DNA from: a virus
Taxonomy: Duplodnaviria; Heunggongvirae; Uroviricota; Caudoviricetes
Strand: one strand, 5' to 3'
Virus record (IMG/VR): IMGVR_UViG_2728369593_000006
DNA: 26,238 bases
Part shown: positions 1 to 26,238 of the stretch, piece after piece
Layout of the letters: the number at the start of each line of letters is the position of its first letter
Position numbering within the stretch: position 1 is the stretch's first letter
The notes under the pieces: model-generated
The model's database searches: none
What the model was told of the DNA's origin: nothing
What the model saw: only the letters and a program-made list of their open reading frames with translations
Made by a program: the position numbers and the translations under genes

Positions 1-46
1 GCTCCCCGATAAATGCCTGCACATCAGTACTGCGTTCGCTAGCCAT
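1..46 (-). CDS. 5' end of a leftward hypothetical gene running off the window (MASERSTDVQAFIGE...)
   Basis: ATG at 46..44 (reverse strand) preceded by GAGGAG about 6 nt upstream; reading frame open to the window edge. Too short to identify. Confidence 0.3.
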   Translation of the reverse strand, partial: MASERSTDVQAFIGE

Positions 47-640
47 TTTGCTGCTCCTCATCATATCGACCCTGCAAGGTCGGTTGGTTTCTCCACAAAA
101 CAGAGAAGAACACCTGCGGTGGCAGCCGCCCGGATGGATTGGGTTATGAGCCCGTCGTCCGGCGATGCTCTTCTCTGTTTTGTAAAAAGAGCGGTACCAG
201 CCGGAAGCAAGTGTACAAACTGGTACCGCCAAAGCAGTGGCTGTTGTGGTGGGGTTGTCACTCAGGCGTATGGTCAACCTGACAATCTGGTGTCCTCAAC
301 GGGGAAAGAGTAACCCCGCCATACTTACCGCCGCGCCATTTCGCGGATTACCACAACGCTGAGAGCACTTAGCCAGTTACGGCACCACACTTTGTCGCGG
401 CTCCATAAATGCCCTCATCGTTGCACCCTGGTCTCTTCCCAGGCGTCAAACCGAATCGCCACGCTGGTTAGGCGTCTTATCAGCATCATCATTGACTTGC
501 ACATTCCGGCTACCTGGTTTGTTTGCCCGAGCAAGGAGTGGATTGTCCCCTTTAACGTCCCCAGACCGCTAACGACGCATGTGCCATACGCCGTGTTACA
601 ACCAAATTTTGTTTAATCTTGCCTGTGGCATGTTTCTTTT

Positions 641-657
641 AGATACATTATGTATCT
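641..657. promoter_or_regulatory. Operator-like perfect inverted repeat AGATACA-TTA-TGTATCT just beyond the 3' end of the repressor gene (candidate OL/PL region)
   Basis: Perfect 7-3-7 palindrome read directly; the related motif TACATATTGTA occurs upstream of cro (about 1470-1480). Confidence 0.3.
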
Positions 658-676
658 CAAGGGTACATTGTCAAGT

Positions 677-701
677 ATAAAAAAACCTGCCGAAGCAGGT
701 T
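677..701 (-). terminator. Rho-independent terminator for the leftward repressor transcript
   Basis: Stem AACCTGC/GCAGGTT (684-690 / 695-701) with CGAA loop; on the minus strand it is followed by a run of 7-8 U (plus-strand A-run 677-685); lies 12 nt past the repressor stop codon. Confidence 0.55.
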
Positions 702-712
702 ATAAATATTGA

Positions 713-1389
713 TTAGGCCTTTATTTGGTATCTTCTTGGTTTTCCTGAGAAAATTACTGTACCAATTATAGAGCAATTACCGTTAATCTTAATGTAAGGC
801 TCAGGCCAGTTTGGGTTTAATGCTTTGAGATAACGCTGTGTTCCATCTTCTATCAATCGCTTGAAGGTGGTTTCGCCTGTATCGTGCATCAATGCAATAA
901 CGTCGTCACCGTGGCAGGCAGGGACTTCGGGATCAACAAAAATCATGTCTCCCGGGCGGTACTCATCAATCATTGAATCACCAATCACCCGCAAGATATA
1001 AGTCATTTCGCCACAGGGTACAGGGCAGGGATAAGTTTCTGCTGTGCTCAAATCAACCTCAGAATAGCCAACTTCTTTCCATGCTCCGGCCTGTACCCAT
1101 GATATGACAGGGACTAACGTTATTTGTTTGTTAGTAATTGAAACATCAGGTTTTTTTGTGATGTTTGTTGTCTGGTGTTCTTGATCAAGCCATCCGACAG
1201 GCAGGTCGAAACATTTTTCGATGTGCCGTGCCATTGCTGTCACCGATTATTTTTAGTAGCACCATCTCCCATAAACCTGCTGGTCTGGGTTGGCTCGCGA
1301 TCAATCATGGTGGCAAAGGAAGAATTCCCGCCAACACCATCTCTCAGTTTTCTGGCGTTAGACCGCCGGATGTCATGGACTGTTTTCAT
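713..1389 (-). pseudogene. cI: CI-like prophage repressor (N-terminal HTH plus C-terminal S24 LexA-like autopeptidase domain), reading frame split by an apparent 1-bp deletion near 1244-1252
   Basis: ORF 713..1243 encodes an S24 domain closely resembling the lambda CI C-terminal domain (VIGDSM..., FKRL, LNP) but only about 45 aa precede it. A separate reverse-strand frame from ATG 1389 encodes MKTVHDIRRSNARKLRDGVGGNSSFATMIDREPTQTSRFMGDGATKNNR*, a typical repressor HTH, stopping at 1242..1240. The two frames join across an A/T-rich run. Confidence 0.6.
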
Positions 1390-1405
1390 AACGAAATTAA
1401 AACCT

Positions 1406-1424
1406 TTGTACCGATAGGGTACAA
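1406..1424. promoter_or_regulatory. Operator-like inverted repeat TTGTACC-N5-GGTACAA in the divergent repressor/cro intergenic region (candidate OR; PRM/PR region spans about 1390-1479)
   Basis: Perfect 7-bp arms read directly; a possible PR -35 TTGAAG (1429-1434) and -10 TAATAT (1452-1457) lie between it and the cro RBS GGAGG (1465-1469). Confidence 0.35.
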
Positions 1425-1479
1425 GTATCTTGAAGGTTCATCTCAATCATGTAATATGTATATCGGAGGTACATATTGT

Positions 1480-1680
1480 ATGAAAGCGTATTGGGACTCT
1501 TTAACCAAAGAACAGCAGGGCGAGTTGGCCGGAAAAGTTGGCTCAACACCTGGCTACTTACGGCTGGTTTTCAATGGCTATAAAAAAGCCAGTTTTGTGC
1601 TGGCTAAAAAACTTGAGCAATGCACGTCAGGTGCAATTACGAAATCTGACTTAAGACCGGATATCTATCCGAAAGATTAA
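1480..1680 (+). CDS. cro: Cro-like transcriptional regulator (Cro/YdaS family)
   Basis: 66 aa; GGAGG RBS 10 nt upstream of ATG; divergent from the repressor; C-terminal DLRPDIY motif typical of YdaS/Cro-like proteins (family assigned from memory). Confidence 0.7.
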   Translation: MKAYWDSLTKEQQGELAGKVGSTPGYLRLVFNGYKKASFVLAKKLEQCTSGAITKSDLRPDIYPKD

Positions 1681-1711
1681 CAGAACACCTTCAATTTTTA
1701 ACCACAGAACG

Positions 1712-2275
1712 ATGAGGCTAACCGTGGGTAAGCATCACTGGAAAGTAGAAAAACAGCCTGAGTGGTACGTGAAAGCTGTCAGAAAAACTATCGCGGCGTT
1801 GCCGGGGGGTTACGCTGAAGCTGCTGAGTGGCTGGATGTAACAGAGAACGCTTTATTCAACCGCCTTCGTGCAGATGGCGATCAGATTTTCCCGCTGGGA
1901 TGGGCAATGATTTTACAGCGCGCGGCTGGCACTCACTACATTGCGGATGCTGTCGCACAGTCTGCTGGTGGGGTGTTTGTATCGCTTCCTGAAATTGAGG
2001 AAGTAGAGAACGCCGATATAAACCAGCGCCTGCTGGAAGTCATCGAACAGATCGGGAGTTACTCAAAGCAGATTCGTTCGGCAATCGAAGATGGGGTAGT
2101 GGAGCCACACGAGCAGACAGCAATTAATGATGAGTTGTATCTGTCAATTTCGAAGCTCCAGGAGCATGCAGCACTGGTCTACAAAATCTTTTGCGCTCCA
2201 GAAAAGAGTGACGCCCGCGAGTGTGCAGCTCCGGGCGTCGTGGCGTGTCGTGACTGTGGAGAAACTAACGCATGA
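1712..2275 (+). CDS. CII-like regulatory protein (CP76-type phage CII family)
   Basis: 187 aa directly downstream of cro in the rightward operon; family recalled from memory, not searched. Confidence 0.45.
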   Translation: MRLTVGKHHWKVEKQPEWYVKAVRKTIAALPGGYAEAAEWLDVTENALFNRLRADGDQIFPLGWAMILQRAAGTHYIADAVAQSAGGVFVSLPEIEEVENADINQRLLEVIEQIGSYSKQIRSAIEDGVVEPHEQTAINDELYLSISKLQEHAALVYKIFCAPEKSDARECAAPGVVACRDCGETNA

Positions 2276-3108
2276 ACAGTTTAACGGCAAATAACCGTTT
2301 GTCGCAACAGCTGGTGGTCAGCGTCGCTGAACACCTGTTGTTACGGCATGAATGCAGATTACCAAATCACCTGGCTGTAAGTAACCACAGAGAACTTTAC
2401 CTGACTGTGGGGGGCGAGTTGTGCAGGAACTTAACCGCTGGTTTCGTGACGGAAGAGGACTTTATGTTCATGTTATTCGTTGGGAGCCAGAAACACAGCG
2501 CGTTATCTATCTTCGCAAAGACTACCCGCATGAGTGCTTTAGTCCTTTGTGGAAATTCAGGCGTGATTTTGTTGAGTGTGAAGGACCACCAGCACATTGA
2601 TTCTGCCATTCCGGGACGTTACACTGTTCAGGCACCTTATAAAGCGGGTGCCGGGATTGGCGTCCTGGAATTGATCAAGGCGATATATGACGCGCCAGCG
2701 TCTTTTTTATCGTCCGCATTTGCTCACATCAAAGTTATGGTGGGCTGGGCGGGGGCATCGAAAGATGCGCCGGTTTCCTTGATCACCGGTTACGCCAACC
2801 CCGTTCAGTTCACCACCAGCGAAATTGGCGTTTCCGGTGGTGGAAGTATTTCACCGATCAAGGAGGCTGCCATCATGGCTACTGTCCCAGCCCTCACTCG
2901 TCTGAATGATGAAGACTTACATAAACTCAGTTATGTAACAACTGCACTACGTGCTCTGCGCAAGGTAACTCTTTCGGATCCGCAGGCGCATCAGGTTTTG
3001 GTAGAAACCCTTCTTAACTTGCAGGCTGAACGTATTCGTCTGGCGGATAAGGCTAATTTTCATATTCACCGTCTCCTGAATATCAGCGGAGGGCATCGTC
3101 ATGCTTAA
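2272..3108 (+). CDS. Hypothetical early-operon protein
   Basis: 278-aa ORF whose ATG overlaps the upstream stop (ATGA), indicating translational coupling; no family recognised. Confidence 0.4.
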   Translation: MNSLTANNRLSQQLVVSVAEHLLLRHECRLPNHLAVSNHRELYLTVGGELCRNLTAGFVTEEDFMFMLFVGSQKHSALSIFAKTTRMSALVLCGNSGVILLSVKDHQHIDSAIPGRYTVQAPYKAGAGIGVLELIKAIYDAPASFLSSAFAHIKVMVGWAGASKDAPVSLITGYANPVQFTTSEIGVSGGGSISPIKEAAIMATVPALTRLNDEDLHKLSYVTTALRALRKVTLSDPQAHQVLVETLLNLQAERIRLADKANFHIHRLLNISGGHRHA

Positions 3109-3337
3109 TCCGTTGATCCTCAATATTTGCCGTTTGCTTCAGCGTAAAAAAACATCAATTCCTACAGTTGGGCAGTGGTACACCACGCCTGCAGGGCATG
3201 TTCTACGTGTTAGCCTGGTTGACCGTGAATGTCAGAAGGTGATTTGTGAACCGCTGGGCCGTAATTACCGCGTCAGTATGCCGCTTATAACCTTTCGCTC
3301 CGGAAAAAACATGAAGCATCTCGGAGGTGCAGCATGA
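3101..3337 (+). CDS. Hypothetical small protein
   Basis: 78-aa ORF with start and stop overlapping its neighbours in the coupled operon. Confidence 0.35.
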   Translation: MLNPLILNICRLLQRKKTSIPTVGQWYTTPAGHVLRVSLVDRECQKVICEPLGRNYRVSMPLITFRSGKNMKHLGGAA

Positions 3338-4218
3338 GTATGGAGCTGATGGTTAAAGCGATGAAAATTCGAGTGGGTAATCCATTGCGAAAACTGGTTC
3401 TGATCAAGCTGGCTGATAATGCCAGCGATCAGGGTGAGTGCTGGCCCAGCTACCAGCATATTGCTGACCAGTGCGAGATTAGCAAACGTTCTGTGATGAA
3501 TCATATTGCGGCCCTTTGTGAGTCCGGGCTGGTAAAAAAAGTCACCCGGAAAGGTGAAAAAGGTAACTCAAGTAATATCTATCTCCTTCATCTGGATGGT
3601 GCAGGAGATTCACTAGGGGGTAGTGCAAATAATTCACTATCTGGTGCAGCAAATTCACCAGGTAGTGCAGGAGATTCACTAGGGGGTAGTGCAAATAATT
3701 CACTATCTGGTGCAGCAAATTCACCAGGTAGTGCAGGAGTTGCACTAGGGGGTAGTGCAGGAGATTCACCCAGAACCAGTCACTCTTTTGAACCAGTCAA
3801 AGAACCAGTCAATGAACCAATAGCTGTTGGTGCATCTGCTGATGAGTCTGTGCGAGTTCGTTCAAACCGACCGGAATACTCTCCGGAGTTTGAGCAGGCA
3901 TGGCTGGCATATCCCAAACGTGCTGGTGGCAATTCAAAATCTGCAGCCTTCAAAGCCTGGAAAGCCCGTTTGAATGAGGGGGTAAACCCCGAAACCATGC
4001 TGGAAGGTGTGAAACGCTATGCGGGCTGGGTATCTGCGATGGGTAACAGCGGCACACAATTTGTGAAACAGGCTGTCACGTTCTTTGGTCCGGATCGTCA
4101 TTTCGAAGAATCCTGGGAAGTTCCTGCGGTATCTGCAGCCAGACGTGAGGACCCGTACTTCAAAGCCAGTTACGACAACGTGGACTACAGCCAGATCCCG
4201 GCAGGATTCAGGGGGTGA
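3334..4218 (+). CDS. Replication initiator (O-like): N-terminal winged-helix origin-binding domain, repeat linker, DnaT-like C-terminal domain
   Basis: N-terminus typical of phage replisome-organiser wHTH proteins; C-terminus ends ...SQIPAGFRG, resembling the C-terminus of primosomal protein DnaT as I recall it; internal tandem DNA repeats (iterons). Confidence 0.65.
   Translation: MSMELMVKAMKIRVGNPLRKLVLIKLADNASDQGECWPSYQHIADQCEISKRSVMNHIAALCESGLVKKVTRKGEKGNSSNIYLLHLDGAGDSLGGSANNSLSGAANSPGSAGDSLGGSANNSLSGAANSPGSAGVALGGSAGDSPRTSHSFEPVKEPVNEPIAVGASADESVRVRSNRPEYSPEFEQAWLAYPKRAGGNSKSAAFKAWKARLNEGVNPETMLEGVKRYAGWVSAMGNSGTQFVKQAVTFFGPDRHFEESWEVPAVSAARREDPYFKASYDNVDYSQIPAGFRG
3598..3780. repeat. 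Intragenic iteron array (candidate origin of replication): about 8 copies of an 18-24 bp unit GTGCA(G/A)NA(A/G)ATTCAC(T/C)A arranged as a 66-bp higher-order repeat, followed by 3 copies of GAACCAGTCA (3782-3820)
   Basis: Read directly; the 66-bp unit GTAGTGCAGGAGATTCACTAGGGGGTAGTGCAAATAATTCACTATCTGGTGCAGCAAATTCACCAG occurs twice exactly, then a degenerate third copy; analogous to the lambda ori inside gene O. Confidence 0.6.
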
Positions 4219-4220
4219 TC

Positions 4221-4709
4221 ATGAGTCTTTTGAATGAAGTTCAGAAATTCATTGAAGCCCATCCGGGGTGTACTTCCGGAGACATTGCGGATGCTTTTGC
4301 AGGTTACTCACGGCAGCGCGTTCTGCAGTCAGCAAGCAAGTTACGTCAGAGTGGGCGTGTGGCTCACCGTTGTGAAGGGGATACACGCAGACATTTCCCG
4401 CGCCAGACAAAGATATCGCCGGAGGCGGAACGGCAACCAGTTCGTGAAACCAGACCTGTGCGCAATTTCTATGTCGGCACTAACGACCCGCGGGAGATTT
4501 TATGCCTGACCCGCCAGGCTGAAGAACTGGAGTCCAGGGGCTTATACCGTCGTGCTGCAACGGTGTGGATGGCGGCATTCCGTGAAAGCCACTCCCAGCC
4601 AGAACGAAACAATTTTCTGGCGCGTCGTGAGCAGTGTTTACGGAAAAGCAGCAAGCGCGCTGTATCGGGTGATGAGTGGTATCTGTCAGGGAATTACGTG
4701 GGGGCTTAA
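4221..4709 (+). CDS. Putative transcriptional regulator: N-terminal wHTH, C-terminal PerC/ANR-like domain
   Basis: C-terminal motif LESRGLYRRAATVW...RREQCL resembles the PerC family (GLWRRAA...RRNYCL) as recalled from memory; start at ATG 4221 (ORF track begins at GTG 4215). Confidence 0.4.
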   Translation: MSLLNEVQKFIEAHPGCTSGDIADAFAGYSRQRVLQSASKLRQSGRVAHRCEGDTRRHFPRQTKISPEAERQPVRETRPVRNFYVGTNDPREILCLTRQAEELESRGLYRRAATVWMAAFRESHSQPERNNFLARREQCLRKSSKRAVSGDEWYLSGNYVGA

Positions 4710-5362
4710 TGAGTAATAAATATTGCCAGGAGCTGGTGGAACTGCGGAACAAACCAGCCCATGAACTGAAGGAAGTGGGCGATCAGTGGCGCACGCCGGA
4801 CAACATTTTCTGGGGAATTAACACCCTGTTTGGTCCGTTTGTTCTGGATCTGTTCACTGACGGTGATAACGCCAAATGTGCTGCGTATTACACGGCGGAA
4901 GACAACGCGCTGGCGCATGACTGGTCAGAACGCCTTGCGGAGCTTAAAGGTGCTGCCTTTGGAAATCCCCCATACAGCCGCGCCAGTCAGCATGAGGGGC
5001 AATACATCACCGGCATGCGTTACATCATGAAGCATGCCAGTGCCATGCGTGATAAGGGCGGGCGCTATGTTTTCCTGATCAAAGCTGCCACCAGCGAAGT
5101 GTGGTGGCCGGAAGATGCAGATCATATTGCTTTTATTCGCGGGCGTATTGGTTTTGAACTGCCTGCCTGGTTTATCCCGAAGGATGAGAAGCAGGTGCCG
5201 ACAGGCGCTTTCTTCGCTGGTGCTATTGCTGTTTTCGACAAGACCTGGAAGGGACCGGCAATCAGCTACATCGGGCGCGATGAACTTGAGGCATGTGGTG
5301 AGGCGTTTCTGGCGCAGGTTCGCCAGCAGGCGGAAAAGCTGGTCAGGGAGATGGCGGCATGA
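4709..5362 (+). CDS. Phage Dam-type DNA N6-adenine methyltransferase
   Basis: NPPY catalytic motif (FGNPPYS); length and position typical of the lambdoid nin-region Dam methylase; ATG overlaps the upstream stop (TAATG). Confidence 0.75.
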   Translation: MSNKYCQELVELRNKPAHELKEVGDQWRTPDNIFWGINTLFGPFVLDLFTDGDNAKCAAYYTAEDNALAHDWSERLAELKGAAFGNPPYSRASQHEGQYITGMRYIMKHASAMRDKGGRYVFLIKAATSEVWWPEDADHIAFIRGRIGFELPAWFIPKDEKQVPTGAFFAGAIAVFDKTWKGPAISYIGRDELEACGEAFLAQVRQQAEKLVREMAA

Positions 5363-5685
5363 CGACGTTAACTCAATGCCAGCAGCAGGTGCTGGATATG
5401 CTGATTTCTTATCAGAAAGAACGTGGCTTCCCGCCAACCAATCAGGAGGTGGCAACCATGCTGGGATACCGTTCGGTGAATGCAGCGGTGGAGCATCTTC
5501 GCGCACTGGAGAAAAAAGGCGTCATCACGATAAAGCGTGGCGTGGCCCGGGGGATCACGCTTCATACCGCAGTGAAGGACGACGACAGCGAAGCGGTCGG
5601 TATCATCCGCGCACTGCTTGCCGGTGAGGAGAACGCCAGGTTGCGTGCAGCCCACTGGTTACATGAGAGGGGCTTGAAAGTATGA
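5359..5685 (+). CDS. LexA N-terminal DNA-binding-domain homologue without a peptidase domain
   Basis: 108 aa; LTQCQQQVLDMLISYQKERGFPPTNQEVATMLGYRSVNAAVEHLRALEKKGVI parallels E. coli LexA residues about 1-70 ([53 protein letters not shown]). Confidence 0.65.
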   Translation: MTTLTQCQQQVLDMLISYQKERGFPPTNQEVATMLGYRSVNAAVEHLRALEKKGVITIKRGVARGITLHTAVKDDDSEAVGIIRALLAGEENARLRAAHWLHERGLKV

Positions 5686-6072
5686 AGTTGATCCTTCCTT
5701 TCCCGCCCAGTGTGAACACGTACTGGCGACACCCCAACAAAGGGGCATTTGCTGGTAAGAGCCTGATAAGCGAGGCGGGGCGAAAATTTCAGAGCGCGGC
5801 GTGCGCAGCAATAGTTGAGCAGTTACGTCGTCTGCCGAAACCAACGTCGGCACCTGCTTCAGTGGAGATCGTGTTGTTTCCGCCGGATAACCGGATCCGT
5901 GATCTGGACAACTATAACAAGGCGCTGTTTGACGTCCCTGACCCCAGCGGGTGTGTGGGAAGACGACAGACAGGTGAAAAGAATGCTGGTGGAGTGGGGA
6001 CCGGTTATCCCGAAAGGGAAGGTCGAGATCACTATCAGTAAGTACGAGAAAACGGCGGGTGCAGCCGCCTGA
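5682..6072 (+). pseudogene. rusA: RusA Holliday-junction resolvase, interrupted by a +1 frameshift at about 5934-5940
   Basis: Frame A (5682..5936) ends ...DLDNYNKALFDV then reads nonsense; frame B continues LTPAGVWEDDRQVKRMLVEWGPVIPKGKVEITISKYE to the stop at 6072, matching the RusA C-terminus; junction is at a CCC run (GTCCCTG). Confidence 0.7.
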
Positions 6073-6091
6073 TTAAGAGGAGAAACGAAGT

Positions 6092-6902
6092 ATGAATAAT
6101 CTGATGGTCATTGATGGTATTGAAGTTCGTCGTGATGCTTTATGGACGTTACAGCCTGAACGATCTGCATCGCGCAGCAGTAGCATCTGGTGCAAATGCC
6201 AGAACCAAGGAGCCAGGAAAGTTTCTTTCCAGCCAACAAACTGTTGAGCTTGTTCATGAATTGACCAACACCCAGAATTTGGGTGTTGACCCGGTGAGTG
6301 TGATTCATGGGGGAAATGAACGGGGAACGTATGTCTGCAAGGAACTGGTGTATGCCTATGCAATGTGGATCAGCCCGTCATTCCATCTGAAGGTGATCCG
6401 TACTTTCGATATGGTAACCAGCGCACCGGAAAAATTATCCGGGCAGGCTGCTGACAAGATGCAGGCTGGTGTGATTCTGCTGGACTTTATGCGCAGGGAG
6501 TTAAACCTGTCTAACTCTTCAGTGCTTGGGGCCTGTCAGAAACTCCAGGAGGCTGTTGGCTTACCGAATCTGGCACCGCGCTATGCCATTGATGCTCCTG
6601 CTGATGCACACGATGGCTCAAGTCGCCCGACACTGTCACTGAGTGCACTGCTGAAACAGTATGGTATCCGCCTGACGGCTAATCAGGCATATCACCAGAT
6701 GGTGAAGCTGGGGATCGTCGAGCAGCGCGAACGATACAGCCGTACCGCGATTAACAACATCAAAAAATTCTGGTCGCTGACAGCGAAAGGCTGCATGTTC
6801 GGCAAGAACATCACCAGTCCCGCAAATCCGCGCGAGACGCAGCCGCATTTCTTCGAATCCCGATTCCCTGAGCTGTTAAAGCTGCTCGATACCGTACATT
6901 GA
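6092..6902 (+). pseudogene. KilA-N domain protein, N-terminus interrupted by a +1 frameshift at about 6137-6143
   Basis: Strong RBS AAGAGGAG before ATG 6092 gives MNNLMVIDGIEVRRDA then stops after 51 codons; the long ORF (from 6111, other frame) carries the rest of the KilA-N domain (YGRYSLNDLHRAA...[33 protein letters not shown]); junction is at a TTT run. Confidence 0.55.
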
Positions 6903-6903
6903 G

Positions 6904-7900
6904 GTGACCGTGAGAGCACTACTGACCCCTGAAATTGCCCCGCGTATGGGGATCGTATTGTTCAGACCAGGTTCAGAGCTGATGCCCCTGTTTATGCAGG
7001 GGCGTGTCCTGCTGGAGCCTGAGCCGGAGCATTATTCATCTTTCGCCAGTGGTGCCGTTCCCGCGGCATCACAACCGCTGGCGGATGATCCTGTCGTTCG
7101 GGCCGTGTTCCGTAATGAGGCAGTGATTCGTCGTGCTGGTGGCGTGGAATGTCTTGAAAGCTGGTTACTTCGTAAAAAAGGCTGCCAGTGGCCTCATTCC
7201 GACTGGCACAGCGAGAACATGACCACAATGCGACACGCGCCGGGCGCAATCCGTCTGTGCTGGCACTGTGATAACCAGCTGCGCGATCAGTTCACGGAAC
7301 GGCTGGAATCAATGGCAACGGATAACTGTACCCGCTGGGTGTTGTCTGTTGTGCGTCGGGATCTCGGTTTTGATGACAGTCACGTTGTGACAATTGCCGG
7401 AACTGTGCTGGTGGCTGATTCGTAATGACCTGGCGGATGCCTTACCGGAAAGTGCAGCCCGTAAGGCACTGAGATTACCAAAGCCTGTTGTGCCGTCTGT
7501 CACCCGGGAAAGTGACCTTGTGCCTTCGGTTCCTGCCACCAGCATCATCCAGGATAAAGCGAAAAAGGTGCTGGCGCTGAAAGTGGATCCGGAGTCGCCG
7601 GAGTCTTTTATGTTACGCCCAAAACGTCGCCGCTGGGTTAATGAAAAGTACACGCGCTGGGTTAAGACACAGCCGTGTGCATGTTGTGGAAAGCCCGCTG
7701 ATGATCCCCACCACCTGATAGGTCACGGTCAGGGTGGAATGGGAACAAAAGCGCATGACCTTTTTGTGTTGCCTTTGTGCAGAAAGCATCACGACGAGCT
7801 GCATGCGGATACCGTGGCATTTGAAGAGAAGTATGGCTCCCAGCTGGAGCTGATATTTCGTTTTATCGATCGTGCGCTGGCAATTGGCGTGCTGGCCTGA
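6904..7900 (+). pseudogene. DUF968/YdfU-like protein with HNH-like C-terminal motif, possibly split by a +1 frameshift near 7418-7426 (alternatively two adjacent genes)
   Basis: ORFs 6904..7425 and 7394..7900 lie in different frames and overlap; combined length (about 340 aa) is what I recall for YdfU-type DUF968 proteins; C-terminal CxxC...HH...H motif. Confidence 0.4.
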
Positions 7901-7917
7901 TTTTGTGGAGAAAGTTG

Positions 7918-8283
7918 ATGCGTGATATTCAAATGGTTCTTGAACATTGGGGGGCATGGGTGGCAAATAATCACGAGGATGTCACTTGGTCGTCTATTGC
8001 TGCAGGATTTAAAGGACTAATCCCTTCAAAAGTAAAATCCCGCCCGCAATGTTGTGACGATGACGCGATGATCATTTGTGGATGCATGGCTCGCCTGAAA
8101 AAGAACAACAGCGATTTGCACGATTTATTAGTGGATTATTATGTAGGTGGTATGACGTTTATGGCGCTTGCCCGTAAACATGGGCGTTCTGATTGCTGGG
8201 TTGGGCGTTTATTGCAAAAGGCTGAAGGTGTAGTTGATGGCATGTTAATGATGTTAGAAATTGAGCTAGAGATGGATCGTTAG
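7918..8283 (+). CDS. Q: Late-gene antiterminator Q (phage 82 / QuuD type)
   Basis: [33 protein letters not shown]...[33 protein letters not shown] closely matches the E. coli DLP12 QuuD sequence as recalled; GTGGAG RBS 8 nt upstream. Confidence 0.8.
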
Positions 8284-8325
8284 AAGACCTCTTATTGAGG
8301 GGGTAATTGAATCAGTTTAATGTGT

Positions 8326-8356
8326 GGGGAGTCGATTTATTCTCCCCATTTTATTT
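8326..8356 (+). terminator. Rho-independent terminator about 45 nt downstream of Q (candidate tR')
   Basis: Stem GGGGAG/CTCCCC (8326-8331 / 8342-8347) followed by ATTTTATTT; U-rich tail is on the plus strand only. Confidence 0.5.
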
Positions 8357-8367
8357 AATTAATTTAC

Positions 8368-8814
8368 TTAAGGTTTTAATTCATCAAGACGTTGTTGGAT
8401 AGTGTTTTTGCTTGCGTTGTCTGTTATAGCCATTTGTTGTACTTGCCCCATTGCCATTTGAGTTTCCATCCACATATCGGCCCACACTTTTGTATCGTTA
8501 TTAACTTGAGCGATAGTAAATTTGACTTTTGATACCGGGGTTGTTGAATAGGCATTGCCGATTAACATTTGTCCAAAAACAGCAGACCCGCCTTCCAGTT
8601 CTTTACCACATATAACACTGCTGTTATCCGCGTTGTAAATTATCAACCCTCTACTATTGCAGTAATTCACAAGGGCATCTTTGACTTTATCTTTTGTCGT
8701 ATTTTGATAAACCCCCTCAGGTTTTCCTGATTGAGTTTTCTTTATCAATGGTACGGAAGAAGTACAACCTGAAATGATAGTTGCGCTAAGTAATAATACA
8801 GTCATTTTATTCAT
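8368..8814 (-). CDS. Lipoprotein of unknown function (moron in the Q-lysis interval)
   Basis: 148 aa; N-terminal signal peptide with lipobox LLSATIISG-C; AT-rich coding sequence; opposite orientation to the flanking phage operons. Confidence 0.6.
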   Translation of the reverse strand: MNKMTVLLLSATIISGCTSSVPLIKKTQSGKPEGVYQNTTKDKVKDALVNYCNSRGLIIYNADNSSVICGKELEGGSAVFGQMLIGNAYSTTPVSKVKFTIAQVNNDTKVWADMWMETQMAMGQVQQMAITDNASKNTIQQRLDELKP

Positions 8815-9084
8815 GTTTCTTATCCATTGTTAAGGGCATACCCACACAATTATTTTTATTGGAGATGAATAATCAACCGTTTACAATCGTAAAAAATCAA
8901 ATATGCTGTTAAGAGTGGTTACTTCGCCACACAACTTAAACCCGCCGCTGAGCGGTTTTTTTGTACCTGTAAACCTGGAGCAGTACAGTAAACACGCTGG
9001 TGGTCGTGAATACTGACTTTTTATCTTGCTGGCTTTTTAGACAAGAGTTATTGGTATGTCATGTTAACCAGAAGGGAAAAAGAC

Positions 9085-9288
9085 ATGCTAAAACAGCAAG
9101 ATATGACAGAAACCGCCGCAGCAGTCCTTCATTTCTTACCTGCTGACAAGTGGGTAACGCCACGCATGATGACGAGAACTACCGGAGTAAGCGAAGCCCG
9201 GTGCCAGTTAATACTGACTCAGTTAGTTCTGGCGGGTCTGGCGAAGGATAACGGCGGGTACGGGAATAAATTCAGACGCTGCCAGTAA
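9085..9288 (+). CDS. Hypothetical small wHTH-like protein (ORF track start 9061; ATG 9085 has the better RBS)
   Basis: 67-75 aa ORF; AAGGGAAA about 7 nt upstream of ATG 9085; no family recognised. Confidence 0.3.
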   Translation: MLKQQDMTETAAAVLHFLPADKWVTPRMMTRTTGVSEARCQLILTQLVLAGLAKDNGGYGNKFRRCQ

Positions 9289-9438
9289 TGGCGGTTTCCT
9301 GCTGTGAAAATGGGCGGCTGGTGGGTGTTGGTAGCACCTGCCAGCCATTCGCTCATGCTTACTGGTCACAAGCGAACCACGGCCCACTGCTTTAGCGCAA
9401 AAGCAGAGTGAGCCTACCAGAGTTACGCTTACAGATCC

Positions 9439-10491
9439 ATGAAAAATACTGTAAAAATAAACAGTGTTGATTTAATCAACGCTGATTGCCTGCATTTTAT
9501 TCAGTCCCTGCCTGATGATTCCATTGACCTGATTGTTACCGATCCGCCGTACTTCAAGGTGAAACCCAACGGCTGGGACAATCAGTGGAAAGGGGACGAA
9601 GATTACCTTAAGTGGCTGGACCACTGTCTGGCCCAGTTCTGGCGGGTGTTAAAACCTGCCGGAAGCCTTTACCTGTTCTGTGGGCATCGCCTGGCATCTG
9701 ATATTGAGATCATGATGCGTGAACGTTTCAACGTGCTTAACCATATCATCTGGGCGAAGCCGTCCGGACGTTGGAATGGGTGTAATAAAGAAAGTCTGCG
9801 CGCATATTTTCCTGCCACAGAGCGCGTTCTGTTTGCTGAACATTACCAGGGGCCATATCGCGGCAAAAGTGACGGCTATGCAGCAAAAGAAAGGGAACTC
9901 AAACAGCACATAATGGCACCGCTGATATCGTATTTCAGGGATGCTCGTGCCGAACTGGGTATAACGGCAAAACAAATTGCCGAAGCCACAGGTAAGAAAA
10001 ATATGGTTTCCCACTGGTTTGGTGCCAGTCAGTGGCAGTTGCCGAATGAGGCTGACTATCGGAAGTTACAGGCACTGTTTTCCCGTATAGCGGCAGAGAA
10101 GTTTCAGGAACAACAACTGGAACAACCACACCACCAGCTGGTGGCATCTTATGATTCACTGAATCGCAAATATTCTGAATTGCTGGATGAGTTTAAATCT
10201 CTCCGGCGCTATTTCTCCGTATCAGTCTCCGTGCCTTATACCGATGTCTGGATGCATAAACCCGTTCAGTTCTACCCGGGTAAACATCCGTGTGAGAAAC
10301 CTGCGGATATGCTCCGGCAAATAATCAATGCCAGTAGTCGACCTGGTGATCTGGTTGCTGATTTTTTTATGGGATCCGGTTCCACAATAAAAGCAGCAAT
10401 GGCGCTGGGGCGTCGGGCCTTAGGTGTTGAGCTTGAGTCAGAGCGGTTTAACCAGACAGTGAAAGAGATAAACGAGCTGGTGGGGAAATAA
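9439..10491 (+). CDS. Orphan DNA methyltransferase (N6-adenine/N4-cytosine family, beta-class motif order)
   Basis: 350 aa; motif IV TDPPYF near the N-terminus and AdoMet-binding motif I DFFMGSGST near the C-terminus; no adjacent restriction endonuclease gene. Confidence 0.8.
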   Translation: MKNTVKINSVDLINADCLHFIQSLPDDSIDLIVTDPPYFKVKPNGWDNQWKGDEDYLKWLDHCLAQFWRVLKPAGSLYLFCGHRLASDIEIMMRERFNVLNHIIWAKPSGRWNGCNKESLRAYFPATERVLFAEHYQGPYRGKSDGYAAKERELKQHIMAPLISYFRDARAELGITAKQIAEATGKKNMVSHWFGASQWQLPNEADYRKLQALFSRIAAEKFQEQQLEQPHHQLVASYDSLNRKYSELLDEFKSLRRYFSVSVSVPYTDVWMHKPVQFYPGKHPCEKPADMLRQIINASSRPGDLVADFFMGSGSTIKAAMALGRRALGVELESERFNQTVKEINELVGK

Positions 10492-10497
10492 TCTGGT

Positions 10498-10522
10498 GGC
10501 CACGTAGGTGGCCTTTTTATTT
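10498..10522 (+). terminator. Rho-independent terminator after the methyltransferase gene
   Basis: Stem GGCCAC/GTGGCC with GTAG loop (10498-10513) followed by TTTTTATTT. Confidence 0.5.
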
Positions 10523-10557
10523 CCATTACACAGCACCCGCATCTGCGAGGTGGGGTT

Positions 10558-10773
10558 ATGAAATCCATGGATAAGTTAACAACGGGTGTCGCCTATGGCA
10601 CCTCAGCAGGTAGTGCCGGGTACTGGTTTTTACAGTTGCTCGATAAAGTCACGCCCTCACAGTGGGCGGCAATAGGTGTGCTGGGTAGTCTGGTATTTGG
10701 CTTGCTGACGTATCTGACAAACCTTTATTTCAAGATTAAAGAAGATAAGCGTAAGGCTGCGAGAGGTGAATAA
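10558..10773 (+). CDS. S: Class II pinholin (phage 21 S21 type)
   Basis: 71 aa; [71 protein letters not shown], near-identical in pattern to S21; dual-start MKSM motif. Confidence 0.8.
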
Positions 10774-11270
10774 TGTCGCCATCATTACGCAAGGCTGTTG
10801 CTGCTGCTATTGGTGGTGGGGCTGTTGCCATAGCGTCTGTGCTCATCACTGGTCCGAGTGGTGACGATGGCCTGGAAGGTGTCAGCTACATACCATACAA
10901 AGATATCGTTGGCGTATGGACTGTATGTCACGGACACACCGGAAAAGACATCATGCTAGGTAAAACGTATACCGAAGCAGAATGCAAAGCCCTCCTGAAT
11001 AAAGACCTTGCCACGGTCGCCAGACAAATTAACCCGTACATCAAAGTCGATATACCGGAAACAACGCGCGGCGCTCTTTACTCGTTCGTCTACAACGTGG
11101 GTGCTGGCAATTTCAGAACATCGACGCTTCTTCGCAAAATAAACCAGGGCGATATCAAAGGCGCATGTGACCAGCTACGTCGCTGGACATACGCTGGCGG
11201 TAAGCAATGGAAAGGCCTGATGACTCGTCGTGAGATTGAGCGTGAAGTCTGTTTGTGGGGGCAACAATGA
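10773..11270 (+). CDS. R: SAR endolysin (phage 21 R21-type lysozyme, GH24)
   Basis: 165 aa; N-terminal signal-anchor-release segment ([18 protein letters not shown]) and lysozyme core; ATG overlaps the holin stop. Confidence 0.8.
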
Positions 11271-11734
11271 GCAGAGTAACCGCGATTATCTCCGCTCTGG
11301 TTATCTGCATCATCGTCTGCCTGTCGTGGGCGGTCAATCATTACCGTGATAACGCCATCGCCTACAAAGAACAGCGTGATAAAAAAGTCAGTGAGCTGAA
11401 GCAGGCGACCGCCACCATCGCTGACATGCAGCAGCGTCAGCGTGATGTTGCTGCGATCGATGCAAAATACACGAAGGAGTTAGCCGATGCGAAAACTGAA
11501 AATGAAACTCTGCGCGCTGATGTTGCCGCTGGTCGTAAGCGCCTGCGGGTCAATGCCAGTTGCTCCGCAGCCGTGCGTGAAGCCACCGGACCCACCAGCA
11601 TGGATAATGCAACCAGCCCCCGACTGGCAGACACCGCTGAACGGGATTATTTCACCCTCAGAGAACGGTTGATGACGATGCAGAAGCAACTGGAAGGGGC
11701 GCAGGAATATATCCGCACCCAGCGCATTAAGTAG
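11267..11734 (+). CDS. Rz: Rz inner-membrane spanin
   Basis: N-terminal transmembrane segment followed by coiled-coil-prone sequence; ATG 11267 overlaps the endolysin stop; Rz1 is embedded in the +1 frame. Confidence 0.7.
11487..11672 (+). CDS. Rz1: Rz1 outer-membrane lipoprotein spanin, embedded within Rz
   Basis: Lipobox LPLVVSA-C followed by a proline-rich mature region, entirely inside Rz in another frame. Confidence 0.65.
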
Positions 11735-11755
11735 CTGGAGAAAAAACACGAATCT

Positions 11756-12118
11756 GTGGTTTTTACTGAGCGCGGTGTACACGGTGGAACATATGGCGGG
11801 AAGTTTGTTGCTTATGATTATGCAGCATGGCTAAACCCCGGATTTAAATATGCAGCCTATAAAGTCCTGGATGACTACTTCACCGGAGAACTTCAGCATC
11901 GCAACAGCTTAAGTGCGCAGCTCAATATGAAGTGTCATGAGTTTGATCAGAAAAAAGATATGGCGAGCTTCTGTGGACAAGGGCTGGCGGCATGGCGCTA
12001 TACGAAGCCAGTGTTGGTCGCTGAGATTAACTCCCTGGCTAACCAGCTGCAGATAACGATCCCCGGGCTGTCCGGTATTTGCCGGTATGAAATTACCGGA
12101 AGGCGCGGTCGTTACTGA
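11756..12118 (+). CDS. Hypothetical protein with an N-terminally truncated KilA-N-like segment
   Basis: GGTYGGKFVAYDYAAWLNPGFKYAAYKVLDDYF parallels the end of the KilA-N domain at 6092-6902 ([33 protein letters not shown]); begins with GTG 22 nt after the Rz stop, in the same frame as Rz. Confidence 0.3.
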   Translation: MVFTERGVHGGTYGGKFVAYDYAAWLNPGFKYAAYKVLDDYFTGELQHRNSLSAQLNMKCHEFDQKKDMASFCGQGLAAWRYTKPVLVAEINSLANQLQITIPGLSGICRYEITGRRGRY

Positions 12119-12386
12119 GTAAGAGCAGGCATTACAGCAGCCCTTCACTGAGGGGCTGCGATAATGTGAGGAATAAAAAAACCGGCAGGGGAAATCCATT
12201 GAAGATTTGCCGGTGGCAAAAGATGGCCATGCTTTTAACCTTAGTAGCAGAGCTACGGAGTTCAACAACGACCGTCGCCGTTATCTTGCTGAAAGGCGTT
12301 TCAATGATTTTCATCAATTTATTCATCAGCAATGGTGATAATCACTCTCATTTTGGCGGGTCCTTCCGGTGGGGTGGCCTGCCACG

Positions 12387-12403
12387 GGGCGGGAGCGTCG
12401 CGG
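12387..12403. other. Lambda-like cos site (cosN cohesive-end sequence), about 180 bp upstream of the terminase small-subunit start
   Basis: GGGCGGGAGCGTCGCGG versus the lambda left end GGGCGGCGACCTCGCGG as recalled (9/12 of the cohesive end plus the identical CGCGG); followed by an AT-rich cosB-like stretch to about 12570. Confidence 0.5.
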
Positions 12404-12582
12404 AAAAAGGCTAGTTTTTACATTTCCATGGCGGCGGCAACATGTTTAGTAATTTATTGATAATTAAAAGTTATTTCTCTTTTCACCTGTACAATATTTT
12501 TTTCTCCCTGTCATTAGACCAGTTTGCAATTAATTGAAATATATAAATAAACCTGATTTTCACCTGCCAGATGGAGTTGCTT

Positions 12583-13110
12583 ATGTCAAATGTGAGCGGG
12601 ATCGGTGATGCTTATTACTGGAGTGTTTTTAAAATCGCCGAGGCCTTTGGGCTTCACCGGGACACAGTAAAAAAACGGCTCCTCGCGGCCAACACTCCTG
12701 TGGCTGCGACTGTCAGGGGGAACCCCGTTTACGCCCTGCAGCATGTCGGGCCAGCTCTGTTTAGTGTGAAGCATGAGGCAGCAGACTCTGTTCATGATCC
12801 ATCCCGTATGGAGCCGAAAGAGAGAAAGGACTGGTACCAGTCTGAAAATGAAAGGATCAAGCTGGAAAAGGAGCAGCGAAAACTCATCCCAGTTGATGAA
12901 GTAGTCATCGTCTATTCGTCCATGAGAAAGTCTGTCGTCCAGGTTCTGGAGACAATTCCGGATGTTCTTGAACGCGATTGCGCCCTGACTCCTCAGGCCG
13001 TCGGCGTTGTACAGCAGGCCATTGATGACCTGCGATACACTCTTCAGGAAAAATCCTACGAGGCTTGTGCTGCTGAATTAATTCCTGATGAGGAAGGAGA
13101 GAGTCTCTAG
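12583..13110 (+). CDS. Terminase small subunit (DNA-binding wHTH N-terminus)
   Basis: First gene downstream of cos, immediately before the large terminase subunit; GGAG RBS before ATG 12583 (ORF track start 12571). Confidence 0.6.
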   Translation: MSNVSGIGDAYYWSVFKIAEAFGLHRDTVKKRLLAANTPVAATVRGNPVYALQHVGPALFSVKHEAADSVHDPSRMEPKERKDWYQSENERIKLEKEQRKLIPVDEVVIVYSSMRKSVVQVLETIPDVLERDCALTPQAVGVVQQAIDDLRYTLQEKSYEACAAELIPDEEGESL

Positions 13111-13118
13111 GAGGAATA

Positions 13119-15219
13119 ATGGGTTTTTCATCAGCCCGAAATTTGGGAAGGGACATATCGGCAGGATTTTCCCCACCACGTCGCATGCCGATTTCGGAGG
13201 CTGTTAAAAAATTCATGCGTGTTCCCAAGGGGGCTGGTAACTCGGTGCCATGGGATCCTGAACTGACACCCTACATCATTGAGCCCATGAACTGCCTGGC
13301 ATCGCGTGAATACGATGCGGTGATTTTTGTTGGTCCTGCGCGAACAGGGAAGACCATTGGTCTGATCGATGGATGGATTGTCTATACCATCGTTTGCGAT
13401 CCTTCGGACATGCTCGTTGTGCAGATGACCGAAGATAAGGCCCGCGAGCATTCTAAAAAGCGCCTCGACAGAACGTTCAGAAGCAGTGCGGCGGTAAAGA
13501 AAAGAATGAGTCCACGTCGTAACGACAATAATGTTCATGATAAGACGTTCAGGGATGGCTCGTTCCTTAAAATTGGTTGGCCCTCGGTCAACATTATGTC
13601 GTCGTCGGATTACCGGTTTGTCGCCTTAACCGATTACGACCGTTTTCCGGAGAATATCGACAGCGAGGGTGATGGTTTCTCCCTGGCCTCAAAACGTACC
13701 ACCACATTTATGTCCGCCGGGATGACTCTGGTGGAGAGCTCGCCGGGACGTGACATCTGCGACAGCAAATGGCGACGTAAGTCGCCTCATGAAGCGCCAC
13801 CGACGACTGGTATTCTTTCCCTTTACAATCGTGGTGACCGCCGCCGCTGGTACTGGCCATGTCCGCACTGTGGTGAGTATTTTCAGCCAGCCATGGATGC
13901 CATGACCGGCTACCGTAATGAACCGGATCCCTTTAAAGCCAGTGAGGCGGCGTATCTACTTTGCCCGCACTGCAGCGGCATTATCACTGCGGAGAAAAAG
14001 CGTGAGCTCAATAGTGCAGGAGTCTGGTTGCGTGAAGGTCAGGTCATTGATCGTAACGGCAACGTTTCCGGTGAACCGCGCCGCTCCCGTATCGCCAGTT
14101 TCTGGATGGAAGGGCCAGCTGCTGCGTATCAGACCTGGGCGCAACTGGTTTACAAATTACTGACTGCAGAACAGGAGTATGAAGCGACAGGAAGCGAAGA
14201 AACACTCAGGGCGGTTATCAATACCGACTGGGGATTACCTTATCTTCCCCGCGCCAGCATGGAGCAACGAAAAAGTGAACTGCTTGAGCAGCGGGCAGAG
14301 CCAGTTCCTTCCCGCAGTGTGCCGGATGGCGTTAATTTCCTTGTGGCGGCAGTGGATGTGCAGGCGGGACGTCATCGCCGTTTTGTGGTTCAGGTAACGG
14401 GCTATGGCAGCCGTGGCGAACGCTGGATTATTGATCGTTACAACATCACGCAGCCATTGCGCGGTGACAGCGACGGGGAGAGCCAGCGAATTGATCCGGC
14501 CAGCTATCCGGAAGACTGGGATGTCCTGCTGACGGATGTTTTTCATAAAAAGCTGGCCGCTGGCCTCCGATCCTTCTCAACAAATGCGACTGATGGCAAT
14601 GGCGGTGGACTCCGGCGGTGAAGACGGGGTCACTGATAATGCCTATAAATTCTGGCGTCGTTGCCGTCGTGATGGCCTTGGTAAACGTATTTACCTGTTT
14701 AAGGGCGACAGCATCCGGCGCGCAAAACTGATCACCCGTACATTCCCTGATAACACCGGACGAACGGGCCGACGGGCGCAGGCCGCAGGTGATGTGCCGC
14801 TCTGGCTTCTTCAGACGGATGCCCTGAAAGACCGGGTGAATAACGCGTTATGGCGTGACTCGCCAGGTCCCGGCTATGTGCATTTCCCTGACTGGCTGGG
14901 GAGCTGGTTTTACGACGAACTGACGTACGAAGAGCGGAGTAGTGACGGGAAATGGAGTAAGCCGGGTCGCGGTGCCAACGAAGCTTTTGACCTGATGGTG
15001 TATGCCGAGGCTCTGGTCATTCTGCATGGATACGAAAAGATCCGCTGGCCGGATGCACCGGAGTGGGCGAGCCGGGAAACCTGGCTGGAGTGTGTCCCGG
15101 ACAGTACCGAACCGTCACCCTCACCGGAACCAGTATCCACGCCTGTTAAAAAACAAAAACGGAAGAAAACAGTAACTGACGATGTTAACCCCTGGCTGAC
15201 TTCCGGAGGATGGTTATGA
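13119..15219 (+). pseudogene. Terminase large subunit (lambda GpA family), interrupted by a +1 frameshift at about 14553-14590
   Basis: Walker A GPARTGKT and the CPHCG...CPHC zinc-finger region in ORF 13119..14621; the remaining C-terminal region (ORF 14536..15219, MAMAVDSGG...) is in the next frame with an 86-bp overlap; combined length about 700 aa. Confidence 0.75.
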
Positions 15220-15429
15220 ACCAGAATGATATCGAAGCCATGATTCAGCGTTAATACGGAAGCTGAAATGGCGGTGCTGGACGGAAAATCCGTCACCTTT
15301 AATGGTCAGCAGATGACCATGGAAAACTTATCTGAGATCCGGCAGGGACGGCAGGAGTGGGAGCGCCGCCTTGCGGCTCTGATTACACGACGACGGGGGC
15401 ATCCCGGGTACCGGCTGGCGAGGTTCTGA
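15216..15429 (+). pseudogene. gpW-like head-tail joining protein, apparently split by a +1 frameshift near 15247-15255
   Basis: ATG 15216 (ATGA overlap with terminase stop) gives MNQNDIEAMIQR*; the next frame continues NTEAEMAVLDGKSVTFNGQQMTMENLSEIRQGRQEWERRLAAL... to a stop overlapping the portal ATG; combined size about 70 aa, as for lambda W. Confidence 0.4.
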
Positions 15430-16937
15430 TGGCAATTCTTGATGATGTGATTGGCGTTTTTTCACCAGGATGGAAAGCGGCAAGGCTGCGTTCCCGTGCG
15501 GTGATCCAGGCTTATGAGGCCGTAAAAACGACGCGGACACACAAAGCCCGGCGGGAAAACCGAACTGCCGACCAGTTAAGCCAGTACGGGGCCGTGTCGT
15601 TACGTGAGCAGGCCCGTTACCTTGATAACAACCACGATCTGGTTATTGGTGTATTTGACAAGCTGGAAGAACGGGTGGTGGGGAAAAACGGGATTATTGT
15701 CGAGCCACATCCGGTATTACGCAATGGGGCCATTGCCCGTGATCTGGCAGCGGAGATACGCACCCGATGGAGTGAATGGTCTGTCAGTCCGGAAGTCACC
15801 GGGCAGTTTACCCGTCCGATGCTGGAACGTCTGATGCTGCGTACCTGGCTGCGCGATGGTGAGGTGTTTGCCCAGATGGTTTCCGGGCGCATAAACAGCC
15901 TGACGCCTTCTGCCGGTGTTCATTTCTGGCTGGAGGCGCTCGAGCCGGACTTTATTCCCATGACCAGTGATGAGAGCAACAGGCTGAATCAGGGCGTGTT
16001 TGTTGATGACTGGGGGCGTCCCGAAAAATATCTGGTGTATAAAAGCCGTCCCGTATCCGGGCGGCAGATGGAAACCAAAGAAGTGGATGCAGAGCGAATG
16101 CTGCATCTTAAATTTGTTCGCCGTCTGCACCAGATGCGCGGGACGTCTTTGTTGTCCGGTGTGCTGATCCGCCTCAGTGCCCTGAAAGAGTATGAAGATT
16201 CTGAGCTGACTGCAGCAAGGATCGCCGCTGCTCTGGGGATGTACATCCGGAAAGGCGACGGGCAGAGCTATGAACCGGATGGTAATGGCAGCAAGGAGAA
16301 TGAACGCGAGCTTACCATTCAGCCAGGCATTATTTACGACGATCTGAAACCCGGCGAAGAAATCGGAATGGTGAAGTCGGATCGTCCCAATCCTAACCTT
16401 GAAACTTTTCGTAATGGTCAGTTGCGTGCCGTGGCGGCGGGCAGTCGTCTGAGTTTTTCCAGTACGGCACGCAACTATAACGGCACTTACAGCGCCCAGC
16501 GTCAGGAACTGGTTGAGTCTACTGATGGCTACCTGATCCTGCAGGACTGGTTTATTGGTGCCGTCACCCGCCCGATGTATCGTGCCTGGCTGAAACAGGC
16601 TGCGGCATCCGGTGTTATCAGGCTACCCCGCGATCTTGACCGTTCTTCACTGTATACCGCGGTGTATTCCGGACCAGTGATGCCGTGGATTGACCCTGTT
16701 AAGGAGGCTGAGGCCTGGAAAATCCAGATTCGTGGTGGAGCGGCGACAGAATCAGACTGGGTACGTGCAGGTGGTCGTAATCCGGATGATGTCAAACGTC
16801 GGCGCAAGGCCGAAATTGATGAAAACCGCAAGCTGGATCTGGTATTTGATACCGATCCGGCCAGTGATAAAGGAGGCAGCAGTGCCGCAACGAAACGACA
16901 GGAGCCACAGCACACCGACGACCAGTCCGAAGAATAA
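15429..16937 (+). CDS. Portal protein (lambda family)
   Basis: About 500 aa, positioned between the terminase/W genes and the capsid gene; ATG 15429 overlaps the W-like stop. Confidence 0.75.
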   Translation: MAILDDVIGVFSPGWKAARLRSRAVIQAYEAVKTTRTHKARRENRTADQLSQYGAVSLREQARYLDNNHDLVIGVFDKLEERVVGKNGIIVEPHPVLRNGAIARDLAAEIRTRWSEWSVSPEVTGQFTRPMLERLMLRTWLRDGEVFAQMVSGRINSLTPSAGVHFWLEALEPDFIPMTSDESNRLNQGVFVDDWGRPEKYLVYKSRPVSGRQMETKEVDAERMLHLKFVRRLHQMRGTSLLSGVLIRLSALKEYEDSELTAARIAAALGMYIRKGDGQSYEPDGNGSKENERELTIQPGIIYDDLKPGEEIGMVKSDRPNPNLETFRNGQLRAVAAGSRLSFSSTARNYNGTYSAQRQELVESTDGYLILQDWFIGAVTRPMYRAWLKQAAASGVIRLPRDLDRSSLYTAVYSGPVMPWIDPVKEAEAWKIQIRGGAATESDWVRAGGRNPDDVKRRRKAEIDENRKLDLVFDTDPASDKGGSSAATKRQEPQHTDDQSEE

Positions 16938-16950
16938 TTCCTGGTTCAGG

Positions 16951-18909
16951 ATGCAGGCTGGTCACCAGAGTGACGCGGATATTTATATTTATGACGAGAT
17001 TGGTTTCTGGGGTGTTACAGCGAAGCAGTTTATCAGTGATCTGAATGCACTGGGCGATATCACCCACATTAATCTCCATATTAATTCACCGGGTGGCGAT
17101 GTCTTTGAAGGCATCGCCATTTTTAATGCGCTGAAAACACATGGTGCGTCCATTACCGTTTATGTCGACGGTGTGGCGGCGTCAATGGCGTCGGTCATTG
17201 CGATGGTGGGAAACCCGGTCATTATGCCGGAAAACACCTTCATGATGATTCATAAACCATTTGGCTTTACGGGCGGTGATGCGGAGGACATGCGCACCTA
17301 TGCCGACCTGCTCGATAAGGTTGAGGCGGTTCTGTTACCCGCTTATGCACAGAAAACCGGGAAAACCACCGATGAAATTGCTGCCATGCTGGCGGATGAG
17401 ACCTGGATGTCCGGTGCCGAATGTCTGGCACAGGGATTTGCTGATCAGGTAACGCCAGCCGTTAAGGCAATGGCATGTATTCAGTCAAAACGTACAGAGG
17501 AATTTAAAAAGATGCCGGAATCCATTCGAAACATGATTACTCCGCCACGCAACAGTGCTCCACGCGTACAGGATGATGAACCTGCAGCCTCCCGGACGCC
17601 AGTGCAGGCAGCAGCACCCGTGGTGGATGAAAACAGTATCCGTGCGCAGGTACTGGCAGAGCAAAAAGCGCGTGTAAACGGTATTAATGATCTGTTTGCC
17701 ATGTTTGGCGGGCGTTATCAGACGCTGCAGGCTCAGTGTCTTGCCGATCCTGAATGTTCGCTGGAGCAGGCCCGCGAAAAGTTGTTGAACGAGATGGGGC
17801 GCGAGTCCACGCCATCCAATAAAAATACCCCGGCTCATATTTATGCCGGTAACGGTAATTTTGTGGGGGACGGGATCCGCCAGGCGCTGATGGCGCGTGC
17901 CGGATTTGAAAAAACCGAACGTGATAATGTCTACAACGGGATGACCCTGCGTGAATATGCCCGTATGTCACTGACTGAACGGGGTATTGGGGTTTCCAGT
18001 TATAACCCGATGCAGATGGTCGGTGCGGCGTTCACACACAGTACGTCTGACTTCGGTAATATTCTGCTGGATGTTGCGAACAAAGCCATTCTGCAGGGCT
18101 GGGAAGATGCCCCTGAAACCTATGAACAGTGGACGCGGAAAGGTCAGTTGTCTGATTTTAAAATTGCCCATCGTGTGGGTATGGGGGGCTTCAGTGCTCT
18201 GCGTCAGGTGCGTGAAGGGGCGGAATATAAATACGTCACCACCGGAGATAAACAGGCCACTATTGCACTGGCGACCTATGGCGAGCTGTTCAGTATCACC
18301 CGTCAGGCCATTATCAATGATGATCTGAATATGCTGACCGATGTCCCGATGAAACTGGGCCGTGCGGCGAAATCCACTATTGCCGATCTGGTTTATGCCA
18401 TTCTGACGTCTAACCCGAAAATCTCCACAGATAATGTAAGTCTGTTCGATAAAGCGAAACATGCAAACGTACTGGAGAGCGCTGCAATGGACGTGGCATC
18501 GCTGGATAAAGCCCGCCAGTTGATGCGCGTTCAGAAAGAGGGGGAGCGTCATCTGAATATTCGTCCTGCGTTCGTACTGGTACCGACGGCGATGGAGTCT
18601 GTTGCTAACCAGGTCATTCGCTCCTCAAGTGTCAAGGGGGCTGACATTAACGCCGGTATTATTAACCCGGTGAAAGATTTTGCGACCGTTATTGCAGAGC
18701 CTCGTCTTGATGATAACAGCCAGACCACCTTCTACCTGGCTGCGTCCAAAGGCTCCGATACGATTGAAGTGGCTTATCTCAACGGTGTGGATACGCCATA
18801 TATTGATCAGATGGAGGGCTTCAGTGTGGATGGCGTGACAACGAAAGTGCGTATTGACGCCGGTGTCGCGCCAGTTGATCACCGCGGTCTGGTGAAATGT
18901 ACGGCGTAA
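16951..18909 (+). CDS. Prohead protease (ClpP/S14-like) fused to the major capsid protein in a single ORF
   Basis: N-terminal ClpP-like region (IYIYDEIGFWGVTAKQFISDL...INSPGGDVFEGIAIFNAL...MASVIAMVGNPV); long uninterrupted ORF to 18909 in the capsid position; in frame from ATG 16951. Confidence 0.7.
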   Translation: MQAGHQSDADIYIYDEIGFWGVTAKQFISDLNALGDITHINLHINSPGGDVFEGIAIFNALKTHGASITVYVDGVAASMASVIAMVGNPVIMPENTFMMIHKPFGFTGGDAEDMRTYADLLDKVEAVLLPAYAQKTGKTTDEIAAMLADETWMSGAECLAQGFADQVTPAVKAMACIQSKRTEEFKKMPESIRNMITPPRNSAPRVQDDEPAASRTPVQAAAPVVDENSIRAQVLAEQKARVNGINDLFAMFGGRYQTLQAQCLADPECSLEQAREKLLNEMGRESTPSNKNTPAHIYAGNGNFVGDGIRQALMARAGFEKTERDNVYNGMTLREYARMSLTERGIGVSSYNPMQMVGAAFTHSTSDFGNILLDVANKAILQGWEDAPETYEQWTRKGQLSDFKIAHRVGMGGFSALRQVREGAEYKYVTTGDKQATIALATYGELFSITRQAIINDDLNMLTDVPMKLGRAAKSTIADLVYAILTSNPKISTDNVSLFDKAKHANVLESAAMDVASLDKARQLMRVQKEGERHLNIRPAFVLVPTAMESVANQVIRSSSVKGADINAGIINPVKDFATVIAEPRLDDNSQTTFYLAASKGSDTIEVAYLNGVDTPYIDQMEGFSVDGVTTKVRIDAGVAPVDHRGLVKCTA

Positions 18910-18933
18910 ACGTCGCAGACAACAACTCTGATG

Positions 18934-18952
18934 GCCCGTAAGGGCTTTTTTT
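18934..18952 (+). terminator. Weak terminator-like hairpin plus T7 run downstream of the capsid gene (possible intra-operon attenuator)
   Basis: GCCC-GTAA-GGGC stem-loop followed by TTTTTTT; stem is only 4-5 bp. Confidence 0.35.
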
Positions 18953-18995
18953 GTACCTGAAATCAGCCCCTGAACGGGGCTGTGCGGAGACAGTT

Positions 18996-19319
18996 ATGGC
19001 AAAGAATTTTGTAGAAGAAGGAAAAACGGTGGCGATTGTTGCCAGTGCAGCCATCAGCAGCGGAGATCTGGTGCAGGTGGGTGATGTTTTTGCGGTGGCG
19101 CTGACCGATATTCCACAGGGTGAAACAGGCGACGGCATGACCGAAGGTGTGTTTATCCTGCCTAAGCTGAAAACGGATGACATGAAAACGGGTAAGAAGG
19201 TTTATCTGAAGTCCGGAAAAGTTCAGCTGACTAACAGCGGCTCTGATCCGCTGGTCGGGGTTGTCTGGGCAGATGCCGGAACCAGTGCAGAAGAAGTGCC
19301 GGTAAAACTCAATGTCTGA
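18996..19319 (+). CDS. Small head-associated protein (DUF2190-like; possible decoration or connector protein)
   Basis: 107 aa directly after the capsid gene; family recalled from memory. Confidence 0.45.
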   Translation: MAKNFVEEGKTVAIVASAAISSGDLVQVGDVFAVALTDIPQGETGDGMTEGVFILPKLKTDDMKTGKKVYLKSGKVQLTNSGSDPLVGVVWADAGTSAEEVPVKLNV

Positions 19320-19587
19320 TCCCTTTTCTCGGCTGGCAGCGCGTATGGATGCGATCACGGTCAGAAAGATGGGAAAGACAGCCTCGATTAATGATGTCGA
19401 TATGGCTGTGATCCCGGGCGAAACACTGGCAGAGCTGAATGCTCTGTCCGGACCTGCTGTCTCTCTGGTGGTGTTTTCTTTGGGATACCGCCCACGGCGC
19501 GGGGATCGCGTTGTTTATGACGGACAACATTGGACGGTCACACGGCATGAACGCTTTAACGGTAAGCCAATGATCTTTATTGAGTAA
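19312..19587 (+). CDS. Head-tail joining protein (lambda FII-like)
   Basis: 91 aa; N-terminal MSDPFSRLAARMDA and C-terminal RRGDRVVYDGQHW parallel lambda FII (MADFDNLFDAAIARADE ... RRGDTLTIGEENFW) as recalled. Confidence 0.5.
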   Translation: MSDPFSRLAARMDAITVRKMGKTASINDVDMAVIPGETLAELNALSGPAVSLVVFSLGYRPRRGDRVVYDGQHWTVTRHERFNGKPMIFIE

Positions 19588-19598
19588 AGAGGTGTGGG

Positions 19599-20177
19599 AT
19601 GAAGGGGCTTGAGAATGCCATCCGCAATCTGAACAGCCTTGATACCCGTATGGTGCCACAGGCCAGCGCATGGGCGATAAACCGTGTGGCACAGAAAGCG
19701 GTCTCGGTTGCCACCCGGCAGGTTGCCGGGAATACCGTTGCGGGAGATAACCAGGTGAAAGGGATACCCCTGAAACTGGTACGTCAGCGTGTCCGGGTGT
19801 TTAAAGCCAGTCCGTCAGGAAAAATGACGGCCAGGATCCGCGTCAACCGGGGCAATCTGCCCGCCATTAAGCTGGGGACAGCCCGGGTCAGACTGGCCCG
19901 GCGTGGTGGAAAACTGCAGTACCGTGGCAGTGTGCTGAAGGTGGGTAAATATCTTTTCCGGGATGCGTTTATTCAGCAACTGGCGAATGGTCGCTGGCAT
20001 GTGATGCGGCGTATTGATGGCAAAAATCGTTACCCCATTGATGTGGTGAAAATCCCGTTGTCCGGACCGCTGACACAGGCATTTGAAGATGCCCGCGACC
20101 GCATCATTGCTGCGGAAATGCCGAAACAGTTGGGTTATGCACTGAAACAACAACTGAGGTTATGGCTGACCCGATGA
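19599..20177 (+). CDS. Z: Tail completion protein Z
   Basis: 192 aa; strong match to lambda gpZ (…FIQQLANGRWHVMRRIDGKNRYPIDVVKIPL…LGYALKQQLR). Confidence 0.75.
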   Translation: MKGLENAIRNLNSLDTRMVPQASAWAINRVAQKAVSVATRQVAGNTVAGDNQVKGIPLKLVRQRVRVFKASPSGKMTARIRVNRGNLPAIKLGTARVRLARRGGKLQYRGSVLKVGKYLFRDAFIQQLANGRWHVMRRIDGKNRYPIDVVKIPLSGPLTQAFEDARDRIIAAEMPKQLGYALKQQLRLWLTR

Positions 20178-20575
20178 ACCGACATACACAAATCCGCCAG
20201 GTCGTACTGGCACGCCTTCGGGAACAGTGTGGAGACAGCGCCACGTTTTTTGACGGGCTTCCGGCATTTGTTGATGCGCAGGAACTGCCTGCCGTGTCGG
20301 TGTGGCTGAGTGATGCTCAGTACACCGGAAAAATGACGGATGAAGATGACTGGCAGGCTGTTCTGCATATTGCTGTCTTCATCCGGGCACAAGCACCGGA
20401 TTCAGAGCTGGATATGTGGATGGAGAGCACCATTTTCCCGGCCCTGAATGATGTACCGGCACTTTCCGGACTCATCGACACCCTGATCCCACTCGGTTTT
20501 AACTATCAACGTGATAATGAGATGGCCACCTGGGCGATGGCGGAAATCACGTACCAGATCACGTACACGAATTAA
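20174..20575 (+). CDS. U: Tail terminator protein U
   Basis: Matches lambda gpU (ATFFDG...PAVSVWL...YTG...QAVLHI...PDSELDMWMES...ITYQITY); ATG 20174 overlaps the Z stop (ORF track start 20162). Confidence 0.75.
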   Translation: MNRHTQIRQVVLARLREQCGDSATFFDGLPAFVDAQELPAVSVWLSDAQYTGKMTDEDDWQAVLHIAVFIRAQAPDSELDMWMESTIFPALNDVPALSGLIDTLIPLGFNYQRDNEMATWAMAEITYQITYTN

Positions 20576-20585
20576 GGAGGTGGTA

Positions 20586-21329
20586 ATGACCACACCAAAT
20601 CCACTGGCAAAAACGAAAGGTGCGGGAACGACGTTCTGGATGTATACCGGCAACGGCGACGCATTTGCGAACCCTTTGTCGGACACTGACTGGCTGCGTC
20701 TTGCGATGGTGAAGGATCTGCAACCTGGCGAAATGACCGCTGATGCAGAAGATGACACTTATCTCGATGATGAAGATGCAGACTGGAAAACGACAACCCA
20801 GGGGCAGAAATCCGTTGGTGATACTTCGGCGACGCTGGCCTGGCGTCCGGGTGACAGCGGGCAGAAAAAACTGGTTCAGTTGTTCGACTCCGGTGAAGTC
20901 TGCGCGTTTCGTATCAAATATCCCAACGGCACTGTTGATGTTTTCCGTGGCTGGCTGAGCTCACTGGGTAAAACCATTGCCTCAAAAGACGTGATGACCC
21001 GCACAGTGAAAATCAGCGGTGTGGGGCGTCCGTATCTGGCAGAGGAAGGCACTGAAACCGTGGGCGTTACCGGGCTGACGGTGGCACCGGCATCTGCCAG
21101 TGTAAAAGTGGGAGCAACCACCACGCTGACCTTTACAGTAAAACCTGACGGAGCCAGTGACAAAGCGATCAGTGTGCATTCGACAGATCCACAGACTGCC
21201 ACGGTGACCCTGAACGGGCTTGTGGCCACGGTGAAAGGCGTGAAGCAGGGCAGTGTCAGCATTGTGGGCATGACTTCTGACGGCGATTTTGTGGCAGTGG
21301 CTACGGTGGCTGTCAGCGCCGCAGGTTAA
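20586..21329 (+). CDS. V: Major tail protein V with C-terminal Ig-like domain
   Basis: AAGGAGG RBS 6 nt upstream of ATG 20586; about 247 aa; Thr/Val-rich Ig-like C-terminus as in lambda gpV. Confidence 0.8.
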   Translation: MTTPNPLAKTKGAGTTFWMYTGNGDAFANPLSDTDWLRLAMVKDLQPGEMTADAEDDTYLDDEDADWKTTTQGQKSVGDTSATLAWRPGDSGQKKLVQLFDSGEVCAFRIKYPNGTVDVFRGWLSSLGKTIASKDVMTRTVKISGVGRPYLAEEGTETVGVTGLTVAPASASVKVGATTTLTFTVKPDGASDKAISVHSTDPQTATVTLNGLVATVKGVKQGSVSIVGMTSDGDFVAVATVAVSAAG

Positions 21330-21386
21330 CAGGACGATACTCATCATTTGCCCCGGTTATCCGGGGCTTTTTTTCAGGTGGAGAAC

Positions 21387-21776
21387 ATGATGTTTCTGAA
21401 ACAGGGCACGTTTAATTATGAAAAGCAGTCCGTGGTGCTCAGTGAGCTGTCCGGGCTGCAGAGAATTGAATATCTGGCGTTTGTTCAGCAGCGAACGGCA
21501 AAGTTTGATGCCGAAGAGGGAGAACTGCCGGAGGCTGAACGACAGATTGCTTTTCTGCGGATGGGGATGGATATCAATGCCTGGCTGGTTTCCCGCTCAC
21601 TGTGGAATGCGGATCAGTCTAAGGATGTAGAGACGCTTTGCGCATCCGTTATTACAACATGGTCGTATGATGCCCTGGGTGCGGGGGCGGAGATGGTTCT
21701 GTCGCTGAGCGGTATGGGGACCATTGATAATGCCGGGGATGATGAGCATGAGGCGCTGACGCCGGAAAAGTCCTGA
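21387..21776 (+). CDS. G: Tail assembly chaperone G
   Basis: MMFLKQGTFNYEKQSVVLSELSGLQRIEYLAF... parallels lambda gpG (MFLKTESFEHNGVTVTLSELSALQRIEHLAL...); AGGTGGAG RBS. Confidence 0.7.
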   Translation: MMFLKQGTFNYEKQSVVLSELSGLQRIEYLAFVQQRTAKFDAEEGELPEAERQIAFLRMGMDINAWLVSRSLWNADQSKDVETLCASVITTWSYDALGAGAEMVLSLSGMGTIDNAGDDEHEALTPEKS

Positions 21777-21784
21777 CGCGGGAA

Positions 21785-22114
21785 ATGCAGTTTGTCATGC
21801 GGCTTGCCCGGGAGTTCCGGCGGGCAGACTGGCGGCGGATGCTGTCGGAAATGTCGGCCACTGAGCTTGGTGAGTGGGGCGATTATTTCCGGATGCAGAG
21901 CTTCAGTGATGTGTGGATGGATGCGCAGTTTGCCTCGCTGAAGGCATTGATCGTGAGAATGGTGTCCGGCAGCAGTGATGCTGCGGTGGCTGATTTCAGC
22001 CTTTTACCGGAAGAGAACGGGATACCGGAGCGAACGGACGAAGAACTGATGCATCTTGGGGAAGGTATTTCCGGAGGTGTGCGTTATGGACCAGATAGCC
22101 AACCTGGTCATTGA
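21785..22114 (+). CDS. T: Tail assembly chaperone T-like ORF in the -1 frame relative to G (probably made as a G-T fusion by programmed frameshifting)
   Basis: ORF in the -1 frame, open from 21752 and overlapping the end of G; A-rich heptamer GGAAAAG (21764-21770) precedes the G stop; arrangement conserved between G and H in lambda-like phages. Confidence 0.55.
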   Translation: MQFVMRLAREFRRADWRRMLSEMSATELGEWGDYFRMQSFSDVWMDAQFASLKALIVRMVSGSSDAAVADFSLLPEENGIPERTDEELMHLGEGISGGVRYGPDSQPGH

Positions 22115-25100
22115 TTTGGGGATTGATGCGGCAGAGTTTAAAAATGAAATCCCCCGTATCAAAAACCTTCTGAATGGTGCAGCCAGCGATGCAGAACGGT
22201 CTTCTGCCCGTATGCAGCGTTTTATGGAGCGTCAGACTCAGGCCGCCCGGCAGACAACGCAGGCGGCTTCTTCGGCTGCAACAGCCGCATCCGTCCATGC
22301 GCAGACGGTGGAGAAGAACGCACAGGCTCATGAACGCATGGCCCGCGAGGTGGAGAAAACCCGCCAGCGCATGGAGGCGCTGAGCCAGAAAATGCGCGAG
22401 GAACAGGCGCAGGCCATGGCTCTGGCGGAGGCTCAGGATAAAGCGGCTGCTGCGTTTTATCGTCAGATTGACAGTGTGAAACAGGCCAGTGCGGGGCTGC
22501 AGGAATTACAGCGTATTCAGCAGCAGATCCGACAGGCCAGAAACAGTGGCGGGATTGGTCAGCAGGATTATCTGGCGCTGATTTCTGAGGTTACGGCGAA
22601 AACCCGTGTTCTTACACAGGCTGAGGAAGAGGGTACCCGACAGAAAGTGGCGTTTATCCGTCAGCTTAAAGAGCAGGCAACCCGCCAGAATCTTTCATCT
22701 TCTGAGTTGCTTCGTGCTAAGGCTGCCCAGCTGGGGGTAAGCAGTGCTGCAGAAGTGTATATCCGCAAAATGGAGCAGGCAGGAAAAGCCACGCATTCGC
22801 TGGGTCTGAAAAGTGCAGCGGCCCGCCAGGAGATAGGCGTTCTGATAGGTGAACTGGCCCGCGGCAATTTAGGGGCGCTGAGGGGATCCGGGATAACGCT
22901 GGCTAACCGTGCCGGATGGATAGACACACTGATGTCACCGAAAGGCATGATGCTGGGCGGGGTTATTGGCGGTATTGCCGCAGCTGTCTATGGTCTGGGT
23001 AAAGCCTGGTATGACGGTCAGAAGGAGGGGGAAGAATTTAACCGCCAGCTGTCGCTGACGGGGCATTATGCCGGAGTCACTGCCGGGCAGCTGTGGACGC
23101 TCAGTCGTGCTATTTCCGGGAATGGTATCACGCAACATGCTGCAGCCGGTGCGCTGGCTCAGGTGGTGGGGAGTGGTGCATTTCGTGGAAACGATATCGG
23201 TATGGTGGCGAGAGCTGCCGCACAGATGGAGCGATCGGTTGGCCAGTCGGTCAGCGATACCATAAGTCAGTTTAAGCGGCTGAAGGATGATCCTGTAAAT
23301 GCCGCGAAGGCTCTGGACAATGAGCTGCATTTTCTTACTGCCACTCAGCTTGAGCAGATACGCGTCCTTGGGGAACAGGGGCGGTCCAGTGATGCGGCAC
23401 GGATAGCCATGTCTGCACTGGCAGAGGAAACCGGTCGGCGTACTGCGGATATTGATAATAACCTCAATGCGCTGGGCAGTACGCTGAAGTATCTGTCTGA
23501 TTTATGGAGTCGTTTCTGGGATGCGGCCATGAATATTGGTCGTGAAGACTCGCTGGATGAACAGATTTCCGCTTTACAGGAGAAAGTGTCGCGGGCGAAA
23601 AGACTCCCCTGGACGGCATCATCTTCTCAGGTTGAGTACGATCAGCAGCGTCTTAACGAGCTTCAGGAAAAAAAACGCCAGAAGGATTTGCAGGATGCAA
23701 AAGAGCAGGCAGAGCGGAATTATCAGGAGCAACAGAAACGCCGTAATGCTGAAAATGCTGCACTGAACCGGATGAATGAAACGGAAGCAGCACGACATCA
23801 GCGTGAAATTGCGCGTATTAATGCCATGCAGTACGCCGATCAGACTGTCAGGGATGCGGCGATACAACGTGAAAATGAACGTTACGAGAAAGCCCTGGCA
23901 TCCGGTAAGAAAAAAACACGCGAAACCCGTAATGATGAGGCCACCCGGTTATTGCTGCAGTACAGTCAGCAACAGGCACAGGTGGAAGGACAGATTGCTG
24001 CTGCCAGACAGTCAGCAGGCATTGCCACGGAAAGGATGACAGAAGCGCATAAACAGCTTCTGGCTCTGCAGCAGCGCATCAGCGACCTGGACGGGAAAAA
24101 ACTGACGGCAGATGAAAAGAGTGTGCTGGCCCGTAAAGATGAACTGATTCAGGCACTGACGCTGCTGGATGTAAAACAGCAGGAGCTTCAGAAACAGACG
24201 GCACTCAACGAGCTGAAGAAAAAAACAATTCAGCTGACCAGTCAACTGGCTGAAGAAGAGCGTGCTCAGCGTCAACAACATAATCTGGATATCGCCACGG
24301 TGGGTATGGGTGATCAGCAGCGGCAGCGATATCAGGTACAACTGAGTCTTCGTCAGAAATACCAGCAACAGCTGGAGCAGTTGAGGCGGGATAGTGAGCA
24401 GAAAGGGACATATAACACGGATGACTACAGAAAGGCCGAGCAGGCGCTGACGGAGAGCCTGAACCGACAACTGAATGAGAATCGCCGTTACTGGCAACAG
24501 CTTGAAATTGCTCAGGGTAACTGGAAAAACGGAGTCCTGCGTGCACTCCAGAATGTCACTGAGAATGCGGATAACACAGCCTGGACAGTGGAACAGTTGT
24601 TCACGTCTGCGTTCAGTAGCATGAGTGACTGGCTGGCGACATTCTGTACTACAGGCAAACTCAATTTCAAATCTTTTACTTCTTCTGTGCTGTCAGATAT
24701 GTCCAGAATCATGGCTCAGATAGCTTTAATGAAAGCGGTAAAAGGCATTGCTTCCGCGCTGCCTTTTGATTTTGTAGCCAATGCTGATGGCGGTGTTTAT
24801 CAGTCGGCTGATTTGAGTCGCTACAGTGGCACGGTGGTTAACCGTCCGACGTTTTTTGCTTTTGCAAAAGGCGCGGGTGTGATGGGGGAAGCGGGACCTG
24901 AAGCCATTCTGCCATTGCGTCGTGGTGCTGACGGTAAGCTGGGGGTTGTGGCGGATATTGGGGGTTCAGGTATGGCGATGTTTTCCCCGCAGTACAACAT
25001 CGAGATCAATAACGATGGCACGAACGGGCAGATAGGTCCGGCTGCCCTGAAGGCGGTTTATGACCTCGGGAAAAAAGCGGCAGCGGACTTTATGCAACAG

Positions 25101-25142
25101 CAGGCCCGTGATGGTGGTCGGTTAAGTGGAGCATATCGGTAA
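22086..25142 (+). CDS. H: Tail tape measure protein H
   Basis: About 1018 aa, Ala/Gln/Arg-rich coiled-coil character, positioned between G-T and M; GGAGG RBS before ATG 22086. Confidence 0.85.
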   Translation: MDQIANLVIDLGIDAAEFKNEIPRIKNLLNGAASDAERSSARMQRFMERQTQAARQTTQAASSAATAASVHAQTVEKNAQAHERMAREVEKTRQRMEALSQKMREEQAQAMALAEAQDKAAAAFYRQIDSVKQASAGLQELQRIQQQIRQARNSGGIGQQDYLALISEVTAKTRVLTQAEEEGTRQKVAFIRQLKEQATRQNLSSSELLRAKAAQLGVSSAAEVYIRKMEQAGKATHSLGLKSAAARQEIGVLIGELARGNLGALRGSGITLANRAGWIDTLMSPKGMMLGGVIGGIAAAVYGLGKAWYDGQKEGEEFNRQLSLTGHYAGVTAGQLWTLSRAISGNGITQHAAAGALAQVVGSGAFRGNDIGMVARAAAQMERSVGQSVSDTISQFKRLKDDPVNAAKALDNELHFLTATQLEQIRVLGEQGRSSDAARIAMSALAEETGRRTADIDNNLNALGSTLKYLSDLWSRFWDAAMNIGREDSLDEQISALQEKVSRAKRLPWTASSSQVEYDQQRLNELQEKKRQKDLQDAKEQAERNYQEQQKRRNAENAALNRMNETEAARHQREIARINAMQYADQTVRDAAIQRENERYEKALASGKKKTRETRNDEATRLLLQYSQQQAQVEGQIAAARQSAGIATERMTEAHKQLLALQQRISDLDGKKLTADEKSVLARKDELIQALTLLDVKQQELQKQTALNELKKKTIQLTSQLAEEERAQRQQHNLDIATVGMGDQQRQRYQVQLSLRQKYQQQLEQLRRDSEQKGTYNTDDYRKAEQALTESLNRQLNENRRYWQQLEIAQGNWKNGVLRALQNVTENADNTAWTVEQLFTSAFSSMSDWLATFCTTGKLNFKSFTSSVLSDMSRIMAQIALMKAVKGIASALPFDFVANADGGVYQSADLSRYSGTVVNRPTFFAFAKGAGVMGEAGPEAILPLRRGADGKLGVVADIGGSGMAMFSPQYNIEINNDGTNGQIGPAALKAVYDLGKKAAADFMQQQARDGGRLSGAYR

Positions 25143-25471
25143 TGGAGACGTTTCACTGGAAAGTGCGCCCGGATATGAATGTGGTATCAGAGCCGAAAGT
25201 GGTGACAGTGAAGCTGGGCGATGGTTATGAACAGCGTCGTGCGGCGGGACTGAATAACCAGTTGTCGACTTACAGCGTGACGATACGTGTTCGTAAATGT
25301 GAACACCCATCTTTAAAAGCCTTTCTGGAACGGCACGGTGGCGTCCGCGCATTTCAGTGGACGCCACCTTATGACTGGAAACCGATTAGGGTGGTTTGTC
25401 GTAAATGGTCGGCAAGCGTGGGGGCGCTGTGGGTAACCATAACGGCAGATTTTGAACAGGTCGTGGCATAG
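25142..25471 (+). CDS. M: Minor tail protein M
   Basis: 109 aa, same length as lambda gpM with conserved GDGY, HGG and WTPPY motifs. Confidence 0.8.
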   Translation: METFHWKVRPDMNVVSEPKVVTVKLGDGYEQRRAAGLNNQLSTYSVTIRVRKCEHPSLKAFLERHGGVRAFQWTPPYDWKPIRVVCRKWSASVGALWVTITADFEQVVA

Positions 25472-25480
25472 GAGGCTCTG

Positions 25481-26178
25481 ATGCAGGATATTCCACAGGA
25501 AACACATCATGAGACGACACGCCTCACTCAGTCAGCCCAGGTGGTGCTCTGGGAAATCGATCTGACAGAGGTCGGTGGTGAACGTTATTTTTCTGTAATG
25601 AGCAGAACGAAAAAGGTGAGCCGGTTACCTGGCAGGGGCGGCAGTATCAGGCATACCCCATTCAGGGGACAGGATTTGAACTGAACGGCAAGGGCAGTGC
25701 TGCCCGTCCGACACTGACGGTTTCTAACCTGCACGGCATGGTCACGGGGATGGCGGAAGACCTGCAGAGTCTGGTCGGCGGAACGGTGGTCAGGCGTAAG
25801 GTTTACGCCCGTTTTCTGGATGCGGTGAACTTCGTCAACGGAAACAGCGACGCCGATCCGGAGCAGGAGGTGATCAGCCGCTGGCGCATCGAGCAGTGCA
25901 GCGAACTGAGTGCGGTCAGTGCCTCCTTTGTGTTGTCCACACCGACGGAAACGGATGGTGCTGTTTTTCCGGGGCGTATCATGCTGGCCAACACCTGCAC
26001 CTGGACCTATCGCGGTGATGAGTGTGGTTATCACGGTCCGGCTGTCGCGGATGAATATGACCAGCCGACGTCCGATATCACGAAGGATAAATGCAGCAAA
26101 TGCCTGAGCGGCTGTAAGTTTCGCAATAACGTCGGCAACTTTGGCGGCTTCCTTTCCATTAACAAACTTTCGCAGTAA
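25481..26178 (+). pseudogene. L: Minor tail protein L, interrupted by a 1-bp deletion in a T-run at 25588-25592
   Basis: N-terminal ORF (25481..25684) matches lambda gpL through ...VVLWEIDLTEVGGERYF then goes out of frame; the downstream ORF (..26178) matches lambda gpL almost residue for residue (MVTGMAEDLQSLVGGTVVRRKVYARFLDAVNFVNGNS...FGGFLSINKLSQ); restoring TTTTTT for TTTTT gives an intact 232-aa L. Confidence 0.8.
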
Positions 26179-26182
26179 TCCC

Positions 26183-26238
26183 ATGACACAGACAGAATCA
26201 GAGATTCTGGCGCACGCCCGGCGATGTGCGCCAGCGGA
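26183..26238 (+). CDS. K: Minor tail protein K, 5' end only (runs off the window)
   Basis: MTQTESEILAHARRCAPA matches the N-terminus of lambda gpK (MTQTESAILAHARRCAPA...). Confidence 0.6.
   Translation, partial: MTQTESEILAHARRCAPA

Follow-up and report, generated by a model that had tools for sequence, protein, structure and literature searches.

Enterobacteria phage cdtI (NC_009514 / AB285204), a lambdoid phage that is inducible and Cdt-I-converting, and the prophage of Escherichia coli DCE7 (NZ_CP090611) are described systems with the same gene order as the DNA analyzed here. In the cdtI group, the cargo genes cdtABC, cif, and nleH lie downstream of the tail fiber genes. The stretch under study (26,238 nucleotides; hereafter the window) is the entire contig AKYH01000141.1 of the draft E. 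coli assembly GCA_001605745.1, and a literature search for AKYH01 or GCA_001605745 found no publication on the accession or the genome; adjacent WGS prefixes are assigned to unrelated organisms, and the genome was hence submitted singly. Over window positions 12387-26238, cdtI and the DCE7 prophage are 99.87-99.9% identical to the window, with cdtI coordinate 1 corresponding to window position 12387, and where collinear the early regions are 98.4-99.6% identical; for cdtI NC_009514, identity is 99.87% over 13.85 kb and 99.55% over the immunity region. The structural module runs from a TerS-like DUF1441 gene through the GpA terminase, W, portal, and ClpP-capsid fusion genes to H, M, and L. The window differs from cdtI and the DCE7 prophage in its Q module, which carries a 148-aa ORF (7964-8906), and in its Ash/Rha module (2670-3170), and it has an intact PerC-family gene where 395 bp are deleted in both of them. 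The near-identical, collinear structural module and the YmfK/YdaS immunity region place the window in a prophage of the Cdt-I type, the cargo region lying outside it: the contig ends 60 nt past L, before the K/I/J and tail-fiber-downstream region.

Like degraded E. coli lambdoid prophages, the window has structural and regulatory genes that are non-functional as annotated, but the kind of damage differs. One degraded relative (L025) has suffered a large deletion that leaves cro directly adjoining the C-terminal third of TerL, two (L027 and L036) carry IS insertions, and two (L039 and L043) carry nonsense codons. The window has no large deletion, IS insertion, or nonsense codon, only 1-bp indels in genes that are otherwise perfect, and the remaining 26 genes of the 33-gene comparison all have their full length and follow the usual order. 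The contrast with eroded prophages drawn by the first-pass annotation, and its description of the neighboring genes as intact and canonically ordered, are thus borne out.

Comparison with the references revealed nine private 1-bp indels in the window, 8 insertions and 1 deletion, all of A or T, and confirmed that seven conserved genes are each interrupted by such events. The cI-type repressor gene (713..1389, minus strand; LexA/S24-family, YmfK-like) is split past codon 47 by two extra T residues between plus-strand positions 1234/1235 and 1247/1248, rather than by the single lesion originally placed at about 1244-1252; the net +2 shifts the reading frame as a -1 would, hence the deletion proposed earlier. 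Both T residues are missing in all 7 references aligning there, and without them the gene encodes 224 aa, 100% identical to the repressor of the E. coli DCE7 prophage. The rusA Holliday-junction resolvase gene (5682..6072, plus strand) does contain an extra base within the interval first reported (5934-5940), although this base, which occupies 5935, is a T (G[T]CCC) that precedes the CCC run and not a member of it; it is missing in 9 references, an adjacent 2-nt change (CA for AC) is present at 5945-5946, and the corrected RusA is 129 aa and 99.2% identical. The KilA-N domain gene (6092..6902, plus strand) carries TT expanded to TTT at 6139-6141, at codon 16/17, exactly as had been claimed for the TTT run at 6137-6143, and its corrected product of 269 aa is 100% identical to WP_001061438-type proteins. 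The DUF968/HNH gene (6910..7900, plus strand), previously listed as a possible further case, is indeed broken, into ORFs of 171 aa and 168 aa, by a T to TT change at 7394/7395 that is missing in 10 references; the site first suggested (7418-7426) is the stop codon of the shifted frame, and the corrected protein is 329 aa.

Farther along the plus strand, an A-run at 12175..12181 has seven residues where all relatives have six; this extra A, missing in 11 references, is the sole private indel outside genes. The gene for the large terminase subunit (GpA-type; 13119..15219, plus strand) is split into ORFs of 500 aa and 211 aa by an A4 to A5 change at 14547-14551, just upstream of the 14553-14590 interval to which the lesion had been assigned. 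Three private transitions lie near it (14454, 14928, and 15132), and the corrected TerL is 699 aa and 99.7% identical. The W-like head-tail gene (70 aa; 15216..15429, plus strand) is broken within the expected interval (15247-15255) by an A to AA change at 15253/15254, missing in 10 references, and the corrected protein is 100% identical. Finally, the minor tail protein gene L (25481..26178, plus strand) has T5 at 25588-25592 where the references and lambda have T6, both as first described, yielding ORFs of 67 aa and 146 aa; the corrected 232-aa protein is 100% identical, and its exact sequence is found on at least 1000 contigs. The initial count of five insertions and two deletions therefore does not hold, the physical events being 8 insertions and 1 deletion, one of them intergenic. 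Most events do lie in or beside short homopolymers, as noted earlier, the exceptions being two that extend no homopolymer or are 0->1 calls. The runs span 1-7 nt overall, and about half of the events fall at single bases or 2-nt runs.

All nine indels are missing in every reference that covers the respective site, which is 6-11 of the 14 references depending on the site. L016, the closest relative, is collinear with the window over 20.5 kb and 99.9% identical, and the 6 gaps between them are exactly the six insertions of the window within that span, accompanied by 20 substitutions, 13 of which fall inside one recombination patch. For two further relatives (L018 and L019), a 12.2-kb alignment with the window shows 3 gaps and 3 substitutions. 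Against a small reference set, the window appeared to have 26 private substitutions, most of which disappeared once L016-L019 were added. As judged from these alignments, the ratio of indels to substitutions relative to L016, L018, and L019 is very high for coding sequence in functional genes.

The same privacy was evident in large collections. Among ~15 billion proteins, the truncated RusA (119 aa), KilA-N (262 aa), and DUF968 (171 aa) products are recorded for AKYH01000141.1 only, as is the truncated TerL (500 aa), for which a search of 153 billion gene positions gave that contig alone. Exact k-mer scans returned zero matches for a 37-mer spanning the cI double insertion in IMG/VR, and zero for a 25-mer spanning the terminase A5 in 185,579 GTDB species-representative genomes. 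The cI, rusA, KilA-N, DUF968, and L genes were free of frameshifts in all of 9-22 other genomes per gene, and the frameshift load of the window, set against zero in these genomes, is far more than chance would give. The W-like insertion was in none of 9 other contigs carrying the 53-aa W fragment. As a bait, this fragment is uninformative, given that gene callers often choose an internal ATG whether W is intact or damaged, and the Dam protein proved too common for the purpose (10,085 index blocks). None of the eight insertions was found in any other assembly, and hence no sign of their inheritance by related isolates. Even after correction, TerL, RusA, and DUF968 are likewise missing from the collection of ~15 billion proteins, indicating that the strain has not been sequenced independently and that there is no intact same-strain copy for comparison. 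A planted or synthetic origin of the mutations was considered and rejected, since the records of the public contig already include four of the truncated products.

Absence from every relative also bears on whether the interruptions might be functional, through programmed ribosomal frameshifting, transcriptional slippage, or slipped-strand phase variation. Programmed frameshifting is indeed established for G-T of lambdoid phages, and the terminase site (CAT AAA AAG) superficially resembles an A-rich slippery motif. The lambda-type G/GT programmed -1 frameshift is a genuine two-frame arrangement within the same gene cluster (G and T ORFs at 21390-22114), but it is kept in all relatives, whereas the seven interruptions are kept in none, a single uninterrupted frame being found throughout at every site. 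Moreover, the shift that A AAA AAG promotes is -1, not the +1 that an inserted base would call for, and most of the sites are runs of 1-3 nt, too short for slippage or phase variation. Because there is no conservation among relatives, recoding is effectively refuted, and we assign it a negligible probability.

To consider how the indels are distributed, we compared their placement with that of natural 1-bp indels among the references. Eight of the nine private indels lie within coding sequence, in a window that is 91.9% coding, consistent with random placement (binomial p=0.53). By comparison, 13 of the 14 natural 1-bp indels lie between genes or at a stop codon, and the other is an oddity of the cdtI record; the two placements differ (Fisher p=1.6e-4). 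The private indels thus appear blind to the reading frame, with no visible imprint of purifying selection. Removing 8 bases and adding 1 makes all seven proteins full length and 98.2-100% identical to intact homologues, which was the comparison the first-pass annotation had proposed. None of the seven corrected proteins showed further damage 3' of the shift, and no secondary mutations, deletions, or IS elements were found around the broken genes (seven corrected proteins and 26 other genes).

These data can be weighed against genuine decay, in which a recently inactivated prophage would have lost immunity, packaging, and tail functions through a burst of 1-bp events, as might happen in a strain deficient in mismatch repair or exposed to a mutagen. 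Decay of prophage genes does occur, and mismatch-repair defects favor 1-bp indels in runs; furthermore, a natural 119-aa RusA frameshift allele exists on 71 contigs, related W-like genes carry nonsense codons or other frameshifts, and the two contigs of the assembly agree on the T5 in L. However, the protein encoded past every shift still matches intact homologues at 98-100% identity, runs of 1-2 nt account for about half of the events while mutators favor long runs, and 0/4 tested truncated products recur elsewhere. A further difficulty lies in the physiology of lysogeny. By established lambda biology, a prophage that lacks repressor but has working Q, holin, endolysin, Rz, and replication genes should not be stably carried, and all of these genes are intact in the window, so that a cI-null prophage of this kind would kill its host. 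This argument would be weaker if a second prophage of the same immunity supplied repressor in trans. Taken with the sister contig described below, whose own ten private deletions have no plausible biological origin, these observations make genuine decay very improbable.

A second contig of GCA_001605745.1, AKYH01000163.1, repeats window positions 15471-26238 (10.8 kb). Relative to the window, it has ten 1-bp deletions and 4 substitutions, all private to AKYH01000163.1; the shared 10.8 kb contain no natural polymorphism between the two. The deletions are clustered, with 3 in 44 nt, 6 in 128 nt, and one more, and the three within 44 nt restore the portal frame. Only the L site of the nine in the window falls inside the compared overlap, and there both contigs agree (T5); their final 2.2 kb are also identical, down to a common end base. 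This comparison serves as a test of how error-prone the assembly is, and it shows the same DNA rebuilt with other indels. Were the indels instead real and the contigs two resident prophage copies, each would have to have been frameshifted independently by some targeted or error-prone process. If true, prophages would be domesticated by a route not yet described, for instance a host or phage activity that inactivates them by frameshift mutagenesis, but we give this reading hardly any credence.

The T5 in L is the only event common to both contigs, and it could be a true mutation, a systematic miscall, or the product of reads common to both contigs, making this site the least certain of the nine as an error. 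One may therefore ask whether the T6 to T5 change alone is real, marking a true tail-defective prophage, with the other eight indels being errors. The change is the only event seen in both contigs and the only deletion, and it lies in the longest coding run (T6). On the other hand, the shared terminal 2.2 kb with its common end base suggests that both contigs may derive from the same reads and would then not be independent. T5 is also present in GCA_026105695.1, an unrelated, visibly noisy assembly whose prophage genes are shredded by gaps (53 gap openings in 10.8 kb), showing that this run is readily under-called. We consider a real change restricted to L to be unlikely.

Collectively, the results indicate that the frameshifts are very probably consensus errors, introduced by base calling or assembly in a low-quality draft, and not mutations of the phage. 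This agrees with the preference of the first-pass annotation for sequencing error over erosion, and it is upheld by indels that are private, placed as by chance, and reversible, and by a sister contig with a different set. The case, built from sequence comparisons, is very strong circumstantial evidence as opposed to direct proof. We envisage that miscounted single bases, mostly A/T over-calls beside an identical base, entered the consensus at assembly, and that gene callers then split seven genes, while the living prophage would carry the uninterrupted sequence. Homopolymer consensus errors of the kind known from 454/Ion Torrent and early PacBio/ONT data are likewise 1-bp over- or under-calls, mostly beside an identical base, private to one assembly, and blind to frame, and the sister-contig clusters of ~50-130 nt, not reproduced between contigs, are similar in character. 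Unlike miscounts of long runs, about half of the events here are at single bases, and there is one 0->1 and one 1->0 event, which implies very low depth and not long-run miscounts alone. The bias also differs between the contigs, being strong toward insertions and A/T in AKYH01000141.1 and toward deletions in AKYH01000163.1. The platform may have been a flow-based or other indel-prone one read at low depth, for which such over-calls are typical, although the bias toward insertions (8/9) and A/T (9/9) cannot be tied to a specific chemistry.

The significance of these findings is one of quality control only. The contig and, by extrapolation, the whole of GCA_001605745.1 (~1 indel per 1-3 kb) are unfit for inferring pseudogenes, defective prophages, or gene content, and automated annotation of such sequence generates spurious split proteins, which already stand as singletons in large protein collections. 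The approach also offers a recipe for recognizing artifacts without reads, combining indels private to one assembly, coding placement at the level of chance, perfect proteins once the indels are undone, and redundant contigs of the same assembly that disagree. As for the phage itself, the underlying lambdoid prophage of the Cdt-I type is probably intact and functional, an ordinary relative of the Cdt-I-converting phage.

The ORF map and similarity searches identify the window as a lambdoid prophage, in which an immunity region encoding an S24/LexA-type repressor and a YdaS-type Cro is followed by genes for Ash, a replication HTH protein, PerC, Dam, a LexA-like protein, RusA, KilA-N, DUF968, Q, an orphan methyltransferase and holin/endolysin/Rz, and then by those for DUF1441, a GpA-type terminase, a W-like protein, the portal, a ClpP-capsid fusion and the tail up to L. 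Over 12387-26238, identity is 99.87% to phage cdtI (NC_009514), base 1 of which corresponds to 12387, and 99.9% to a prophage of E. coli DCE7 whose cargo comprises cdtABC, cif and nleH. The window has an intact PerC-family (YfdN-like) gene at 4299-4693, whereas both of these relatives carry a 395-bp deletion there, annotated in DCE7 as a truncated remnant. The methyltransferase gene (type II N6/N4 DNA, 9439-10491; PADLOC MTase_II, E=3e-152) is located after the Q region and before the holin gene, and the window contains no restriction partner for it. Between Q and the methyltransferase gene, a stretch of low GC content (8284-9084, about 39%) carries a minus-strand 148-aa ORF (8368-8814; phrog_3152) with neither a Pfam nor a PADLOC match; cdtI and DCE7 instead have a DUF6731 protein and a 147-aa protein here, and the site resembles a variable cargo ('moron') slot. 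The G/T tail-chaperone junction (21755-21790) is without the GGGAAAG slippery heptamer of lambda, the G gene ending in CCG GAA AAG TCC TGA.

The window was aligned first with cdtI and one complete E. coli genome, and with 14 references in all. Nine 1-bp indels were private to it. Two are extra Ts in the cI-type repressor gene (1234/5 and 1247/8, net +2); further Ts are inserted in rusA (5935, 5' of the CCC run, with CA in place of AC ten bases on), the KilA-N gene (6139-6141, TT to TTT) and the DUF968 gene (7394/5), and As in an intergenic region (12175, A6 to A7), the terminase gene (14547-14551, A4 to A5) and the W-like gene (15253/4). The ninth is the loss of a T from L (25588-25592, T6 to T5), where lambda has T6 at the homologous site. 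The first-pass annotation had thus named the right interrupted genes, and its statement that the neighboring genes are intact holds for all 26 of the other genes compared, each of which is full length. The positions it assigned to the terminase and DUF968 lesions proved to be downstream stop codons, and of the two deletions it proposed, the one in L was confirmed, while the other is in fact the double insertion in cI.

Removing the eight insertions and putting back the lost T yielded a cI of 224 aa, 100% identical to its DCE7 homologue, along with RusA (129 aa, 99.2% identity), KilA-N (269 aa, 100%), DUF968 (329 aa, 98.2%), TerL (699 aa, 99.7%), W (70 aa, 100%) and L (232 aa, 100%). The corrected DUF968 protein is absent from a collection of 15 billion proteins. 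Comparison of the corrected proteins with their homologues revealed no decay 3' of any of the shifts, implying that the frameshifts are either extremely recent or not real.

An exact-protein look-up showed that a second contig of the same draft assembly (GCA_001605745.1), AKYH01000163.1 (contig 163), carries the same 67-aa L fragment as the window, which is the whole of contig AKYH01000141.1 (contig 141). Its last 10,758 bases (7003-17760) correspond to window positions 15471-26238, and both contigs end on the same base. Contig 163 differs from the window by ten 1-bp gaps, at each of which it lacks a base, and by four substitutions, two of which form a GT/TG swap adjoining a gap. The portal gene has three of these gaps in 44 nt (net -3), the protease-capsid gene has six in 128 nt, and the tape-measure gene has the last (GACAG to GAAG). 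Each of the fourteen differences is private to contig 163, with the window matching every reference there, and no natural polymorphism separates the contigs over 15471-26238. One assembly therefore gives the same DNA twice, with single-base noise as the sole disagreement (1-bp indel rates of about 3.4e-4 per base for contig 141 and about 1e-3 for contig 163), which shows that its consensus is unreliable at the level of 1-bp indels, whether the strain has one copy or two. The L lesion could be real, given that both contigs share the T5 run; they are identical over their last 2.2 kb, and may have been built from common reads. The only other assembly with T5, GCA_026105695.1, has all its prophage genes shredded, with 53 gap openings over 10.8 kb. 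The T6 run is clearly easily under-called, and we consider it unlikely that the L lesion is genuine.

The coding fraction of the window is 91.9%, and eight of the nine private indels fall in genes, matching random placement. Among the references, in a count that omits compensated gap pairs from aligning the divergent Ash module (2671-2859), 13 of 14 natural 1-bp indels are intergenic or at a stop codon (Fisher p=1.6e-4 for the contrast). Selection has filtered the natural indels but not those private to the window. Natural 1-bp length polymorphisms common to several genomes occur at 8956 (a T6/T7 tract), 10506 and 26177, the last at the L stop codon; two of these sites are hairpin-plus-T-run sequences resembling terminators, one following the Q-region cargo and the other the methyltransferase gene. 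The one exception among the 14 natural indels, at 19554, derives from the 2007 cdtI record, which alone has a 1-nt gap and three substitutions at 19554-19558 (about 7166 in cdtI), reading G-ACCAAC where the window and most other genomes have GCTTTAAC and three genomes GTTTTAAC. As a result, the annotated FII-like gene of cdtI is shorter (261 vs 276 nt), and the difference is probably an error in that record.

Searches of about 15 billion proteins and 153 billion gene positions found the exact truncated TerL (500 aa), RusA, KilA-N and DUF968-N products in AKYH01000141.1 only, and diagnostic k-mers had no match in IMG/VR or in 185,579 representative genomes. In the other genomes compared (9-22 per gene), no frameshift was seen in cI, RusA, KilA-N, DUF968 or L. 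Programmed recoding and phase variation were ruled out: the arrangement lacks conservation, and the runs are not long enough. The closest relative found, GCA_051138945.1, is collinear with the window over 2579-23112 and differs by 20 substitutions and six gaps, the latter being exactly the six private insertions of the window in that interval; two further relatives differ by three substitutions and three gaps over 12.2 kb. Such near parity of indels and substitutions within functional genes is not what natural divergence would be expected to leave.

Thirteen of the 20 substitutions lie in a 300-nt stretch of the N-terminal half of DUF968 (7029-7330), which looks like a recombination patch. Private transitions at 14454, 14928 and 15132, one of which alters an amino acid (S446P), lie within 800 nt also holding the terminase and W insertions, and may reflect a low-quality consensus patch or strain-specific changes; 16604-25587 has no private changes at all. 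Elsewhere, natural-looking 119-aa frameshift alleles of RusA (P0002-P0010) are shifted a few codons 3' of the site in the window, one of them (P0003) in 71 contigs, among them Shigella sonnei and complete chromosomes, and frameshifts seem to recur at 5930-5960, through either real mutations or errors.

Related prophages (L025, L027, L036, L039, L040, L041 and L043) do display real-looking decay, including 1-bp shifts in W at other positions. Unlike the window, degraded relatives have cro fused by a large deletion to the last third of TerL (L025, GCA_949767365.1), IS elements inserted before W or TerL (L027, L036), W genes with nonsense codons (L039, L043) or deletion junctions (L035, L037, L042). 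The repressor of the window is split inside its DNA-binding domain, and Q, holin, endolysin, Rz and the replication genes are intact. By established lambda biology, a lysogen of this kind would be derepressed and should lyse, unless another prophage supplied repressor. Real, recent pseudogenization, for example in a mutator background, would leave the viability of such a cI-null lysogen unexplained, as well as the chance-level hitting of genes and the clustered, frame-restoring deletions of contig 163, and we regard it as highly improbable.

Taken together, the private indels, the restored proteins, the chance placement and the sister contig support the reading preferred in the first-pass annotation, and the interruptions are very probably sequencing or assembly errors. 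In the main these are miscounted run lengths, 1 to 2 among them, while 0 to 1 and 1 to 0 changes are rare; they cluster within about 50-130 nt, a spectrum consistent with early long-read or flow-based sequencing at low depth. A literature search found no paper citing the accession, and adjacent WGS prefixes are those of unrelated organisms. The interruptions are no biological feature, but a textbook assembly artifact over a known kind of phage.

Follow-up and report, generated by a model that had tools for sequence, protein, structure and literature searches.

How does a prophage that encodes a single replication protein obtain a replicative helicase, when that protein ends like the host primosomal protein DnaT and is accompanied by no helicase-loader gene? 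We addressed this question in a window of 26,238 nucleotides, the whole stretch of DNA analysed, from a Caudoviricetes virus record (IMGVR_UViG_2728369593_000006). A preliminary description had read the gene at 3334-4218 as an O-like initiator and had proposed that its DnaT-like C-terminus recruits the host PriA/DnaT-type primosome. Our data point instead to a DnaT-type tail that probably lets the phage borrow the host helicase-loading machinery directly. The argument draws on these features:

3101..3337, + strand: small upstream ORF of 78 aa (PHROG 1153), a conserved companion that overlaps the initiator start (ATGA)
3334..4218, + strand: initiator gene of 294 aa, 'initiator-solo' type with the origin inside (ORF; PHROG 270 'replication initiation protein', E=4e-88)
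3334..3597, + strand: N-terminal winged-helix DNA-binding domain, aa 1-88 (Pfam HTH_36 and AlphaFold2)
3599..3769, no strand: eight iterons GTGCA-N5-TKCAC with inverted half-sites, GTGCA and TKCAC (repeat and motif scan)
3599..3730, no strand: perfect 66-bp tandem duplication of a three-iteron block, 3599-3664 = 3665-3730 (100% identity; also a BLAST overlap)
3607..3867, + strand: disordered linker, aa 92-178, encoded by origin DNA (AlphaFold2 pLDDT <50)
3769..3818, no strand: conserved origin core CCAGAACCAGTCACTCTTTTGAACCAGTCAAAGAACCAGTCAATGAACC holding three GAACCAGTCA repeats (DNA-level conservation)
3874..4119, + strand: C-terminal helical domain, aa 181-262 (AlphaFold2 pLDDT 90-98)
4144..4215, + strand: portable DnaT-like tail REDPYFKASYDNVDYSQIPAGFRG, aa 271-294 (8/9 identity to the DnaT end; pLDDT 52-69)
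4215..4709, + strand: PerC/ANR-like transcriptional activator of 164 aa at the position of lambda P (Pfam PerC, E=9e-10; PHROG 1324 'transcriptional activator')

The 294-aa protein is 100% identical to orf46 of phage cdtI and 98% identical to orf39 of SfV. Its predicted winged-helix N-terminus was confirmed, with a Pfam HTH_36 match at aa 17-67 (E=2e-11) and an AlphaFold model in which aa 1-88 form a winged helix of three to four helices with a beta-hairpin wing (pLDDT 88-97). This domain is strongly conserved over ~25 gammaproteobacterial genera, and the lambda-specific Pfam family Phage_rep_O found no match in the initiator, HTH_36 matching instead. The repeat region encodes a Gly/Ser-rich, disordered linker peptide. 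Beyond it, the C-domain carries the signature FExAW..YPKRAGGN.K..A.KAW.AR...G......GV.RYA....A.G..GT.FVKQA.TFFGPD.HF.E.W and belongs to a family of 4545 representative clusters; a PDB fold search with this domain gave no significant match. The identification of ORF 3334-4218 as a replication initiator with its own origin in the linker-coding region is thus supported, and the region makes up the entire replication module of a lambdoid prophage of the SfV/cdtI type: one initiator gene with an embedded origin. This type of module is already known.

The GTGCA-N5-TKCAC motif occurs eight times, always within 3599-3769, against 0.22 occurrences expected in the whole window, and none of 100 shuffles reached this number. 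The sites start at 3599, 3623, 3644, 3665, 3689, 3710, 3731 and 3755, that is, with 24/21/21-bp spacing; they are dyad-symmetric and lie two helical turns apart. Tandem Repeats Finder returned a 66-bp unit present 2.4 times at 3599-3759 (97% matches) and a 21-bp sub-period at 3599-3769. The iteron array of the preliminary description is therefore real, 66-bp repeat included, with its bounds at 3599-3769 rather than 3598-3780. No DnaA box was found near the origin.

Compared with the common 272-aa form (819 nt in relatives), the 66-bp duplication adds 22 residues. Lengths of 242, 250, 272, 294 and 302 aa among relatives correspond to ~1 to 9 iterons, and their linkers differ in iteron-unit steps, so that the earlier view of repeat copy number setting linker length holds. 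Gain or loss of iterons, as in the three-iteron duplication seen here, would alter linker length and number of binding sites at once. Relatives keep the same iteron layout with other half-sites, each matched to a different recognition-helix sequence.

The origin core is of another nature. GAACCAGTCA is present in exactly three copies (3773-3782, 3790-3799 and 3802-3811, with spacings of 17 and 12 bp) and nowhere else in the window, which agrees with the count given earlier; these copies are not iterons, as had been assumed, but a DNA-level origin element. When prophage loci were picked by the protein N-terminus alone, the core lay at the equivalent place in 77 of 80, with invariant third-codon positions and with the GAACCAGTCA 10-mer read in differing frames. 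Judged by this pattern of sequence conservation, the GAACCAGTCA repeats are an element maintained as DNA and common to prophages across Gammaproteobacteria, and not iterons of the phage's own specificity. We regard the core as a putative unwinding or helicase-entry site. Since the stretch beside the iterons that holds the GAACCAGTCA element (3780-3819) is only mildly AT-rich (~40% GC), its role in unwinding is a guess. The GAACCAGTCA element is compact and could serve to find prophage origins across Gammaproteobacteria.

Neither the window nor the complete relatives encode a helicase, a loader or a primase, and nothing resembling lambda P, DnaC or DnaB turned up in the window, the whole relative prophage, SfV or the complete cdtI genome; the absence of a P or DnaC-like gene noted before thus extends to these relatives. 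The gene next to the initiator is PerC-like, and it is followed by Dam, a LexA-DNA-binding-domain protein, RusA, KilA-N, DUF968/HNH and Q, while the remainder of the window holds lysis, head and tail genes. Two candidates for a hidden function were rejected. The 78-aa upstream ORF is not a cryptic loader, as its homolog is also found in modules carrying DnaC-like and DnaB-like genes, and the 710-aa ORF of cdtI, considered as a hidden helicase, contained only a CHAT domain.

The initiator ends in SQIPAGFRG and E. coli K-12 DnaT in SQIPPGFRG, 8/9 residues being identical, and this was the sole BLASTP alignment of note between the two proteins. All the DnaT sequences listed end in IPxGFRG, in the conserved form ..(E/Q)PDxxIPxGFRG. 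A DnaT HMM matched the tail-bearing members of the initiator family (E 1e-4 to 3e-7), in alignments of 22-24 up to 57-80 columns. With hhalign, the tail subfamily aligned to DnaT 105-179 with a probability of 95.6% (E=1.2e-8), the family helices falling on DnaT alpha1-alpha2 in consistent register. This profile alignment reproduces the combination of HTH_36 and DnaT C-terminus described in DopC, and it is driven by the tail, because the match was lost when tails were removed (5-9% for the C-domain against DnaT). The whole C-domain family likewise reached only 5% against the DnaT alignment, and we therefore ruled out that the C-domain is a DnaT domain.

Other searches agreed. Sequence searches of Pfam, NCBIfam and the PDB with the C-terminal 132 aa did not return DnaT; the three-helix DNA-binding domain of DnaT (PF17948) was not matched in the initiator by Pfam even at E<=10, nor by phmmer against the PDB; and DnaT 1-88 showed no BLASTP similarity to the initiator, whose HTH_36 N-terminus is accompanied by neither an oligomerisation domain nor an acidic PriB-binding linker. 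At the level of sequence, the DnaT likeness is limited to the last ~10-25 residues, outside the DnaT DNA-binding domain (PF17948 = DnaT aa 89-154). The DnaT-like C-terminus claimed previously is thus significant over this short end, and does not extend to the C-terminal 120 aa, whose globular domain is undetectable as DnaT. Phages whose replication genes are in other respects unrelated, SfII among them, share the last 76 nt of the gene at 96-97% identity, and in SfII an identical 24-aa tail follows an unrelated C-domain. The tail is accordingly a portable module. All named tail-bearing members come from Enterobacterales, hosts that possess DnaT.

The kind of tail goes with the kind of neighbouring gene. 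In a sample of 146 distinct initiators, those with an IPxGFRG tail on the same core domain lacked a loader in 29 of 29 cases, and those with other tails on the same core were followed by DnaC-like (>255 aa) and DnaB-like genes in nine of ten (Fisher 4.7e-8), counts that are not phylogenetically independent because closely related E. coli prophages dominate the sample. Pfam-annotated contigs agreed with this co-variation at 9/9 places. One tail of the loader-accompanied type reads ..DKFGKSSDKLTF, and the genes cognate to it encode a loader of 292 aa and a DnaB-like protein. On other backbones, IPxGFRG initiators are followed within a few bases by a DnaC ortholog (246-249 aa; 47-51% identical to E. 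coli DnaC from end to end) without DnaB, an order that mirrors the host dnaT-dnaC operon. Initiators with EQFISEDF tails (Xenorhabdus, Photorhabdus) also precede full-length DnaC-like genes, so a DnaC-type loader is workable without IPxGFRG too.

As the tail covaries with the kind of adjacent loader or helicase gene, we favour the DnaB-DnaC side over PriA as its target, and the recruitment of a PriA/DnaT primosome does not follow from the data. Furthermore, since the initiator carries DnaT's own tail, it is more plausible as a stand-in for DnaT than as a recruiter of PriA and DnaT. In our model, initiator dimers would sit on the iterons through their winged helices and build a complex resembling the lambda O-some, and the conserved repeat element beside them may mark the place of duplex opening or helicase entry. 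The C-domain and the tail (..SQIPAGFRG) would dock onto the host partner of DnaT's own tail, most likely the DnaB-DnaC complex, so that host DnaB could be supplied with no P/DnaC protein from the phage and no need for PriA or DnaT. The tail may thereby act as a swappable adaptor, relatives with other tails coming with a DnaC-like loader and a DnaB-like helicase of their own. The initiator would most likely imitate DnaT, engage host DnaB-DnaC and replace the PriA/DnaT primosome; the one observation that names DnaB-DnaC as the partner is the gene-neighbourhood co-variation. To the proposal as a whole, from iteron-bound initiator through tail docking to loader-free DnaB delivery, we lean with modest confidence.

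Two objections concern the module itself. The prophage might be defective, or might obtain a loader from a helper phage or from another prophage in the same cell: about ten single-base indels in the window disrupt other genes, including cI, rusA, DUF968 and the terminase. However, the same one-gene module stands in records deposited as isolated or complete phages (cdtI, SfV, mEp460, Ayreon, ST64B and several Stx2 phages) and in 452 complete E. coli genomes, which makes an incomplete module very improbable. We consider it equally far-fetched that the repeats are mere low-complexity coding sequence for a Gly/Ser/Ala linker, with the origin elsewhere. The peptide encoded is indeed disordered and Gly/Ser-rich, but the dyad-symmetric units with their fixed 21/24-bp phasing are absent elsewhere in the window, throughout the family their half-sites change in step with the recognition region of the winged helix, the adjoining element is conserved as DNA whatever the reading frame, and the place is equivalent to that of ori-lambda within O.

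The other two alternatives give the DnaT-like end a different role. Once the origin has opened, this end could attract the PriA-PriB-DnaT restart primosome of the host, replication then being priA- and dnaT-dependent, and the lack of an encoded loader as well as the conserved, hydrophobic IPxGF tail would fit. In the 2026 report on the preprimosome structure by cryo-EM, the DnaT C-terminal domain lies on PriA via a conserved hydrophobic surface and the N-terminal domain, not the tail, is proposed to recruit DnaB/DnaC, which counts against our own reading; the sections consulted describe no role for the tail (PMC13377028). Yet a bearer of DnaT's tail would be a competitor of DnaT and not its recruiter, the kind of tail follows adjacent loader and helicase genes and nothing related to PriA, and a DnaC ortholog comes straight after IPxGFRG initiators, just as dnaC comes after dnaT. 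We think PriA recruitment unlikely. No better placed is the idea that the C-domain, jointly with the tail, acts as a DnaT-like module for ssDNA binding and filament formation that keeps the melted origin open, with the helicase arriving via another surface or host factors and the tail being no docking peptide. The DnaT C-domain binds ssDNA and makes filaments (PMC4132743, PMC13377028); the consistent register of the family helices on alpha1-alpha2 and the aromatic and basic residues of the tail would suit this idea. Against it, similarity of the core alone to DnaT is not significant and no fold matched, the tail has moved onto an unrelated C-domain in SfII, and tail swaps coincide with loader or helicase gain or loss, which would be unexpected for a generic ssDNA-binding tail.

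Several features of our preferred reading, a DnaT-like tail acting on host DnaB-DnaC, recall lambda O and ori-lambda: an N-terminal DNA-binding domain, an origin within the initiator's own gene, a C-terminal part tied to helicase loading, and dyad-symmetric iterons in the linker-coding part (in lambda, four 18-bp sites at ~20-24-bp spacing). In both, N- and C-halves are swapped between lambdoid phages as modules. Unlike lambda, the present module lacks a P gene as well as a P-binding domain, matches HTH_36 rather than Phage_rep_O, and combines eight iterons and a DnaT-like tail with a conserved repeat element in place of a pronounced AT-rich block. Winged-helix initiators acting on direct repeats, with use of host DnaB-DnaC and no loader of their own, are familiar from plasmids (pSC101 RepA, RK2 TrfA, R6K pi). 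Such iteron plasmids usually require DnaA and DnaA boxes and their iterons are non-coding, whereas here the iterons are coding and no DnaA box lies near the origin. Weigel and Seitz (2006) reportedly classed modules of the present kind as 'initiator-solo'.

With E. coli DnaT, the initiator shares the type of C-terminal end (EPDSQIPPGFRG in DnaT, VDYSQIPAGFRG here; ~24 residues in some relatives), the gene order, dnaT-dnaC being paralleled by tailed initiator-DnaC in related prophages, and a link to DnaB delivery without DnaA. It differs in having no detectable DnaT DNA-binding domain (aa 89-154), no N-terminal oligomerisation domain or acidic PriB-binding linker, and in that it would be targeted by sequence-specific iteron binding and not by PriA/PriB. 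In the DopC/DopE pair, DopC likewise has an HTH_36 N-terminus and a 'DnaT C-terminal motif' (HHpred vs 2ru8) and derives from a phage O-like gene; it is chromosomal, paired with the P-like DopE and devoid of iterons (Brezellec et al. 2017, PMC5509034), whereas our initiator has a full iteron origin and no partner gene.

DnaT is thought to bring in DnaB/DnaC, and both a 2017 review and the 2026 cryo-EM paper say that the mechanism, namely the handover from PriA-PriB-DnaT to DnaB-DnaC, is not known (PMC5778457, PMC13377028). In the phage initiators, one short peptide has been repeatedly swapped, the DnaT tail going with a DnaC-type loader or none and other tails with their own loader and helicase; these swaps single out ~10-25 DnaT residues as candidates. 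More tentatively, and as a possibility we hold to be less probable than not, IPxGFRG may be a docking peptide for DnaC or DnaB-DnaC common to DnaT and the loader-less initiators. The initiator would then be a sequence-targeted DnaT mimic that hijacks DnaB-DnaC and may out-compete DnaT upon induction, crippling host restart, and DnaT-DnaC itself could be a domesticated phage pair of initiator C-end and DnaC.

In the accessible literature we found no account of the mechanism, the tail's role or the conserved DNA element for SfV/cdtI-type proteins, and no description of DnaT-tail function, 'DnaT-like' phage proteins or 'initiator-solo' modules. The HTH_36 proteins of SfV (orf39), cdtI (orf46), mEp460 and Stx phages are the same gene (98-100% identity) in the same gene order, in an Eru6/Eru13-like region (PMC8951638). 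Use of the host loading machinery through the tail would explain how one replication gene suffices for a widespread group of E. coli and Shigella prophages, among them Shiga-toxin, cytolethal-distending-toxin and serotype-converting phages. The gene is already annotated as 'replication protein', in the Ayreon and ST64B records too, and in some records as 'primosomal protein I'.

Both the initiator gene and its one-gene module have long been known and annotated. The product is 100% identical in sequence to orf46 ("replication protein") of phage cdtI, and 98-99% identical to its counterparts in SfV (orf39), mEp460, Ayreon, 2H10, several Stx2a/Stx2c/Stx2k phages and phage 1720a-02, in which it is annotated as "primosomal protein I". 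The gene order is that of SfV: cI-like repressor, cro, CII-like, Ash-family protein, 78-aa ORF and initiator, followed by a PerC-like activator, Dam, a LexA-DNA-binding-domain protein, RusA, KilA-N, DUF968/HNH and Q. In 452 complete E. coli genomes, the first 9 kb of the window are present at a coverage of at least 80%. Among the Eru types of Stx phages, it corresponds to the one with an HTH_36 protein after an Ash/Rha protein, the description of which offers no mechanism (PMC8951638). The overlap of the 78-aa ORF with the initiator start codon makes translational coupling of the two probable. A homolog with 58% identity to this ORF occupies the same position in cdtI, which has no loader, as well as in modules with DnaC-like and DnaB-like genes.

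Features of the initiator gene and its product
3101-3337, + strand: 78-aa ORF, PHROG 1153 (unknown function), overlapping the initiator start codon (ATGA)
3334..4218, + strand: initiator, 294 aa
3769-3818: core element, GAAYCAGTCA repeats spaced 17 and 12 bp
3773, 3790, 3802: three GAACCAGTCA copies, inside the ~45-bp element CCAGAACCAGTCACTCTTTTGAACCAGTCAAAGAACCAGTCAATGAACC
aa 1-88: winged helix, confident
aa 92-178: disordered stretch, pLDDT below 50
aa 181-262: helical bundle (C-domain), confident
tail, ending SQIPAGFRG: pLDDT 52-69, low confidence

The winged helix proposed for the N-terminus of this O-like protein was borne out by an HTH_36 match at aa 17-67 (Pfam, E=2e-11) and by the AlphaFold2 model (alignment of 53 sequences). 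When the C-domain was modelled in isolation, its core reached a pLDDT above 95. The C-domain family is very large (4545 representative clusters, E<=1e-3) and has the signature FExAW..YPKRAGGN.K..A.KAW.AR...G..P..M..GV.RYA...ATGK.GT.FVKQA.TFFGPD.HF.E.W.

The DnaT-like C-terminus of the preliminary description holds for the end of the protein but not for the globular C-domain. BLASTP of the initiator against K-12 DnaT gave an alignment of the final nine residues only (8/9 identical). The HMM comparison suggested for the C-terminus was negative, as the Pfam DnaT domain (DnaT aa 89-154) did not match the initiator even at E<=10; NCBIfam and PDB sequence searches with the initiator returned no DnaT match, and profile-profile alignment of the whole C-domain family with DnaT gave a probability of 5%. 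The profile of the tail-bearing subfamily, instead, matched DnaT 105-179 with a probability of 95.6% (E=1.2e-8), which fell to 5-9% (P ~0.004-0.008) once the tails were removed, the register being always unchanged. IPxGFRG closes nearly all of 120 retrieved DnaT sequences (a few go on for two more residues) and about 10% of the phage C-domain representatives, and some phage-domain members read VNxISEPDxxIPPGFRG where DnaT has VNTVSEPDSQIPPGFRG. We consider the tail homologous to the DnaT end, while the globular parts of the initiator family and DnaT may be very distantly related. A comparable architecture, HTH_36 plus a "DnaT C-terminal motif", was reported earlier for DopC (PMC5509034).

The last 76 nt of the initiator gene are 96-97% identical in SfII, mEp460_4F5, vB_EcoS-569R4 and PhiR29_2, the remainder of whose replication genes is unalignable with it as DNA. 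In SfII, the winged helix and the repeat linker (DPSKSDASKS..) are the protein's own and the C-domain is unrelated, yet the final 24 residues are identical to the initiator's. Proteins sharing the initiator's N-domain, iterons and C-domain carry the alternative ends ..DKFGKSSDKLTF, ..SEQDYGQSDCNW and ..DDFGESGENLNF. The tail is a portable module. Its named bearers come from Escherichia, Kluyvera, Citrobacter, Klebsiella, Pantoea and Erwiniaceae, all Enterobacterales, the group having DnaT.

Lambda P-, DnaC- and DnaB-like genes were found neither in the window nor in a nearly identical complete prophage, SfV or the 47-kb cdtI genome, in agreement with the earlier remark that no P- or DnaC-like gene follows the initiator. 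Among initiators sharing the core element, the C-terminal class predicts the next gene (P-like after two classes, DnaB after one, DnaC-like after others).

Tail type and following genes among 146 distinct initiators, each with at least 2.5 kb downstream
IPxGFRG tail, FFGP core C-domain: no loader or helicase gene, 29/29
Other tail, FFGP core C-domain: DnaC-like (>255 aa) and DnaB-like, 9/10
IPxGFRG tail, other C-domain: DnaC (246 aa), 2/2

The difference between tails on the FFGP core has a Fisher value of 4.7e-8, for sequences that are related to one another. Pfam-annotated contigs bear out the pairing for other tails on this core: three alternative tails were accompanied by IstB_IS21 (292-297 aa) and DnaB_C (451-463 aa) at 9/9 places, and PerC or Dam adjoins the initiator in two more IPxGFRG relatives (Salmonella; a metagenome). 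In a third state, found in Klebsiella, Enterobacter, a cluster with Kluyvera and Citrobacter as named members, and others, an IPxGFRG initiator has, a few bases downstream, a gene for a 246-249-aa protein that matches E. coli DnaC along its full length at 47-51% identity, and no DnaB comes next; this arrangement is that of the host dnaT-dnaC operon. Loaders paired with other tails on the FFGP core are DnaC-like in the ATPase part only (30-35% identity), their N-terminus being different. The pairing calls for some caution, as full-length DnaC-like genes also adjoin initiators that end in EQFISEDF in Xenorhabdus and Photorhabdus. A DnaT likeness confined to an exchangeable tail whose occurrence follows dependence on a host or DnaC-type loader appears to be new in the searchable literature.

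At the iterons, the repeat found by Tandem Repeats Finder is a 66-bp unit (x2.4, 97% matches, 21-bp sub-period). The actual unit is a 15-mer, GTGCA-N5-TKCAC, whose two ends carry GTG(C/A)A in opposite orientations. Eight sites, all within 3599-3769 and spaced 24-21-21-24-21-21-24 bp, compare with 0.22 expected by chance in the whole 26-kb window (0/100 shuffles reach 8); the seventh, GTGCAGGAGTTGCAC, is a perfect palindrome. Positions 3599-3664 and 3665-3730 form a perfect 66-bp duplication, adding three iterons to the common allele. The lengths of relatives differ by iteron-sized steps, and the preliminary description was therefore right that copy number sets linker length.

Protein length and iteron number
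242 aa, relative: about 1
250 aa, relative: 2 (approximate)
272 aa, relative, commonest by far (cluster of 2852 sequences): 5 (approximate)
294 aa, the window's initiator: 8
296-302 aa, relatives: 9 (approximate)

Origins of the wider initiator family contain 3-5 units of dyad symmetry, spaced 21-24 bp, the last step always being 24 bp. Half-sites vary by lineage (GTGCA, GTGAA, GTGAC, GTGTA, TGCCA, ATGCC, others), and their changes accompany sequence changes in the presumed recognition helix, a co-variation that classically marks initiator-iteron pairs. Intragenic iterons are the already known lambda paradigm, with four annotated iterons at the same relative position in O.

The GAACCAGTCA copies, previously counted with the iteron array, belong instead to a separate conserved element that is shared despite differing iterons. 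Its DNA is 90-97% identical in Vibrio and Stenotrophomonas phages with different iterons and C-terminal domains, and at least 120 IMG/VR contigs, with at least 8 C-terminal classes and many iteron types among them, contain an exact copy of its 28-nt core. To avoid selection on the DNA itself, we chose 80 prophage loci (L146-L225), one genome per species, by the N-terminal protein domain only; their roughly 25 gammaproteobacterial genera include Pseudomonas, Marinomonas, Aeromonas, Shewanella, Aliivibrio, Xenorhabdus, Proteus, Providencia, Erwinia and Avibacterium. In 77/80, the element keeps its place, some 340-450 nt into the initiator gene, as well as its 17- and 12-bp spacing; it also lies at ~3004-3040 in L005 and at ~3001-3040 in L006. 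Its variable positions are C/T changes altering the amino acid (Thr/Ile, Pro/Ser), and its third-codon positions (AGA, AGT, CAC, TCT, GAA, GTC) are invariant, high-GC Pseudomonas included. A single gene translates the 10-mer in two frames (AGA-ACC-AGT-CA = RTSH; GAA-CCA-GTC-A = EPV), and Shewanella and Aliivibrio loci do so in yet other registers. The element is therefore selected as DNA, the conserved peptide RTSHSFEPV being a by-product. By position, it is the best candidate for an opening or helicase-entry site; the region is only mildly AT-rich, and a search for a DnaA box in it found none. Frame-independent conservation of the GAACCAGTCA core across Gammaproteobacteria appears to be new, with no description in the searchable literature.

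From the observed domain layout, iterons and core element, loader absence, and tail homology, portability and co-variation, we infer that initiator dimers would bind the iterons in an O-some-like complex, that the adjacent core element would open, and that the C-domain and DnaT-type tail would bring in host DnaB-DnaC directly, as DnaT is believed to do in restart. The phage protein would then take DnaT's place, instead of recruiting the host PriA/DnaT primosome as initially suggested. Alternatively, the tail may bind PriA or PriB, or may belong to an ssDNA-binding device. A 2017 review (PMC5778457) and a 2026 cryo-EM study (PMC13377028) state that DnaB/DnaC recruitment in restart is unknown, the latter favouring the DnaT N-domain for this role. 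The main interest is that the open DnaT question becomes a simple peptide-level experiment.

The alternative ends in the initiator family (..NLNF, ..KLTF, ..DCNW, ..GWEDFI, ..PEDPLI, ..SEDF, ..NEYL) are almost all acidic stretches closing with a hydrophobic or aromatic residue (relative proteins P0418-P0492; loci L054, L086, L130-L138, L146-L225) and recall the SSB C-terminal tip. Each type pairs with a particular neighbour (P-like, DnaC-like, DnaB-like or none), and the extreme C-terminus may be a partner-docking peptide in general. Pseudomonas prophage members (L148, L150-L162, L166, L168, L169, L176; 299-309 aa, ends ..RQAGERNEYL or ..NAFL) have a C-domain unrelated to the FFGP core, and no DnaC-, DnaB- or P-like gene was detected within 3.3 kb downstream; hosts that rely on DciA, not DnaC, therefore also have 'initiator-solo' modules.

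The only large unknown ORF of cdtI, considered as a possible unrecognised helicase, proved to be a CHAT-domain protein: orf33 (L002, the cdtI genome, 87-2219), adjoining the integrase, encodes a 710-aa 'hypothetical protein' with this caspase-like protease domain and is possibly a phage-carried defence or abortive-infection gene. The Ash-family gene upstream of the initiator (2272-3108, + strand) encodes 278 aa in the window and SfV; in the 98%-identical E. coli Q5 prophage (L003, 22419-23106) the annotation there shows a DUF4222 ORF and a shorter ash ORF, and the most divergent stretch of the early region between the two is 2670-2734. Compared with the same prophage, the window has single-base insertions or deletions at 1235, 1247, 5935, 6139, 7394, 10505, 14547, 15253, 25587 and 26176, which truncate or split cI (713-1243), rusA (5682-6041), DUF968/HNH (6904-7425 + 7394-7900) and the large terminase gene (13119-14621 + 14536-15219). 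Either the prophage is decaying or these are sequencing errors of the homopolymer type; the initiator gene is intact.

Follow-up and report, generated by a model that had tools for sequence, protein, structure and literature searches.

The prophage gene yfdN encodes a two-domain PerC-family protein and directly follows the replication initiator gene

yfdN in the early operon of a lambdoid prophage

The stretch of DNA analysed here (26,238 nucleotides; referred to as the window) is a lambdoid prophage, relatives of which with 97-98.5% identity are present in several E. coli chromosomes. On its + strand it carries an intact and uninterrupted open reading frame at positions 4221-4709, which starts at an ATG (4221) or at an upstream GTG (4215), ends with a TAA stop codon (4707-4709) and encodes a protein of 162 or 164 amino acids, respectively. 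The 489 bp of this reading frame are 100% identical at the DNA level to the gene that is annotated in PGAP/RefSeq as "yfdN: PerC family transcriptional regulator". A match to yfdN was found in 2668 of the 5426 complete E. coli genomes, and the gene is also present in mEp460, in Stx2c-converting phages and in other lambdoid phages (the best matches being about 98% identical). Thousands of entries in the protein database bear the name "PerC family transcriptional regulator", and the 90%-identity clusters that hold thousands of members are 92-99% identical to the YfdN protein of the window. PHROG 1324 ("transcriptional activator") matches the protein over its full length (E 2e-76); PHROG 23071 covers the N-terminal half, and PHROGs 2608 and 10396 cover the C-terminal half. 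We regard it as near certain that the reading frame is the known PerC-family gene yfdN of lambdoid prophages. YfdN of the cryptic prophage CPS-53/KpLE1 of E. coli K-12 is the product of the same gene, which has the same neighbours (rep, yfdN and dam), and the protein of the window shows no structural difference from it; Uhlich 2018 calls yfdN "the K12 unique PerC homologue" (PMC5931665). The finding is thus correct, and it is already known at annotation level.

PGAP places the start of yfdN at the GTG, which overlaps the stop codon of the upstream gene rep (TGA, 4216-4218). However, diverged YfdN homologues begin with the same MS[LI] residues as the product of the ATG at 4221, and the GTG is absent from alleles in which the upstream stop codon is TAA, from which we conclude that the ATG is the likelier start. 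A Shine-Dalgarno-like AGGGGG at 4210-4215 (+ strand) is formed by the last two sense codons of rep, Arg-Gly (AGG GGG), and the pattern GGGG-T[GA]A-N2-3-ATGAG was kept in the junctions examined. With this Shine-Dalgarno-like sequence inside the last rep codons and the ATG located 2 nt past the rep stop, translational coupling between rep and yfdN is probable.

The sequence-only reading had placed the gene in the replication operon, and its position there could be confirmed: the yfdN start lies within a few nucleotides of the rep stop codon (with the GTG start the two overlap), and the stop codon of yfdN overlaps the ATG of dam (TAATG, 4707-4711). A consensus scan of positions 2702-6073 found no promoter-like site and no + strand terminator-like site, which is weak evidence, and a separate promoter of yfdN was set aside on this basis. 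The gene order in the window is cI, cro-like, cII, Ash, rep, yfdN, dam, LexA-DBD, rusA, KilA-N, DUF968 and Q, and annotated relatives keep the same order around yfdN. Judged by this arrangement, yfdN is a gene of the early-right operon (cro, cII, rep, yfdN, dam, lexA-DBD, rusA and so on to Q). Since this position is under the control of the prophage repressor, YfdN is expected upon prophage induction and not in the repressed lysogen, and the gene order argues against the earlier suggestion that the protein cross-regulates host genes in the lysogen. In CFT073, NO stress raised the expression of a yfdN copy 12.6-fold along with that of prophage genes (PMC5320621), which is consistent with yfdN being an early-operon gene.

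Compared with a 98.5% identical prophage of E. coli strain Q5, the window contains single-base insertions of T or A at positions 1235, 1247, 5935, 6139, 7394, 14547 and 15253. Two of these (1235 and 1247) lie in the cI-like repressor gene, which is split into 713-1243 and 1240-1389; further genes split by insertions are those for RusA (5682-6041 and 5815-6072), DUF968 (6904-7425 and 7394-7900) and the large terminase, and the 5' end of KilA-N is altered. The insertions are not located in long homopolymers and leave rep, yfdN and dam unaffected; they represent either prophage decay or assembly errors. If the insertions in the repressor gene are real, they would derepress the operon, and only then would constitutive transcription of yfdN be possible.

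The gene downstream of yfdN, dam (4709-5362, + strand), encodes a phage N6-adenine methyltransferase (Pfam Dam, E 1e-45; TIGR01712, 255.6 bits). It is followed at 5359-5685 by a gene for a 108-residue protein that consists of the LexA DNA-binding domain alone (PF01726, E 3e-19), without the S24 peptidase domain, and that keeps its position in many relatives; this protein may compete for SOS-box binding or mimic it.

Domain architecture of YfdN

The structure of YfdN was predicted with AlphaFold2 on the basis of a 20-sequence alignment. An N-terminal winged helix, which had been proposed from the sequence as the fusion partner of the PerC part, was recovered in this model. The domain (residues 1-55; 4221-4385, + strand) is predicted to consist of three helices (residues 3-13, 19-25 and 31-44) and a hairpin, with pLDDT values of 79-86 over the helices. 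In line with the model, the domain gave weak matches to the MarR or HTH_24 profiles, as did the N-terminal domains of a few relatives, and Foldseek returned weak local matches to the winged helices of Lrp/AsnC, MarR and LexA.

The N-terminal domain also resembles the lambda protein Ren. Residues 1-52 of YfdN, beginning with Met1, align with residues 1-51 of lambda Ren, and the comparison with the Ren family by hhalign reached a probability of 90.5% (P 1.3e-6) and a score of 34.1, compared with scores of at most 13.4 for 20 column-shuffled controls; PHROG 142 ("Ren-like exclusion protein") matched weakly (E 0.009). From sequence comparison the domain is probably homologous to Ren, and YfdN as a whole is most aptly seen as a fusion of a Ren-like winged helix with a PerC domain, a description which our literature search did not return for this protein. 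Ren itself differs in being 96-100 residues long, in having a different C-terminal half and in the absence of a PerC domain.

The winged helix is followed by a basic linker (residues 56-88; 4386-4484, + strand), which is predicted to be disordered (pLDDT below 50 for residues 50-82) and which varies in length and sequence across the family. YfdN as a whole is basic, with a net charge of +8.8 and a pI of 9.9.

The PerC motif that had been named for the C-terminal half proved to be genuine and to lie far outside what chance would produce. GLYRRAATVW...RREQCL is located at residues 107-140, the core motif A..LE..G[LF][YW]RRAA..W ... ER ... RR..C[L] is present, and the profile search that had been proposed as a check gave a match of Pfam PF06069 to residues 98-151 with an E-value of 8.6e-10 and 39.2 bits, which is well above the gathering score of 22.6 bits. 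All 23 diverged relatives that were scanned match Pfam PerC as well. The domain (residues 89-150; 4485-4670, + strand; motif A..LE..GLYRRAA..W...ER...RR..CL) is predicted to form three helices (90-105, 109-122 and 126-149; pLDDT 89-94). In an alignment with PchA, PchD, PchE and small PerC-only proteins, residues A100, L103, G107, R111, A112, R136 and C139 of YfdN are invariant. In the model, the domain looks like a TPR/MIT-type protein-binding module and not like a classical DNA-binding fold.

At its C-terminus YfdN carries a conserved tail, DEWYLSGNYVGA (4671-4706, + strand; family consensus W.LAG.%.G), in which L155, G157 and G161 are nearly invariant among the two-domain relatives. The tail is absent from PchA, PchD and PchE, and AlphaFold2 models it as a short hairpin with low confidence.

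In a search of 1.84 billion cluster representatives we found 104 relatives of YfdN, about 25 of which are full-length two-domain proteins with 26-47% identity. Their alignment is invariant at P15, A100, L103, R111, A112, R136 and C139, and, as judged from these sequences, the two-domain design persists down to about 26% identity. To this we add a comparison of 110 E. coli alleles that differ from the allele of the window at 11-36 of 486 positions, in which dN/dS was 0.145 for the N-terminal domain, 0.176 for the C-terminal domain and 1.17 for the linker. Both folded domains are therefore under purifying selection and functional, whereas the linker, with a ratio of about 1.2, is free to vary. 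Carriage on mobile elements, a trait of the PerC family, applies to yfdN with its location in the early region of a lambdoid prophage. However, YfdN does not share the small single-domain size of the family (about 89-104 residues), since it has 162 residues and contains the winged helix, the linker and the tail in addition. The YfdN type is a distinct and conserved two-domain PerC subfamily (PHROG 1324).

A possible Pch-like role

The LEE1/ler activators PchA, PchB and PchC of EHEC and PerC of EPEC have the PerC domain in common with YfdN and are likewise located on mobile elements. YfdN and PchA are 40% identical over 50 residues (E 1e-8) and share the invariant residues A, L, G, R, A, R and C. 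Pch and PerC differ from YfdN in that they are single-domain proteins of 89-104 residues that lack the winged helix and the WYLSGNYVG tail. The C-terminal domain of YfdN is also 40% identical to PchE (ECs_1588) and 33% identical to PchD (ECs_1388) of O157:H7 Sakai, with hhalign probabilities of 97.9% and 95.4%, respectively; both are single-domain proteins of 89-90 residues.

The genes also differ in their location. While yfdN is a gene of the early operon, pchA is a moron that is located in the late region, on the opposite strand, and is transcribed separately (Sakai Sp4, near lysis genes; L269, 23366-23680). In the PICI-like Sakai Sp7 (L002, 11104-12045), pchE follows directly after a primase gene, a small ORF and an SSB gene. 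Genes of the PerC family thus fill at least two different niches on mobile elements, after replication genes (pchE) and near lysis genes (pchA), and the notion that they are always found beside replication genes was rejected because of pchA.

We lean towards the view that YfdN acts early in lytic growth as a Pch-like modulator of H-NS-type complexes, guided to its targets by the winged helix and basic linker that it carries itself. By this account, YfdN would be made together with the early lytic genes once the prophage repressor is lifted, and its PerC domain would remodel silencing nucleoprotein complexes of the H-NS/StpA/Hha type, by analogy with Pch and PerC. The winged helix and the basic linker may direct YfdN to DNA, a capacity that is missing from the single-domain Pch proteins. 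The targets would be phage DNA or host loci, on which the effect would be either activation or repression.

The analogy draws on PchA, which relieves the silencing of LEE1 by H-NS/StpA/Hha and binds at many loci of the chromosome (Fukui 2016, PMC4764244). However, H-NS did not co-precipitate with PchA in the same study (PMC4764244), which counts against the mechanism suggested for YfdN. It also speaks against a Pch-like role that PchD and PchE are as close to YfdN as PchA is, yet do not activate LEE; PchE represses csgD and curli and promotes flagella. The TPR/MIT-like appearance of the PerC domain, which points to protein binding, likewise counts against this role. A further argument against it is that the tight linkage of yfdN to the replication initiator gene could point to a role in replication instead. 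Members of the PerC family have broad regulatory effects, and a PerC-like protein encoded on a PICI represses LEE1, for which the authors suggested an ANR-like behaviour (PMC11773190). As the examples of LEE1 and csgD illustrate, membership in the PerC family does not predict the direction of regulation. The homology of the N-terminal domain to Ren adds no mechanistic support.

Published data on yfdN itself are screen-level data; experiments on YfdN that address LEE1/ler or H-NS were not found in our literature search. Overexpression of yfdN from the ASKA collection alters the glycogen content of K-12 (PMC2853380). A 2.5-kb fragment of UTI89 that includes yfdN2 causes filamentation, an effect that is assigned to the fragment and not to a single gene (PMC6206680), and a UTI89 fragment spanning yfdN1 and four adjoining prophage genes was scored as urine-induced (PMC5404293). 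Uhlich 2018 used a reporter strain from which yfdN had been deleted, and the part of that report dealing with the strain describes no effect of the deletion (PMC5931665). If YfdN is expressed together with the lytic early genes, the induction of many E. coli prophages would release a Pch-like factor, and such a factor could affect loci that are silenced by H-NS, such as LEE, curli and flagella.

The initiator tail and alternative roles

The gene directly upstream of yfdN, rep (3334-4218, + strand), encodes a replication initiator (PHROG 270, E 4e-88) with an N-terminal domain matching Pfam HTH_36 and a C-terminal half matching PHROGs that bear the names DnaD-like helicase loader and primosomal protein. 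Tandem Repeats Finder detected an iteron array inside rep, at 3599-3769, which we presume to be the origin; it consists of 2.4 copies of a 66-bp unit (97% match) with a sub-repeat of about 21 bp in 7.7 copies. The Rep protein of the window is 22 residues longer than that of the strain 4/1-1 allele (294 versus 272 residues), and the extra residues are located in a repeated GGSANNSLSGAANSPGSAG segment encoded by the iteron array.

The last 24 residues of Rep (REDPYFKASYDNVDYSQIPAGFRG; 4144-4215, + strand) form a conserved tail that is co-inherited with yfdN. In 143 loci with YfdN-like genes, the upstream initiators are mosaics of at least four unrelated N-terminal and three middle domains, and nearly all of them end in such a 24-residue tail (REDPYFKASYDNVDYSQIPAGFRG, REDGIFKPSFKNTDYSAIPPGFRG, ..AYTIPEGFRG or ..DYSQVPEGFRS). 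A mosaic breakpoint lies just upstream of the tail (loci L005-L267), indicating that the tail and yfdN travel together. When IMG/VR was scanned with the tail pattern alone, 118 new loci were obtained, and a YfdN-like gene came next in 116 of these; of the other two, one is situated at the edge of a contig, and in the other (L214) the next gene encodes a D12 methylase. In relatives with 26-70% identity, the YfdN-like gene again directly follows the replication initiator gene, the stop codon of which usually overlaps its start codon. A scan of genome contigs for related loci yielded four loci only, and a scan of viral sequences with the relative P0169 yielded none. Taken together, the conservation and arrangement of these sequences suggest that the Rep tail and YfdN are functionally tied. 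The association is not absolute: in L214 the tail is followed by the D12 methylase gene, and in L017 a YfdN-like gene follows an initiator without the tail.

YfdN may thus be a second protein of the replication module, the PerC domain of which docks on the C-terminal peptide of the initiator or on a host replication factor, an alternative that we consider unlikely, though worth weighing. It would then help to assemble or unmask the origin complex, in the place that is held by P and Ren after O in lambda. Several observations agree with such a role: the gene stays directly behind the initiator gene down to about 26% identity, while the downstream slot varies; no P-, DnaC- or DnaB-like gene was seen in these phages; initiators with otherwise unrelated domains share the tail; and the tail is about 60% conserved between groups in which the YfdN proteins are only about 32% identical. 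The position of pchE behind a primase and an SSB gene fits as well. Short terminal peptides are typical ligands of TPR and MIT folds, and the TPR/MIT-like fold predicted for the PerC domain would be compatible with binding of such a peptide.

However, the 116 loci come for the most part from E. coli prophages that are close relatives of one another, and the linkage therefore largely reflects the inheritance of a single block of DNA. The last codons of the tail have a second use as the Shine-Dalgarno sequence for the gene that follows, and the conserved gene order of lambdoid phages, with its ren slot, explains the adjacency without an interaction; in Sakai prophage Sp8, ren is located after O and P, as yfdN is after rep. 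The two exceptions L214 and L017 also speak against a replication role, as do two relatives, one located immediately behind a genuine lambda-P gene (P0202) and one that is near no replication gene (P0180). The P0202 case also weakens the idea of YfdN as a substitute of lambda P. As evidence against a PerC-type regulator the sequence-only reading had named identity with a known replication accessory factor; YfdN matches none of those known, and a literature search for PerC together with CPS-53 or lambdoid replication gave nothing relevant.

The slot 3' of the YfdN-like gene holds Dam (PF05869), MT-A70 (PF05063), D12 (PF02086) or no methylase (including L009, L015, L017, L018, L262 and L266), which looks like a convergent filling of one slot by three unrelated N6-adenine methyltransferase families.

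The value of the present finding is limited, since yfdN is named and annotated, is present in about half of the complete E. coli genomes and is recognised in the literature as the K-12 PerC homologue. The new points are small: the Ren-like N-terminal domain, the conserved two-domain design and the linkage to the conserved initiator tail. Part of the residual value lies in YfdN being a very common prophage protein that has been studied at screen level only, and the near-obligate linkage to the initiator tail is a lead to what PerC domains do for the mobile element itself.

The sequence-only reading had also proposed an ANR affiliation. If YfdN acted like an ANR, it would be an anti-activator of the Aar type, a negative regulator that binds AraC-family activators and/or H-NS by protein contact and does not activate transcription. 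The ANR proteins (Aar, Rnr and Cnr) are small three-helix proteins of less than 10 kDa (PMC4983702) that are encoded along with AraC-family genes and exert their effect by binding to AggR and H-NS. Their similarity to the PerC domain is distant. The NCBIfam ANR model (NF033650) matches residues 96-142 with an E-value of 5e-5, and the repression of LEE1 by the PICI-encoded protein and of csgD by PchE would fit a negative regulator. However, the match scores 23.1 bits and stays below the curated cut-off of 32, whereas the PerC score lies much higher and above its threshold. With 162 residues in two domains, one of them a winged helix, YfdN is twice the size of an ANR, and no AraC-family gene is annotated in the near-identical (98.5%) prophage that spans the window. 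ANR membership was rejected because of the sub-cut-off score and the misfit in size and context, and we consider it quite unlikely that YfdN works in this way.

Very doubtful, in our estimation, is a broader reading according to which YfdN-type proteins are dedicated components of a widespread lambdoid replication module and not regulators of host virulence. The PerC domain would here bind the initiator peptide (...DYSQIPAGFRG) or clear H-NS-type proteins from the origin, and Pch and PerC would have come by their effects on LEE secondarily, through exaptation of an adaptor that serves mobile elements in replication or anti-silencing. It is improbable that YfdN is a functional Ren-type protein protecting from prophage exclusion such as that by lambda RexAB, with the PerC domain as an add-on: the N-terminal domain aligns with Ren from end to end and both genes occupy the slot directly after the replication genes, but what the two proteins share is no more than a generic winged helix of about 50 residues, YfdN has no counterpart of the conserved C-terminal half of Ren, and no PADLOC or other defence-related match was obtained.

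YfdN was also considered as part of a known defence system and set aside, as no PADLOC family matched at E ≤ 0.01. A 148-residue ORF on the - strand of the window (8368-8814) likewise gave no PADLOC match and is annotated as hypothetical in the near-identical prophage. This ORF, which resembles a moron, begins with a lipoprotein-like signal (MNKMTVLLLSATIISGC), has promoter-like sites at 8833-8804 and 8876-8849 and lies just past the end of the Q-like gene, in the opposite orientation.

What the first reader, a model, noticed from the sequence alone, without database searches (positions are those of the whole stretch)
5359..5685. Phage-encoded LexA DNA-binding domain without the cleavage domain
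The 108-aa protein aligns by eye with the N-terminal winged-helix domain of host LexA and stops before any S24 peptidase domain. A LexA mimic that cannot self-cleave could occupy SOS boxes during DNA damage, damping the host SOS response, or could regulate phage genes carrying LexA-like boxes. It sits in the early operon between the Dam methylase and rusA.
Basis: partly seen in the sequence, partly recalled or inferred. Interest (0 to 1): 0.55.

Follow-up and report, generated by a model that had tools for sequence, protein, structure and literature searches.

The report
Phage LexA-like DNA-binding protein, no protease
A lambdoid prophage carries an intact gene for the DNA-binding half of the SOS repressor LexA joined to a small helical tail instead of the self-cleaving half; the gene is common and already annotated, but its function has not been tested and is most plausibly a damage-proof LexA look-alike.

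Summary
ORF 5359-5685 (+) encodes 108 aa whose first 70 residues are a full LexA winged-helix domain: Pfam E 2.9e-19, about 50% identical to E. coli LexA without gaps, and modelled at 1 Å rmsd on the LexA-DNA crystal structure. There is no S24 peptidase domain. Residues 74-103 form a helical hairpin that is conserved across the family. The gene overlaps Dam upstream and rusA downstream and is under purifying selection. It is not new as an object: it occurs in 2233 of 5426 complete E. coli genomes and in SfV, mEp460, cdtI and Stx2c phages, annotated "LexA family regulator". I found no functional study. New context: the gene sits just upstream of a rusA resolvase gene in nearly all divergent lineages examined. 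In one sub-branch it lies inside a terminator/promoter/SOS-box operon of the Gifsy antirepressor type. The window holds one strong SOS box (9447-9466). The "uncleavable LexA mimic" idea is plausible but unproven. Recognition residues S39, N41, A42, E45, K53 and R64-I66 are kept, but E44 is lost, and the helix varies among relatives that share identical SOS boxes. The closest characterised analogue is GIL01 gp6, an independently derived truncated LexA that activates late genes.

The parts
5359..5685 (+). Gene for the 108-aa LexA-like protein (stop codon included)
   Evidence: ORF. Pfam PF01726 E 2.9e-19. PHROG 362 E 1.6e-59. 96-99% identical copies in 2233 of 5426 E. coli genomes and 50 phage records. 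pN/pS 0.10-0.14.
5359..5568 (+). Residues 1-70: LexA-type winged helix-turn-helix. Recognition helix is residues 40-52 (SVNAAVEHLRALEKKG region); the wing includes R64-G65-I66.
   Evidence: Ungapped alignment to E. coli LexA residues 2-70. AF2 secondary structure. Foldseek rmsd 0.9-1.0 Å to 3jso.
5578..5667 (+). Residues 74-103: family-specific amphipathic helical hairpin (H74-88, H93-103), proposed to be the dimerisation module that replaces the S24 domain
   Evidence: AF2 pLDDT 87 in this block. The pattern EAxxIIRALLAxExxARxRAxxWLxxRG is conserved down to 40% identity, with A97 and L101 invariant. A dimerisation role is inferred, not tested.
4676..5362 (+). Dam-type N6-adenine methyltransferase gene, immediately upstream; its stop overlaps the LexA-like start (ATGA)
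   Evidence: PF05869 E 1.1e-45; sequence. No promoter-like or terminator-like site on the + strand between 3900 and 6040, so the gene is read as part of the early rightward operon.
5682..6072 (+). rusA Holliday-junction resolvase gene, immediately downstream; its start overlaps the LexA-like stop. Frameshifted in this window by a 1-nt insertion near 5935.
   Evidence: PF05866. Alignment to mEp460 rusA shows the extra T. The LexA-like/rusA pairing is conserved in divergent lineages.
9447..9466 (.). The only strong SOS box in the window (TACTGTAAAAATAAACAGTG), lying in codons 3-9 of the N6_N4 DNA methylase gene, the first long gene after Q, pR' and tR'. It is a candidate target of host LexA and/or the LexA-like protein.
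   Evidence: PWM score 22.4, against 11.8-26.5 for bona fide E. coli sites and 9.6 for the next best hit. Exact CTGT-N8-ACAG matches: 2 observed against 0.4 expected. Conserved in SfV, mEp460, Stx2a, phiP27, phiKO2, Hafnia and Klebsiella phages, even where the encoded residues change.
2375..2390 (.). Second exact CTGT-N8-ACAG match (CTGTAAGTAACCACAG), inside the Ash-family ORF. It scores below 8 on the PWM and is probably not a real site.
   Evidence: also present in mEp460 and SfV, within conserved coding sequence.

Best explanation
The gene encodes a two-module DNA-binding protein. One module is a LexA-type winged helix taken from an enterobacterial lexA. The other is a short helical hairpin that stands where LexA has its S24 cleavage and dimerisation domain. 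My best reading is a RecA-proof LexA look-alike. It is made only when the early rightward operon is transcribed (in a sub-branch of relatives, only when an SOS-box promoter fires). It dimerises through the hairpin. It binds SOS-box-like operators (CTGT-N8-ACAG) that host LexA has just vacated. This would re-impose repression on LexA-controlled promoters while RecA is still active. Possible targets are host SOS genes, the phage's own box at 9447, and LexA-controlled antirepressor or dinI operons of this or co-resident prophages. Shown: the domain identity, the absence of a protease domain, the conserved tail, the operon position, purifying selection, the presence and conservation of SOS boxes, and the SOS-box-driven operons in relatives. 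Inferred: dimerisation, SOS-box binding, repression, and the physiological pay-off.
For: Domain identity: Pfam, PDB and NCBIfam hits and a model at 1 Å rmsd on DNA-bound LexA. The recognition helix reads S39-V-N41-A42-A-V-E45-H-L-R-A-L-E-K-K53, against LexA [15 protein letters not shown], and the wing R64-G-I66 is identical. The tail is conserved to 40% identity and predicted as an amphipathic hairpin. The protein is 96-99% identical across phages with different immunity, Q and structural modules, which fits a host-encoded or universal target better than a module-specific operator. Only the N8 spacing of CTGT..ACAG is enriched in these phages, and one strong box lies in the window. In four lineages at about 40% identity the gene lies in a unit built as terminator, then -35/-10 promoter, then SOS box (scores 20.6-27.3), then dinI or a RecA_C-domain protein, then a small ORF, then the LexA-like gene. 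These prophages, where the repressor was on the contig, have repressors without an S24 domain. This is the architecture of the LexA-regulated antirepressor operon of Gifsy prophages (PMC3121763).
Against: No binding data exist. E44 of LexA is V here and is never E in the family. R7 and R28 are C and N. Positions 41-45 differ between clades (NAAVE, NTIAG, NAATD, NAVLL, NTVFI, YAAYE), whereas host LexA, as I recall it, is the same across these hosts. The SOS boxes in the relatives' own operons are canonical, so at least some members probably do not read SOS boxes the way LexA does. The 9447 box is equally conserved in phiP27, Stx2a phages and phiKO2, which lack the gene. As I recall the literature, a LexA N-terminal domain alone binds weakly, so everything depends on an untested dimerisation by the tail and on a dimer geometry that matches N8 spacing. 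The only characterised truncated phage LexA (GIL01 gp6) recognises its own site and activates (PMC6182141).
Confidence: 0.4

Rival explanations
1. A gp6-type regulator. The LexA fold has been re-targeted to a phage-specific or other non-SOS operator, and the protein activates or represses particular phage (or host) promoters during lytic growth, independently of SOS boxes.
For: Precedent: GIL01 gp6 is a truncated LexA homologue that binds GaCACAnnTGTGaC at the late promoter P3 and activates it. The recognition-helix positions vary between clades of the family, as expected for diverging specificities. E44 is lost throughout the family.
Against: No recurrent palindrome other than the SOS box was found in the early region, and no other half-site spacing is enriched. 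Late genes in these phages are controlled by Q antitermination. The window-clade protein is near-identical in phages with unrelated immunity and Q modules. Its helix is far closer to E. coli LexA than gp6 is to its host's LexA.
Confidence: 0.3
2. An accessory of the recombination module: a DNA-binding partner or regulator of the adjacent Holliday-junction resolvase RusA, for example by targeting or restraining it.
For: The gene lies directly upstream of rusA, often with overlapping stop and start codons, in the window and in lineages down to 40% identity. This holds in front of two barely alignable RusA clades, while the upstream neighbour keeps changing.
Against: Gene order in lambdoid nin regions is positionally conserved without implying interaction. 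One lineage has the LexA-like gene without rusA (L021). In two lineages a 66-67-aa ORF lies between the two genes, and in one a reverse-strand ORF does. To my knowledge many rusA phages lack the gene. The domain retains sequence-reading residues of a transcription factor.
Confidence: 0.1
3. A protein-level decoy rather than a DNA binder. The tail would interfere with RecA*, with the S24 active sites of LexA, CI or UmuD, or with ClpXP. Residues 86-90 (LLAGE) align with the LexA cleavage-site motif VAAGE.
For: The HMM alignment to LexA runs through the cleavage-site region, and an Ala-Gly is retained in the E. coli clade. Phages are known to target LexA and RecA with small proteins, such as gp7 and DinI-like proteins (PMC6182141, PMC3121763).
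Against: The Ala-Gly is not conserved in distant family members. The region is predicted helical rather than an extended cleavage loop. The best-conserved residues are in the DNA-binding surface.
Confidence: 0.07
4. A functionless remnant of a captured lexA gene.
For: Two neighbouring genes in this window are frameshifted, so this prophage copy may be decaying.
Against: The ORF is intact. pN/pS is 0.10-0.14. The family is conserved to 40% identity with a specific added tail. It is present in 41% of complete E. coli genomes and in functional phages such as SfV and mEp460.
Confidence: 0.03

Closest known systems
E. coli LexA (SOS repressor), N-terminal domain; PDB 1lea, 3jso
   Same: Same fold and about 50% identity over residues 2-70 without gaps. 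Same helix and strand boundaries. S39, N41, A42, E45, H46, L47, K53, R64, G65 and I66 are identical.
   Different: No S24 peptidase/dimerisation domain and no Ser-Lys dyad, so no RecA-stimulated self-cleavage. E44V, R7C, R28N, R52K. A 35-residue helical hairpin replaces the C-terminal domain. Phage-encoded, in the early lytic operon, with no SOS box upstream of its own in this window.
GIL01 (Betatectivirus) gp6, a truncated LexA homologue that activates the late promoter P3 (Fornelos et al. 2018, PMC6182141)
   Same: A phage-encoded, early-expressed LexA winged-helix protein with no cleavage domain. The phage's life cycle is wired to the host SOS response.
   Different: gp6 is 66 aa, a bare winged helix with no tail. 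BLASTP finds no significant match to the window protein, and its recognition helix is different (SHKTAHRYLMQLESKG). gp6 derives from a Bacillus-type LexA and this protein from an enterobacterial type, so the two are independent captures. gp6's site and its activator role are demonstrated; nothing is demonstrated here.
Non-cleavable LexA mutants (lexA3/Ind-, S119A); what the protein would work like (my own knowledge, and use of lexA3 in PMC3121763)
   Same: A LexA DNA-binding function that RecA* cannot remove. lexA3 blocks SOS induction and Gifsy prophage induction.
   Different: Those are full-length dimers with the native dimer geometry. Here dimerisation and operator spacing are unknown, and expression is conditional on phage induction.
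LexA-regulated dinI-antirepressor-irsA operon of Gifsy prophages (Lemire et al. 2011, PMC3121763)
   Same: In relatives at 40-42% identity the gene occupies the third slot of the same skeleton: terminator, promoter plus LexA box, dinI (in L021) or a RecA_C-domain protein (in L022), small antirepressor-like ORF, X, orf66, junction resolvase, Q.
   Different: In Gifsy-2 the X slot (STM1020, the irsA homologue) is a DUF1367 protein with no similarity to LexA. It is a positional analogue only. In the window itself the gene is not behind an SOS box.

Membership tests
LexA repressor (TIGR00498; PF01726 + PF00717) | N-terminal LexA-type winged-helix DNA-binding domain | tested here: met
   PF01726 1-65/65, E 2.9e-19. 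3jso superposition at 0.9-1.0 Å.
LexA repressor (TIGR00498; PF01726 + PF00717) | C-terminal S24 peptidase domain with a Ser-Lys dyad that also provides dimerisation | tested here: not met
   The protein ends at residue 108. No PF00717 hit. TIGR00498 scores 70.5 against a cut-off of 110.95 and matches only model positions 1-91 of 203.
LexA repressor (TIGR00498; PF01726 + PF00717) | Ala-Gly self-cleavage site used in RecA*-stimulated autodigestion | tested here: inconclusive
   LLAGE (86-90) aligns with LexA VAAGE. There is no catalytic domain, the motif is not conserved in the family, and the region is predicted helical.
LexA repressor (TIGR00498; PF01726 + PF00717) | Sequence-specific binding to CTGT-N8-ACAG SOS boxes | not testable with these tools
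   Only indirect evidence. Most residues I recall as contact residues are kept, but E44V. One strong box lies in the window.
LexA repressor (TIGR00498; PF01726 + PF00717) | Autoregulation: an SOS box in its own promoter | tested here: not met
   No box and no promoter-like site upstream in the window. Boxes do precede the operon in lineages L015, L019, L021 and L022, but which protein binds them is unknown.
Truncated phage LexA homologues of the GIL01 gp6 type | Phage-encoded LexA winged helix without a cleavage domain, expressed with early genes | tested here: met
Truncated phage LexA homologues of the GIL01 gp6 type | Detectable sequence relationship to gp6 | tested here: not met
   BLASTP finds no alignment at E <= 100. 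gp6 has no C-terminal hairpin and a different recognition helix. It is an analogue, not an orthologue.
Truncated phage LexA homologues of the GIL01 gp6 type | Binds its own palindrome at the late promoter and activates transcription | not testable with these tools
   No candidate palindrome was found near the putative pR' at 8860-8907. Late control here is by Q.
IrsA/DUF1367 (third gene of the Gifsy LexA-regulated operon) | Homology to Gifsy-2 STM1020 (PF07105) | tested here: not met
   STM1020 is DUF1367 (E 4e-98) and shows no similarity to the window protein or to P0172.

The most novel reading that the evidence does not exclude
Lambdoid prophages of Enterobacteriaceae encode a RecA-proof LexA paralogue that closes the SOS regulon again from within the induced cell. 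It would be switched on by the phage's early operon or, in Gifsy-like prophages, by the same SOS-box promoter that fires the antirepressor. It would re-occupy LexA boxes, giving a self-limiting pulse of antirepressor expression. It would also silence host SOS functions and the LexA-controlled induction switches of competing prophages and colicin plasmids. Since the gene is in about 41% of complete E. coli genomes and in Stx2c phages, this would be a widespread, overlooked layer of SOS control that bears on toxin release and on antibiotic-induced mutagenesis.
Probability: 0.25. Interest if true: 0.7.

Novelty: new member of a known kind. Interest (0 to 1): 0.45.

Why it matters
If the protein binds SOS boxes, a very common prophage gene would reshape the amplitude and duration of the SOS response in induced cells. 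That response drives mutagenesis, Shiga-toxin phage induction and cross-induction of co-resident prophages. If instead it has its own operator, it would be a second, independently evolved case after GIL01 gp6 of a phage turning the LexA DNA-binding domain into a private regulator. Either way the family (PHROG 362) is abundant, carries a name that implies a function nobody appears to have tested, and is simple to test: 108 aa and known candidate sites. As an object it is ordinary. It is already annotated in thousands of genomes.

Tried and rejected
1. Equating the gene with the "irsA homologue" of the Gifsy LexA-regulated operon. Rejected: Gifsy-2 STM1020 is DUF1367 and unrelated.
2. Homology to GIL01 gp6. 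No BLASTP match; the two are analogous only.
3. A functional link between the gene and the SOS-box-bearing methylase. Not supported as specific: the box is conserved in phiP27, Stx2a phages and phiKO2, which lack any homologue. About 20 of the 50 phage records that carry the gene (for example SfIV, SfII, Kati, SKA5, 2H10) are not among the 60 listed of 82 records holding the methylase; 22 methylase records were not listed.
4. Alternative half-site spacings (CTGT-N0..20-ACAG). Only N8 is enriched.
5. De novo palindrome search in 1-11900. Nothing recurrent.
6. A full 20-mer SOS consensus with up to 3 mismatches found nothing. The 9447 box has 4 mismatches in the AT-rich spacer and flank yet scores high on the PWM.
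7. Single-sequence AlphaFold gave a poor model (pLDDT 59). It was replaced by the alignment-based run.
8. The search for related loci with the family alignment failed for lack of a conserved stretch. I used the look-up of encoding contigs on individual proteins instead.
9. The LexA-DNA structure paper (PMC2921665) is not held. The roles of contact residues are therefore from my own recollection, except R52/K53 (PMC4807011) and N41 (PMC5999292).
10. Literature searches for any study of this enterobacterial family found none in the held library. The library lacks most subscription journals.
The bimodal result (above 20 against below 10) does not depend on the details.

Full report
**1. The observation**

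ORF 5359-5685 (+) starts with ATG and encodes 108 aa. Its ATG overlaps the stop codon of the upstream Dam gene (gcATGAcg). Its stop overlaps the start of rusA (gtATGAag).

Pfam LexA_DNA_bind (PF01726) matches residues 1-65 over the full model at E 2.9e-19. The next best hits are generic winged-helix families at E > 1e-3. PHROG 362, labelled "transcriptional repressor", matches end to end at E 1.6e-59. The NCBIfam lexA equivalog matches only model positions 1-91 of 203 and stays below its cut-off (70.5 against 110.95). Against the PDB the best hits are E. coli LexA (1lea, 1jhh, 3jso; E about 1e-15), with an ungapped alignment of residues 2-70. There is no S24 peptidase domain.

**2. Anatomy**

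A single-sequence AlphaFold run was poor (pLDDT 59). With a 30-sequence alignment the model reached pLDDT 83. It has these elements:
- helices at 6-22, 28-35 and 40-52, and strands at 56-58 and 66-68. From memory, this matches the LexA N-terminal domain NMR structure.
- a low-confidence linker at 71-73.
- a helical hairpin, 74-88 and 93-103.

Foldseek places the model on LexA in the DNA complex 3jso at 0.9-1.0 Å over 67-68 residues, 50% identical.

The hairpin is a family feature, not noise. Sixteen full-length relatives down to 40% identity keep the pattern EAxxIIRALLAxExxARxRAxxWLxxRG, with A97 and L101 invariant. Its hydrophobic positions (V80, I82, I83, L86, L87, L95, W100, L101) make it amphipathic. 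I infer that it is a dimerisation module standing in for the LexA C-terminal domain.

**3. DNA-reading residues**

From the alignment, position by position:
- Kept: S39, N41, A42, A43, E45, H46, L47, A49, L50, K53, G54, R64, G65, I66.
- Conservatively changed: R52 to K, K48 to R.
- Changed: E44 to V, P40 to V, R7 to C, R28 to N, R67 to T.

R52/K53 and N41 are documented as DNA-binding residues in papers I could read (PMC4807011; PMC5999292). The roles of S39, A42, E44, E45 and the wing rest on my recollection of Zhang et al. 2010, which is not held.

Across the family S39, K53, R64, G65 and I66 are invariant and N41 nearly so. Position 44 is never E. Positions 42-45 differ by clade: AAVE, TIAG, AATD, GAFE, AAAE, AVLL, TVFI. 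That variability argues against one shared SOS-box specificity for the whole family. The window clade is the one closest to LexA.

**4. How common and how known**

- The 327-bp gene is found at 90-99.7% identity in 2233 of 5426 complete E. coli genomes. There it is annotated "LexA family transcriptional regulator/protein".
- It is found in 50 phage records, including SfV (orf42), SfII, SfIV, mEp460, cdtI, fifteen Stx2c phages and some Stx2a phages. The labels range from "LexA DNA binding domain protein" to, wrongly, "SOS-response repressor and protease LexA".
- Window against mEp460 and SfV gives pN/pS of 0.10-0.14, with every amino-acid change but one in the tail.
- Seven full-text searches found no functional study of this family.
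- The one characterised truncated phage LexA is GIL01 gp6 (PMC6182141). It is a 66-aa bare winged helix, 44% identical to B. thuringiensis LexA. It binds its own palindrome at the -35 of the late promoter P3 and activates it.
- gp6 and the window protein give no BLASTP match, and their recognition helices differ. They are independent captures of the LexA N-terminal domain.

**5. Genomic context in the window**

The window is an SfV/mEp460-like lambdoid prophage. Gene order:
- S24-type cI (713-1243, minus strand), a cro-like gene, cII, Ash, and a replication gene with iteron-like repeats
- PerC/YfdN, Dam, the LexA-like gene, rusA, KilA-N, DUF968/HNH, Q (7903-8283)
- a reverse-strand lipoprotein-like ORF, and a putative pR' (about 8860-8907) with tR' (8944-8956)
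- a small ORF (9085-9288), an N6_N4 methylase (9439-10491), then lysis and terminase genes

No promoter-like or terminator-like site lies on the + strand around the LexA-like gene. So it is read with the delayed-early genes after induction or infection.

Two neighbouring genes are broken in this copy. rusA has a 1-nt insertion near 5935. The DUF968 gene is split into two ORFs. The LexA-like ORF is intact.

**6. SOS boxes**

Exact CTGT-N8-ACAG occurs twice in the window, against 0.4 expected. One site, 9447-9466 TACTGTAAAAATAAACAGTG, scores 22.4. Real sites score 11.8-26.5, and the next best hit in the window scores 9.6. Other spacings (N0-N20) are not enriched.

The box lies in codons 3-9 of the methylase gene. 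It is conserved in SfV, mEp460, Stx2a, Stx2c and Stx2e phages, phiKO2, and Klebsiella and Hafnia phages. In Hafnia yong2 the encoded residues in the box spacer change while CTGT and ACAG are kept.

phiP27, the Stx2a LC5678xx phages and phiKO2 have the box but no LexA-like homologue. The box is therefore a host-LexA site in its own right and at most a shared target.

**7. Context in divergent relatives (the most informative new result)**

I located eleven lineages at 40-67% identity.
- rusA follows directly in the window and five lineages (P0086, P0126, P0131, P0160, P0191), with overlapping stop and start in all but one of these.
- It follows after one 66-67-aa ORF in two lineages (P0137, P0230), and after an inserted reverse-strand ORF in one (P0123).
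- It is absent in one (L021). One contig was too short to tell (L023).
- The upstream neighbour varies: Dam, a C5 methylase, a replication gene, PerC, or small ORFs.
- The RusA proteins fall into two barely alignable clades.

So the LexA-like/resolvase adjacency is old. It may reflect function or only the positional conservation typical of nin regions.

In four lineages (L015, L019, L021, L022) the gene lies in a separate unit. The unit consists of:
- a rho-independent terminator (seen in L015 and L019)
- a -35/-10 promoter
- a canonical SOS box right at or after the -10 (scores 20.6-27.3)
- dinI (L021) or a RecA_C-domain protein (L022); L015 and L019 have no such gene
- a 75-82-aa ORF (PHROG 1813)
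- the LexA-like gene
- a 66-67-aa ORF (PHROG 1212; absent in L019)
- rusA or DUF968, then Q

. In L015 and L019, where the immunity region is on the contig, the repressors lack an S24 domain.

This is the skeleton of the LexA-regulated dinI-antirepressor-irsA operon that induces Gifsy prophages (PMC3121763). I checked whether the LexA-like gene is the "irsA homologue". It is not: Gifsy-2 STM1020 is DUF1367 and unrelated, so the two are positional analogues only. Lemire et al. report that non-polar deletions of the dinI or irsA homologues did not change induction. This warns that genes in this slot may have subtle phenotypes.

**8. Mechanism**

I commit to the following, at about 0.4. The protein is a RecA-insensitive LexA look-alike that dimerises through the hairpin. 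When the phage's early operon (or, in the Gifsy-like relatives, the SOS-box promoter) is on, it binds SOS-box-like operators vacated by cleaved LexA.

In the Gifsy-like arrangement this gives a simple negative-feedback loop on the antirepressor operon. In the window type it would act on host SOS promoters, on the 9447 box, and on LexA-controlled switches of co-resident elements.

In favour:
- the domain identity
- the near-LexA recognition helix in this clade
- the near-identity of the protein across phages whose other modules differ
- the SOS-operon context of relatives

Against:
- the loss of E44
- the clade-to-clade variation of the helix despite identical boxes
- the untested dimerisation and spacing
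- the gp6 precedent

Rivals:
- a re-targeted private regulator of the gp6 type (0.3)
- a RusA-module accessory (0.1)
- a protein decoy that uses the LLAGE motif aligned with the LexA cleavage site (0.07)
- a functionless remnant (0.03)

**9. Verdict**

The feature is real, intact and conserved, but it is already catalogued. The "uncleavable LexA mimic" hypothesis is reasonable, partly supported by context, and quickly testable. It is not a new kind of system. It is an uncharacterised, independently evolved member of the class of truncated phage LexA homologues, distinguished by an added helical tail and by its link to rusA and, in relatives, to SOS-box antirepressor operons.

Noticed in passing
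window 9447-9466 (also L001 41021, L002 34170, L003-L008 about 467): A strong SOS box lies in the first codons of the N6_N4 DNA methylase, the first long gene after Q, pR' and tR'. The DNA motif is kept even where the encoded residues change. In Stx2a, Stx2c and Stx2e phages it lies between pR' and the stx2 genes. It is present in phages with and without the LexA-like gene.
   Followed up: partly
window 5682-6072 (insertion near 5935): rusA carries a 1-nt insertion relative to mEp460 (GACG[T]CCCTG), which splits it into ORFs 5682-6041 and 5815-6072.
   Followed up: yes
window 6904-7900: The DUF968/HNH gene, a single 305-329-aa gene in SfV and mEp460, is split into two overlapping ORFs (6904-7425 and 7394-7900). 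This is a second frameshift in the same operon, suggesting a decaying prophage or assembly errors.
   Followed up: partly
L001 (mEp460) 31970-31989; L009 4836-4855: Very high-scoring SOS boxes (25.1 and 26.5) lie inside the coding sequence of S24-type cI repressor genes, at about codons 55-76 (hinge region). Their purpose is unknown.
   Followed up: no
L022 4907-4942 and 4975-5262: Two overlapping SOS boxes are followed by a 95-aa ORF with a RecA C-terminal domain (PF21096, E 9e-10). It occupies the slot that DinI holds in L021 and in Gifsy prophages, so it may be a RecA-tail mimic.
   Followed up: no
L015 9713-9961, L019 9724-9951, L021 797-1024, L022 5387-5620: Homologous 75-82-aa ORFs (PHROG 1813, function unknown) sit directly behind SOS-box promoters, and in L015 and L019 the prophage repressors lack S24 domains. 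They are candidate Gifsy-type antirepressors, only 17-24% identical to GftA.
   Followed up: partly
proteins P0133, P0134, P0148, P0151, P0152, P0154 and others: Many metagenomic proteins of 140-350 aa carry two tandem LexA_DNA_bind domains and apparently no S24 domain. [quoted passage not shown]
   Followed up: no
L019 13794-15390: A Salmonella prophage carrying the LexA-like gene also encodes an AcrVA2-like protein next to a Cas1-domain protein, on the reverse strand between the methylase and the lysis genes.
   Followed up: no
L015 7863-9232: RNase_A_bac and CdiI_2-like genes lie on the reverse strand immediately upstream of the SOS-box operon. This recalls the variable Gifsy-1 region that triggers RtcR (PMC9879122).
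   Followed up: no
window 3599-3769: Tandem repeats (66 bp x 2.4 copies; 21 bp x 7.7 copies) lie inside the replication-initiator gene 3334-4218. They are iteron-like and give the protein a repeated GDSLGGSANNSLSGAANSPGSAG segment.
   Followed up: no
window 5614-5628 (residues 86-90): LLAGE in the tail aligns with the LexA cleavage-site motif VAAGE. The Ala-Gly is retained only in the E. coli clade of the family.
   Followed up: partly

Follow-up and report, generated by a model that had tools for sequence, protein, structure and literature searches.

What occupies the interval between the late antiterminator gene Q and the holin gene of this lambdoid phage, and does it form one cargo unit or several? 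The window analysed here is a stretch of viral DNA of 26,238 nucleotides (IMGVR_UViG_2728369593_000006), in which the interval spans positions 8284-10557. It is flanked by the Q gene (7903/7918-8283, + strand; PF06530, E 4e-51), whose Q21-family product matches the Q21 structures 6p18/6jnx (E 1e-8, residues 8-89), and by the gene of a P21-type holin (10558-10773; PF04971). A sequence-only reading had described the interval as a single cassette downstream of PR'/tR', holding a reverse-strand lipoprotein gene, a small winged-helix ORF and a methyltransferase gene. The three ORFs and the two hairpins flanking them were all confirmed at the positions it gave; a terminator scan put the hairpins themselves at 8326-8345 and 10498-10513, a T-run coming after each. 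It had, however, overlooked a third terminator (8938-8963) and a promoter just upstream, which divide the interval. From sequence comparison, the interval is taken to be two unrelated modules split by PR'/tR' at 8880-8963. Module 1 (8284-8879) is AT-rich and holds the lipoprotein gene between Q and PR', while module 2 (8964-10522) holds the 67-aa winged-helix ORF, a 150-nt spacer and the gene of a beta-class methyltransferase. The joint explanation favoured here, which is considered fairly probable, is that the lipoprotein is made in the lysogen, whereas the methyltransferase is M.EcoGII-type late cargo with an RNA leader as a safety layer.

In lambda and phage 21, PR' lies directly after Q. 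In the window, a promoter scan and cross-phage comparison place the predicted PR' region at 8880-8935 (+ strand). A dyad, TTTACAATCGTAAA (8880-8893), overlaps the -35 element TTTACA and varies with Q subtype, making it a candidate Q-binding element; it is followed by a -10 element TATGCT (8902-8907) and a conserved initially transcribed region (8908-8935). The putative tR' (8938-8963, + strand), AAACCCGCCGCTGAGCGG followed by a run of seven T, is the first intrinsic terminator past PR' in a terminator scan, and the SfV and Ayreon annotations give a rho-independent terminator at the homologous site. Across loci, TAnnnT, TGTTAAGAGTGGTTACTTCGCCACACA and the terminator are constant while the upstream dyad changes with Q subtype, and in phages with other Q types (250-aa Q) homology to the window starts only at the tR' terminator. 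The unit lies 92 bp downstream of Q in locus L064 and 660-1751 bp past Q where reverse-strand genes intervene, and in phages 434 and PA-2 the PR' element is found directly upstream of holin gene S (~140 bp). Q21 can still be loaded on a template with only positions -40 to -1 of PR'21 and the pause element (10.1101/651190), and a Q-binding element upstream of +1 may therefore be expected. By comparison, the locus agrees with the published Q21-type late unit (10.1101/651190) in having a Q21-related Q, an upstream dyad specific to the Q subtype, conservation of the initially transcribed region and, ~50 nt downstream and ahead of the late genes, an intrinsic terminator. It differs in the reverse-strand cargo, up to 1.7 kb long, that separates Q from PR' both in this phage and in many of its relatives.

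The view that the three genes form one moron cassette lying past PR'/tR', in the slot used by stx and with late transcripts running across all of them, draws on the position of PR' in lambda and phage 21 and on the + strand terminator-like hairpin right after Q (8326-8356), which is readable as tR', but it is hardly tenable given that a PR' between the Q stop codon and this hairpin had to be rejected (only 42 bp with no acceptable promoter elements, and in phage cdtI only 23 bp from Q to the reverse ORF), that a conserved promoter/terminator unit varying with Q subtype is located at 8880-8963, and that the genes do not co-travel, only 162 genomes having the interval complete (at least 80% of its length), as against ~1600 with any part of the region. 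Since PR'/tR' separates the lipoprotein gene from the winged-helix ORF, the former sits upstream of the unit and therefore outside the stx-type slot to which it had been assigned.

The description of the Q-to-holin interval as a variable cargo region holds good. Related phages carry other genes there: orf53/54 in cdtI, two reverse ORFs in 569R4, a forward ORF in Ayreon/mEp460, and a GIY-YIG gene with stx2e in phiP27. The porin genes lc (PA-2) and nmpC (434, DLP12) and the Blc lipocalin gene (ev066) are likewise reverse-strand envelope genes between a Q21-family Q and PR'; here, however, the product is an unrelated 148-aa phrog_3152 lipoprotein without a Pfam domain. The ~1600 genomes with any part of the region mostly carry the winged-helix ORF and methyltransferase gene alone, and relatives of the latter also adjoin stx2c and stx2e. 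The lambdoid cargo map can thus be refined into a Q-PR' slot, whose reverse-strand genes would be expressed in lysogens, and a post-tR' slot, whose cargo would be expressed late, a distinction that bears on predicting the expression timing of prophage-borne genes, toxins included.

The gene of module 1 (8368-8814, - strand) encodes a 148-aa precursor belonging to phrog_3152, whose N-terminus MNKMTVLLLSATIISGC carries the lipobox ISGC with Cys17 and no Asp at +2. The lipobox Cys is invariant in 18/18 homologs, in which the motif reads LSGC, LVGC or LSAC, and with its signal peptide the protein is predicted to be lipidated as a bacterial lipoprotein. A consensus scan identified a candidate sigma-70 promoter for the gene (8849-8876, - strand; TTGATT-16-AATAAT, 9/12), back-to-back with PR'. 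At the 3' end of the gene, past Q, the terminator scan detected the hairpin GGGGAG-N10-CTCCCC followed by ATTTTATTT (8326-8356, + strand), with a T-run on the + strand only; cdtI has a different, bidirectional hairpin at this site. The gene was found in only 162/1602 E. coli genomes carrying any part of the region, and homologs occur at other prophage positions. With its candidate promoter, 3' hairpin, deviating GC content (0.376 vs 0.517) and variable presence, it appears to fit the strict definition of a moron. By the same definition, the winged-helix ORF and methyltransferase gene would be accessory cargo of the late operon and not an independent unit.

Base composition supports the same division. 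The stretch 8284-8939 has a GC content of 0.361, as against a window mean of 0.517 +/- 0.043, and the lipoprotein gene is, as proposed, foreign in composition and oppositely oriented. The sequence-only reading was to be refuted by a backbone-like composition, or by conservation of the three genes at this position across most lambdoid phages. The lipoprotein gene does deviate (GC 0.376, GC3 0.329), but the winged-helix ORF (0.510) and methyltransferase gene (0.480) are backbone-like, and the pair is conserved here across Enterobacterales, ~30% of complete E. coli genomes carrying it, which goes part of the way to refuting that reading.

Sequence and profile searches of Pfam, NCBIfam, PADLOC and PDB gave no match for the lipoprotein, and its best fold matches were to KA1, DUF3568/Flpp3 and BamC domains. 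Bor, Cor, T5 Llp and TraT are small prophage outer-membrane lipoproteins which act in lysogens. The protein resembles these in its lipobox signal peptide, small size, prophage-borne gene and likely own promoter, with no sequence or profile similarity to them detected. The gene, with its candidate promoter, may have entered by horizontal transfer between Q and PR', at a site that late transcripts would not cover. Its product would then most likely be made in the lysogen and exported to the outer membrane, to the benefit of host or prophage, possibly by receptor blocking or superinfection exclusion.

The first ORF of module 2 (9085-9288, + strand) encodes a 67-aa protein of phrog_331 and has a good Shine-Dalgarno sequence, GAAGGG. 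Its start is set at 9085 rather than 9061 by the N-terminus MLKQQDMTET, kept in all homologs. An AlphaFold2 model (pLDDT 78) has the topology H1-S1-H2-H3-S2-wing-S3, and Foldseek matched it to the winged-helix domains of IclR, TrmBL2, Zalpha, SelB and ArsR proteins (TM 0.7-0.8, E at least 4e-3). Among the members of phrog_331, the Pfam families TrmB (19/23, best E 2.5e-4) and DprA_WH (14/23, best E 1.6e-6) were matched, all of these being sub-threshold, and the window protein itself reached at best 14.3 bits against a curated cut-off of 27. Topology and fold matches together agree with a winged-helix domain, as had been suggested for this ORF. No promoter-like site was found between tR' and the ORF in a promoter scan of the window. 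This, with the backbone-like composition, speaks against the earlier proposal of a self-contained winged-helix/methyltransferase pair. The two genes are linked, the methyltransferase gene lying downstream in 28/28 informative loci found with the winged-helix protein.

The second gene (9439-10491, + strand) encodes a 350-aa beta-class N6-adenine DNA methyltransferase of the M.EcoGII family. It matches PF01555 over residues 29-341 (E 2e-42, 145.9 bits vs a cut-off of 26.7) and has the beta-class order of motifs, with VTDPPYF at 33-39 (DPPY 35-38), a central target-recognition domain and FFMGSGST at 309-316; no partner endonuclease accompanies it, in line with its earlier designation as a beta-class orphan enzyme. 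The enzyme is not a new one. Over its full length it is identical to M.EcoGII at 281/349 positions (81%, 2 gaps), the reference being machine-read from the supplement of PMC11551740 and possibly holding small errors. M.EcoGII and M.EcoGI are non-specific N6-adenine methyltransferases from prophages of E. coli O104:H4, according to Murray et al. (2018; PMC5778455). M.EcoGII and the enzyme here (349 vs 350 aa) share the beta-class order (DPPY, target-recognition domain, FxGxG), location on a lambdoid prophage and no associated endonuclease, but differ at ~19% of residues, including part of the central target-recognition region; the non-specificity of the present enzyme is suggested by the 81% identity. 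M.EcoGII methylates adenine in any sequence context, shows no expression in lysogens and retards growth if it is expressed (PMC5778455; PMC12707154), and in vitro it also methylates RNA and single-stranded DNA (PMC5778455). Its silence and toxicity were originally reported without a control mechanism (PMC5778455), and the available text of that paper makes no mention of an upstream winged-helix ORF, a leader RNA or a location behind tR'. The gene here lies behind tR' and lacks its own promoter, which would fit silence in the lysogen, and an anti-restriction role is plausible.

The pair might instead be an epigenetic module expressed in the lysogen, in which a site-specific orphan methylase reprogrammes the host under C-protein-like control by the winged-helix protein. 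The fold is typical of transcription factors, relatives are labelled 'TrmB family transcriptional regulator' in RefSeq, and orphan phage methylases with regulatory roles do exist (PMC12707154). Such a module is judged very unlikely, however, as the pair lies behind tR' without its own promoter, the closest characterised relative (81%) is non-specific, lysogen-silent and harmful when expressed, and the conserved element separating the two genes, with G-U pairs on one strand, has the behaviour of an RNA rather than of a DNA operator.

That element, 9289-9438, had been passed over as plain spacer, and appears to be a conserved structured RNA and the most unusual feature of the region. At its upstream edge, window folding gave hairpin A (9278-9295, + strand; GCTGCC-AGTAAT-GGCGGT followed by a T-rich run), which holds the stop codon of the winged-helix ORF in its loop and whose stem shows compensatory changes across loci (CTGCC/GGCAG, CCTTC/GAAGG, CCTCC/GGAGG). 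The predicted leader of the methyltransferase gene itself (9297-9438, + strand) was delimited by conservation, covariation and a covariance model. Its helices, all on the + strand, are P1 (9303-9307/9366-9370), P2 (9310-9315/9351-9356), P3 (9316-9321/9341-9346), P4 (9323-9327/9335-9339), P5-P6 (9381-9393/9400-9414) and P7 (9364-9374/9426-9437), the last covering -13 to -2 relative to the methyltransferase ATG. An alternative helix, P2alt (9348-9353/9371-9376), excludes P2. The methyltransferase start has no Shine-Dalgarno sequence and is immediately preceded by an invariant GATC.

The spacer is 134-152 nt long in 34/35 loci. Among 76 loci retrieved with the methyltransferase as query, the leader was upstream of the enzyme's gene in all 76. 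A metagenome search for distant relatives of the methyltransferase, intended to broaden the leader alignment, kept the best 80 matches, all at least 80% identical, and gave linkage counts with little new diversity. The covariance model matched the leader on the + strand only (159.8 bits, E 1e-36). In the model alignment, which was fitted to the tested structure and has an effective sequence number of 1.52, 88.5% of the pair cells are paired, compared with 32-46% when partners are slid; 14 pairs are changed on both sides versus 7.6 +/- 1.4 in shuffles, and standard pair types beyond the first, summed over pairs, number 36 versus 30.8, neither value being reached in any of 500 shuffles. Compensatory changes occur in 4/5 pairs of P7b. 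A small number of clades (Providencia/Proteus/Plesiomonas and the phiP27 type) contribute much of the covariation, which therefore reflects few independent events. In a mutual information scan the clade signal was dominant and the only Watson-Crick pair standing out was P2alt 57/83. Together, these data support the fold, and the leader is regarded as a conserved structured RNA; Rfam 15 gave no match at E<=1 on either strand of 7800-10900. The G-U pairs and the one-strand match of the covariance model point to action as a + strand RNA. As for occlusion of the start region, modelling gave a weak thermodynamic signal, positions -17 to -3 of the window's sequence having a pairing probability of 0.66 as against 0.54 +/- 0.12 with shuffled leaders, 15% of which were as high.

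Other interpretations of the spacer were tried. A tRNA or tRNA-like element, for which a GGTAGCAC motif and an ACCA end could be cited, was rejected, ARAGORN finding no tRNA or tmRNA. No conserved ORF is present in the spacer across loci; a small ORF of 33 codons (ATGGGCGGC..., annotated as a 35-aa CDS in 569R4) has a TAG after 7 codons in most relatives, such as L018. A pairing of the 5' CUGUGA with UUACAG at the methyltransferase start was dropped because it exists in the window sequence only, relatives having UUACUG. Eight leader-pattern matches without the methyltransferase or winged-helix ORF (L042, L053, L075, L111, L137, L144, L146, L154) lie inside coding sequence and are ascribed to chance.

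It is conceivable, though unlikely, that the spacer is no regulatory RNA and owes its conservation to the recent horizontal spread of a single block of DNA, to a site acting at the DNA level or to a small RNA gene with no part in methyltransferase control. Phage modules are mosaic and often nearly identical, the effective sequence number is low, and the invariant GATC could work at the DNA level. EHEC prophages are also known to carry small RNAs around the PR' cargo slot (PMC4104026), and the papers on pR' diversity and on the small RNAs Pas, AgvB and AsxR contain no description of the leader and do not mention the methylase. Against this, identity in the two flanking proteins falls to 43-63% where the spacer still has the same length and the same invariant blocks, and its pairs co-vary above the shuffled and slid controls. 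It was never found without the methyltransferase, save in two decayed loci (L040, L109), and its last helix ends 2 nt before the methyltransferase ATG.

In the favoured explanation, module 2 would come first among the cargo of the Q-controlled late operon. In the lysogen, PR' transcripts would end at tR', and the toxic methyltransferase would therefore be silent. On induction, Q-modified RNA polymerase would pass tR', hairpin A and the 10498 terminator, and the enzyme could then modify replicating phage DNA broadly, shielding the progeny from many restriction systems in the next host. P7 may add a second safety layer by masking the stretch immediately ahead of the methyltransferase start codon, and a switch is possible through the alternative pairings, P1 and P2 versus P2alt and P7. 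The best candidate for opening the leader would be the winged-helix protein, in the way that Com acts on mom in phage Mu.

Com, a 62-aa protein whose gene precedes mom, binds a hairpin adjacent to a structure which blocks mom translation (PMC6483171). In Mu-like prophages mom has been replaced by non-specific adenine methyltransferases, still behind com (PMC3299994). The present locus resembles Mu com-mom, FluMu hin1523, Pnm1 nma1821 and hia5 in its layout, namely a small upstream ORF (62 vs 67 aa) followed by a structured RNA, in which here P7, a helix with covariation, would cover the start region. The systems would also have in common a toxic late enzyme, broad adenine modification and restriction evasion (PMC6483171, PMC3299994, PMC12707154). 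The parts differ, however. Com has a CCCC zinc finger, whereas the protein here has a winged-helix fold with only two conserved Cys and is thus at most an analogue of Com, not a member of its family; Mom is an unrelated enzyme, and the methyltransferase here is of the beta class as opposed to the alpha class of hin1523/hia5; and the leader here is ~150 nt with at least 7 helices. The resemblance is one of arrangement, by analogy. That the leader is a new class of cis-regulatory RNA for the M.EcoGII family, with an RNA-binding winged-helix activator as a lambdoid counterpart of Com/mom built from unrelated parts, is put forward tentatively, as a possibility short of an even chance.

Alternatively, the leader may be gated without the winged-helix protein, by methyltransferase binding or m6A feedback, by RNase III acting on the P1-P4 stack or by ribosomes at the winged-helix stop codon, with the winged-helix protein separately binding DNA. 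This is doubtful, though less so than the other alternatives. Among the 76 loci, the leader and methyltransferase occur without the winged-helix ORF in six, as they do in the viral loci L088, L121, L132 and L150, and the ORF is therefore not strictly required in cis. The activity of M.EcoGII on RNA and single-stranded DNA, cited above, and the stop codon in the hairpin A loop, ~15 nt upstream of P1, also fit such a gate. On the other side, the winged-helix ORF accompanies the leader in 70/76 loci (92%), across genera, from which a shared function is argued. In a variant of the Com/mom-type proposal, the methyltransferase would exert feedback by methylating its own leader.

M.EcoGII is in wide use as a laboratory enzyme, and its relatives are found in ~30% of complete E. 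coli genomes. The locus offers a testable scheme for their control, consisting of a gene behind tR', a start without a Shine-Dalgarno sequence, a conserved RNA with alternative pairings and a winged-helix companion. If true, such a gate would account for a genome-wide adenine methylase staying harmless until lysis in the prophages of about one in three E. coli genomes, and would represent a new RNA family and a second, independently evolved Com/mom logic for toxic anti-restriction enzymes.

Module 2 closes with an intrinsic terminator between the methyltransferase and holin genes (10498-10522, + strand), a hairpin with a T-run which had the top score in the terminator scan and which the SfV and Ayreon annotations also mark as a terminator.

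The interval between the antiterminator Q gene and the holin gene (8284-10557) consists of two modules and not of one cassette. The first is a reverse-strand lipoprotein gene (8284-8879), while the second comprises a winged-helix ORF, a spacer and a methyltransferase gene (8964-10522). The features named in the sequence-only reading were all found in place by ORF, profile and terminator scans. Antiterminator Q (7903/7918-8283, forward; PF06530, E 4e-51) is followed by a 148-aa lipoprotein ORF on the reverse strand (8368-8814), a small forward ORF (9061/9085-9288), a 350-aa forward methyltransferase gene (9439-10491; PF01555) and, from 10558, genes for a P21-type holin, an endolysin and Rz. Both terminator-like hairpins that had been named are present (8326-8345 and 10498-10513), but a third terminator with a T-run (8944-8956, within the tR' element at 8938-8963) had been missed. 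The overall order is Q, reverse cargo, PR'-tR', winged-helix ORF, leader, methyltransferase, terminator and lysis genes. A 61-aa ORF with a lipobox at its N-terminus (11487-11672) is nested within Rz in a different frame and is predicted to be the embedded Rz1 o-spanin gene, as expected.

Atypical base composition is confined to the left part of the interval. The stretch 8284-8939 has a GC content of 0.361 against a window mean of 0.517 +/- 0.043, and the lipoprotein gene has a GC of 0.376 and a GC3 of 0.329, whereas the small ORF (0.510) and the methyltransferase gene (0.480) resemble the backbone. Two more GC dips lie beyond the interval at 600-1000 and 12200-12600 (down to 0.40 and 0.42), the latter being the gap separating the gene after Rz from the ORF at 12571, and these may be other insertion points.

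The three genes had been proposed to form a single cassette at this position. The cassette is real, but the interval between Q and holin is a mosaic that divides into two parts. Among phage records the whole arrangement is present only in PhiR40_1 and PhiR55_1 (98.8% identity). Other phages retain the small ORF and methyltransferase with different upstream content: two other reverse-strand ORFs in cdtI, two different reverse ORFs in 569R4, one forward ORF in Ayreon and mEp460, nothing extra in SfV, and a GIY-YIG gene in phiP27, which also has tRNAs and stx2e downstream. A match to the interval occurs in 1602 of 5426 complete E. coli genomes, only 162 of which have at least 80% of it covered, that is, with the lipoprotein gene included. 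In phages with an unrelated 250-aa Q, homology to the window starts only at about 8939, at the terminator.

Phages 434, PA-2 and many lambda-like phages share a 62-bp stretch (8879-8940) with the window; the 434 copy is situated downstream of the reverse-strand nmpC/lc porin gene and precedes holin S by about 140 bp. The nearest Q gene was typed in 144 loci oriented by the methyltransferase leader, and wherever a small Q of the Q21 family occurs together with a terminator that can be recognised, a promoter unit is found directly before that terminator. This unit has a -10 hexamer, TAnnnT, whose position is constant (TATGCT in the window, 8902-8907), a conserved run, TGTTAAGAGTGGTTACTTCGCCACACA, and a dyad about 15-25 bp upstream which varies with the Q subtype while the transcribed part and terminator are constant. 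The dyad, compared between window 8880-8963 and loci L002, L005-L007, L010, L064, L094, L110 and L151, is TTTACAATCGTAAA in the window, TTTACGTACGTAAA in 434, GCGGTCCGC in the cdtI type, GCGTACGC in the 569R4 type and GGAATTCC in phiP27, with GTTATAAC as a further member; the set suggests a naturally occurring series in which Q and its binding element have matched specificities. The Q of the window is a relative of Q21 (PDB 6p18, E 1e-8). Q21 could still be loaded when PR'21 was represented on the template just by -40 to -1, together with the pause element (10.1101/651190), and the Q-binding element would therefore lie upstream of +1. From these comparisons we conclude that a putative PR' with a candidate Q-binding element is located at about 8880-8914 and tR' at 8938-8963, which would position the reverse-strand cargo between Q and PR'. 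The terminator follows the Q stop codon by 92 bp in L064, a locus with no insert, by 660 bp in the window and by 837-1751 bp in other loci. A PR' within 8284-8325 was rejected, as this segment offers too little room and no promoter elements; in cdtI the space between Q and the reverse ORF is just 23 bp, which counts against a PR' directly after Q. The 37-aa hypothetical protein in the GenBank record of PhiR40_1 (14361-14474, equivalent to window about 8903-9016) spans PR' and tR' and is probably a spurious call.

The insertion of reverse-strand cargo between Q and its promoter in these phages is a result of interest in itself. In phages of the window's Q family, reverse-strand envelope genes occupy up to 1.7 kb between Q and PR', for example those for the window lipoprotein, the Blc lipocalin and the lc/nmpC porin, and orf53/54 of cdtI (window 8284-8879; L002, L005, L007, L009). 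By its predicted position this slot differs from the one after tR' in which stx is carried.

The lipoprotein precursor possesses a lipobox, the cysteine of which is invariant across 18 homologs; C69 is also invariant and C52 nearly so. In E. coli, lipoproteins lacking Asp after the lipidated cysteine are sorted to the outer membrane. No Asp follows this residue in the precursor, and an outer-membrane location is therefore predicted. The family is small (29 clusters, Enterobacterales only) and belongs to phrog_3152, which has no assigned function; no sequence matches were found in Pfam, NCBIfam, PADLOC or PDB. Homologs in Jejubacter, Enterobacter and Phytobacter are found at other sites in prophages or mobile elements. 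A promoter-like site (TTGATT-16-AATAAT, 8876-8849, reverse strand) stands back-to-back with PR'. With its foreign GC content, variable presence and this promoter-like site the gene falls under the strict definition of a moron, and it is an ordinary one. By analogy with other prophage lipoproteins, and with low confidence, the lipoprotein may be made in the lysogen and act at the envelope, for instance by masking a receptor or in exclusion.

The methyltransferase shares 81% identity over its full length with M.EcoGII (reference sequence from the supplement of PMC11551740) and is a close relative of this known enzyme. M.EcoGII methylates adenine in any sequence context, is encoded on a prophage, is unexpressed in the lysogen and slows growth upon expression; its authors proposed that it shields phage DNA from restriction (PMC5778455), and a review places it alongside Mu Mom among enzymes that are toxic and kept silent in lysogens (PMC12707154). 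For the window enzyme non-specificity is inferred from its similarity to M.EcoGII. The gene sits behind tR' and a promoter scan found no promoter-like site between 8964 and 9084, which would explain silence of the M.EcoGII type in the lysogen.

All homologs of the small ORF start with MLKQQDMTET, which defines it as 9085-9288 (67 aa). Its earlier reading as a winged-helix protein is borne out by the topology of the predicted model and by Foldseek matches to the winged-helix domains of IclR, TrmBL2, Zalpha, ArsR and SelB (TM 0.7-0.8, E no better than 4e-3), and sub-threshold Pfam matches agree. A search of one genome per species with this protein gave 30 loci, from Mangrovibacter, Plesiomonas, Providencia, Proteus, Kluyvera, Salmonella, Klebsiella and other genera. 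The methyltransferase gene lies 140-190 bp downstream in 28 of them, the two exceptions being one contig end and one gene fragment.

The gap between the two genes measures 134-152 nt in 34 of 35 loci, and its length is kept in Providencia, Proteus and Plesiomonas, where identity falls to 43-52% for the winged-helix protein and 58-63% for the methyltransferase. The comparisons below indicate that this spacer (9289-9438) is a conserved structured RNA. A tRNA was ruled out by tRNA search, a protein-coding role was rejected as the sole ORF is interrupted by a stop codon in most relatives, and Rfam gave no match at E<=1. In total 86 distinct versions were gathered with an aligned core of 146-152 nt, corresponding to a leader of about 147 nt including the methyltransferase ATG plus one further codon. 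In the fold predicted with RNAalifold and manual inspection, hairpin A spans the winged-helix stop codon, P1-P4 make up a long hairpin with interruptions and P5-P6 another hairpin, P2alt is an alternative helix competing with P2, and P7 is a long-range helix pairing 9364-9374 with 9426-9437 (-13 to -2 of the methyltransferase ATG). No Shine-Dalgarno sequence is present at the methyltransferase, while the winged-helix ORF has GAAGGG.

Among 45 representatives (<97% identity), 86.7% and 84.7% of cells pair for two variants of the fold, compared with 27-47% with slid partners, and covariation scores exceed all 500 shuffles. A covariance model of the nested set gave one strong match per locus, on the forward strand only (window 9297-9444, 159.8 bits), and none in 434, PA-2, ev066 or loci with the lipoprotein gene alone. 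In the model alignment of 67 distinct sequences, which is fitted to the tested structure, 88.5% of cells pair (slid partners 32-46%), 14 pairs are changed on both sides (shuffles 7.6 +/- 1.4) and 36 further standard pair types, beyond the first and summed over pairs, are seen (shuffles 30.8), with 0 of 500 shuffles as high in either case, many of the compensatory changes coming from a few clades. Folding energies by themselves lend weak support to occlusion of the start region (pairing probability 0.66, vs 0.54 +/- 0.12 with a shuffled leader). The link between leader and methyltransferase is shown to be obligate: of 76 loci sampled by way of the methyltransferase, all have the leader and 70 have the winged-helix ORF. 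Several viral loci retain leader and methyltransferase but not this ORF. This previously undescribed leader RNA in fixed association with the M.EcoGII family is a worthwhile result.

In the lysogen, transcripts from PR' would stop at tR' and no enzyme would be made; after induction, Q-modified polymerase would read through, and the leader may then limit or time methyltransferase translation. The most economical candidate for a leader-opening factor would be the winged-helix protein; alternatively, the enzyme itself, RNase III or terminating ribosomes may act as the gate. For the arrangement of winged-helix ORF, leader and methyltransferase, the closest described logic is Mu com-mom, where the 62-aa Com binds a hairpin adjoining a structure that blocks mom translation (PMC6483171); in Mu-like prophages mom is replaced by non-specific adenine methyltransferases, still behind com (PMC3299994). 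The winged-helix protein is not a Com homolog, and the likeness is therefore one of analogy and not of family membership.

A GATC (Dam site) 2 nt ahead of the methyltransferase ATG (CTGATCYATG, 9433-9441) is invariant in all leader versions and forms the 3' strand of helix P7a. Just past the start codon, codons 4-11 (9448-9470) contain a possible small hairpin, ACTGT-N-ACAGT, which is in the minimum-free-energy fold and has its arms also in three relatives (L088, L121, L150). Locus L160 has a divergent leader copy (10765-10905), which scores just 22.5 bits against the model and in which another perfect hairpin (GACTGTTAAGAG/CTCTTAACAG) takes the place of P3-P4. A methyltransferase with 60% identity follows about 270 nt downstream, and the leader copy may represent a remoter branch that would be of use in analysing covariation. 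Two loci are decayed: L040 (4147-4287) has a leader (108 bits) and a winged-helix ORF fragment with the methyltransferase absent, and in L109 (about 13141-13213) the leader ends after P3 and is followed by unrelated AT-rich sequence. Viral contig L114 (IMGVR_UViG_2698536677_000006) has two copies of the leader motif on the same strand about 3 kb apart, which suggests a duplicated module or two methyltransferase modules.

Follow-up and report, generated by a model that had tools for sequence, protein, structure and literature searches.

What does a small lipoprotein gene, oriented against its neighbors in a lambdoid prophage of Escherichia coli, do for the phage or for the bacterium that carries it? 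The window (the whole stretch of DNA that was analyzed, 26,238 nucleotides; IMG/VR record IMGVR_UViG_2728369593_000006) is such a prophage, and the 901 bases that were probed (positions 8200 to 9100) are 100% identical to NZ_CP085637.1. The genes are ordered RusA, KilA-N, DUF968, Q, the lipoprotein gene on the opposite strand, and a small conserved open reading frame (ORF), followed by a DNA methyltransferase gene (9439 to 10491), holin, lysozyme, Rz, terminase, and the head and tail genes. The features that concern us here are collected in Table 1.

The ORF was found at the same coordinates at which a preliminary description of this DNA had placed it, with 148 codons on the minus strand, and it is a real coding gene under purifying selection. 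In pairs of homologs the synonymous sites are saturated at a dN of 0.2 to 0.5, and dN/dS is 0.07 to 0.23 in the pairs in which it is measurable, which together argue that the gene is genuine and coding. Its GC content is 0.376, within an island (8100 to 9150) of 0.37 to 0.40 that contrasts with about 0.50 in the flanks, as expected of a gene that had been called AT-rich. RefSeq and GenBank both label the product a "hypothetical protein."

Table 1. Features of the lipoprotein locus, with positions numbered from the first base of the window
Feature	Position	Strand	Basis or remark
Antiterminator Q (PF06530, small-Q type), left edge of cargo slot	7918..8283	+	Pfam E = 3.5e-51; RefSeq annotation
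AT-rich cargo slot with the lipoprotein moron; different reverse-oriented cargo in other small-Q prophages	8284..8887		
GC-rich, terminator-like hairpin between the convergent Q and lipoprotein genes	8326..8345		T-run on + strand only
Lipoprotein CDS, 148 aa (RefSeq WP_001038605.1; PHROG 3152)	8368..8814	-	ATG start, TAA stop; purifying selection; confident AF2 fold
Predicted signal peptide and lipobox, residues 1-17 (Cys17 codon 8764-8766)	8764..8814	-	Rule match, invariant Cys, weak LPAM_1 match
Candidate own promoter, sigma-70-like, TTGATT-16-AATAAT	8849..8876	-	Consensus scan, 9/12 matches
Candidate late promoter pR', TTTACA-16-TATGCT	8880..8907	+	Consensus scan; segment co-varies with Q type
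Conserved short hairpin plus T7, tR'-like, at head of late genes	8944..8962	+	Present in >1200 E. coli genomes

The N terminus of the product (MNKMTVLLLSATIISG-C17) has a lysine (Lys3) in its n-region, a hydrophobic core, and the lipobox I-S-G-C, and satisfies a PROSITE PS51257-type lipoprotein rule, applied here as the pattern [LVI][ASTVI][GAS]-C together with a positive n-region and a hydrophobic core. The lipobox cysteine does not vary in either of two alignments, one with 19 close and the other with 52 distant homologs, and the strict lipobox rule is passed by 114 of 148 distant family representatives; the Pfam LPAM_1 model matches residues 1 to 17 weakly (E = 0.22). This rule match and the conservation of the cysteine are the basis of the predicted SPase II site, and they bear out the signal peptide and lipobox reported in the preliminary description, which had made its case depend on such a site and on the product not being homologous to a structural phage protein; the lipobox was found, and homology of the lipoprotein to a structural phage protein was not. 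The residue at position +2 is threonine, and the 114 strict-lipobox representatives have A, V, S, T, or G there but in no case Asp, from which the E. coli Lol rule predicts Lol-dependent sorting to the outer membrane.

Behind the lipid anchor, the mature 131 residues are strongly indicated by modeling to form one compact helix-grip/TBP-like alpha+beta domain. AlphaFold2 returned identical secondary structure with 19 sequences (pLDDT, 84.5) and with 52 sequences (pLDDT, 92.4; pTM, 0.83), with the topology beta-alpha-beta-beta-alpha-beta-beta-beta-alpha in a single domain, so that the structure prediction called for earlier, now run, yields a confident model. The closest known folds are the N-terminal helix-grip domain of BamC, KA1, Flpp3/DUF3568, and the DUF4468 TBP-like proteins; for the three nearest to the model (BamC-N, KA1, and Flpp3) the likeness is at the level of fold only. 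Judged by sequence homology, the BamD-binding N-terminal region, and the two helix-grip domains, the lipoprotein is not a BamC, and a search of the viral structures in BFVD with the model gave nothing at an E value of 1e-3 or less, with TM-scores of 0.2 to 0.4. The evidence from the signal and the fold strongly indicates that the product is an exported, lipid-anchored, and probably outer-membrane protein with one compact periplasmic domain.

The description of the protein as unrecognized has held up well. PHROG 3152, whose function is unassigned, is the sole family match (E = 6.3e-104, residues 1 to 148 on profile positions 1 to 148). A Pfam scan at E values up to 10 gave only SapB_1, SUR7, and LPAM_1, all far below their cut-offs; an NCBIfam scan gave no usable family; and no PADLOC-DB 2.0 family matched at an E value of 1e-3 or less. 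Neither Pfam nor NCBIfam has a model that covers the domain, also when distant family members are included, and searches of PDB sequences with the 19-sequence and 52-sequence profiles found matches at the level of the signal peptide only, and no solved relative. A word-indexed search returned 29 close clusters, all from Enterobacterales and all "hypothetical," and an exhaustive profile search, which answers the suggestion that remote homology be examined, extended the family to 785 clusters (at 50% identity) with E values of 1e-3 or less, 396 of them at 1e-10 or less; a second wide protein search added no curated names. A literature search did not find the accession WP_001038605 in any of the papers searched, and in the literature on exclusion lipoproteins and lambdoid hotspots we found no description of the family or of a hotspot in the Q slot.

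The family members are mostly about 150 residues long and nearly all lipoproteins, with a minority carrying C-terminal PDZ, TPR/YfiO-like, SHOCT, or cysteine-rich modules. Distant members occur in Alpha-, Beta-, and Gammaproteobacteria, as seen in a genome scan with an alignment of nine sequences. An S-G-x-P-E motif right behind the lipid anchor is conserved, as are two invariant cysteines, C52 and C69, which may form a disulfide. The loop motifs GN(S/A)YSTTP and ETQMxxGQ, the latter within W-x-E-T-Q-M-x-x-G-Q, are conserved across the three proteobacterial classes. A homolog in Xenorhabdus is labeled "Type IV secretion system putative lipoprotein VirB7" in UniRef, a label that covers the lipoprotein signal motif at most and that we treat as an annotation artifact.

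The gene sits in a slot that other small-Q prophages use for different genes. In the small-Q prophages compared, the cargo is in reverse orientation every time and consists of an OLD-like ATPase-nuclease with a cytosine methyltransferase, both matching PADLOC defense models (L014), of an NA37 nucleoid-associated protein with one protein without known function (L016), or of two proteins without known function (L038 and L039). The cargo of some of them starts only 12 to 24 bp past the Q stop codon, which leaves no space for a promoter between Q and the cargo. In small-Q prophages with other cargo, homology to the window returns at about 8888 to 8907, just before the hairpin and T7, whereas prophages with the unrelated YdfT-type Q (L015 and L040) share sequence from 8939 onward only, at the conserved hairpin plus T7; the approximately 50 bases between 8888 and 8939 thus co-vary with the type of Q. 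The ∼200 bases rightward of the lipoprotein gene, starting at about 8888 to 8907, are present in 1408 E. coli genomes, compared with 185 for the gene itself.

Within this segment, the promoter-like TTTACA-16-TATGCT is followed about 40 nt on by the terminator-like element, and pR' followed by tR' is the classical lambda layout, although in the window the predicted folding of the tR'-like hairpin is weak (-6.3 kcal/mol, z = -1.25). From the co-variation with Q type and the absence of promoter space behind Q, pR' and the Q-loading site likely lie at about 8880 to 8940, which probably puts pR' on the right-hand side of the lipoprotein gene. The gene and pR' would then stand back to back and point away from each other, and the gene would converge with the early Q transcript. 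The preliminary description was correct in reading the gene as oriented against its neighbors, but its statement that the gene is antisense to Q-driven late transcription is probably wrong in detail given this placement of pR'. Its further proposal that the gene has its own promoter is consistent with the sigma-70-like candidate, which would leave a leader of about 28 nt before the ATG. Another promoter-like match (8833 to 8804) was discounted, as it overlaps the start codon and its -10 element is within the ORF. The hairpin beyond the 3' end of the gene is predicted to fold at -13 kcal/mol on the plus strand (z = -3.3) and at -11.2 kcal/mol on the minus strand (z = -3.7), and the U-tract is absent on the latter, which is the strand of the lipoprotein gene.

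Among 5426 complete E. coli genomes, 185 carry the gene, in every case flanked by Q and the late-region head, and these carriers include the uropathogenic (UPEC) strain UTI89 and several ETEC strains, with isolates from both animals and humans. All 50 near-identical copies in IMG/VR (50/50) have this same arrangement. The more distant copies are elsewhere. In prophages of Salmonella and Jejubacter, homologs with 50 to 72% identity separate tail genes K and I; in Citrobacter and others, such homologs lie between the tape-measure gene (TMP) and M; the Enterobacter location is a P1-like element, and the Phytobacter location is the early region. Among 20 IMG/VR homologs with 48 to 70% identity, 19 are within the TMP-M-L-K-I-J block and co-oriented with it, nine after TMP, two at the M/L junction, and eight at the K/I junction. 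Consensus scans show a strong intrinsic terminator directly 3' of two tail-operon copies (L004 and L009), and a promoter-like site 5' of the gene as well in the first of these; the promoter-gene-terminator arrangement of tail-operon copies is the classical moron layout (PMC3594210).

The E. coli copy fits the definition of a moron in the sense of Juhala and Hendrix (PMC3594210) on three of its five criteria. The gene is extra relative to collinear relatives, which have the late-region head (1408 genomes, with the gene in 185 of the 5426) and either other cargo or none in the slot, and its base composition is deviant (0.37 to 0.40 against ∼0.50). As to a promoter and terminator of its own, the promoter-like site at 8876 to 8849 and a 3' hairpin without a U-tract come from consensus scans only. 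These observations, together with the range of insertion sites, strongly indicate that the gene is a mobile prophage moron that moves between phages as an independent unit. Every family member with annotatable neighbors is carried by a phage or mobile element. The neighbors of distant members include DUF4055 with DUF927, integrases, a CI-like HTH protein with Sipho_Gp157, and a Toprim primase, and another lies near an N6_N4 methyltransferase with DUF5681, adjoining a large ORF; we take DUF4055 to be portal associated here and the large ORF to be, presumably, a terminase. The neighbors of a PDZ-fused Stenotrophomonas homolog gave no Pfam matches, naive ORF calling being probably unreliable in this high-GC DNA, and synteny among six Stenotrophomonas loci is only partial.

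Our best guess, tentatively held, is that the product is an outer-membrane-anchored periplasmic protein that hinders phage entry. Its gene would be transcribed in the repressed prophage from a promoter of its own (at about 8876 to 8849) that points away from the late promoter, and in the periplasm the protein would bind either a conserved component of the envelope or a conserved part of the tail tip or tape-measure conduit of an arriving lambda-like phage. Superinfecting siphophages would then be impeded in delivering their genomes, giving superinfection exclusion at the envelope, and if the protein is made in lytic growth, as the tail-operon copies would be, progeny might also be spared waste on cell debris. 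We favor this proposal because the E. coli slot has defense-type cargo in sister prophages, because homologs repeatedly lie with the genes encoding the tail tip, which is the portion of the virion to traverse the periplasm, and because there is precedent both for exclusion genes in or near tail and receptor-binding modules and for exclusion lipoproteins such as Llp at the same cellular address. Cognate exclusion genes are typically beside receptor-binding loci, downstream of gpJ homologs (PMC8594841). T5 Llp is described as a lipoprotein of the inner leaflet of the outer membrane (10.64898/2026.03.26.714494), and two papers on T5 describe superinfection exclusion (PMC9586334; 10.64898/2026.03.26.714494). 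The near invariance of the two loops across proteobacterial classes points to a conserved target rather than to one species-specific receptor.

Two known exclusion proteins illustrate how such a protein may act, and neither is a relative. Ltp, of the Streptococcus thermophilus phage TP-J34, blocks DNA injection through the tape-measure protein and not through the receptor. This mode of action is the mechanistic model that we favor for the lipoprotein, although Ltp differs in that its host is Gram positive, it is surface exposed on the cytoplasmic membrane, and its sequence and domain structure are unrelated. Ltp is a prophage-expressed lipoprotein and the prototype of a widespread superinfection-exclusion family (PMC3952083). 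HK97 gp15, a YebO-like moron, has a promoter and terminator of its own, lies in the tail operon beside the tape-measure gene, and stops genome entry (PMC3594210). The nine homologs directly after TMP recall this position, and in both cases the product is located in the envelope; however, gp15 is a small protein of the inner membrane that is no lipoprotein and has an unrelated sequence, and its gene resides in the tail operon as opposed to the Q slot occupied by the E. coli lipoprotein gene. With negative tests of sequence and fold, the protein falls outside the Cor, Llp, Bor, and gp15 groups, which it could at most resemble in its action; it does belong to the lipoprotein class and to PHROG 3152.

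We note that several observations sit less comfortably with interference with phage entry. The lipoprotein has no sequence or fold relation to known exclusion proteins and no PADLOC match, and its carriers do not have a J receptor-binding region in common. The tail-tip position could reflect permissive insertion points or the shared ancestry of the carriers, and the E. coli copy is itself outside the tail block. The relatives fused to PDZ or TPR modules suggest an ancestral housekeeping role in the envelope that is not necessarily phage related. AT-rich foreign DNA in E. coli is often silenced by H-NS, and the AT-rich lipoprotein gene could be silenced in this way in lysogens.

The product could instead serve the bacterium, as a lysogenic-conversion factor that changes the envelope to the benefit of the lysogen in animals, for example by serum or complement resistance, as with Bor, Iss, and TraT, by outer-membrane barrier function or stress tolerance, or by adhesion. 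The bor gene of lambda is also near the lysis genes, and it is prophage expressed and oriented against late transcription; the present protein, as a predicted outer-membrane lipoprotein encoded by a prophage moron at such a location, resembles Bor/Iss. The carriers are animal and human isolates, UPEC UTI89 and ETEC among them; the fold resembles those of the envelope lipoproteins BamC-N and Flpp3/DUF3568, the latter virulence associated in Francisella; and the PDZ or TPR/YfiO-like fusions in the family suggest a part in envelope biology at large. Bor itself is conserved, resides in the outer membrane as a lipoprotein, and is involved in serum resistance (PMC3594210). Nonetheless, the lipoprotein differs from Bor and Iss in fold and size and is not homologous to them, the Bor/Iss Pfam model giving no match in the scan at E values up to 10, and the family is also carried by free-living Alpha- and Betaproteobacteria and by environmental viral contigs, where serum resistance is irrelevant. 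A role in host fitness moreover leaves the strong positional link to tail-tip genes unexplained, and we consider it unlikely.

A second alternative places the action in the lytic cycle of the carrier phage, with the protein masking or remodeling an envelope component so that progeny are not lost on debris, or tuning lysis and envelope breakdown. Most of the homologs outside E. coli share the orientation of the late tail operon in which they lie, so that late transcription would be expected of them, the E. coli copy adjoins the lysis cassette, and T5 Llp protects progeny from debris. Such help for the lytic cycle is hard to reconcile with the E. coli copy, which runs counter to early as well as late transcription and probably falls outside the late unit, and with the tail-operon copies that have a promoter-like site and terminator of their own, as is typical of prophage-expressed morons. 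The gene is also dispensable, and most related prophages are without it, which makes this decidedly unlikely.

A further possibility, raised in the preliminary description by its comparison with Bor, Cor, and Llp, is a blocker of the Cor/Llp type, in which binding from the periplasmic face inactivates one receptor, such as FhuA, LamB, OmpC, or BtuB. The resemblance is real at several levels. Cor (of phi80, N15, HK022, and T1), Llp (of T5), and the lipoprotein are all phage encoded, have an SPase II signal and a predicted site at the inner leaflet of the outer membrane, and are encoded by nonessential add-on genes; the lipoprotein's homologs cluster with tail-tip and host-recognition genes, and this genomic habit, near tail and receptor-binding genes, is that of Cor and Llp (PMC8594841). 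The predicted address is also theirs (PMC9586334). The proteins themselves are different. Homology in sequence or fold to Cor or Llp was tested and is absent, and the mature lipoprotein has about 131 residues and motifs conserved across proteobacterial classes. Mature Cor and Llp have roughly 60 residues, which makes the lipoprotein about twice their size. The putative binding loops hardly vary between Enterobacterales and the Alpha- and Betaproteobacteria, whose receptors of this kind are different. When the last 300 residues of J were compared in five carrier phages, the C-terminal domain of the E. coli prophage was different from that of the other four; there is accordingly no receptor-binding domain common to all carriers, and no co-variation with a receptor. 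Inactivation of a single receptor is therefore quite improbable as the function of this protein.

An o-spanin (Rz1-like) identity, suggested by weak PHROG matches to Rz-like spanins (E = 0.018 to 0.035) and by the nearby lysis cassette, is effectively refuted, since those matches are confined to the signal peptide (residues 1 to 45), the prophage has its own Rz 3' of the lysozyme gene (ORF 11255 to 11734, annotated "lysis protein" in the reference record), the predicted product is a globular 131-residue domain and not a short proline-rich lipoprotein, and homologs lie in tail and early regions away from lysis genes.

Returning to interference with phage entry, we also consider a broader version, possible but doubtful, in which these pan-proteobacterial, phage-borne outer-membrane lipoproteins constitute a new class of entry blockers whose helix-grip domain binds a conserved element of genome delivery by lambda-like siphophages. 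Candidate targets would be the tape-measure/tail-tip conduit, the gpK-type NlpC/P60 peptidoglycan hydrolase, or a conserved partner in the envelope, for example BAM, Tol-Pal, or peptidoglycan. Keeping the gene beside the phage's own tail-tip genes would allow tip and blocker to co-evolve and to be transferred together.

Bor, Cor, and Llp already exemplify lipoprotein morons of prophages, so the category is not new; what is new here is a large, unnamed protein family among these familiar envelope morons, notable for its ∼785 clusters, its conserved loops, and its repeated association with tail-tip genes in lambda-like phages. If the protein does block genome delivery in the periplasm, it would be a new protein class for superinfection exclusion and would open a way to study how siphophage DNA passes through the periplasm, a step that is poorly understood; if it alters envelope properties instead, it would be a lysogenic-conversion factor in ∼3% of complete E. 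coli genomes. A cargo hotspot emerges from the analysis as well, bounded by small-Q antiterminator genes on one side and the late promoter on the other; it holds defense-like genes in other prophages and could be mined for further genes. Overall, nothing here overturns expectations, and isolated carrier phages exist for experiments: two temperate phages from the ECOR strains, PhiR40_1 (PhiR40.1) and PhiR55_1 (PhiR55.1), carry the lipoprotein gene, and both have been tried on laboratory E. coli (PMC13190303).

Between the small-Q antiterminator genes and the conserved late-region head there is a gap that forms a cargo hotspot. In the present prophage this gap is filled by the lipoprotein gene, and in related small-Q prophage loci (L014, L016, L038, and L039) by other genes, including an OLD-like ATPase-nuclease and a nucleoid-associated protein, with the cargo in every case in reverse orientation (see the table). 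We found no description of this small-Q hotspot in the literature searched.

Features of the window and of related prophage loci
Feature	Location	Strand/orientation	Remarks
isrK	window 2632-2708	+	Rfam, 64 bits
C4 antisense RNA	window 2733-2820	+	Rfam, 82 bits
Q slot holding the lipoprotein gene	window 8284-8887	reverse	
Small ORF, 68-75 aa	window 9061-9288	+	between tR'-like terminator and late DNA methyltransferase gene
DNA methyltransferase, 350 aa	window 9439-10491	+	PADLOC MTase_II, E 3e-152
Q slot holding OLD-like ATPase-nuclease + cytosine methyltransferase	L014 88-2927	reverse	PADLOC HEC-04/ATPase-Toprim matches
Q slot holding NA37 nucleoid-associated protein + 408-aa unknown	L016 563-2952	reverse	
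Q slot holding unknown pair, 182 aa + 308 aa	L038 958-2419; L039 952-2413	reverse	

In strain STE15 (L041 3618-4700) a fragment of another antiterminator gene and then an OmpC-like porin gene, the latter in reverse orientation, come after the Q-lipoprotein unit and before the lysis genes; the arrangement at nmpC/lc is similar. In two Jejubacter loci (L003 1703-6447 and L092 1471-5447) the lipoprotein gene is the last of a multi-gene insert between tail genes K and I, preceded in order by Arc-like, Bro-N, KilA-N, HTH_3 repressor-like, and 113-aa unknown genes; this insert is a composite moron island within the tail operon.

Several distant members of the lipoprotein family carry C-terminal extensions, which suggest roles in protein-protein interactions in the envelope. 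P0086 has a TPR/YfiO-like module, and P0095, P0131, and P0150 have a PDZ domain on the C-terminal side, with or without SHOCT. P0035, P0036, P0038, and P0045 have a cysteine-rich module, without a Pfam match, that ends ...GPGFETY..C.NGD....RCEFGNCR.

The lipoprotein gene has a hairpin at its 3' end (window 8318-8360) with a T-run on the + strand only, and because of this the lipoprotein transcript may read on, in antisense, into Q from its 3' end. Such read-through, which is purely speculative, would resemble the paQ antisense control of lambda.

The small ORF at the head of the late region has no Pfam match and is labeled a TrmB-family regulator in one genome; it is conserved at this position in >1200 E. 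coli genomes. Among the large genes of the late region the DNA methyltransferase gene comes first, and a second methyltransferase, of the N6-adenine type, appears to be present in the early region according to the reference-record annotation. The isrK and C4 matches, which an Ash-family ORF (window 2272-3108) contains or adjoins, represent a P1/P7-type antisense immunity element in a lambdoid prophage setting.

Follow-up and report, generated by a model that had tools for sequence, protein, structure and literature searches.

Why would a single prophage encode two DNA methyltransferases, and when and on which nucleic acid would the second, which lies in the late region, act? We examined these questions in a viral DNA stretch of 26,238 nucleotides (IMG/VR record IMGVR_UViG_2728369593_000006; hereafter the window), the whole of which is a lambdoid E. 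coli prophage. The features on which the argument draws are listed below by position in the window.

4709..5362, plus strand: methylase 1, phage Dam-family N6-adenine DNA methyltransferase, 217 aa, with GNPPY, in the nin/early-right region (PF05869, TIGR01712, PADLOC)
7903..8283, plus strand: late antiterminator Q, 126 aa, Q933/Stx2-phage type (PF06530, E 4e-51; 81% identical to Q of Stx2 phage phiON-2011)
8368..8814, minus strand: lipoprotein gene, 148 aa, signal MNKMTVLLLSATIISGC, between Q and pR' (translation; phrog_3152, unknown function)
8880..8907, plus strand: candidate late promoter pR', -35 TTTACA, 16-nt spacer, -10 TATGCT (promoter scan; phiON-2011 alignment)
8942..8963, plus strand: intrinsic terminator tR', GCCGCTGAGCGGT then T7 (terminator scan; annotated terminator in SfV and Ayreon)
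9025..9061, plus strand: conserved non-coding block ahead of the winged-helix gene, CTTGCTG, N17, TATTGG, then GTATGTCA
9085..9288, plus strand: ORF67, predicted stand-alone winged-helix protein, 67 aa, phrog_331 (start from homologue alignment; AlphaFold; Foldseek)
9278..9295, plus strand: hairpin P0, whose GUAA loop contains the stop codon of ORF67; a U/C-rich tract comes next at 9296-9306 (read from the sequence)
9303..9438, plus strand: conserved structured 5' leader of methylase 2, ~135 nt, with AGAUCC-AUG after its helices (alignment, RNAalifold, covariation)
9439..10491, plus strand: methylase 2, M.EcoGII-family beta-class N6-adenine methyltransferase, 350 aa (PF01555; identity to M.EcoGII and Anc291; cdtI and Ayreon)
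10498..10520, plus strand: intrinsic terminator, GGCCACGTAGGTGGCC then a T-run, between methylase 2 and the holin gene (terminator scan; annotated in SfV and Ayreon)
10558..11734, plus strand: lysis cassette, with P21-type holin S (10558-10773), lysozyme R (10773-11270) and Rz (11255-11734) (PF04971, PF00959, PF03245)

Two unrelated adenine methyltransferases

The sequence-only reading had described the two enzymes as unrelated, and sequence comparison confirmed this. Methylase 1 is encoded in an ORF spanning 4676-5362, whose Met codon at 4709 is conserved. The protein matches the PF05869 Dam profile (E 1.1e-45; 155.7 bits, cut-off 28.1) and TIGR01712 phage N-6-adenine methyltransferase (255.3 bits, cut-off 97.05), the PADLOC profile covers residues 1-217 of 217, and the translation contains AAFGNPPYS. 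With a full-length match above the curated cut-off and the (D/N)PPY motif, it belongs to the phage Dam family (PF05869/TIGR01712), together with M.EcoVT2Dam of 933W and M.EcoGV, and it presumably recognizes GATC. Stx phages carry their Dam-family gene in the same nin region, with no notable difference.

The product of 9439-10491 matches PF01555 N6_N4_Mtase over profile positions 1-220 of 221 (E 2.2e-42). It has the beta-class order of an N-terminal DPPY motif (TDPPYF, residues 34-39, within IVTDPPYFKV), a central recognition domain and a C-terminal FxGxG motif (FFMGSGS, residues 309-315, within ADFFMGSGST). No significant similarity to methylase 1 was detected (BLASTP E 0.078), and the motifs of the two do not align. 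Methylase 2 is collinear, with one or two gaps, with M.EcoGII (281 of 351 positions identical, ~80%) and with the active reconstructed ancestor Anc291 (310 of 351, ~88%), both references being machine readings of the PDF of PMC11551740 Table S1, in which the M.EcoGII sequence has a few errors. The corresponding proteins of phages cdtI and Ayreon are 100% identical to it. With M.EcoGII and M.EcoGI, which come from prophages of E. coli O104:H4 C227-11 (Murray et al. 2018, PMC5778455), methylase 2 shares its beta-class PF01555 type, a length of 349-350 aa, the DPPY and FxGxG motifs, a central recognition region plus charged linker, its carriage on a prophage and the lack of an endonuclease. It stands ~70 substitutions apart from M.EcoGII, many falling within the linker and the central target-recognition region, and represents a cdtI/Ayreon/mEp460/SfV subtype, the activity of which is predicted. 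By its sequence, then, methylase 2 is an ordinary member of the well-studied M.EcoGII prophage adenine methylase family, a kind of enzyme already known, and such a gene is carried by 1266 of 5426 complete E. coli genomes.

The second enzyme had also been called an orphan, and this held up as well: the neighbouring ORFs are clear of restriction endonucleases in Pfam, NCBIfam and PADLOC scans, and the nuclease-type matches are the usual lambdoid RusA, DUF968/HNH and terminase-associated proteins. A defence or restriction role for the reverse ORF at 8368-8814 was ruled out, the product being a lipoprotein with no PADLOC, Pfam or NCBIfam match.

The pairing itself is not unusual. A Dam gene and an M.EcoGII-like gene occur together in at least 37 phage records, including SfV, cdtI, mEp460, 1720a-02, Stx2c phages and LLS, and carriage of two methylases is a standard lambdoid design. 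As originally stated, the two-methylase finding has little weight, since such pairs are common and the enzyme family has already been characterized.

The methylase cassette in the late operon

Methylase 2 lies in the slot between Q and the lysis genes, in agreement with the late-region location previously proposed. The segment 8880-8981 aligns with the pR'/tR' region just after Q in Stx2 phage phiON-2011, where pR' is constitutive and terminated at tR' (PMC7547250). The terminator scan gave terminator-like sites at 8944 and 10498. Both edges of the cassette coincide with terminators: tR' is the left mosaic boundary, homology to cdtI, mEp460, SfV and Stx2c phages starting at ~8906-8939, and the terminator at 10498..10520 is the right one, homology to SfV and mEp460_4F5 stopping at ~10552. 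The layout of Q, terminator, small ORF, methylase, terminator and S recurs in SfV, Ayreon, 1720a-02 and prophages of Salmonella and Plesiomonas. SfV orf47-orf48 and the same genes of cdtI, Ayreon and mEp460 constitute the same cassette, at 96-100% identity and in the same slot, and these phages also share the Dam-family gene of this prophage. As is usual for lambdoid mosaics, they diverge from it in the types of Q and holin and in the additional reverse lipoprotein gene, and their records label the cassette genes merely hypothetical protein or DNA methylase. The lipoprotein gene, with a minus-strand promoter-like site at 8833..8804 (10 of 12 matches), is missing from most methylase-carrying phages and is an independent insert outside the methylase cassette.

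Within the cassette, the non-coding block at 9025..9061 is kept from Escherichia to Xenorhabdus and Photorhabdus, always with a terminator upstream of it; its possible roles include those of a weak promoter, an operator and an RNA element. Further downstream, hairpin P0 and the U/C-rich tract that follows it look like a terminator. Judged by eye, a GC-rich hairpin and a U-rich tract abut the 5' side of the leader in most loci, and those of 1720a-02, Yersinia and Hafnia are clear terminators; an automatic tally (16 of 57 loci) was distorted by long-range pairing in the minimum-energy folds. The promoter scan found no promoter-like site in 9289-9438, the 150-nt spacer between ORF67 and the methylase gene.

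The small upstream ORF had been read as a winged helix-turn-helix protein, and structure prediction supports this assignment. The mechanical ORF spans 9061-9288, and homologues set the true start at 9085 (MLKQQDMT...). The AlphaFold model (pLDDT 87.3) has the order H-H-H-beta-beta, and Foldseek matched it to Z-alpha, IclR and TrmB/TrmBL2 winged helices at a TM of ~0.8, up to 0.82. The predicted recognition helix, RCQLILTQL, is invariant. Some homologues contain PF17782; ORF67 itself has no Pfam or NCBIfam match. The gene usually accompanies the methylase, and together with the leader it also precedes the enzymes of phage 1720a-02 and an E. albertii prophage, which are identical to M.EcoGII at 326-331 of 349 positions. 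Each gene is nevertheless found without the other: PhiR5_1 has ORF67 with neither methylase nor leader, and in 23 of 80 genome loci no ORF67 gene was detected upstream. We therefore rejected ORF67 as a dedicated partner of the methylase; it is a frequent but dispensable companion.

Probable timing and target of methylase 2

From these signals and the kinship of the enzyme, we consider it probable that methylase 2 is an M.EcoGII-family late gene that is silent in the lysogen and protects progeny DNA by N6-adenine methylation of little or no sequence preference, with methylase 1 acting separately. Judged by position, methylase 2 would be the principal gene carried by a small cassette that also comprises the winged-helix gene, the hairpin, the structured leader and the terminator, and that has entered the slot after the Q-dependent late promoter/terminator and before the lysis genes. 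Constitutive transcripts from pR' would stop at tR' in the lysogen and those leaking through would meet the second hairpin, so that the enzyme would not be made. Upon induction, Q-modified RNA polymerase would pass every terminator, and the methylase would be produced along with the lysis and morphogenesis proteins. As its homologues suggest, it may then methylate the adenines of phage DNA, both replicating and packaged, showing little if any preference for sequence, and progeny genomes would enter the next host already protected against the many m6A-sensitive restriction systems of Types I, II and III. Methylase 1 would be a separate, earlier-expressed GATC-type enzyme of the nin region. The protection against restriction that had been proposed for the pair is the accepted reading for the M.EcoGII family (PMC5778455), a role that the literature assumes rather than demonstrates, and by analogy it may extend to methylase 2.

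The sequence-only reading had also suggested that the enzyme imprints the methylome of the lysogen. Regulation of host genes is known for orphan methylases such as Dam and CcrM, and the conserved -35-like TTGCTG with a TAYNNG element at a 17-nt spacing lies upstream of the winged-helix gene, which might be expressed in the lysogen because block 9025-9061 could be a weak promoter. However, two terminator-type hairpins separate this block from methylase 2, and the leader has no promoter-like site of its own. Moreover, no methylation by M.EcoGII, M.EcoGI or their STEC homologues was detectable in lysogens (PMC5778455; PMC6602927), M.EcoGII is unexpressed in its native lysogen, and its constitutive expression slows growth (PMC5778455). 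Expression of methylase 2 in the lysogen as an epigenetic regulator is thus very unlikely. Given that a Q933-type late promoter and its terminator precede the gene and that terminator-like hairpins flank it, we favor a late gene that modifies progeny DNA, its late-only expression being inferred from these signals and from the methylomes of other strains. Late expression would equally coincide with host shutdown, and M.EcoGII, which harms cells, also acts on RNA and DNA:RNA hybrids (PMC5778455; PMC11551740). As a means of host takeover, the main lytic target could be host DNA, whose hyper-methylation might upset Dam-dependent repair, replication or transcription, or it could be RNA, which would acquire m6A. 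Against such host takeover, the activity on RNA is ~100-fold below that on DNA (V0 0.12 vs 11.12; PMC11551740 supplementary table), and it would bring little gain because lysis comes soon after late gene expression; it appears about as improbable as imprinting, and progeny DNA remains the favored target.

How broad the protection would be depends on specificity. M.EcoGII methylates adenine in any context (PMC5778455), and its homologues and those of M.EcoGI in STEC O111 have no detectable motif (PMC6602927). Motif-free methylation by methylase 2 would be an extrapolation from such homologues, because ~20% of its positions differ from M.EcoGII, many in the recognition region and linker, and because the site-specific relative M.PflMI has a similar overall fold (PMC11551740). 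These same two points could be taken to mean that methylase 2 is sequence-specific or strongly context-preferring and protects only against particular restriction systems. We regard this as unlikely, if somewhat less so than a role in the lysogen or in host takeover: methylase 2 is closer (~88%) to the non-site-specific Anc291, and all reconstructed ancestors of the M.EcoGII clade retained motif-free activity, on both DNA and RNA (PMC11551740). The least probable reading, in our view barely credible, is that ORF67 and methylase 2 are what is left of a controller-regulated Type II restriction-modification system after loss of the endonuclease. A small DNA-binding-fold protein encoded just upstream of a methylase is what such systems share with this locus, and PADLOC assigns methylase 2 to the Type II methylases. 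However, controller (C) proteins are XRE-type helix-turn-helix proteins, whereas ORF67 is a predicted winged helix without an HTH_3 match. Unlike in C-protein systems, there is no C-box and no endonuclease here, and a terminator-like hairpin and the 135-nt leader separate the two genes. None of the ~160 related loci examined has an endonuclease in the cassette, which is always located in the phage late operon. The controller role once suggested for the ORF, which occurs with and without the methylase, is thus not upheld. Nor did the controller-binding palindrome materialize: a scan of 8815-9445 returned just two direct 11-nt repeats upstream of ORF67 (at 9013 and 9029), which are not conserved in 1720a-02, and two spacer hairpins, which correspond to P2 and P4 of the RNA leader.

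A conserved structured RNA leader

The regulation of methylase 2 could matter more than its presence, as M.EcoGII is a widely used research tool and harmful to cells, and we did not find in the literature an account of how a prophage silences and then doses it. The locus offers a testable architecture for this, composed of pR'/tR', the winged-helix gene, the hairpin, the structured leader, the methylase and the terminator. The leader was modelled from a structure-blind alignment of 55 loci with RNAalifold. Helix P1 (9311-9315/9382-9386) closes a three-way junction whose other arms are P2 (9316-9327/9335-9346) and P3 (9348-9353/9371-9376), and beyond it lie P4 (9387-9393/9400-9406) and P5 (9409-9413/9427-9431). 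Across the alignment, 84% of cells are paired, compared with 30-41% when the partners are slid, and 21 of 40 pairs have changed on both sides, compared with 5-11 for slid partners; none of 500 shuffles reached the observed values. Support is strong for P1-P4 and moderate for P5. The length of the leader is constant, its conservation exceeds that of the coding sequence in 53 of 53 loci, and its minimum free energy is -60.2 kcal/mol (z -2.6).

The leader model R1 found one match per locus, on the (+) strand of the gene only. Among viral contigs, 79 of the 81 occurrences selected by motif have the methylase after them, its ATG lying 51-52 nt past the match; one of the two exceptions is cut by the end of the stored sequence and the other is followed by a 4-codon ORF only. 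Overall, the leader is present at ~57 genome loci in more than 20 named genera and in ~80 viral contigs, which makes it a candidate new RNA family; Xenorhabdus/Photorhabdus have a short variant. Rfam 15 gave no match to 9289-9438 at the gathering score or at E<=10, the region contains no known RNA family or tRNA, and we found no description of the leader in the literature. Cis-regulatory mRNA leaders such as riboswitches and the protein-binding translational operators of T4 gene 32 and regA targets likewise place a covarying multi-helix structure, on the coding strand only, directly before the start codon of one gene family. Unlike those known leaders, this one has no Rfam 15 match, and no terminator/anti-terminator pair follows the structure.

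Our guess is that the leader sets the translation level of the toxic methylase or the stability of its mRNA. A more far-reaching possibility, which we put forward tentatively, is that it represents an undescribed structured RNA family, the obligatory 5' leader of promiscuous M.EcoGII-type methylases in Enterobacterales prophages, serving as a sensor or throttle of a toxic enzyme. It might do so by binding a metabolite such as SAM or SAH, the winged-helix protein or, in an autoregulatory loop that might involve m6A on the leader, the methylase; with the flanking terminators the cassette would then form a self-contained, tightly gated anti-restriction module.

Several other readings of the spacer were considered. 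For occlusion of the ribosome site by the leader, the model shows no clear effect in either direction, the mean unpaired probability over positions -12 to +8 being 0.44 for the native and 0.50 for the shuffled leader. A pseudoknot between the P5 loop AUCAG and CUGAU before the AUG has unfavourable loop geometry, and another, between the 5' UGUGA and UCACA in the P3 loop, was considered; the positions involved in both are invariant. A coding role as a small ORF was rejected, as the invariant AUG of the spacer opens frames of 3 to more than 47 codons and the frame shifts between loci. Finally, a trp-leader-like interpretation of the peptide MGGWW was set aside because the WW codons are just the Chi sequence in the P2 stem and do not occur in other genera.

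The two methylases and the family of the second

The window comes from a lambdoid E. coli prophage, of which it covers the right arm and the head/tail region. From left to right on the + strand, CII-like, Ash-family, replication, PerC-like, Dam-family methylase, LexA-like, RusA, KilA-N and DUF968 genes precede the late antiterminator gene Q, which is followed by the region of the second methylase, a P21-type holin, lysozyme, Rz, and then the terminase and structural genes. Across 8300-11300, identity is 98-99.5% to phages PhiR40_1, cdtI, vB_EcoS-569R4, Ayreon and mEp460, and 96% to SfV.

Methylase 1 (4709-5362) has PF05869 and TIGR01712 matches and a GNPPY motif. Methylase 2 (9439-10491) gives a PF01555 match spanning the full profile and has the beta-class motif order, TDPPYF lying towards its N-terminus and FFMGSGST towards its C-terminus. 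The proteins belong to different families and show no detectable similarity to each other, confirming that the two methyltransferases are unrelated. Moreover, a search of the ORFs neighbouring methylase 2 with Pfam, NCBIfam and PADLOC gave no restriction-endonuclease-like protein, so the second enzyme stands as the orphan that the sequence-only reading had taken it to be.

The pairing of methylase 1 with methylase 2 is not unusual; the arrangement is known and common. When the best 60 phage records for each methylase were compared, at least 37 were on both lists, including SfV, cdtI, mEp460, 1720a-02, thirteen Stx2c phages, Stx2a_1447, phiNP, LLS, Hafnia yong2, and Providencia and Klebsiella phages. 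LLS (Zheng et al. 2025, PMC12315714) thus carries both methylases, like the window. Additionally, a Plesiomonas prophage combines a Dam-domain protein, and a Salmonella prophage a C5 methylase, with a PF01555 enzyme.

The putative DNA methylases of phages cdtI and Ayreon have exactly the protein sequence of methylase 2 (100% identity), and the counterparts in mEp460 and SfV (orf48) are 98-99.7% identical to it. Of 5426 complete E. coli genomes, 1266 have the methylase 2 gene. The protein shares approximately 281 of 351 positions with M.EcoGII and 310 of 351 with the reconstructed ancestor Anc291 (both approximate, the sequences having been machine-read from the PDF supplement of PMC11551740), and no solved structure is closer to it than generic beta-class enzymes. 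Sequence comparison assigns methylase 2 to the M.EcoGII family. M.EcoGII is a non-specific adenine methylase from an E. coli O104:H4 prophage, which modifies A in any context and also acts on RNA and DNA:RNA hybrids; its constitutive expression slows cell growth, the native lysogen does not express it, and its authors proposed that induction switches it on as a countermeasure to restriction (PMC5778455). All reconstructed ancestors of its clade keep motif-free activity (PMC11551740), and the methylomes of STEC O111 lysogens showed no detectable motif from M.EcoGII homologues (PMC6602927).

A candidate late gene in a mobile cassette

Features of the region around methylase 2 are:

7903-8283, +, Q, 81% identical to Q of Stx2 phage phiON-2011
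8368-8814, -, lipoprotein gene (148 aa; lipobox ISGC, phrog_3152) with its own promoter-like site
8880-8907, +, candidate late promoter pR' (-35 TTTACA, -10 TATGCT)
8942-8963, +, terminator corresponding to tR' of Stx phages
9278-9306, +, hairpin with a U/C-rich tail and the winged-helix gene stop codon in its loop
10498-10520, +, strong terminator between methylase 2 and the holin gene S

In phiON-2011 and many other Stx phages, the sequence directly after Q, to which 8880-8981 aligns, holds pR' and tR'. Transcription from pR' is constitutive in those phages and ends at tR' unless Q acts (PMC7547250). The lipoprotein gene, inserted between Q and pR', puts about 600 bp between Q and its target promoter and is shared only by PhiR40_1 and PhiR55_1 among the phage records listed. 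Downstream of tR' follow a small winged-helix gene (9085-9288; ORF67), the hairpin, the leader, methylase 2, the terminator and S, and no promoter-like site is found within the spacer 9289-9438. The annotations of SfV and Ayreon show the same gene order, which recurs in 1720a-02 and in the Salmonella and Plesiomonas prophages, though Q and the lysis genes differ there. Because homology with other phages begins at the tR' terminator and stops just before S, we regard the methylase 2 region as a mobile cassette bounded by terminators.

Given the placement behind pR' and tR', the lack of promoter-like sites in the spacer and the recurrent order, methylase 2 would be a Q-dependent late gene. Such expression would explain silence in lysogens and argues against the suggestion that the enzyme imprints the lysogen's methylome, which finds no support here. 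Methylase 2 is best explained as a putative late-expressed, probably non-specific adenine methylase that would pre-protect progeny DNA.

A short pR'-to-tR' transcript is predicted at 8908-8963 (+). This interval is homologous to the Stx-phage region giving the regulatory small RNA StxS (PMC7547250), and the non-Stx prophage of the window may make an StxS-like RNA in lysogens.

A structured leader upstream of methylase 2

The leader (9303-9438) is more conserved than the gene it precedes: in 53 of 53 loci it is closer to the window in nucleotide identity than the methylase coding sequence is (means 84.5% vs 73.8%), and no conserved reading frame runs through it. Between the ORF67 stop and the methylase ATG lie 147-154 nt in most Enterobacteriaceae-type loci and fewer, 76-101 nt, in Xenorhabdus/Photorhabdus. 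Among the 53 long-form loci in which the exact anchor is present, 51 have 143-146 nt from GTG(R)AAATGGGCG to nine bases beyond the ATG. The leader is retained at loci missing ORF67.

A MAFFT alignment of 55 loci, made without regard to structure, was folded with RNAalifold, which gave a closing helix P1 around two hairpins; P4 and P5 were added by inspection. Standard pairs fill 84% of the paired cells (30-41% when partners are slid by 1-3 columns), 21 of 40 pairs change on both sides (5-11 in the slid control), and none of 500 shuffles matched the observed values. An alignment fitted to the covariance model gave similar figures. Compensatory changes include C-G to A-U or U-A in P3 (19 sequences), G-C to A-U in P1 (Mixta) and U-A to C-G in P4, and the P2 stem is fully rewritten in Hafnia, Ewingella and Yersinia. 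The copy in the window folds at -60.2 kcal/mol (z = -2.6).

The covariance model finds exactly one match per locus, on the methylase strand only, and none in PhiR5_1, which has ORF67 without the methylase. A motif-only pattern scan of IMG/VR gave 81 occurrences across the 80 loci analysed. After 79 of them comes a methylase homologue, with its ATG 51-52 nt past the match (46 nt once); of the other two, one is cut off by the end of its locus sequence and one precedes only a 4-codon ORF. No Rfam 15 family matches the leader, even at E<=10. Of the elements described here, only the structured leader, with its terminator-bracketed cassette architecture, appears to be undescribed.

The methylase start codon has no GGAGG-type Shine-Dalgarno sequence; it lies in a near-invariant UGAUC(U/C)AUG, which we infer to be complementary to GAUCA/GGAUC just 5' of the 16S rRNA anti-SD core. 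The leader makes no clear difference to predicted start-site accessibility. Our guess is that it doses translation or stabilises the mRNA, perhaps by way of a bound factor.

Leader variants were also seen. Xenorhabdus/Photorhabdus loci L063-L090 carry a shorter form, about 76-101 nt upstream of the methylase, which keeps GTGAAATGG, the P2 hairpin and CCATTCGCC without the remainder and is found weakly by the full-length model (15-27 bits). The viral contig L159 has two copies about 3 kb apart (344-422 and 3330-3408, -), each followed by a methylase homologue. Erwinia sp. P7711 (L006, 4001-5029) has a decayed cassette: the winged-helix gene is there and the leader is intact (134 bits), but the methylase is truncated. 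Beside it lie a remnant of Q and a T6SS Hcp/Ntox44 pair.

The winged-helix gene and other features of the prophage

Homologues set the start of ORF67 at 9085 (MLKQQDMT...), and the helix RCQLILTQL is invariant among them. Its AlphaFold model (pLDDT 87) is a winged helix of three helices and two strands, nearest to the Z-alpha, IclR, TrmBL2 and SelB winged helices (TM <=0.82), with weak fold-match E-values, as expected at 67 residues; a few homologues have PF17782 or a TrmB-family name. The linkage is real: 57 of 80 genome loci, spread over many genera, have ORF67 directly 5' of the methylase, as do 70 of 75 virus contigs chosen via the RNA motif. It is not obligatory, since no ORF67 gene was detected in the 600 bp upstream of the methylase at the other 23 genome loci, and PhiR5_1 has the ORF but lacks the methylase. 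The small ORF had been proposed as a possible controller. The winged-helix fold and the frequent adjacency hold, but the controller role is unsupported, since the protein is not an XRE-type C protein and the methylase 2 locus has neither a conserved C-box nor an R gene.

Upstream of ORF67, a block at 9025-9061 (+) is conserved from Escherichia to Xenorhabdus (also in L006, L007 and L063-L089). It comprises, in order, CTTGCTG, a short variable hairpin, CAGAGTTAY and TGTRTGTCA, keeps exactly 17 nt between TTGCTG and TAYNNG, and is always preceded by an intrinsic terminator. Its possible roles are those of a promoter (weak or activator-dependent), an operator or an RNA element.

In the early region, Rfam matches to isrK (64 bits) and C4 antisense RNA (82 bits) adjoin at 2632-2708 and 2733-2820 (+), and the pair resembles an isrK/c4 antirepressor control region of the P1/Gifsy-1 type. 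Both lie within the mechanical ORF 2272-3108, whose Ash domain begins only at residue 117; its true start probably lies further downstream than annotated.

Chi (GCTGGTGG) occurs 17 times at 1964-11599 (1.2 expected by chance; 11 on the + strand), for example at 8996-9003, 9317-9324, 10131-10144 and 10476-10483. Chi is confined to the early-right, late-regulatory and lysis part and absent from the structural genes (12-26 kb). Two copies are invariant in non-coding parts of the cassette, one being the 5' arm of leader helix P2, and a palindromic double Chi (CCACCAGCTGGTGG) inside methylase 2 encodes HHQLV. Chi-rich lambdoid phages without a Rec module have terminally clustered Chi (Zheng et al. 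2025, PMC12315714), and the pattern of the window fits these phages.
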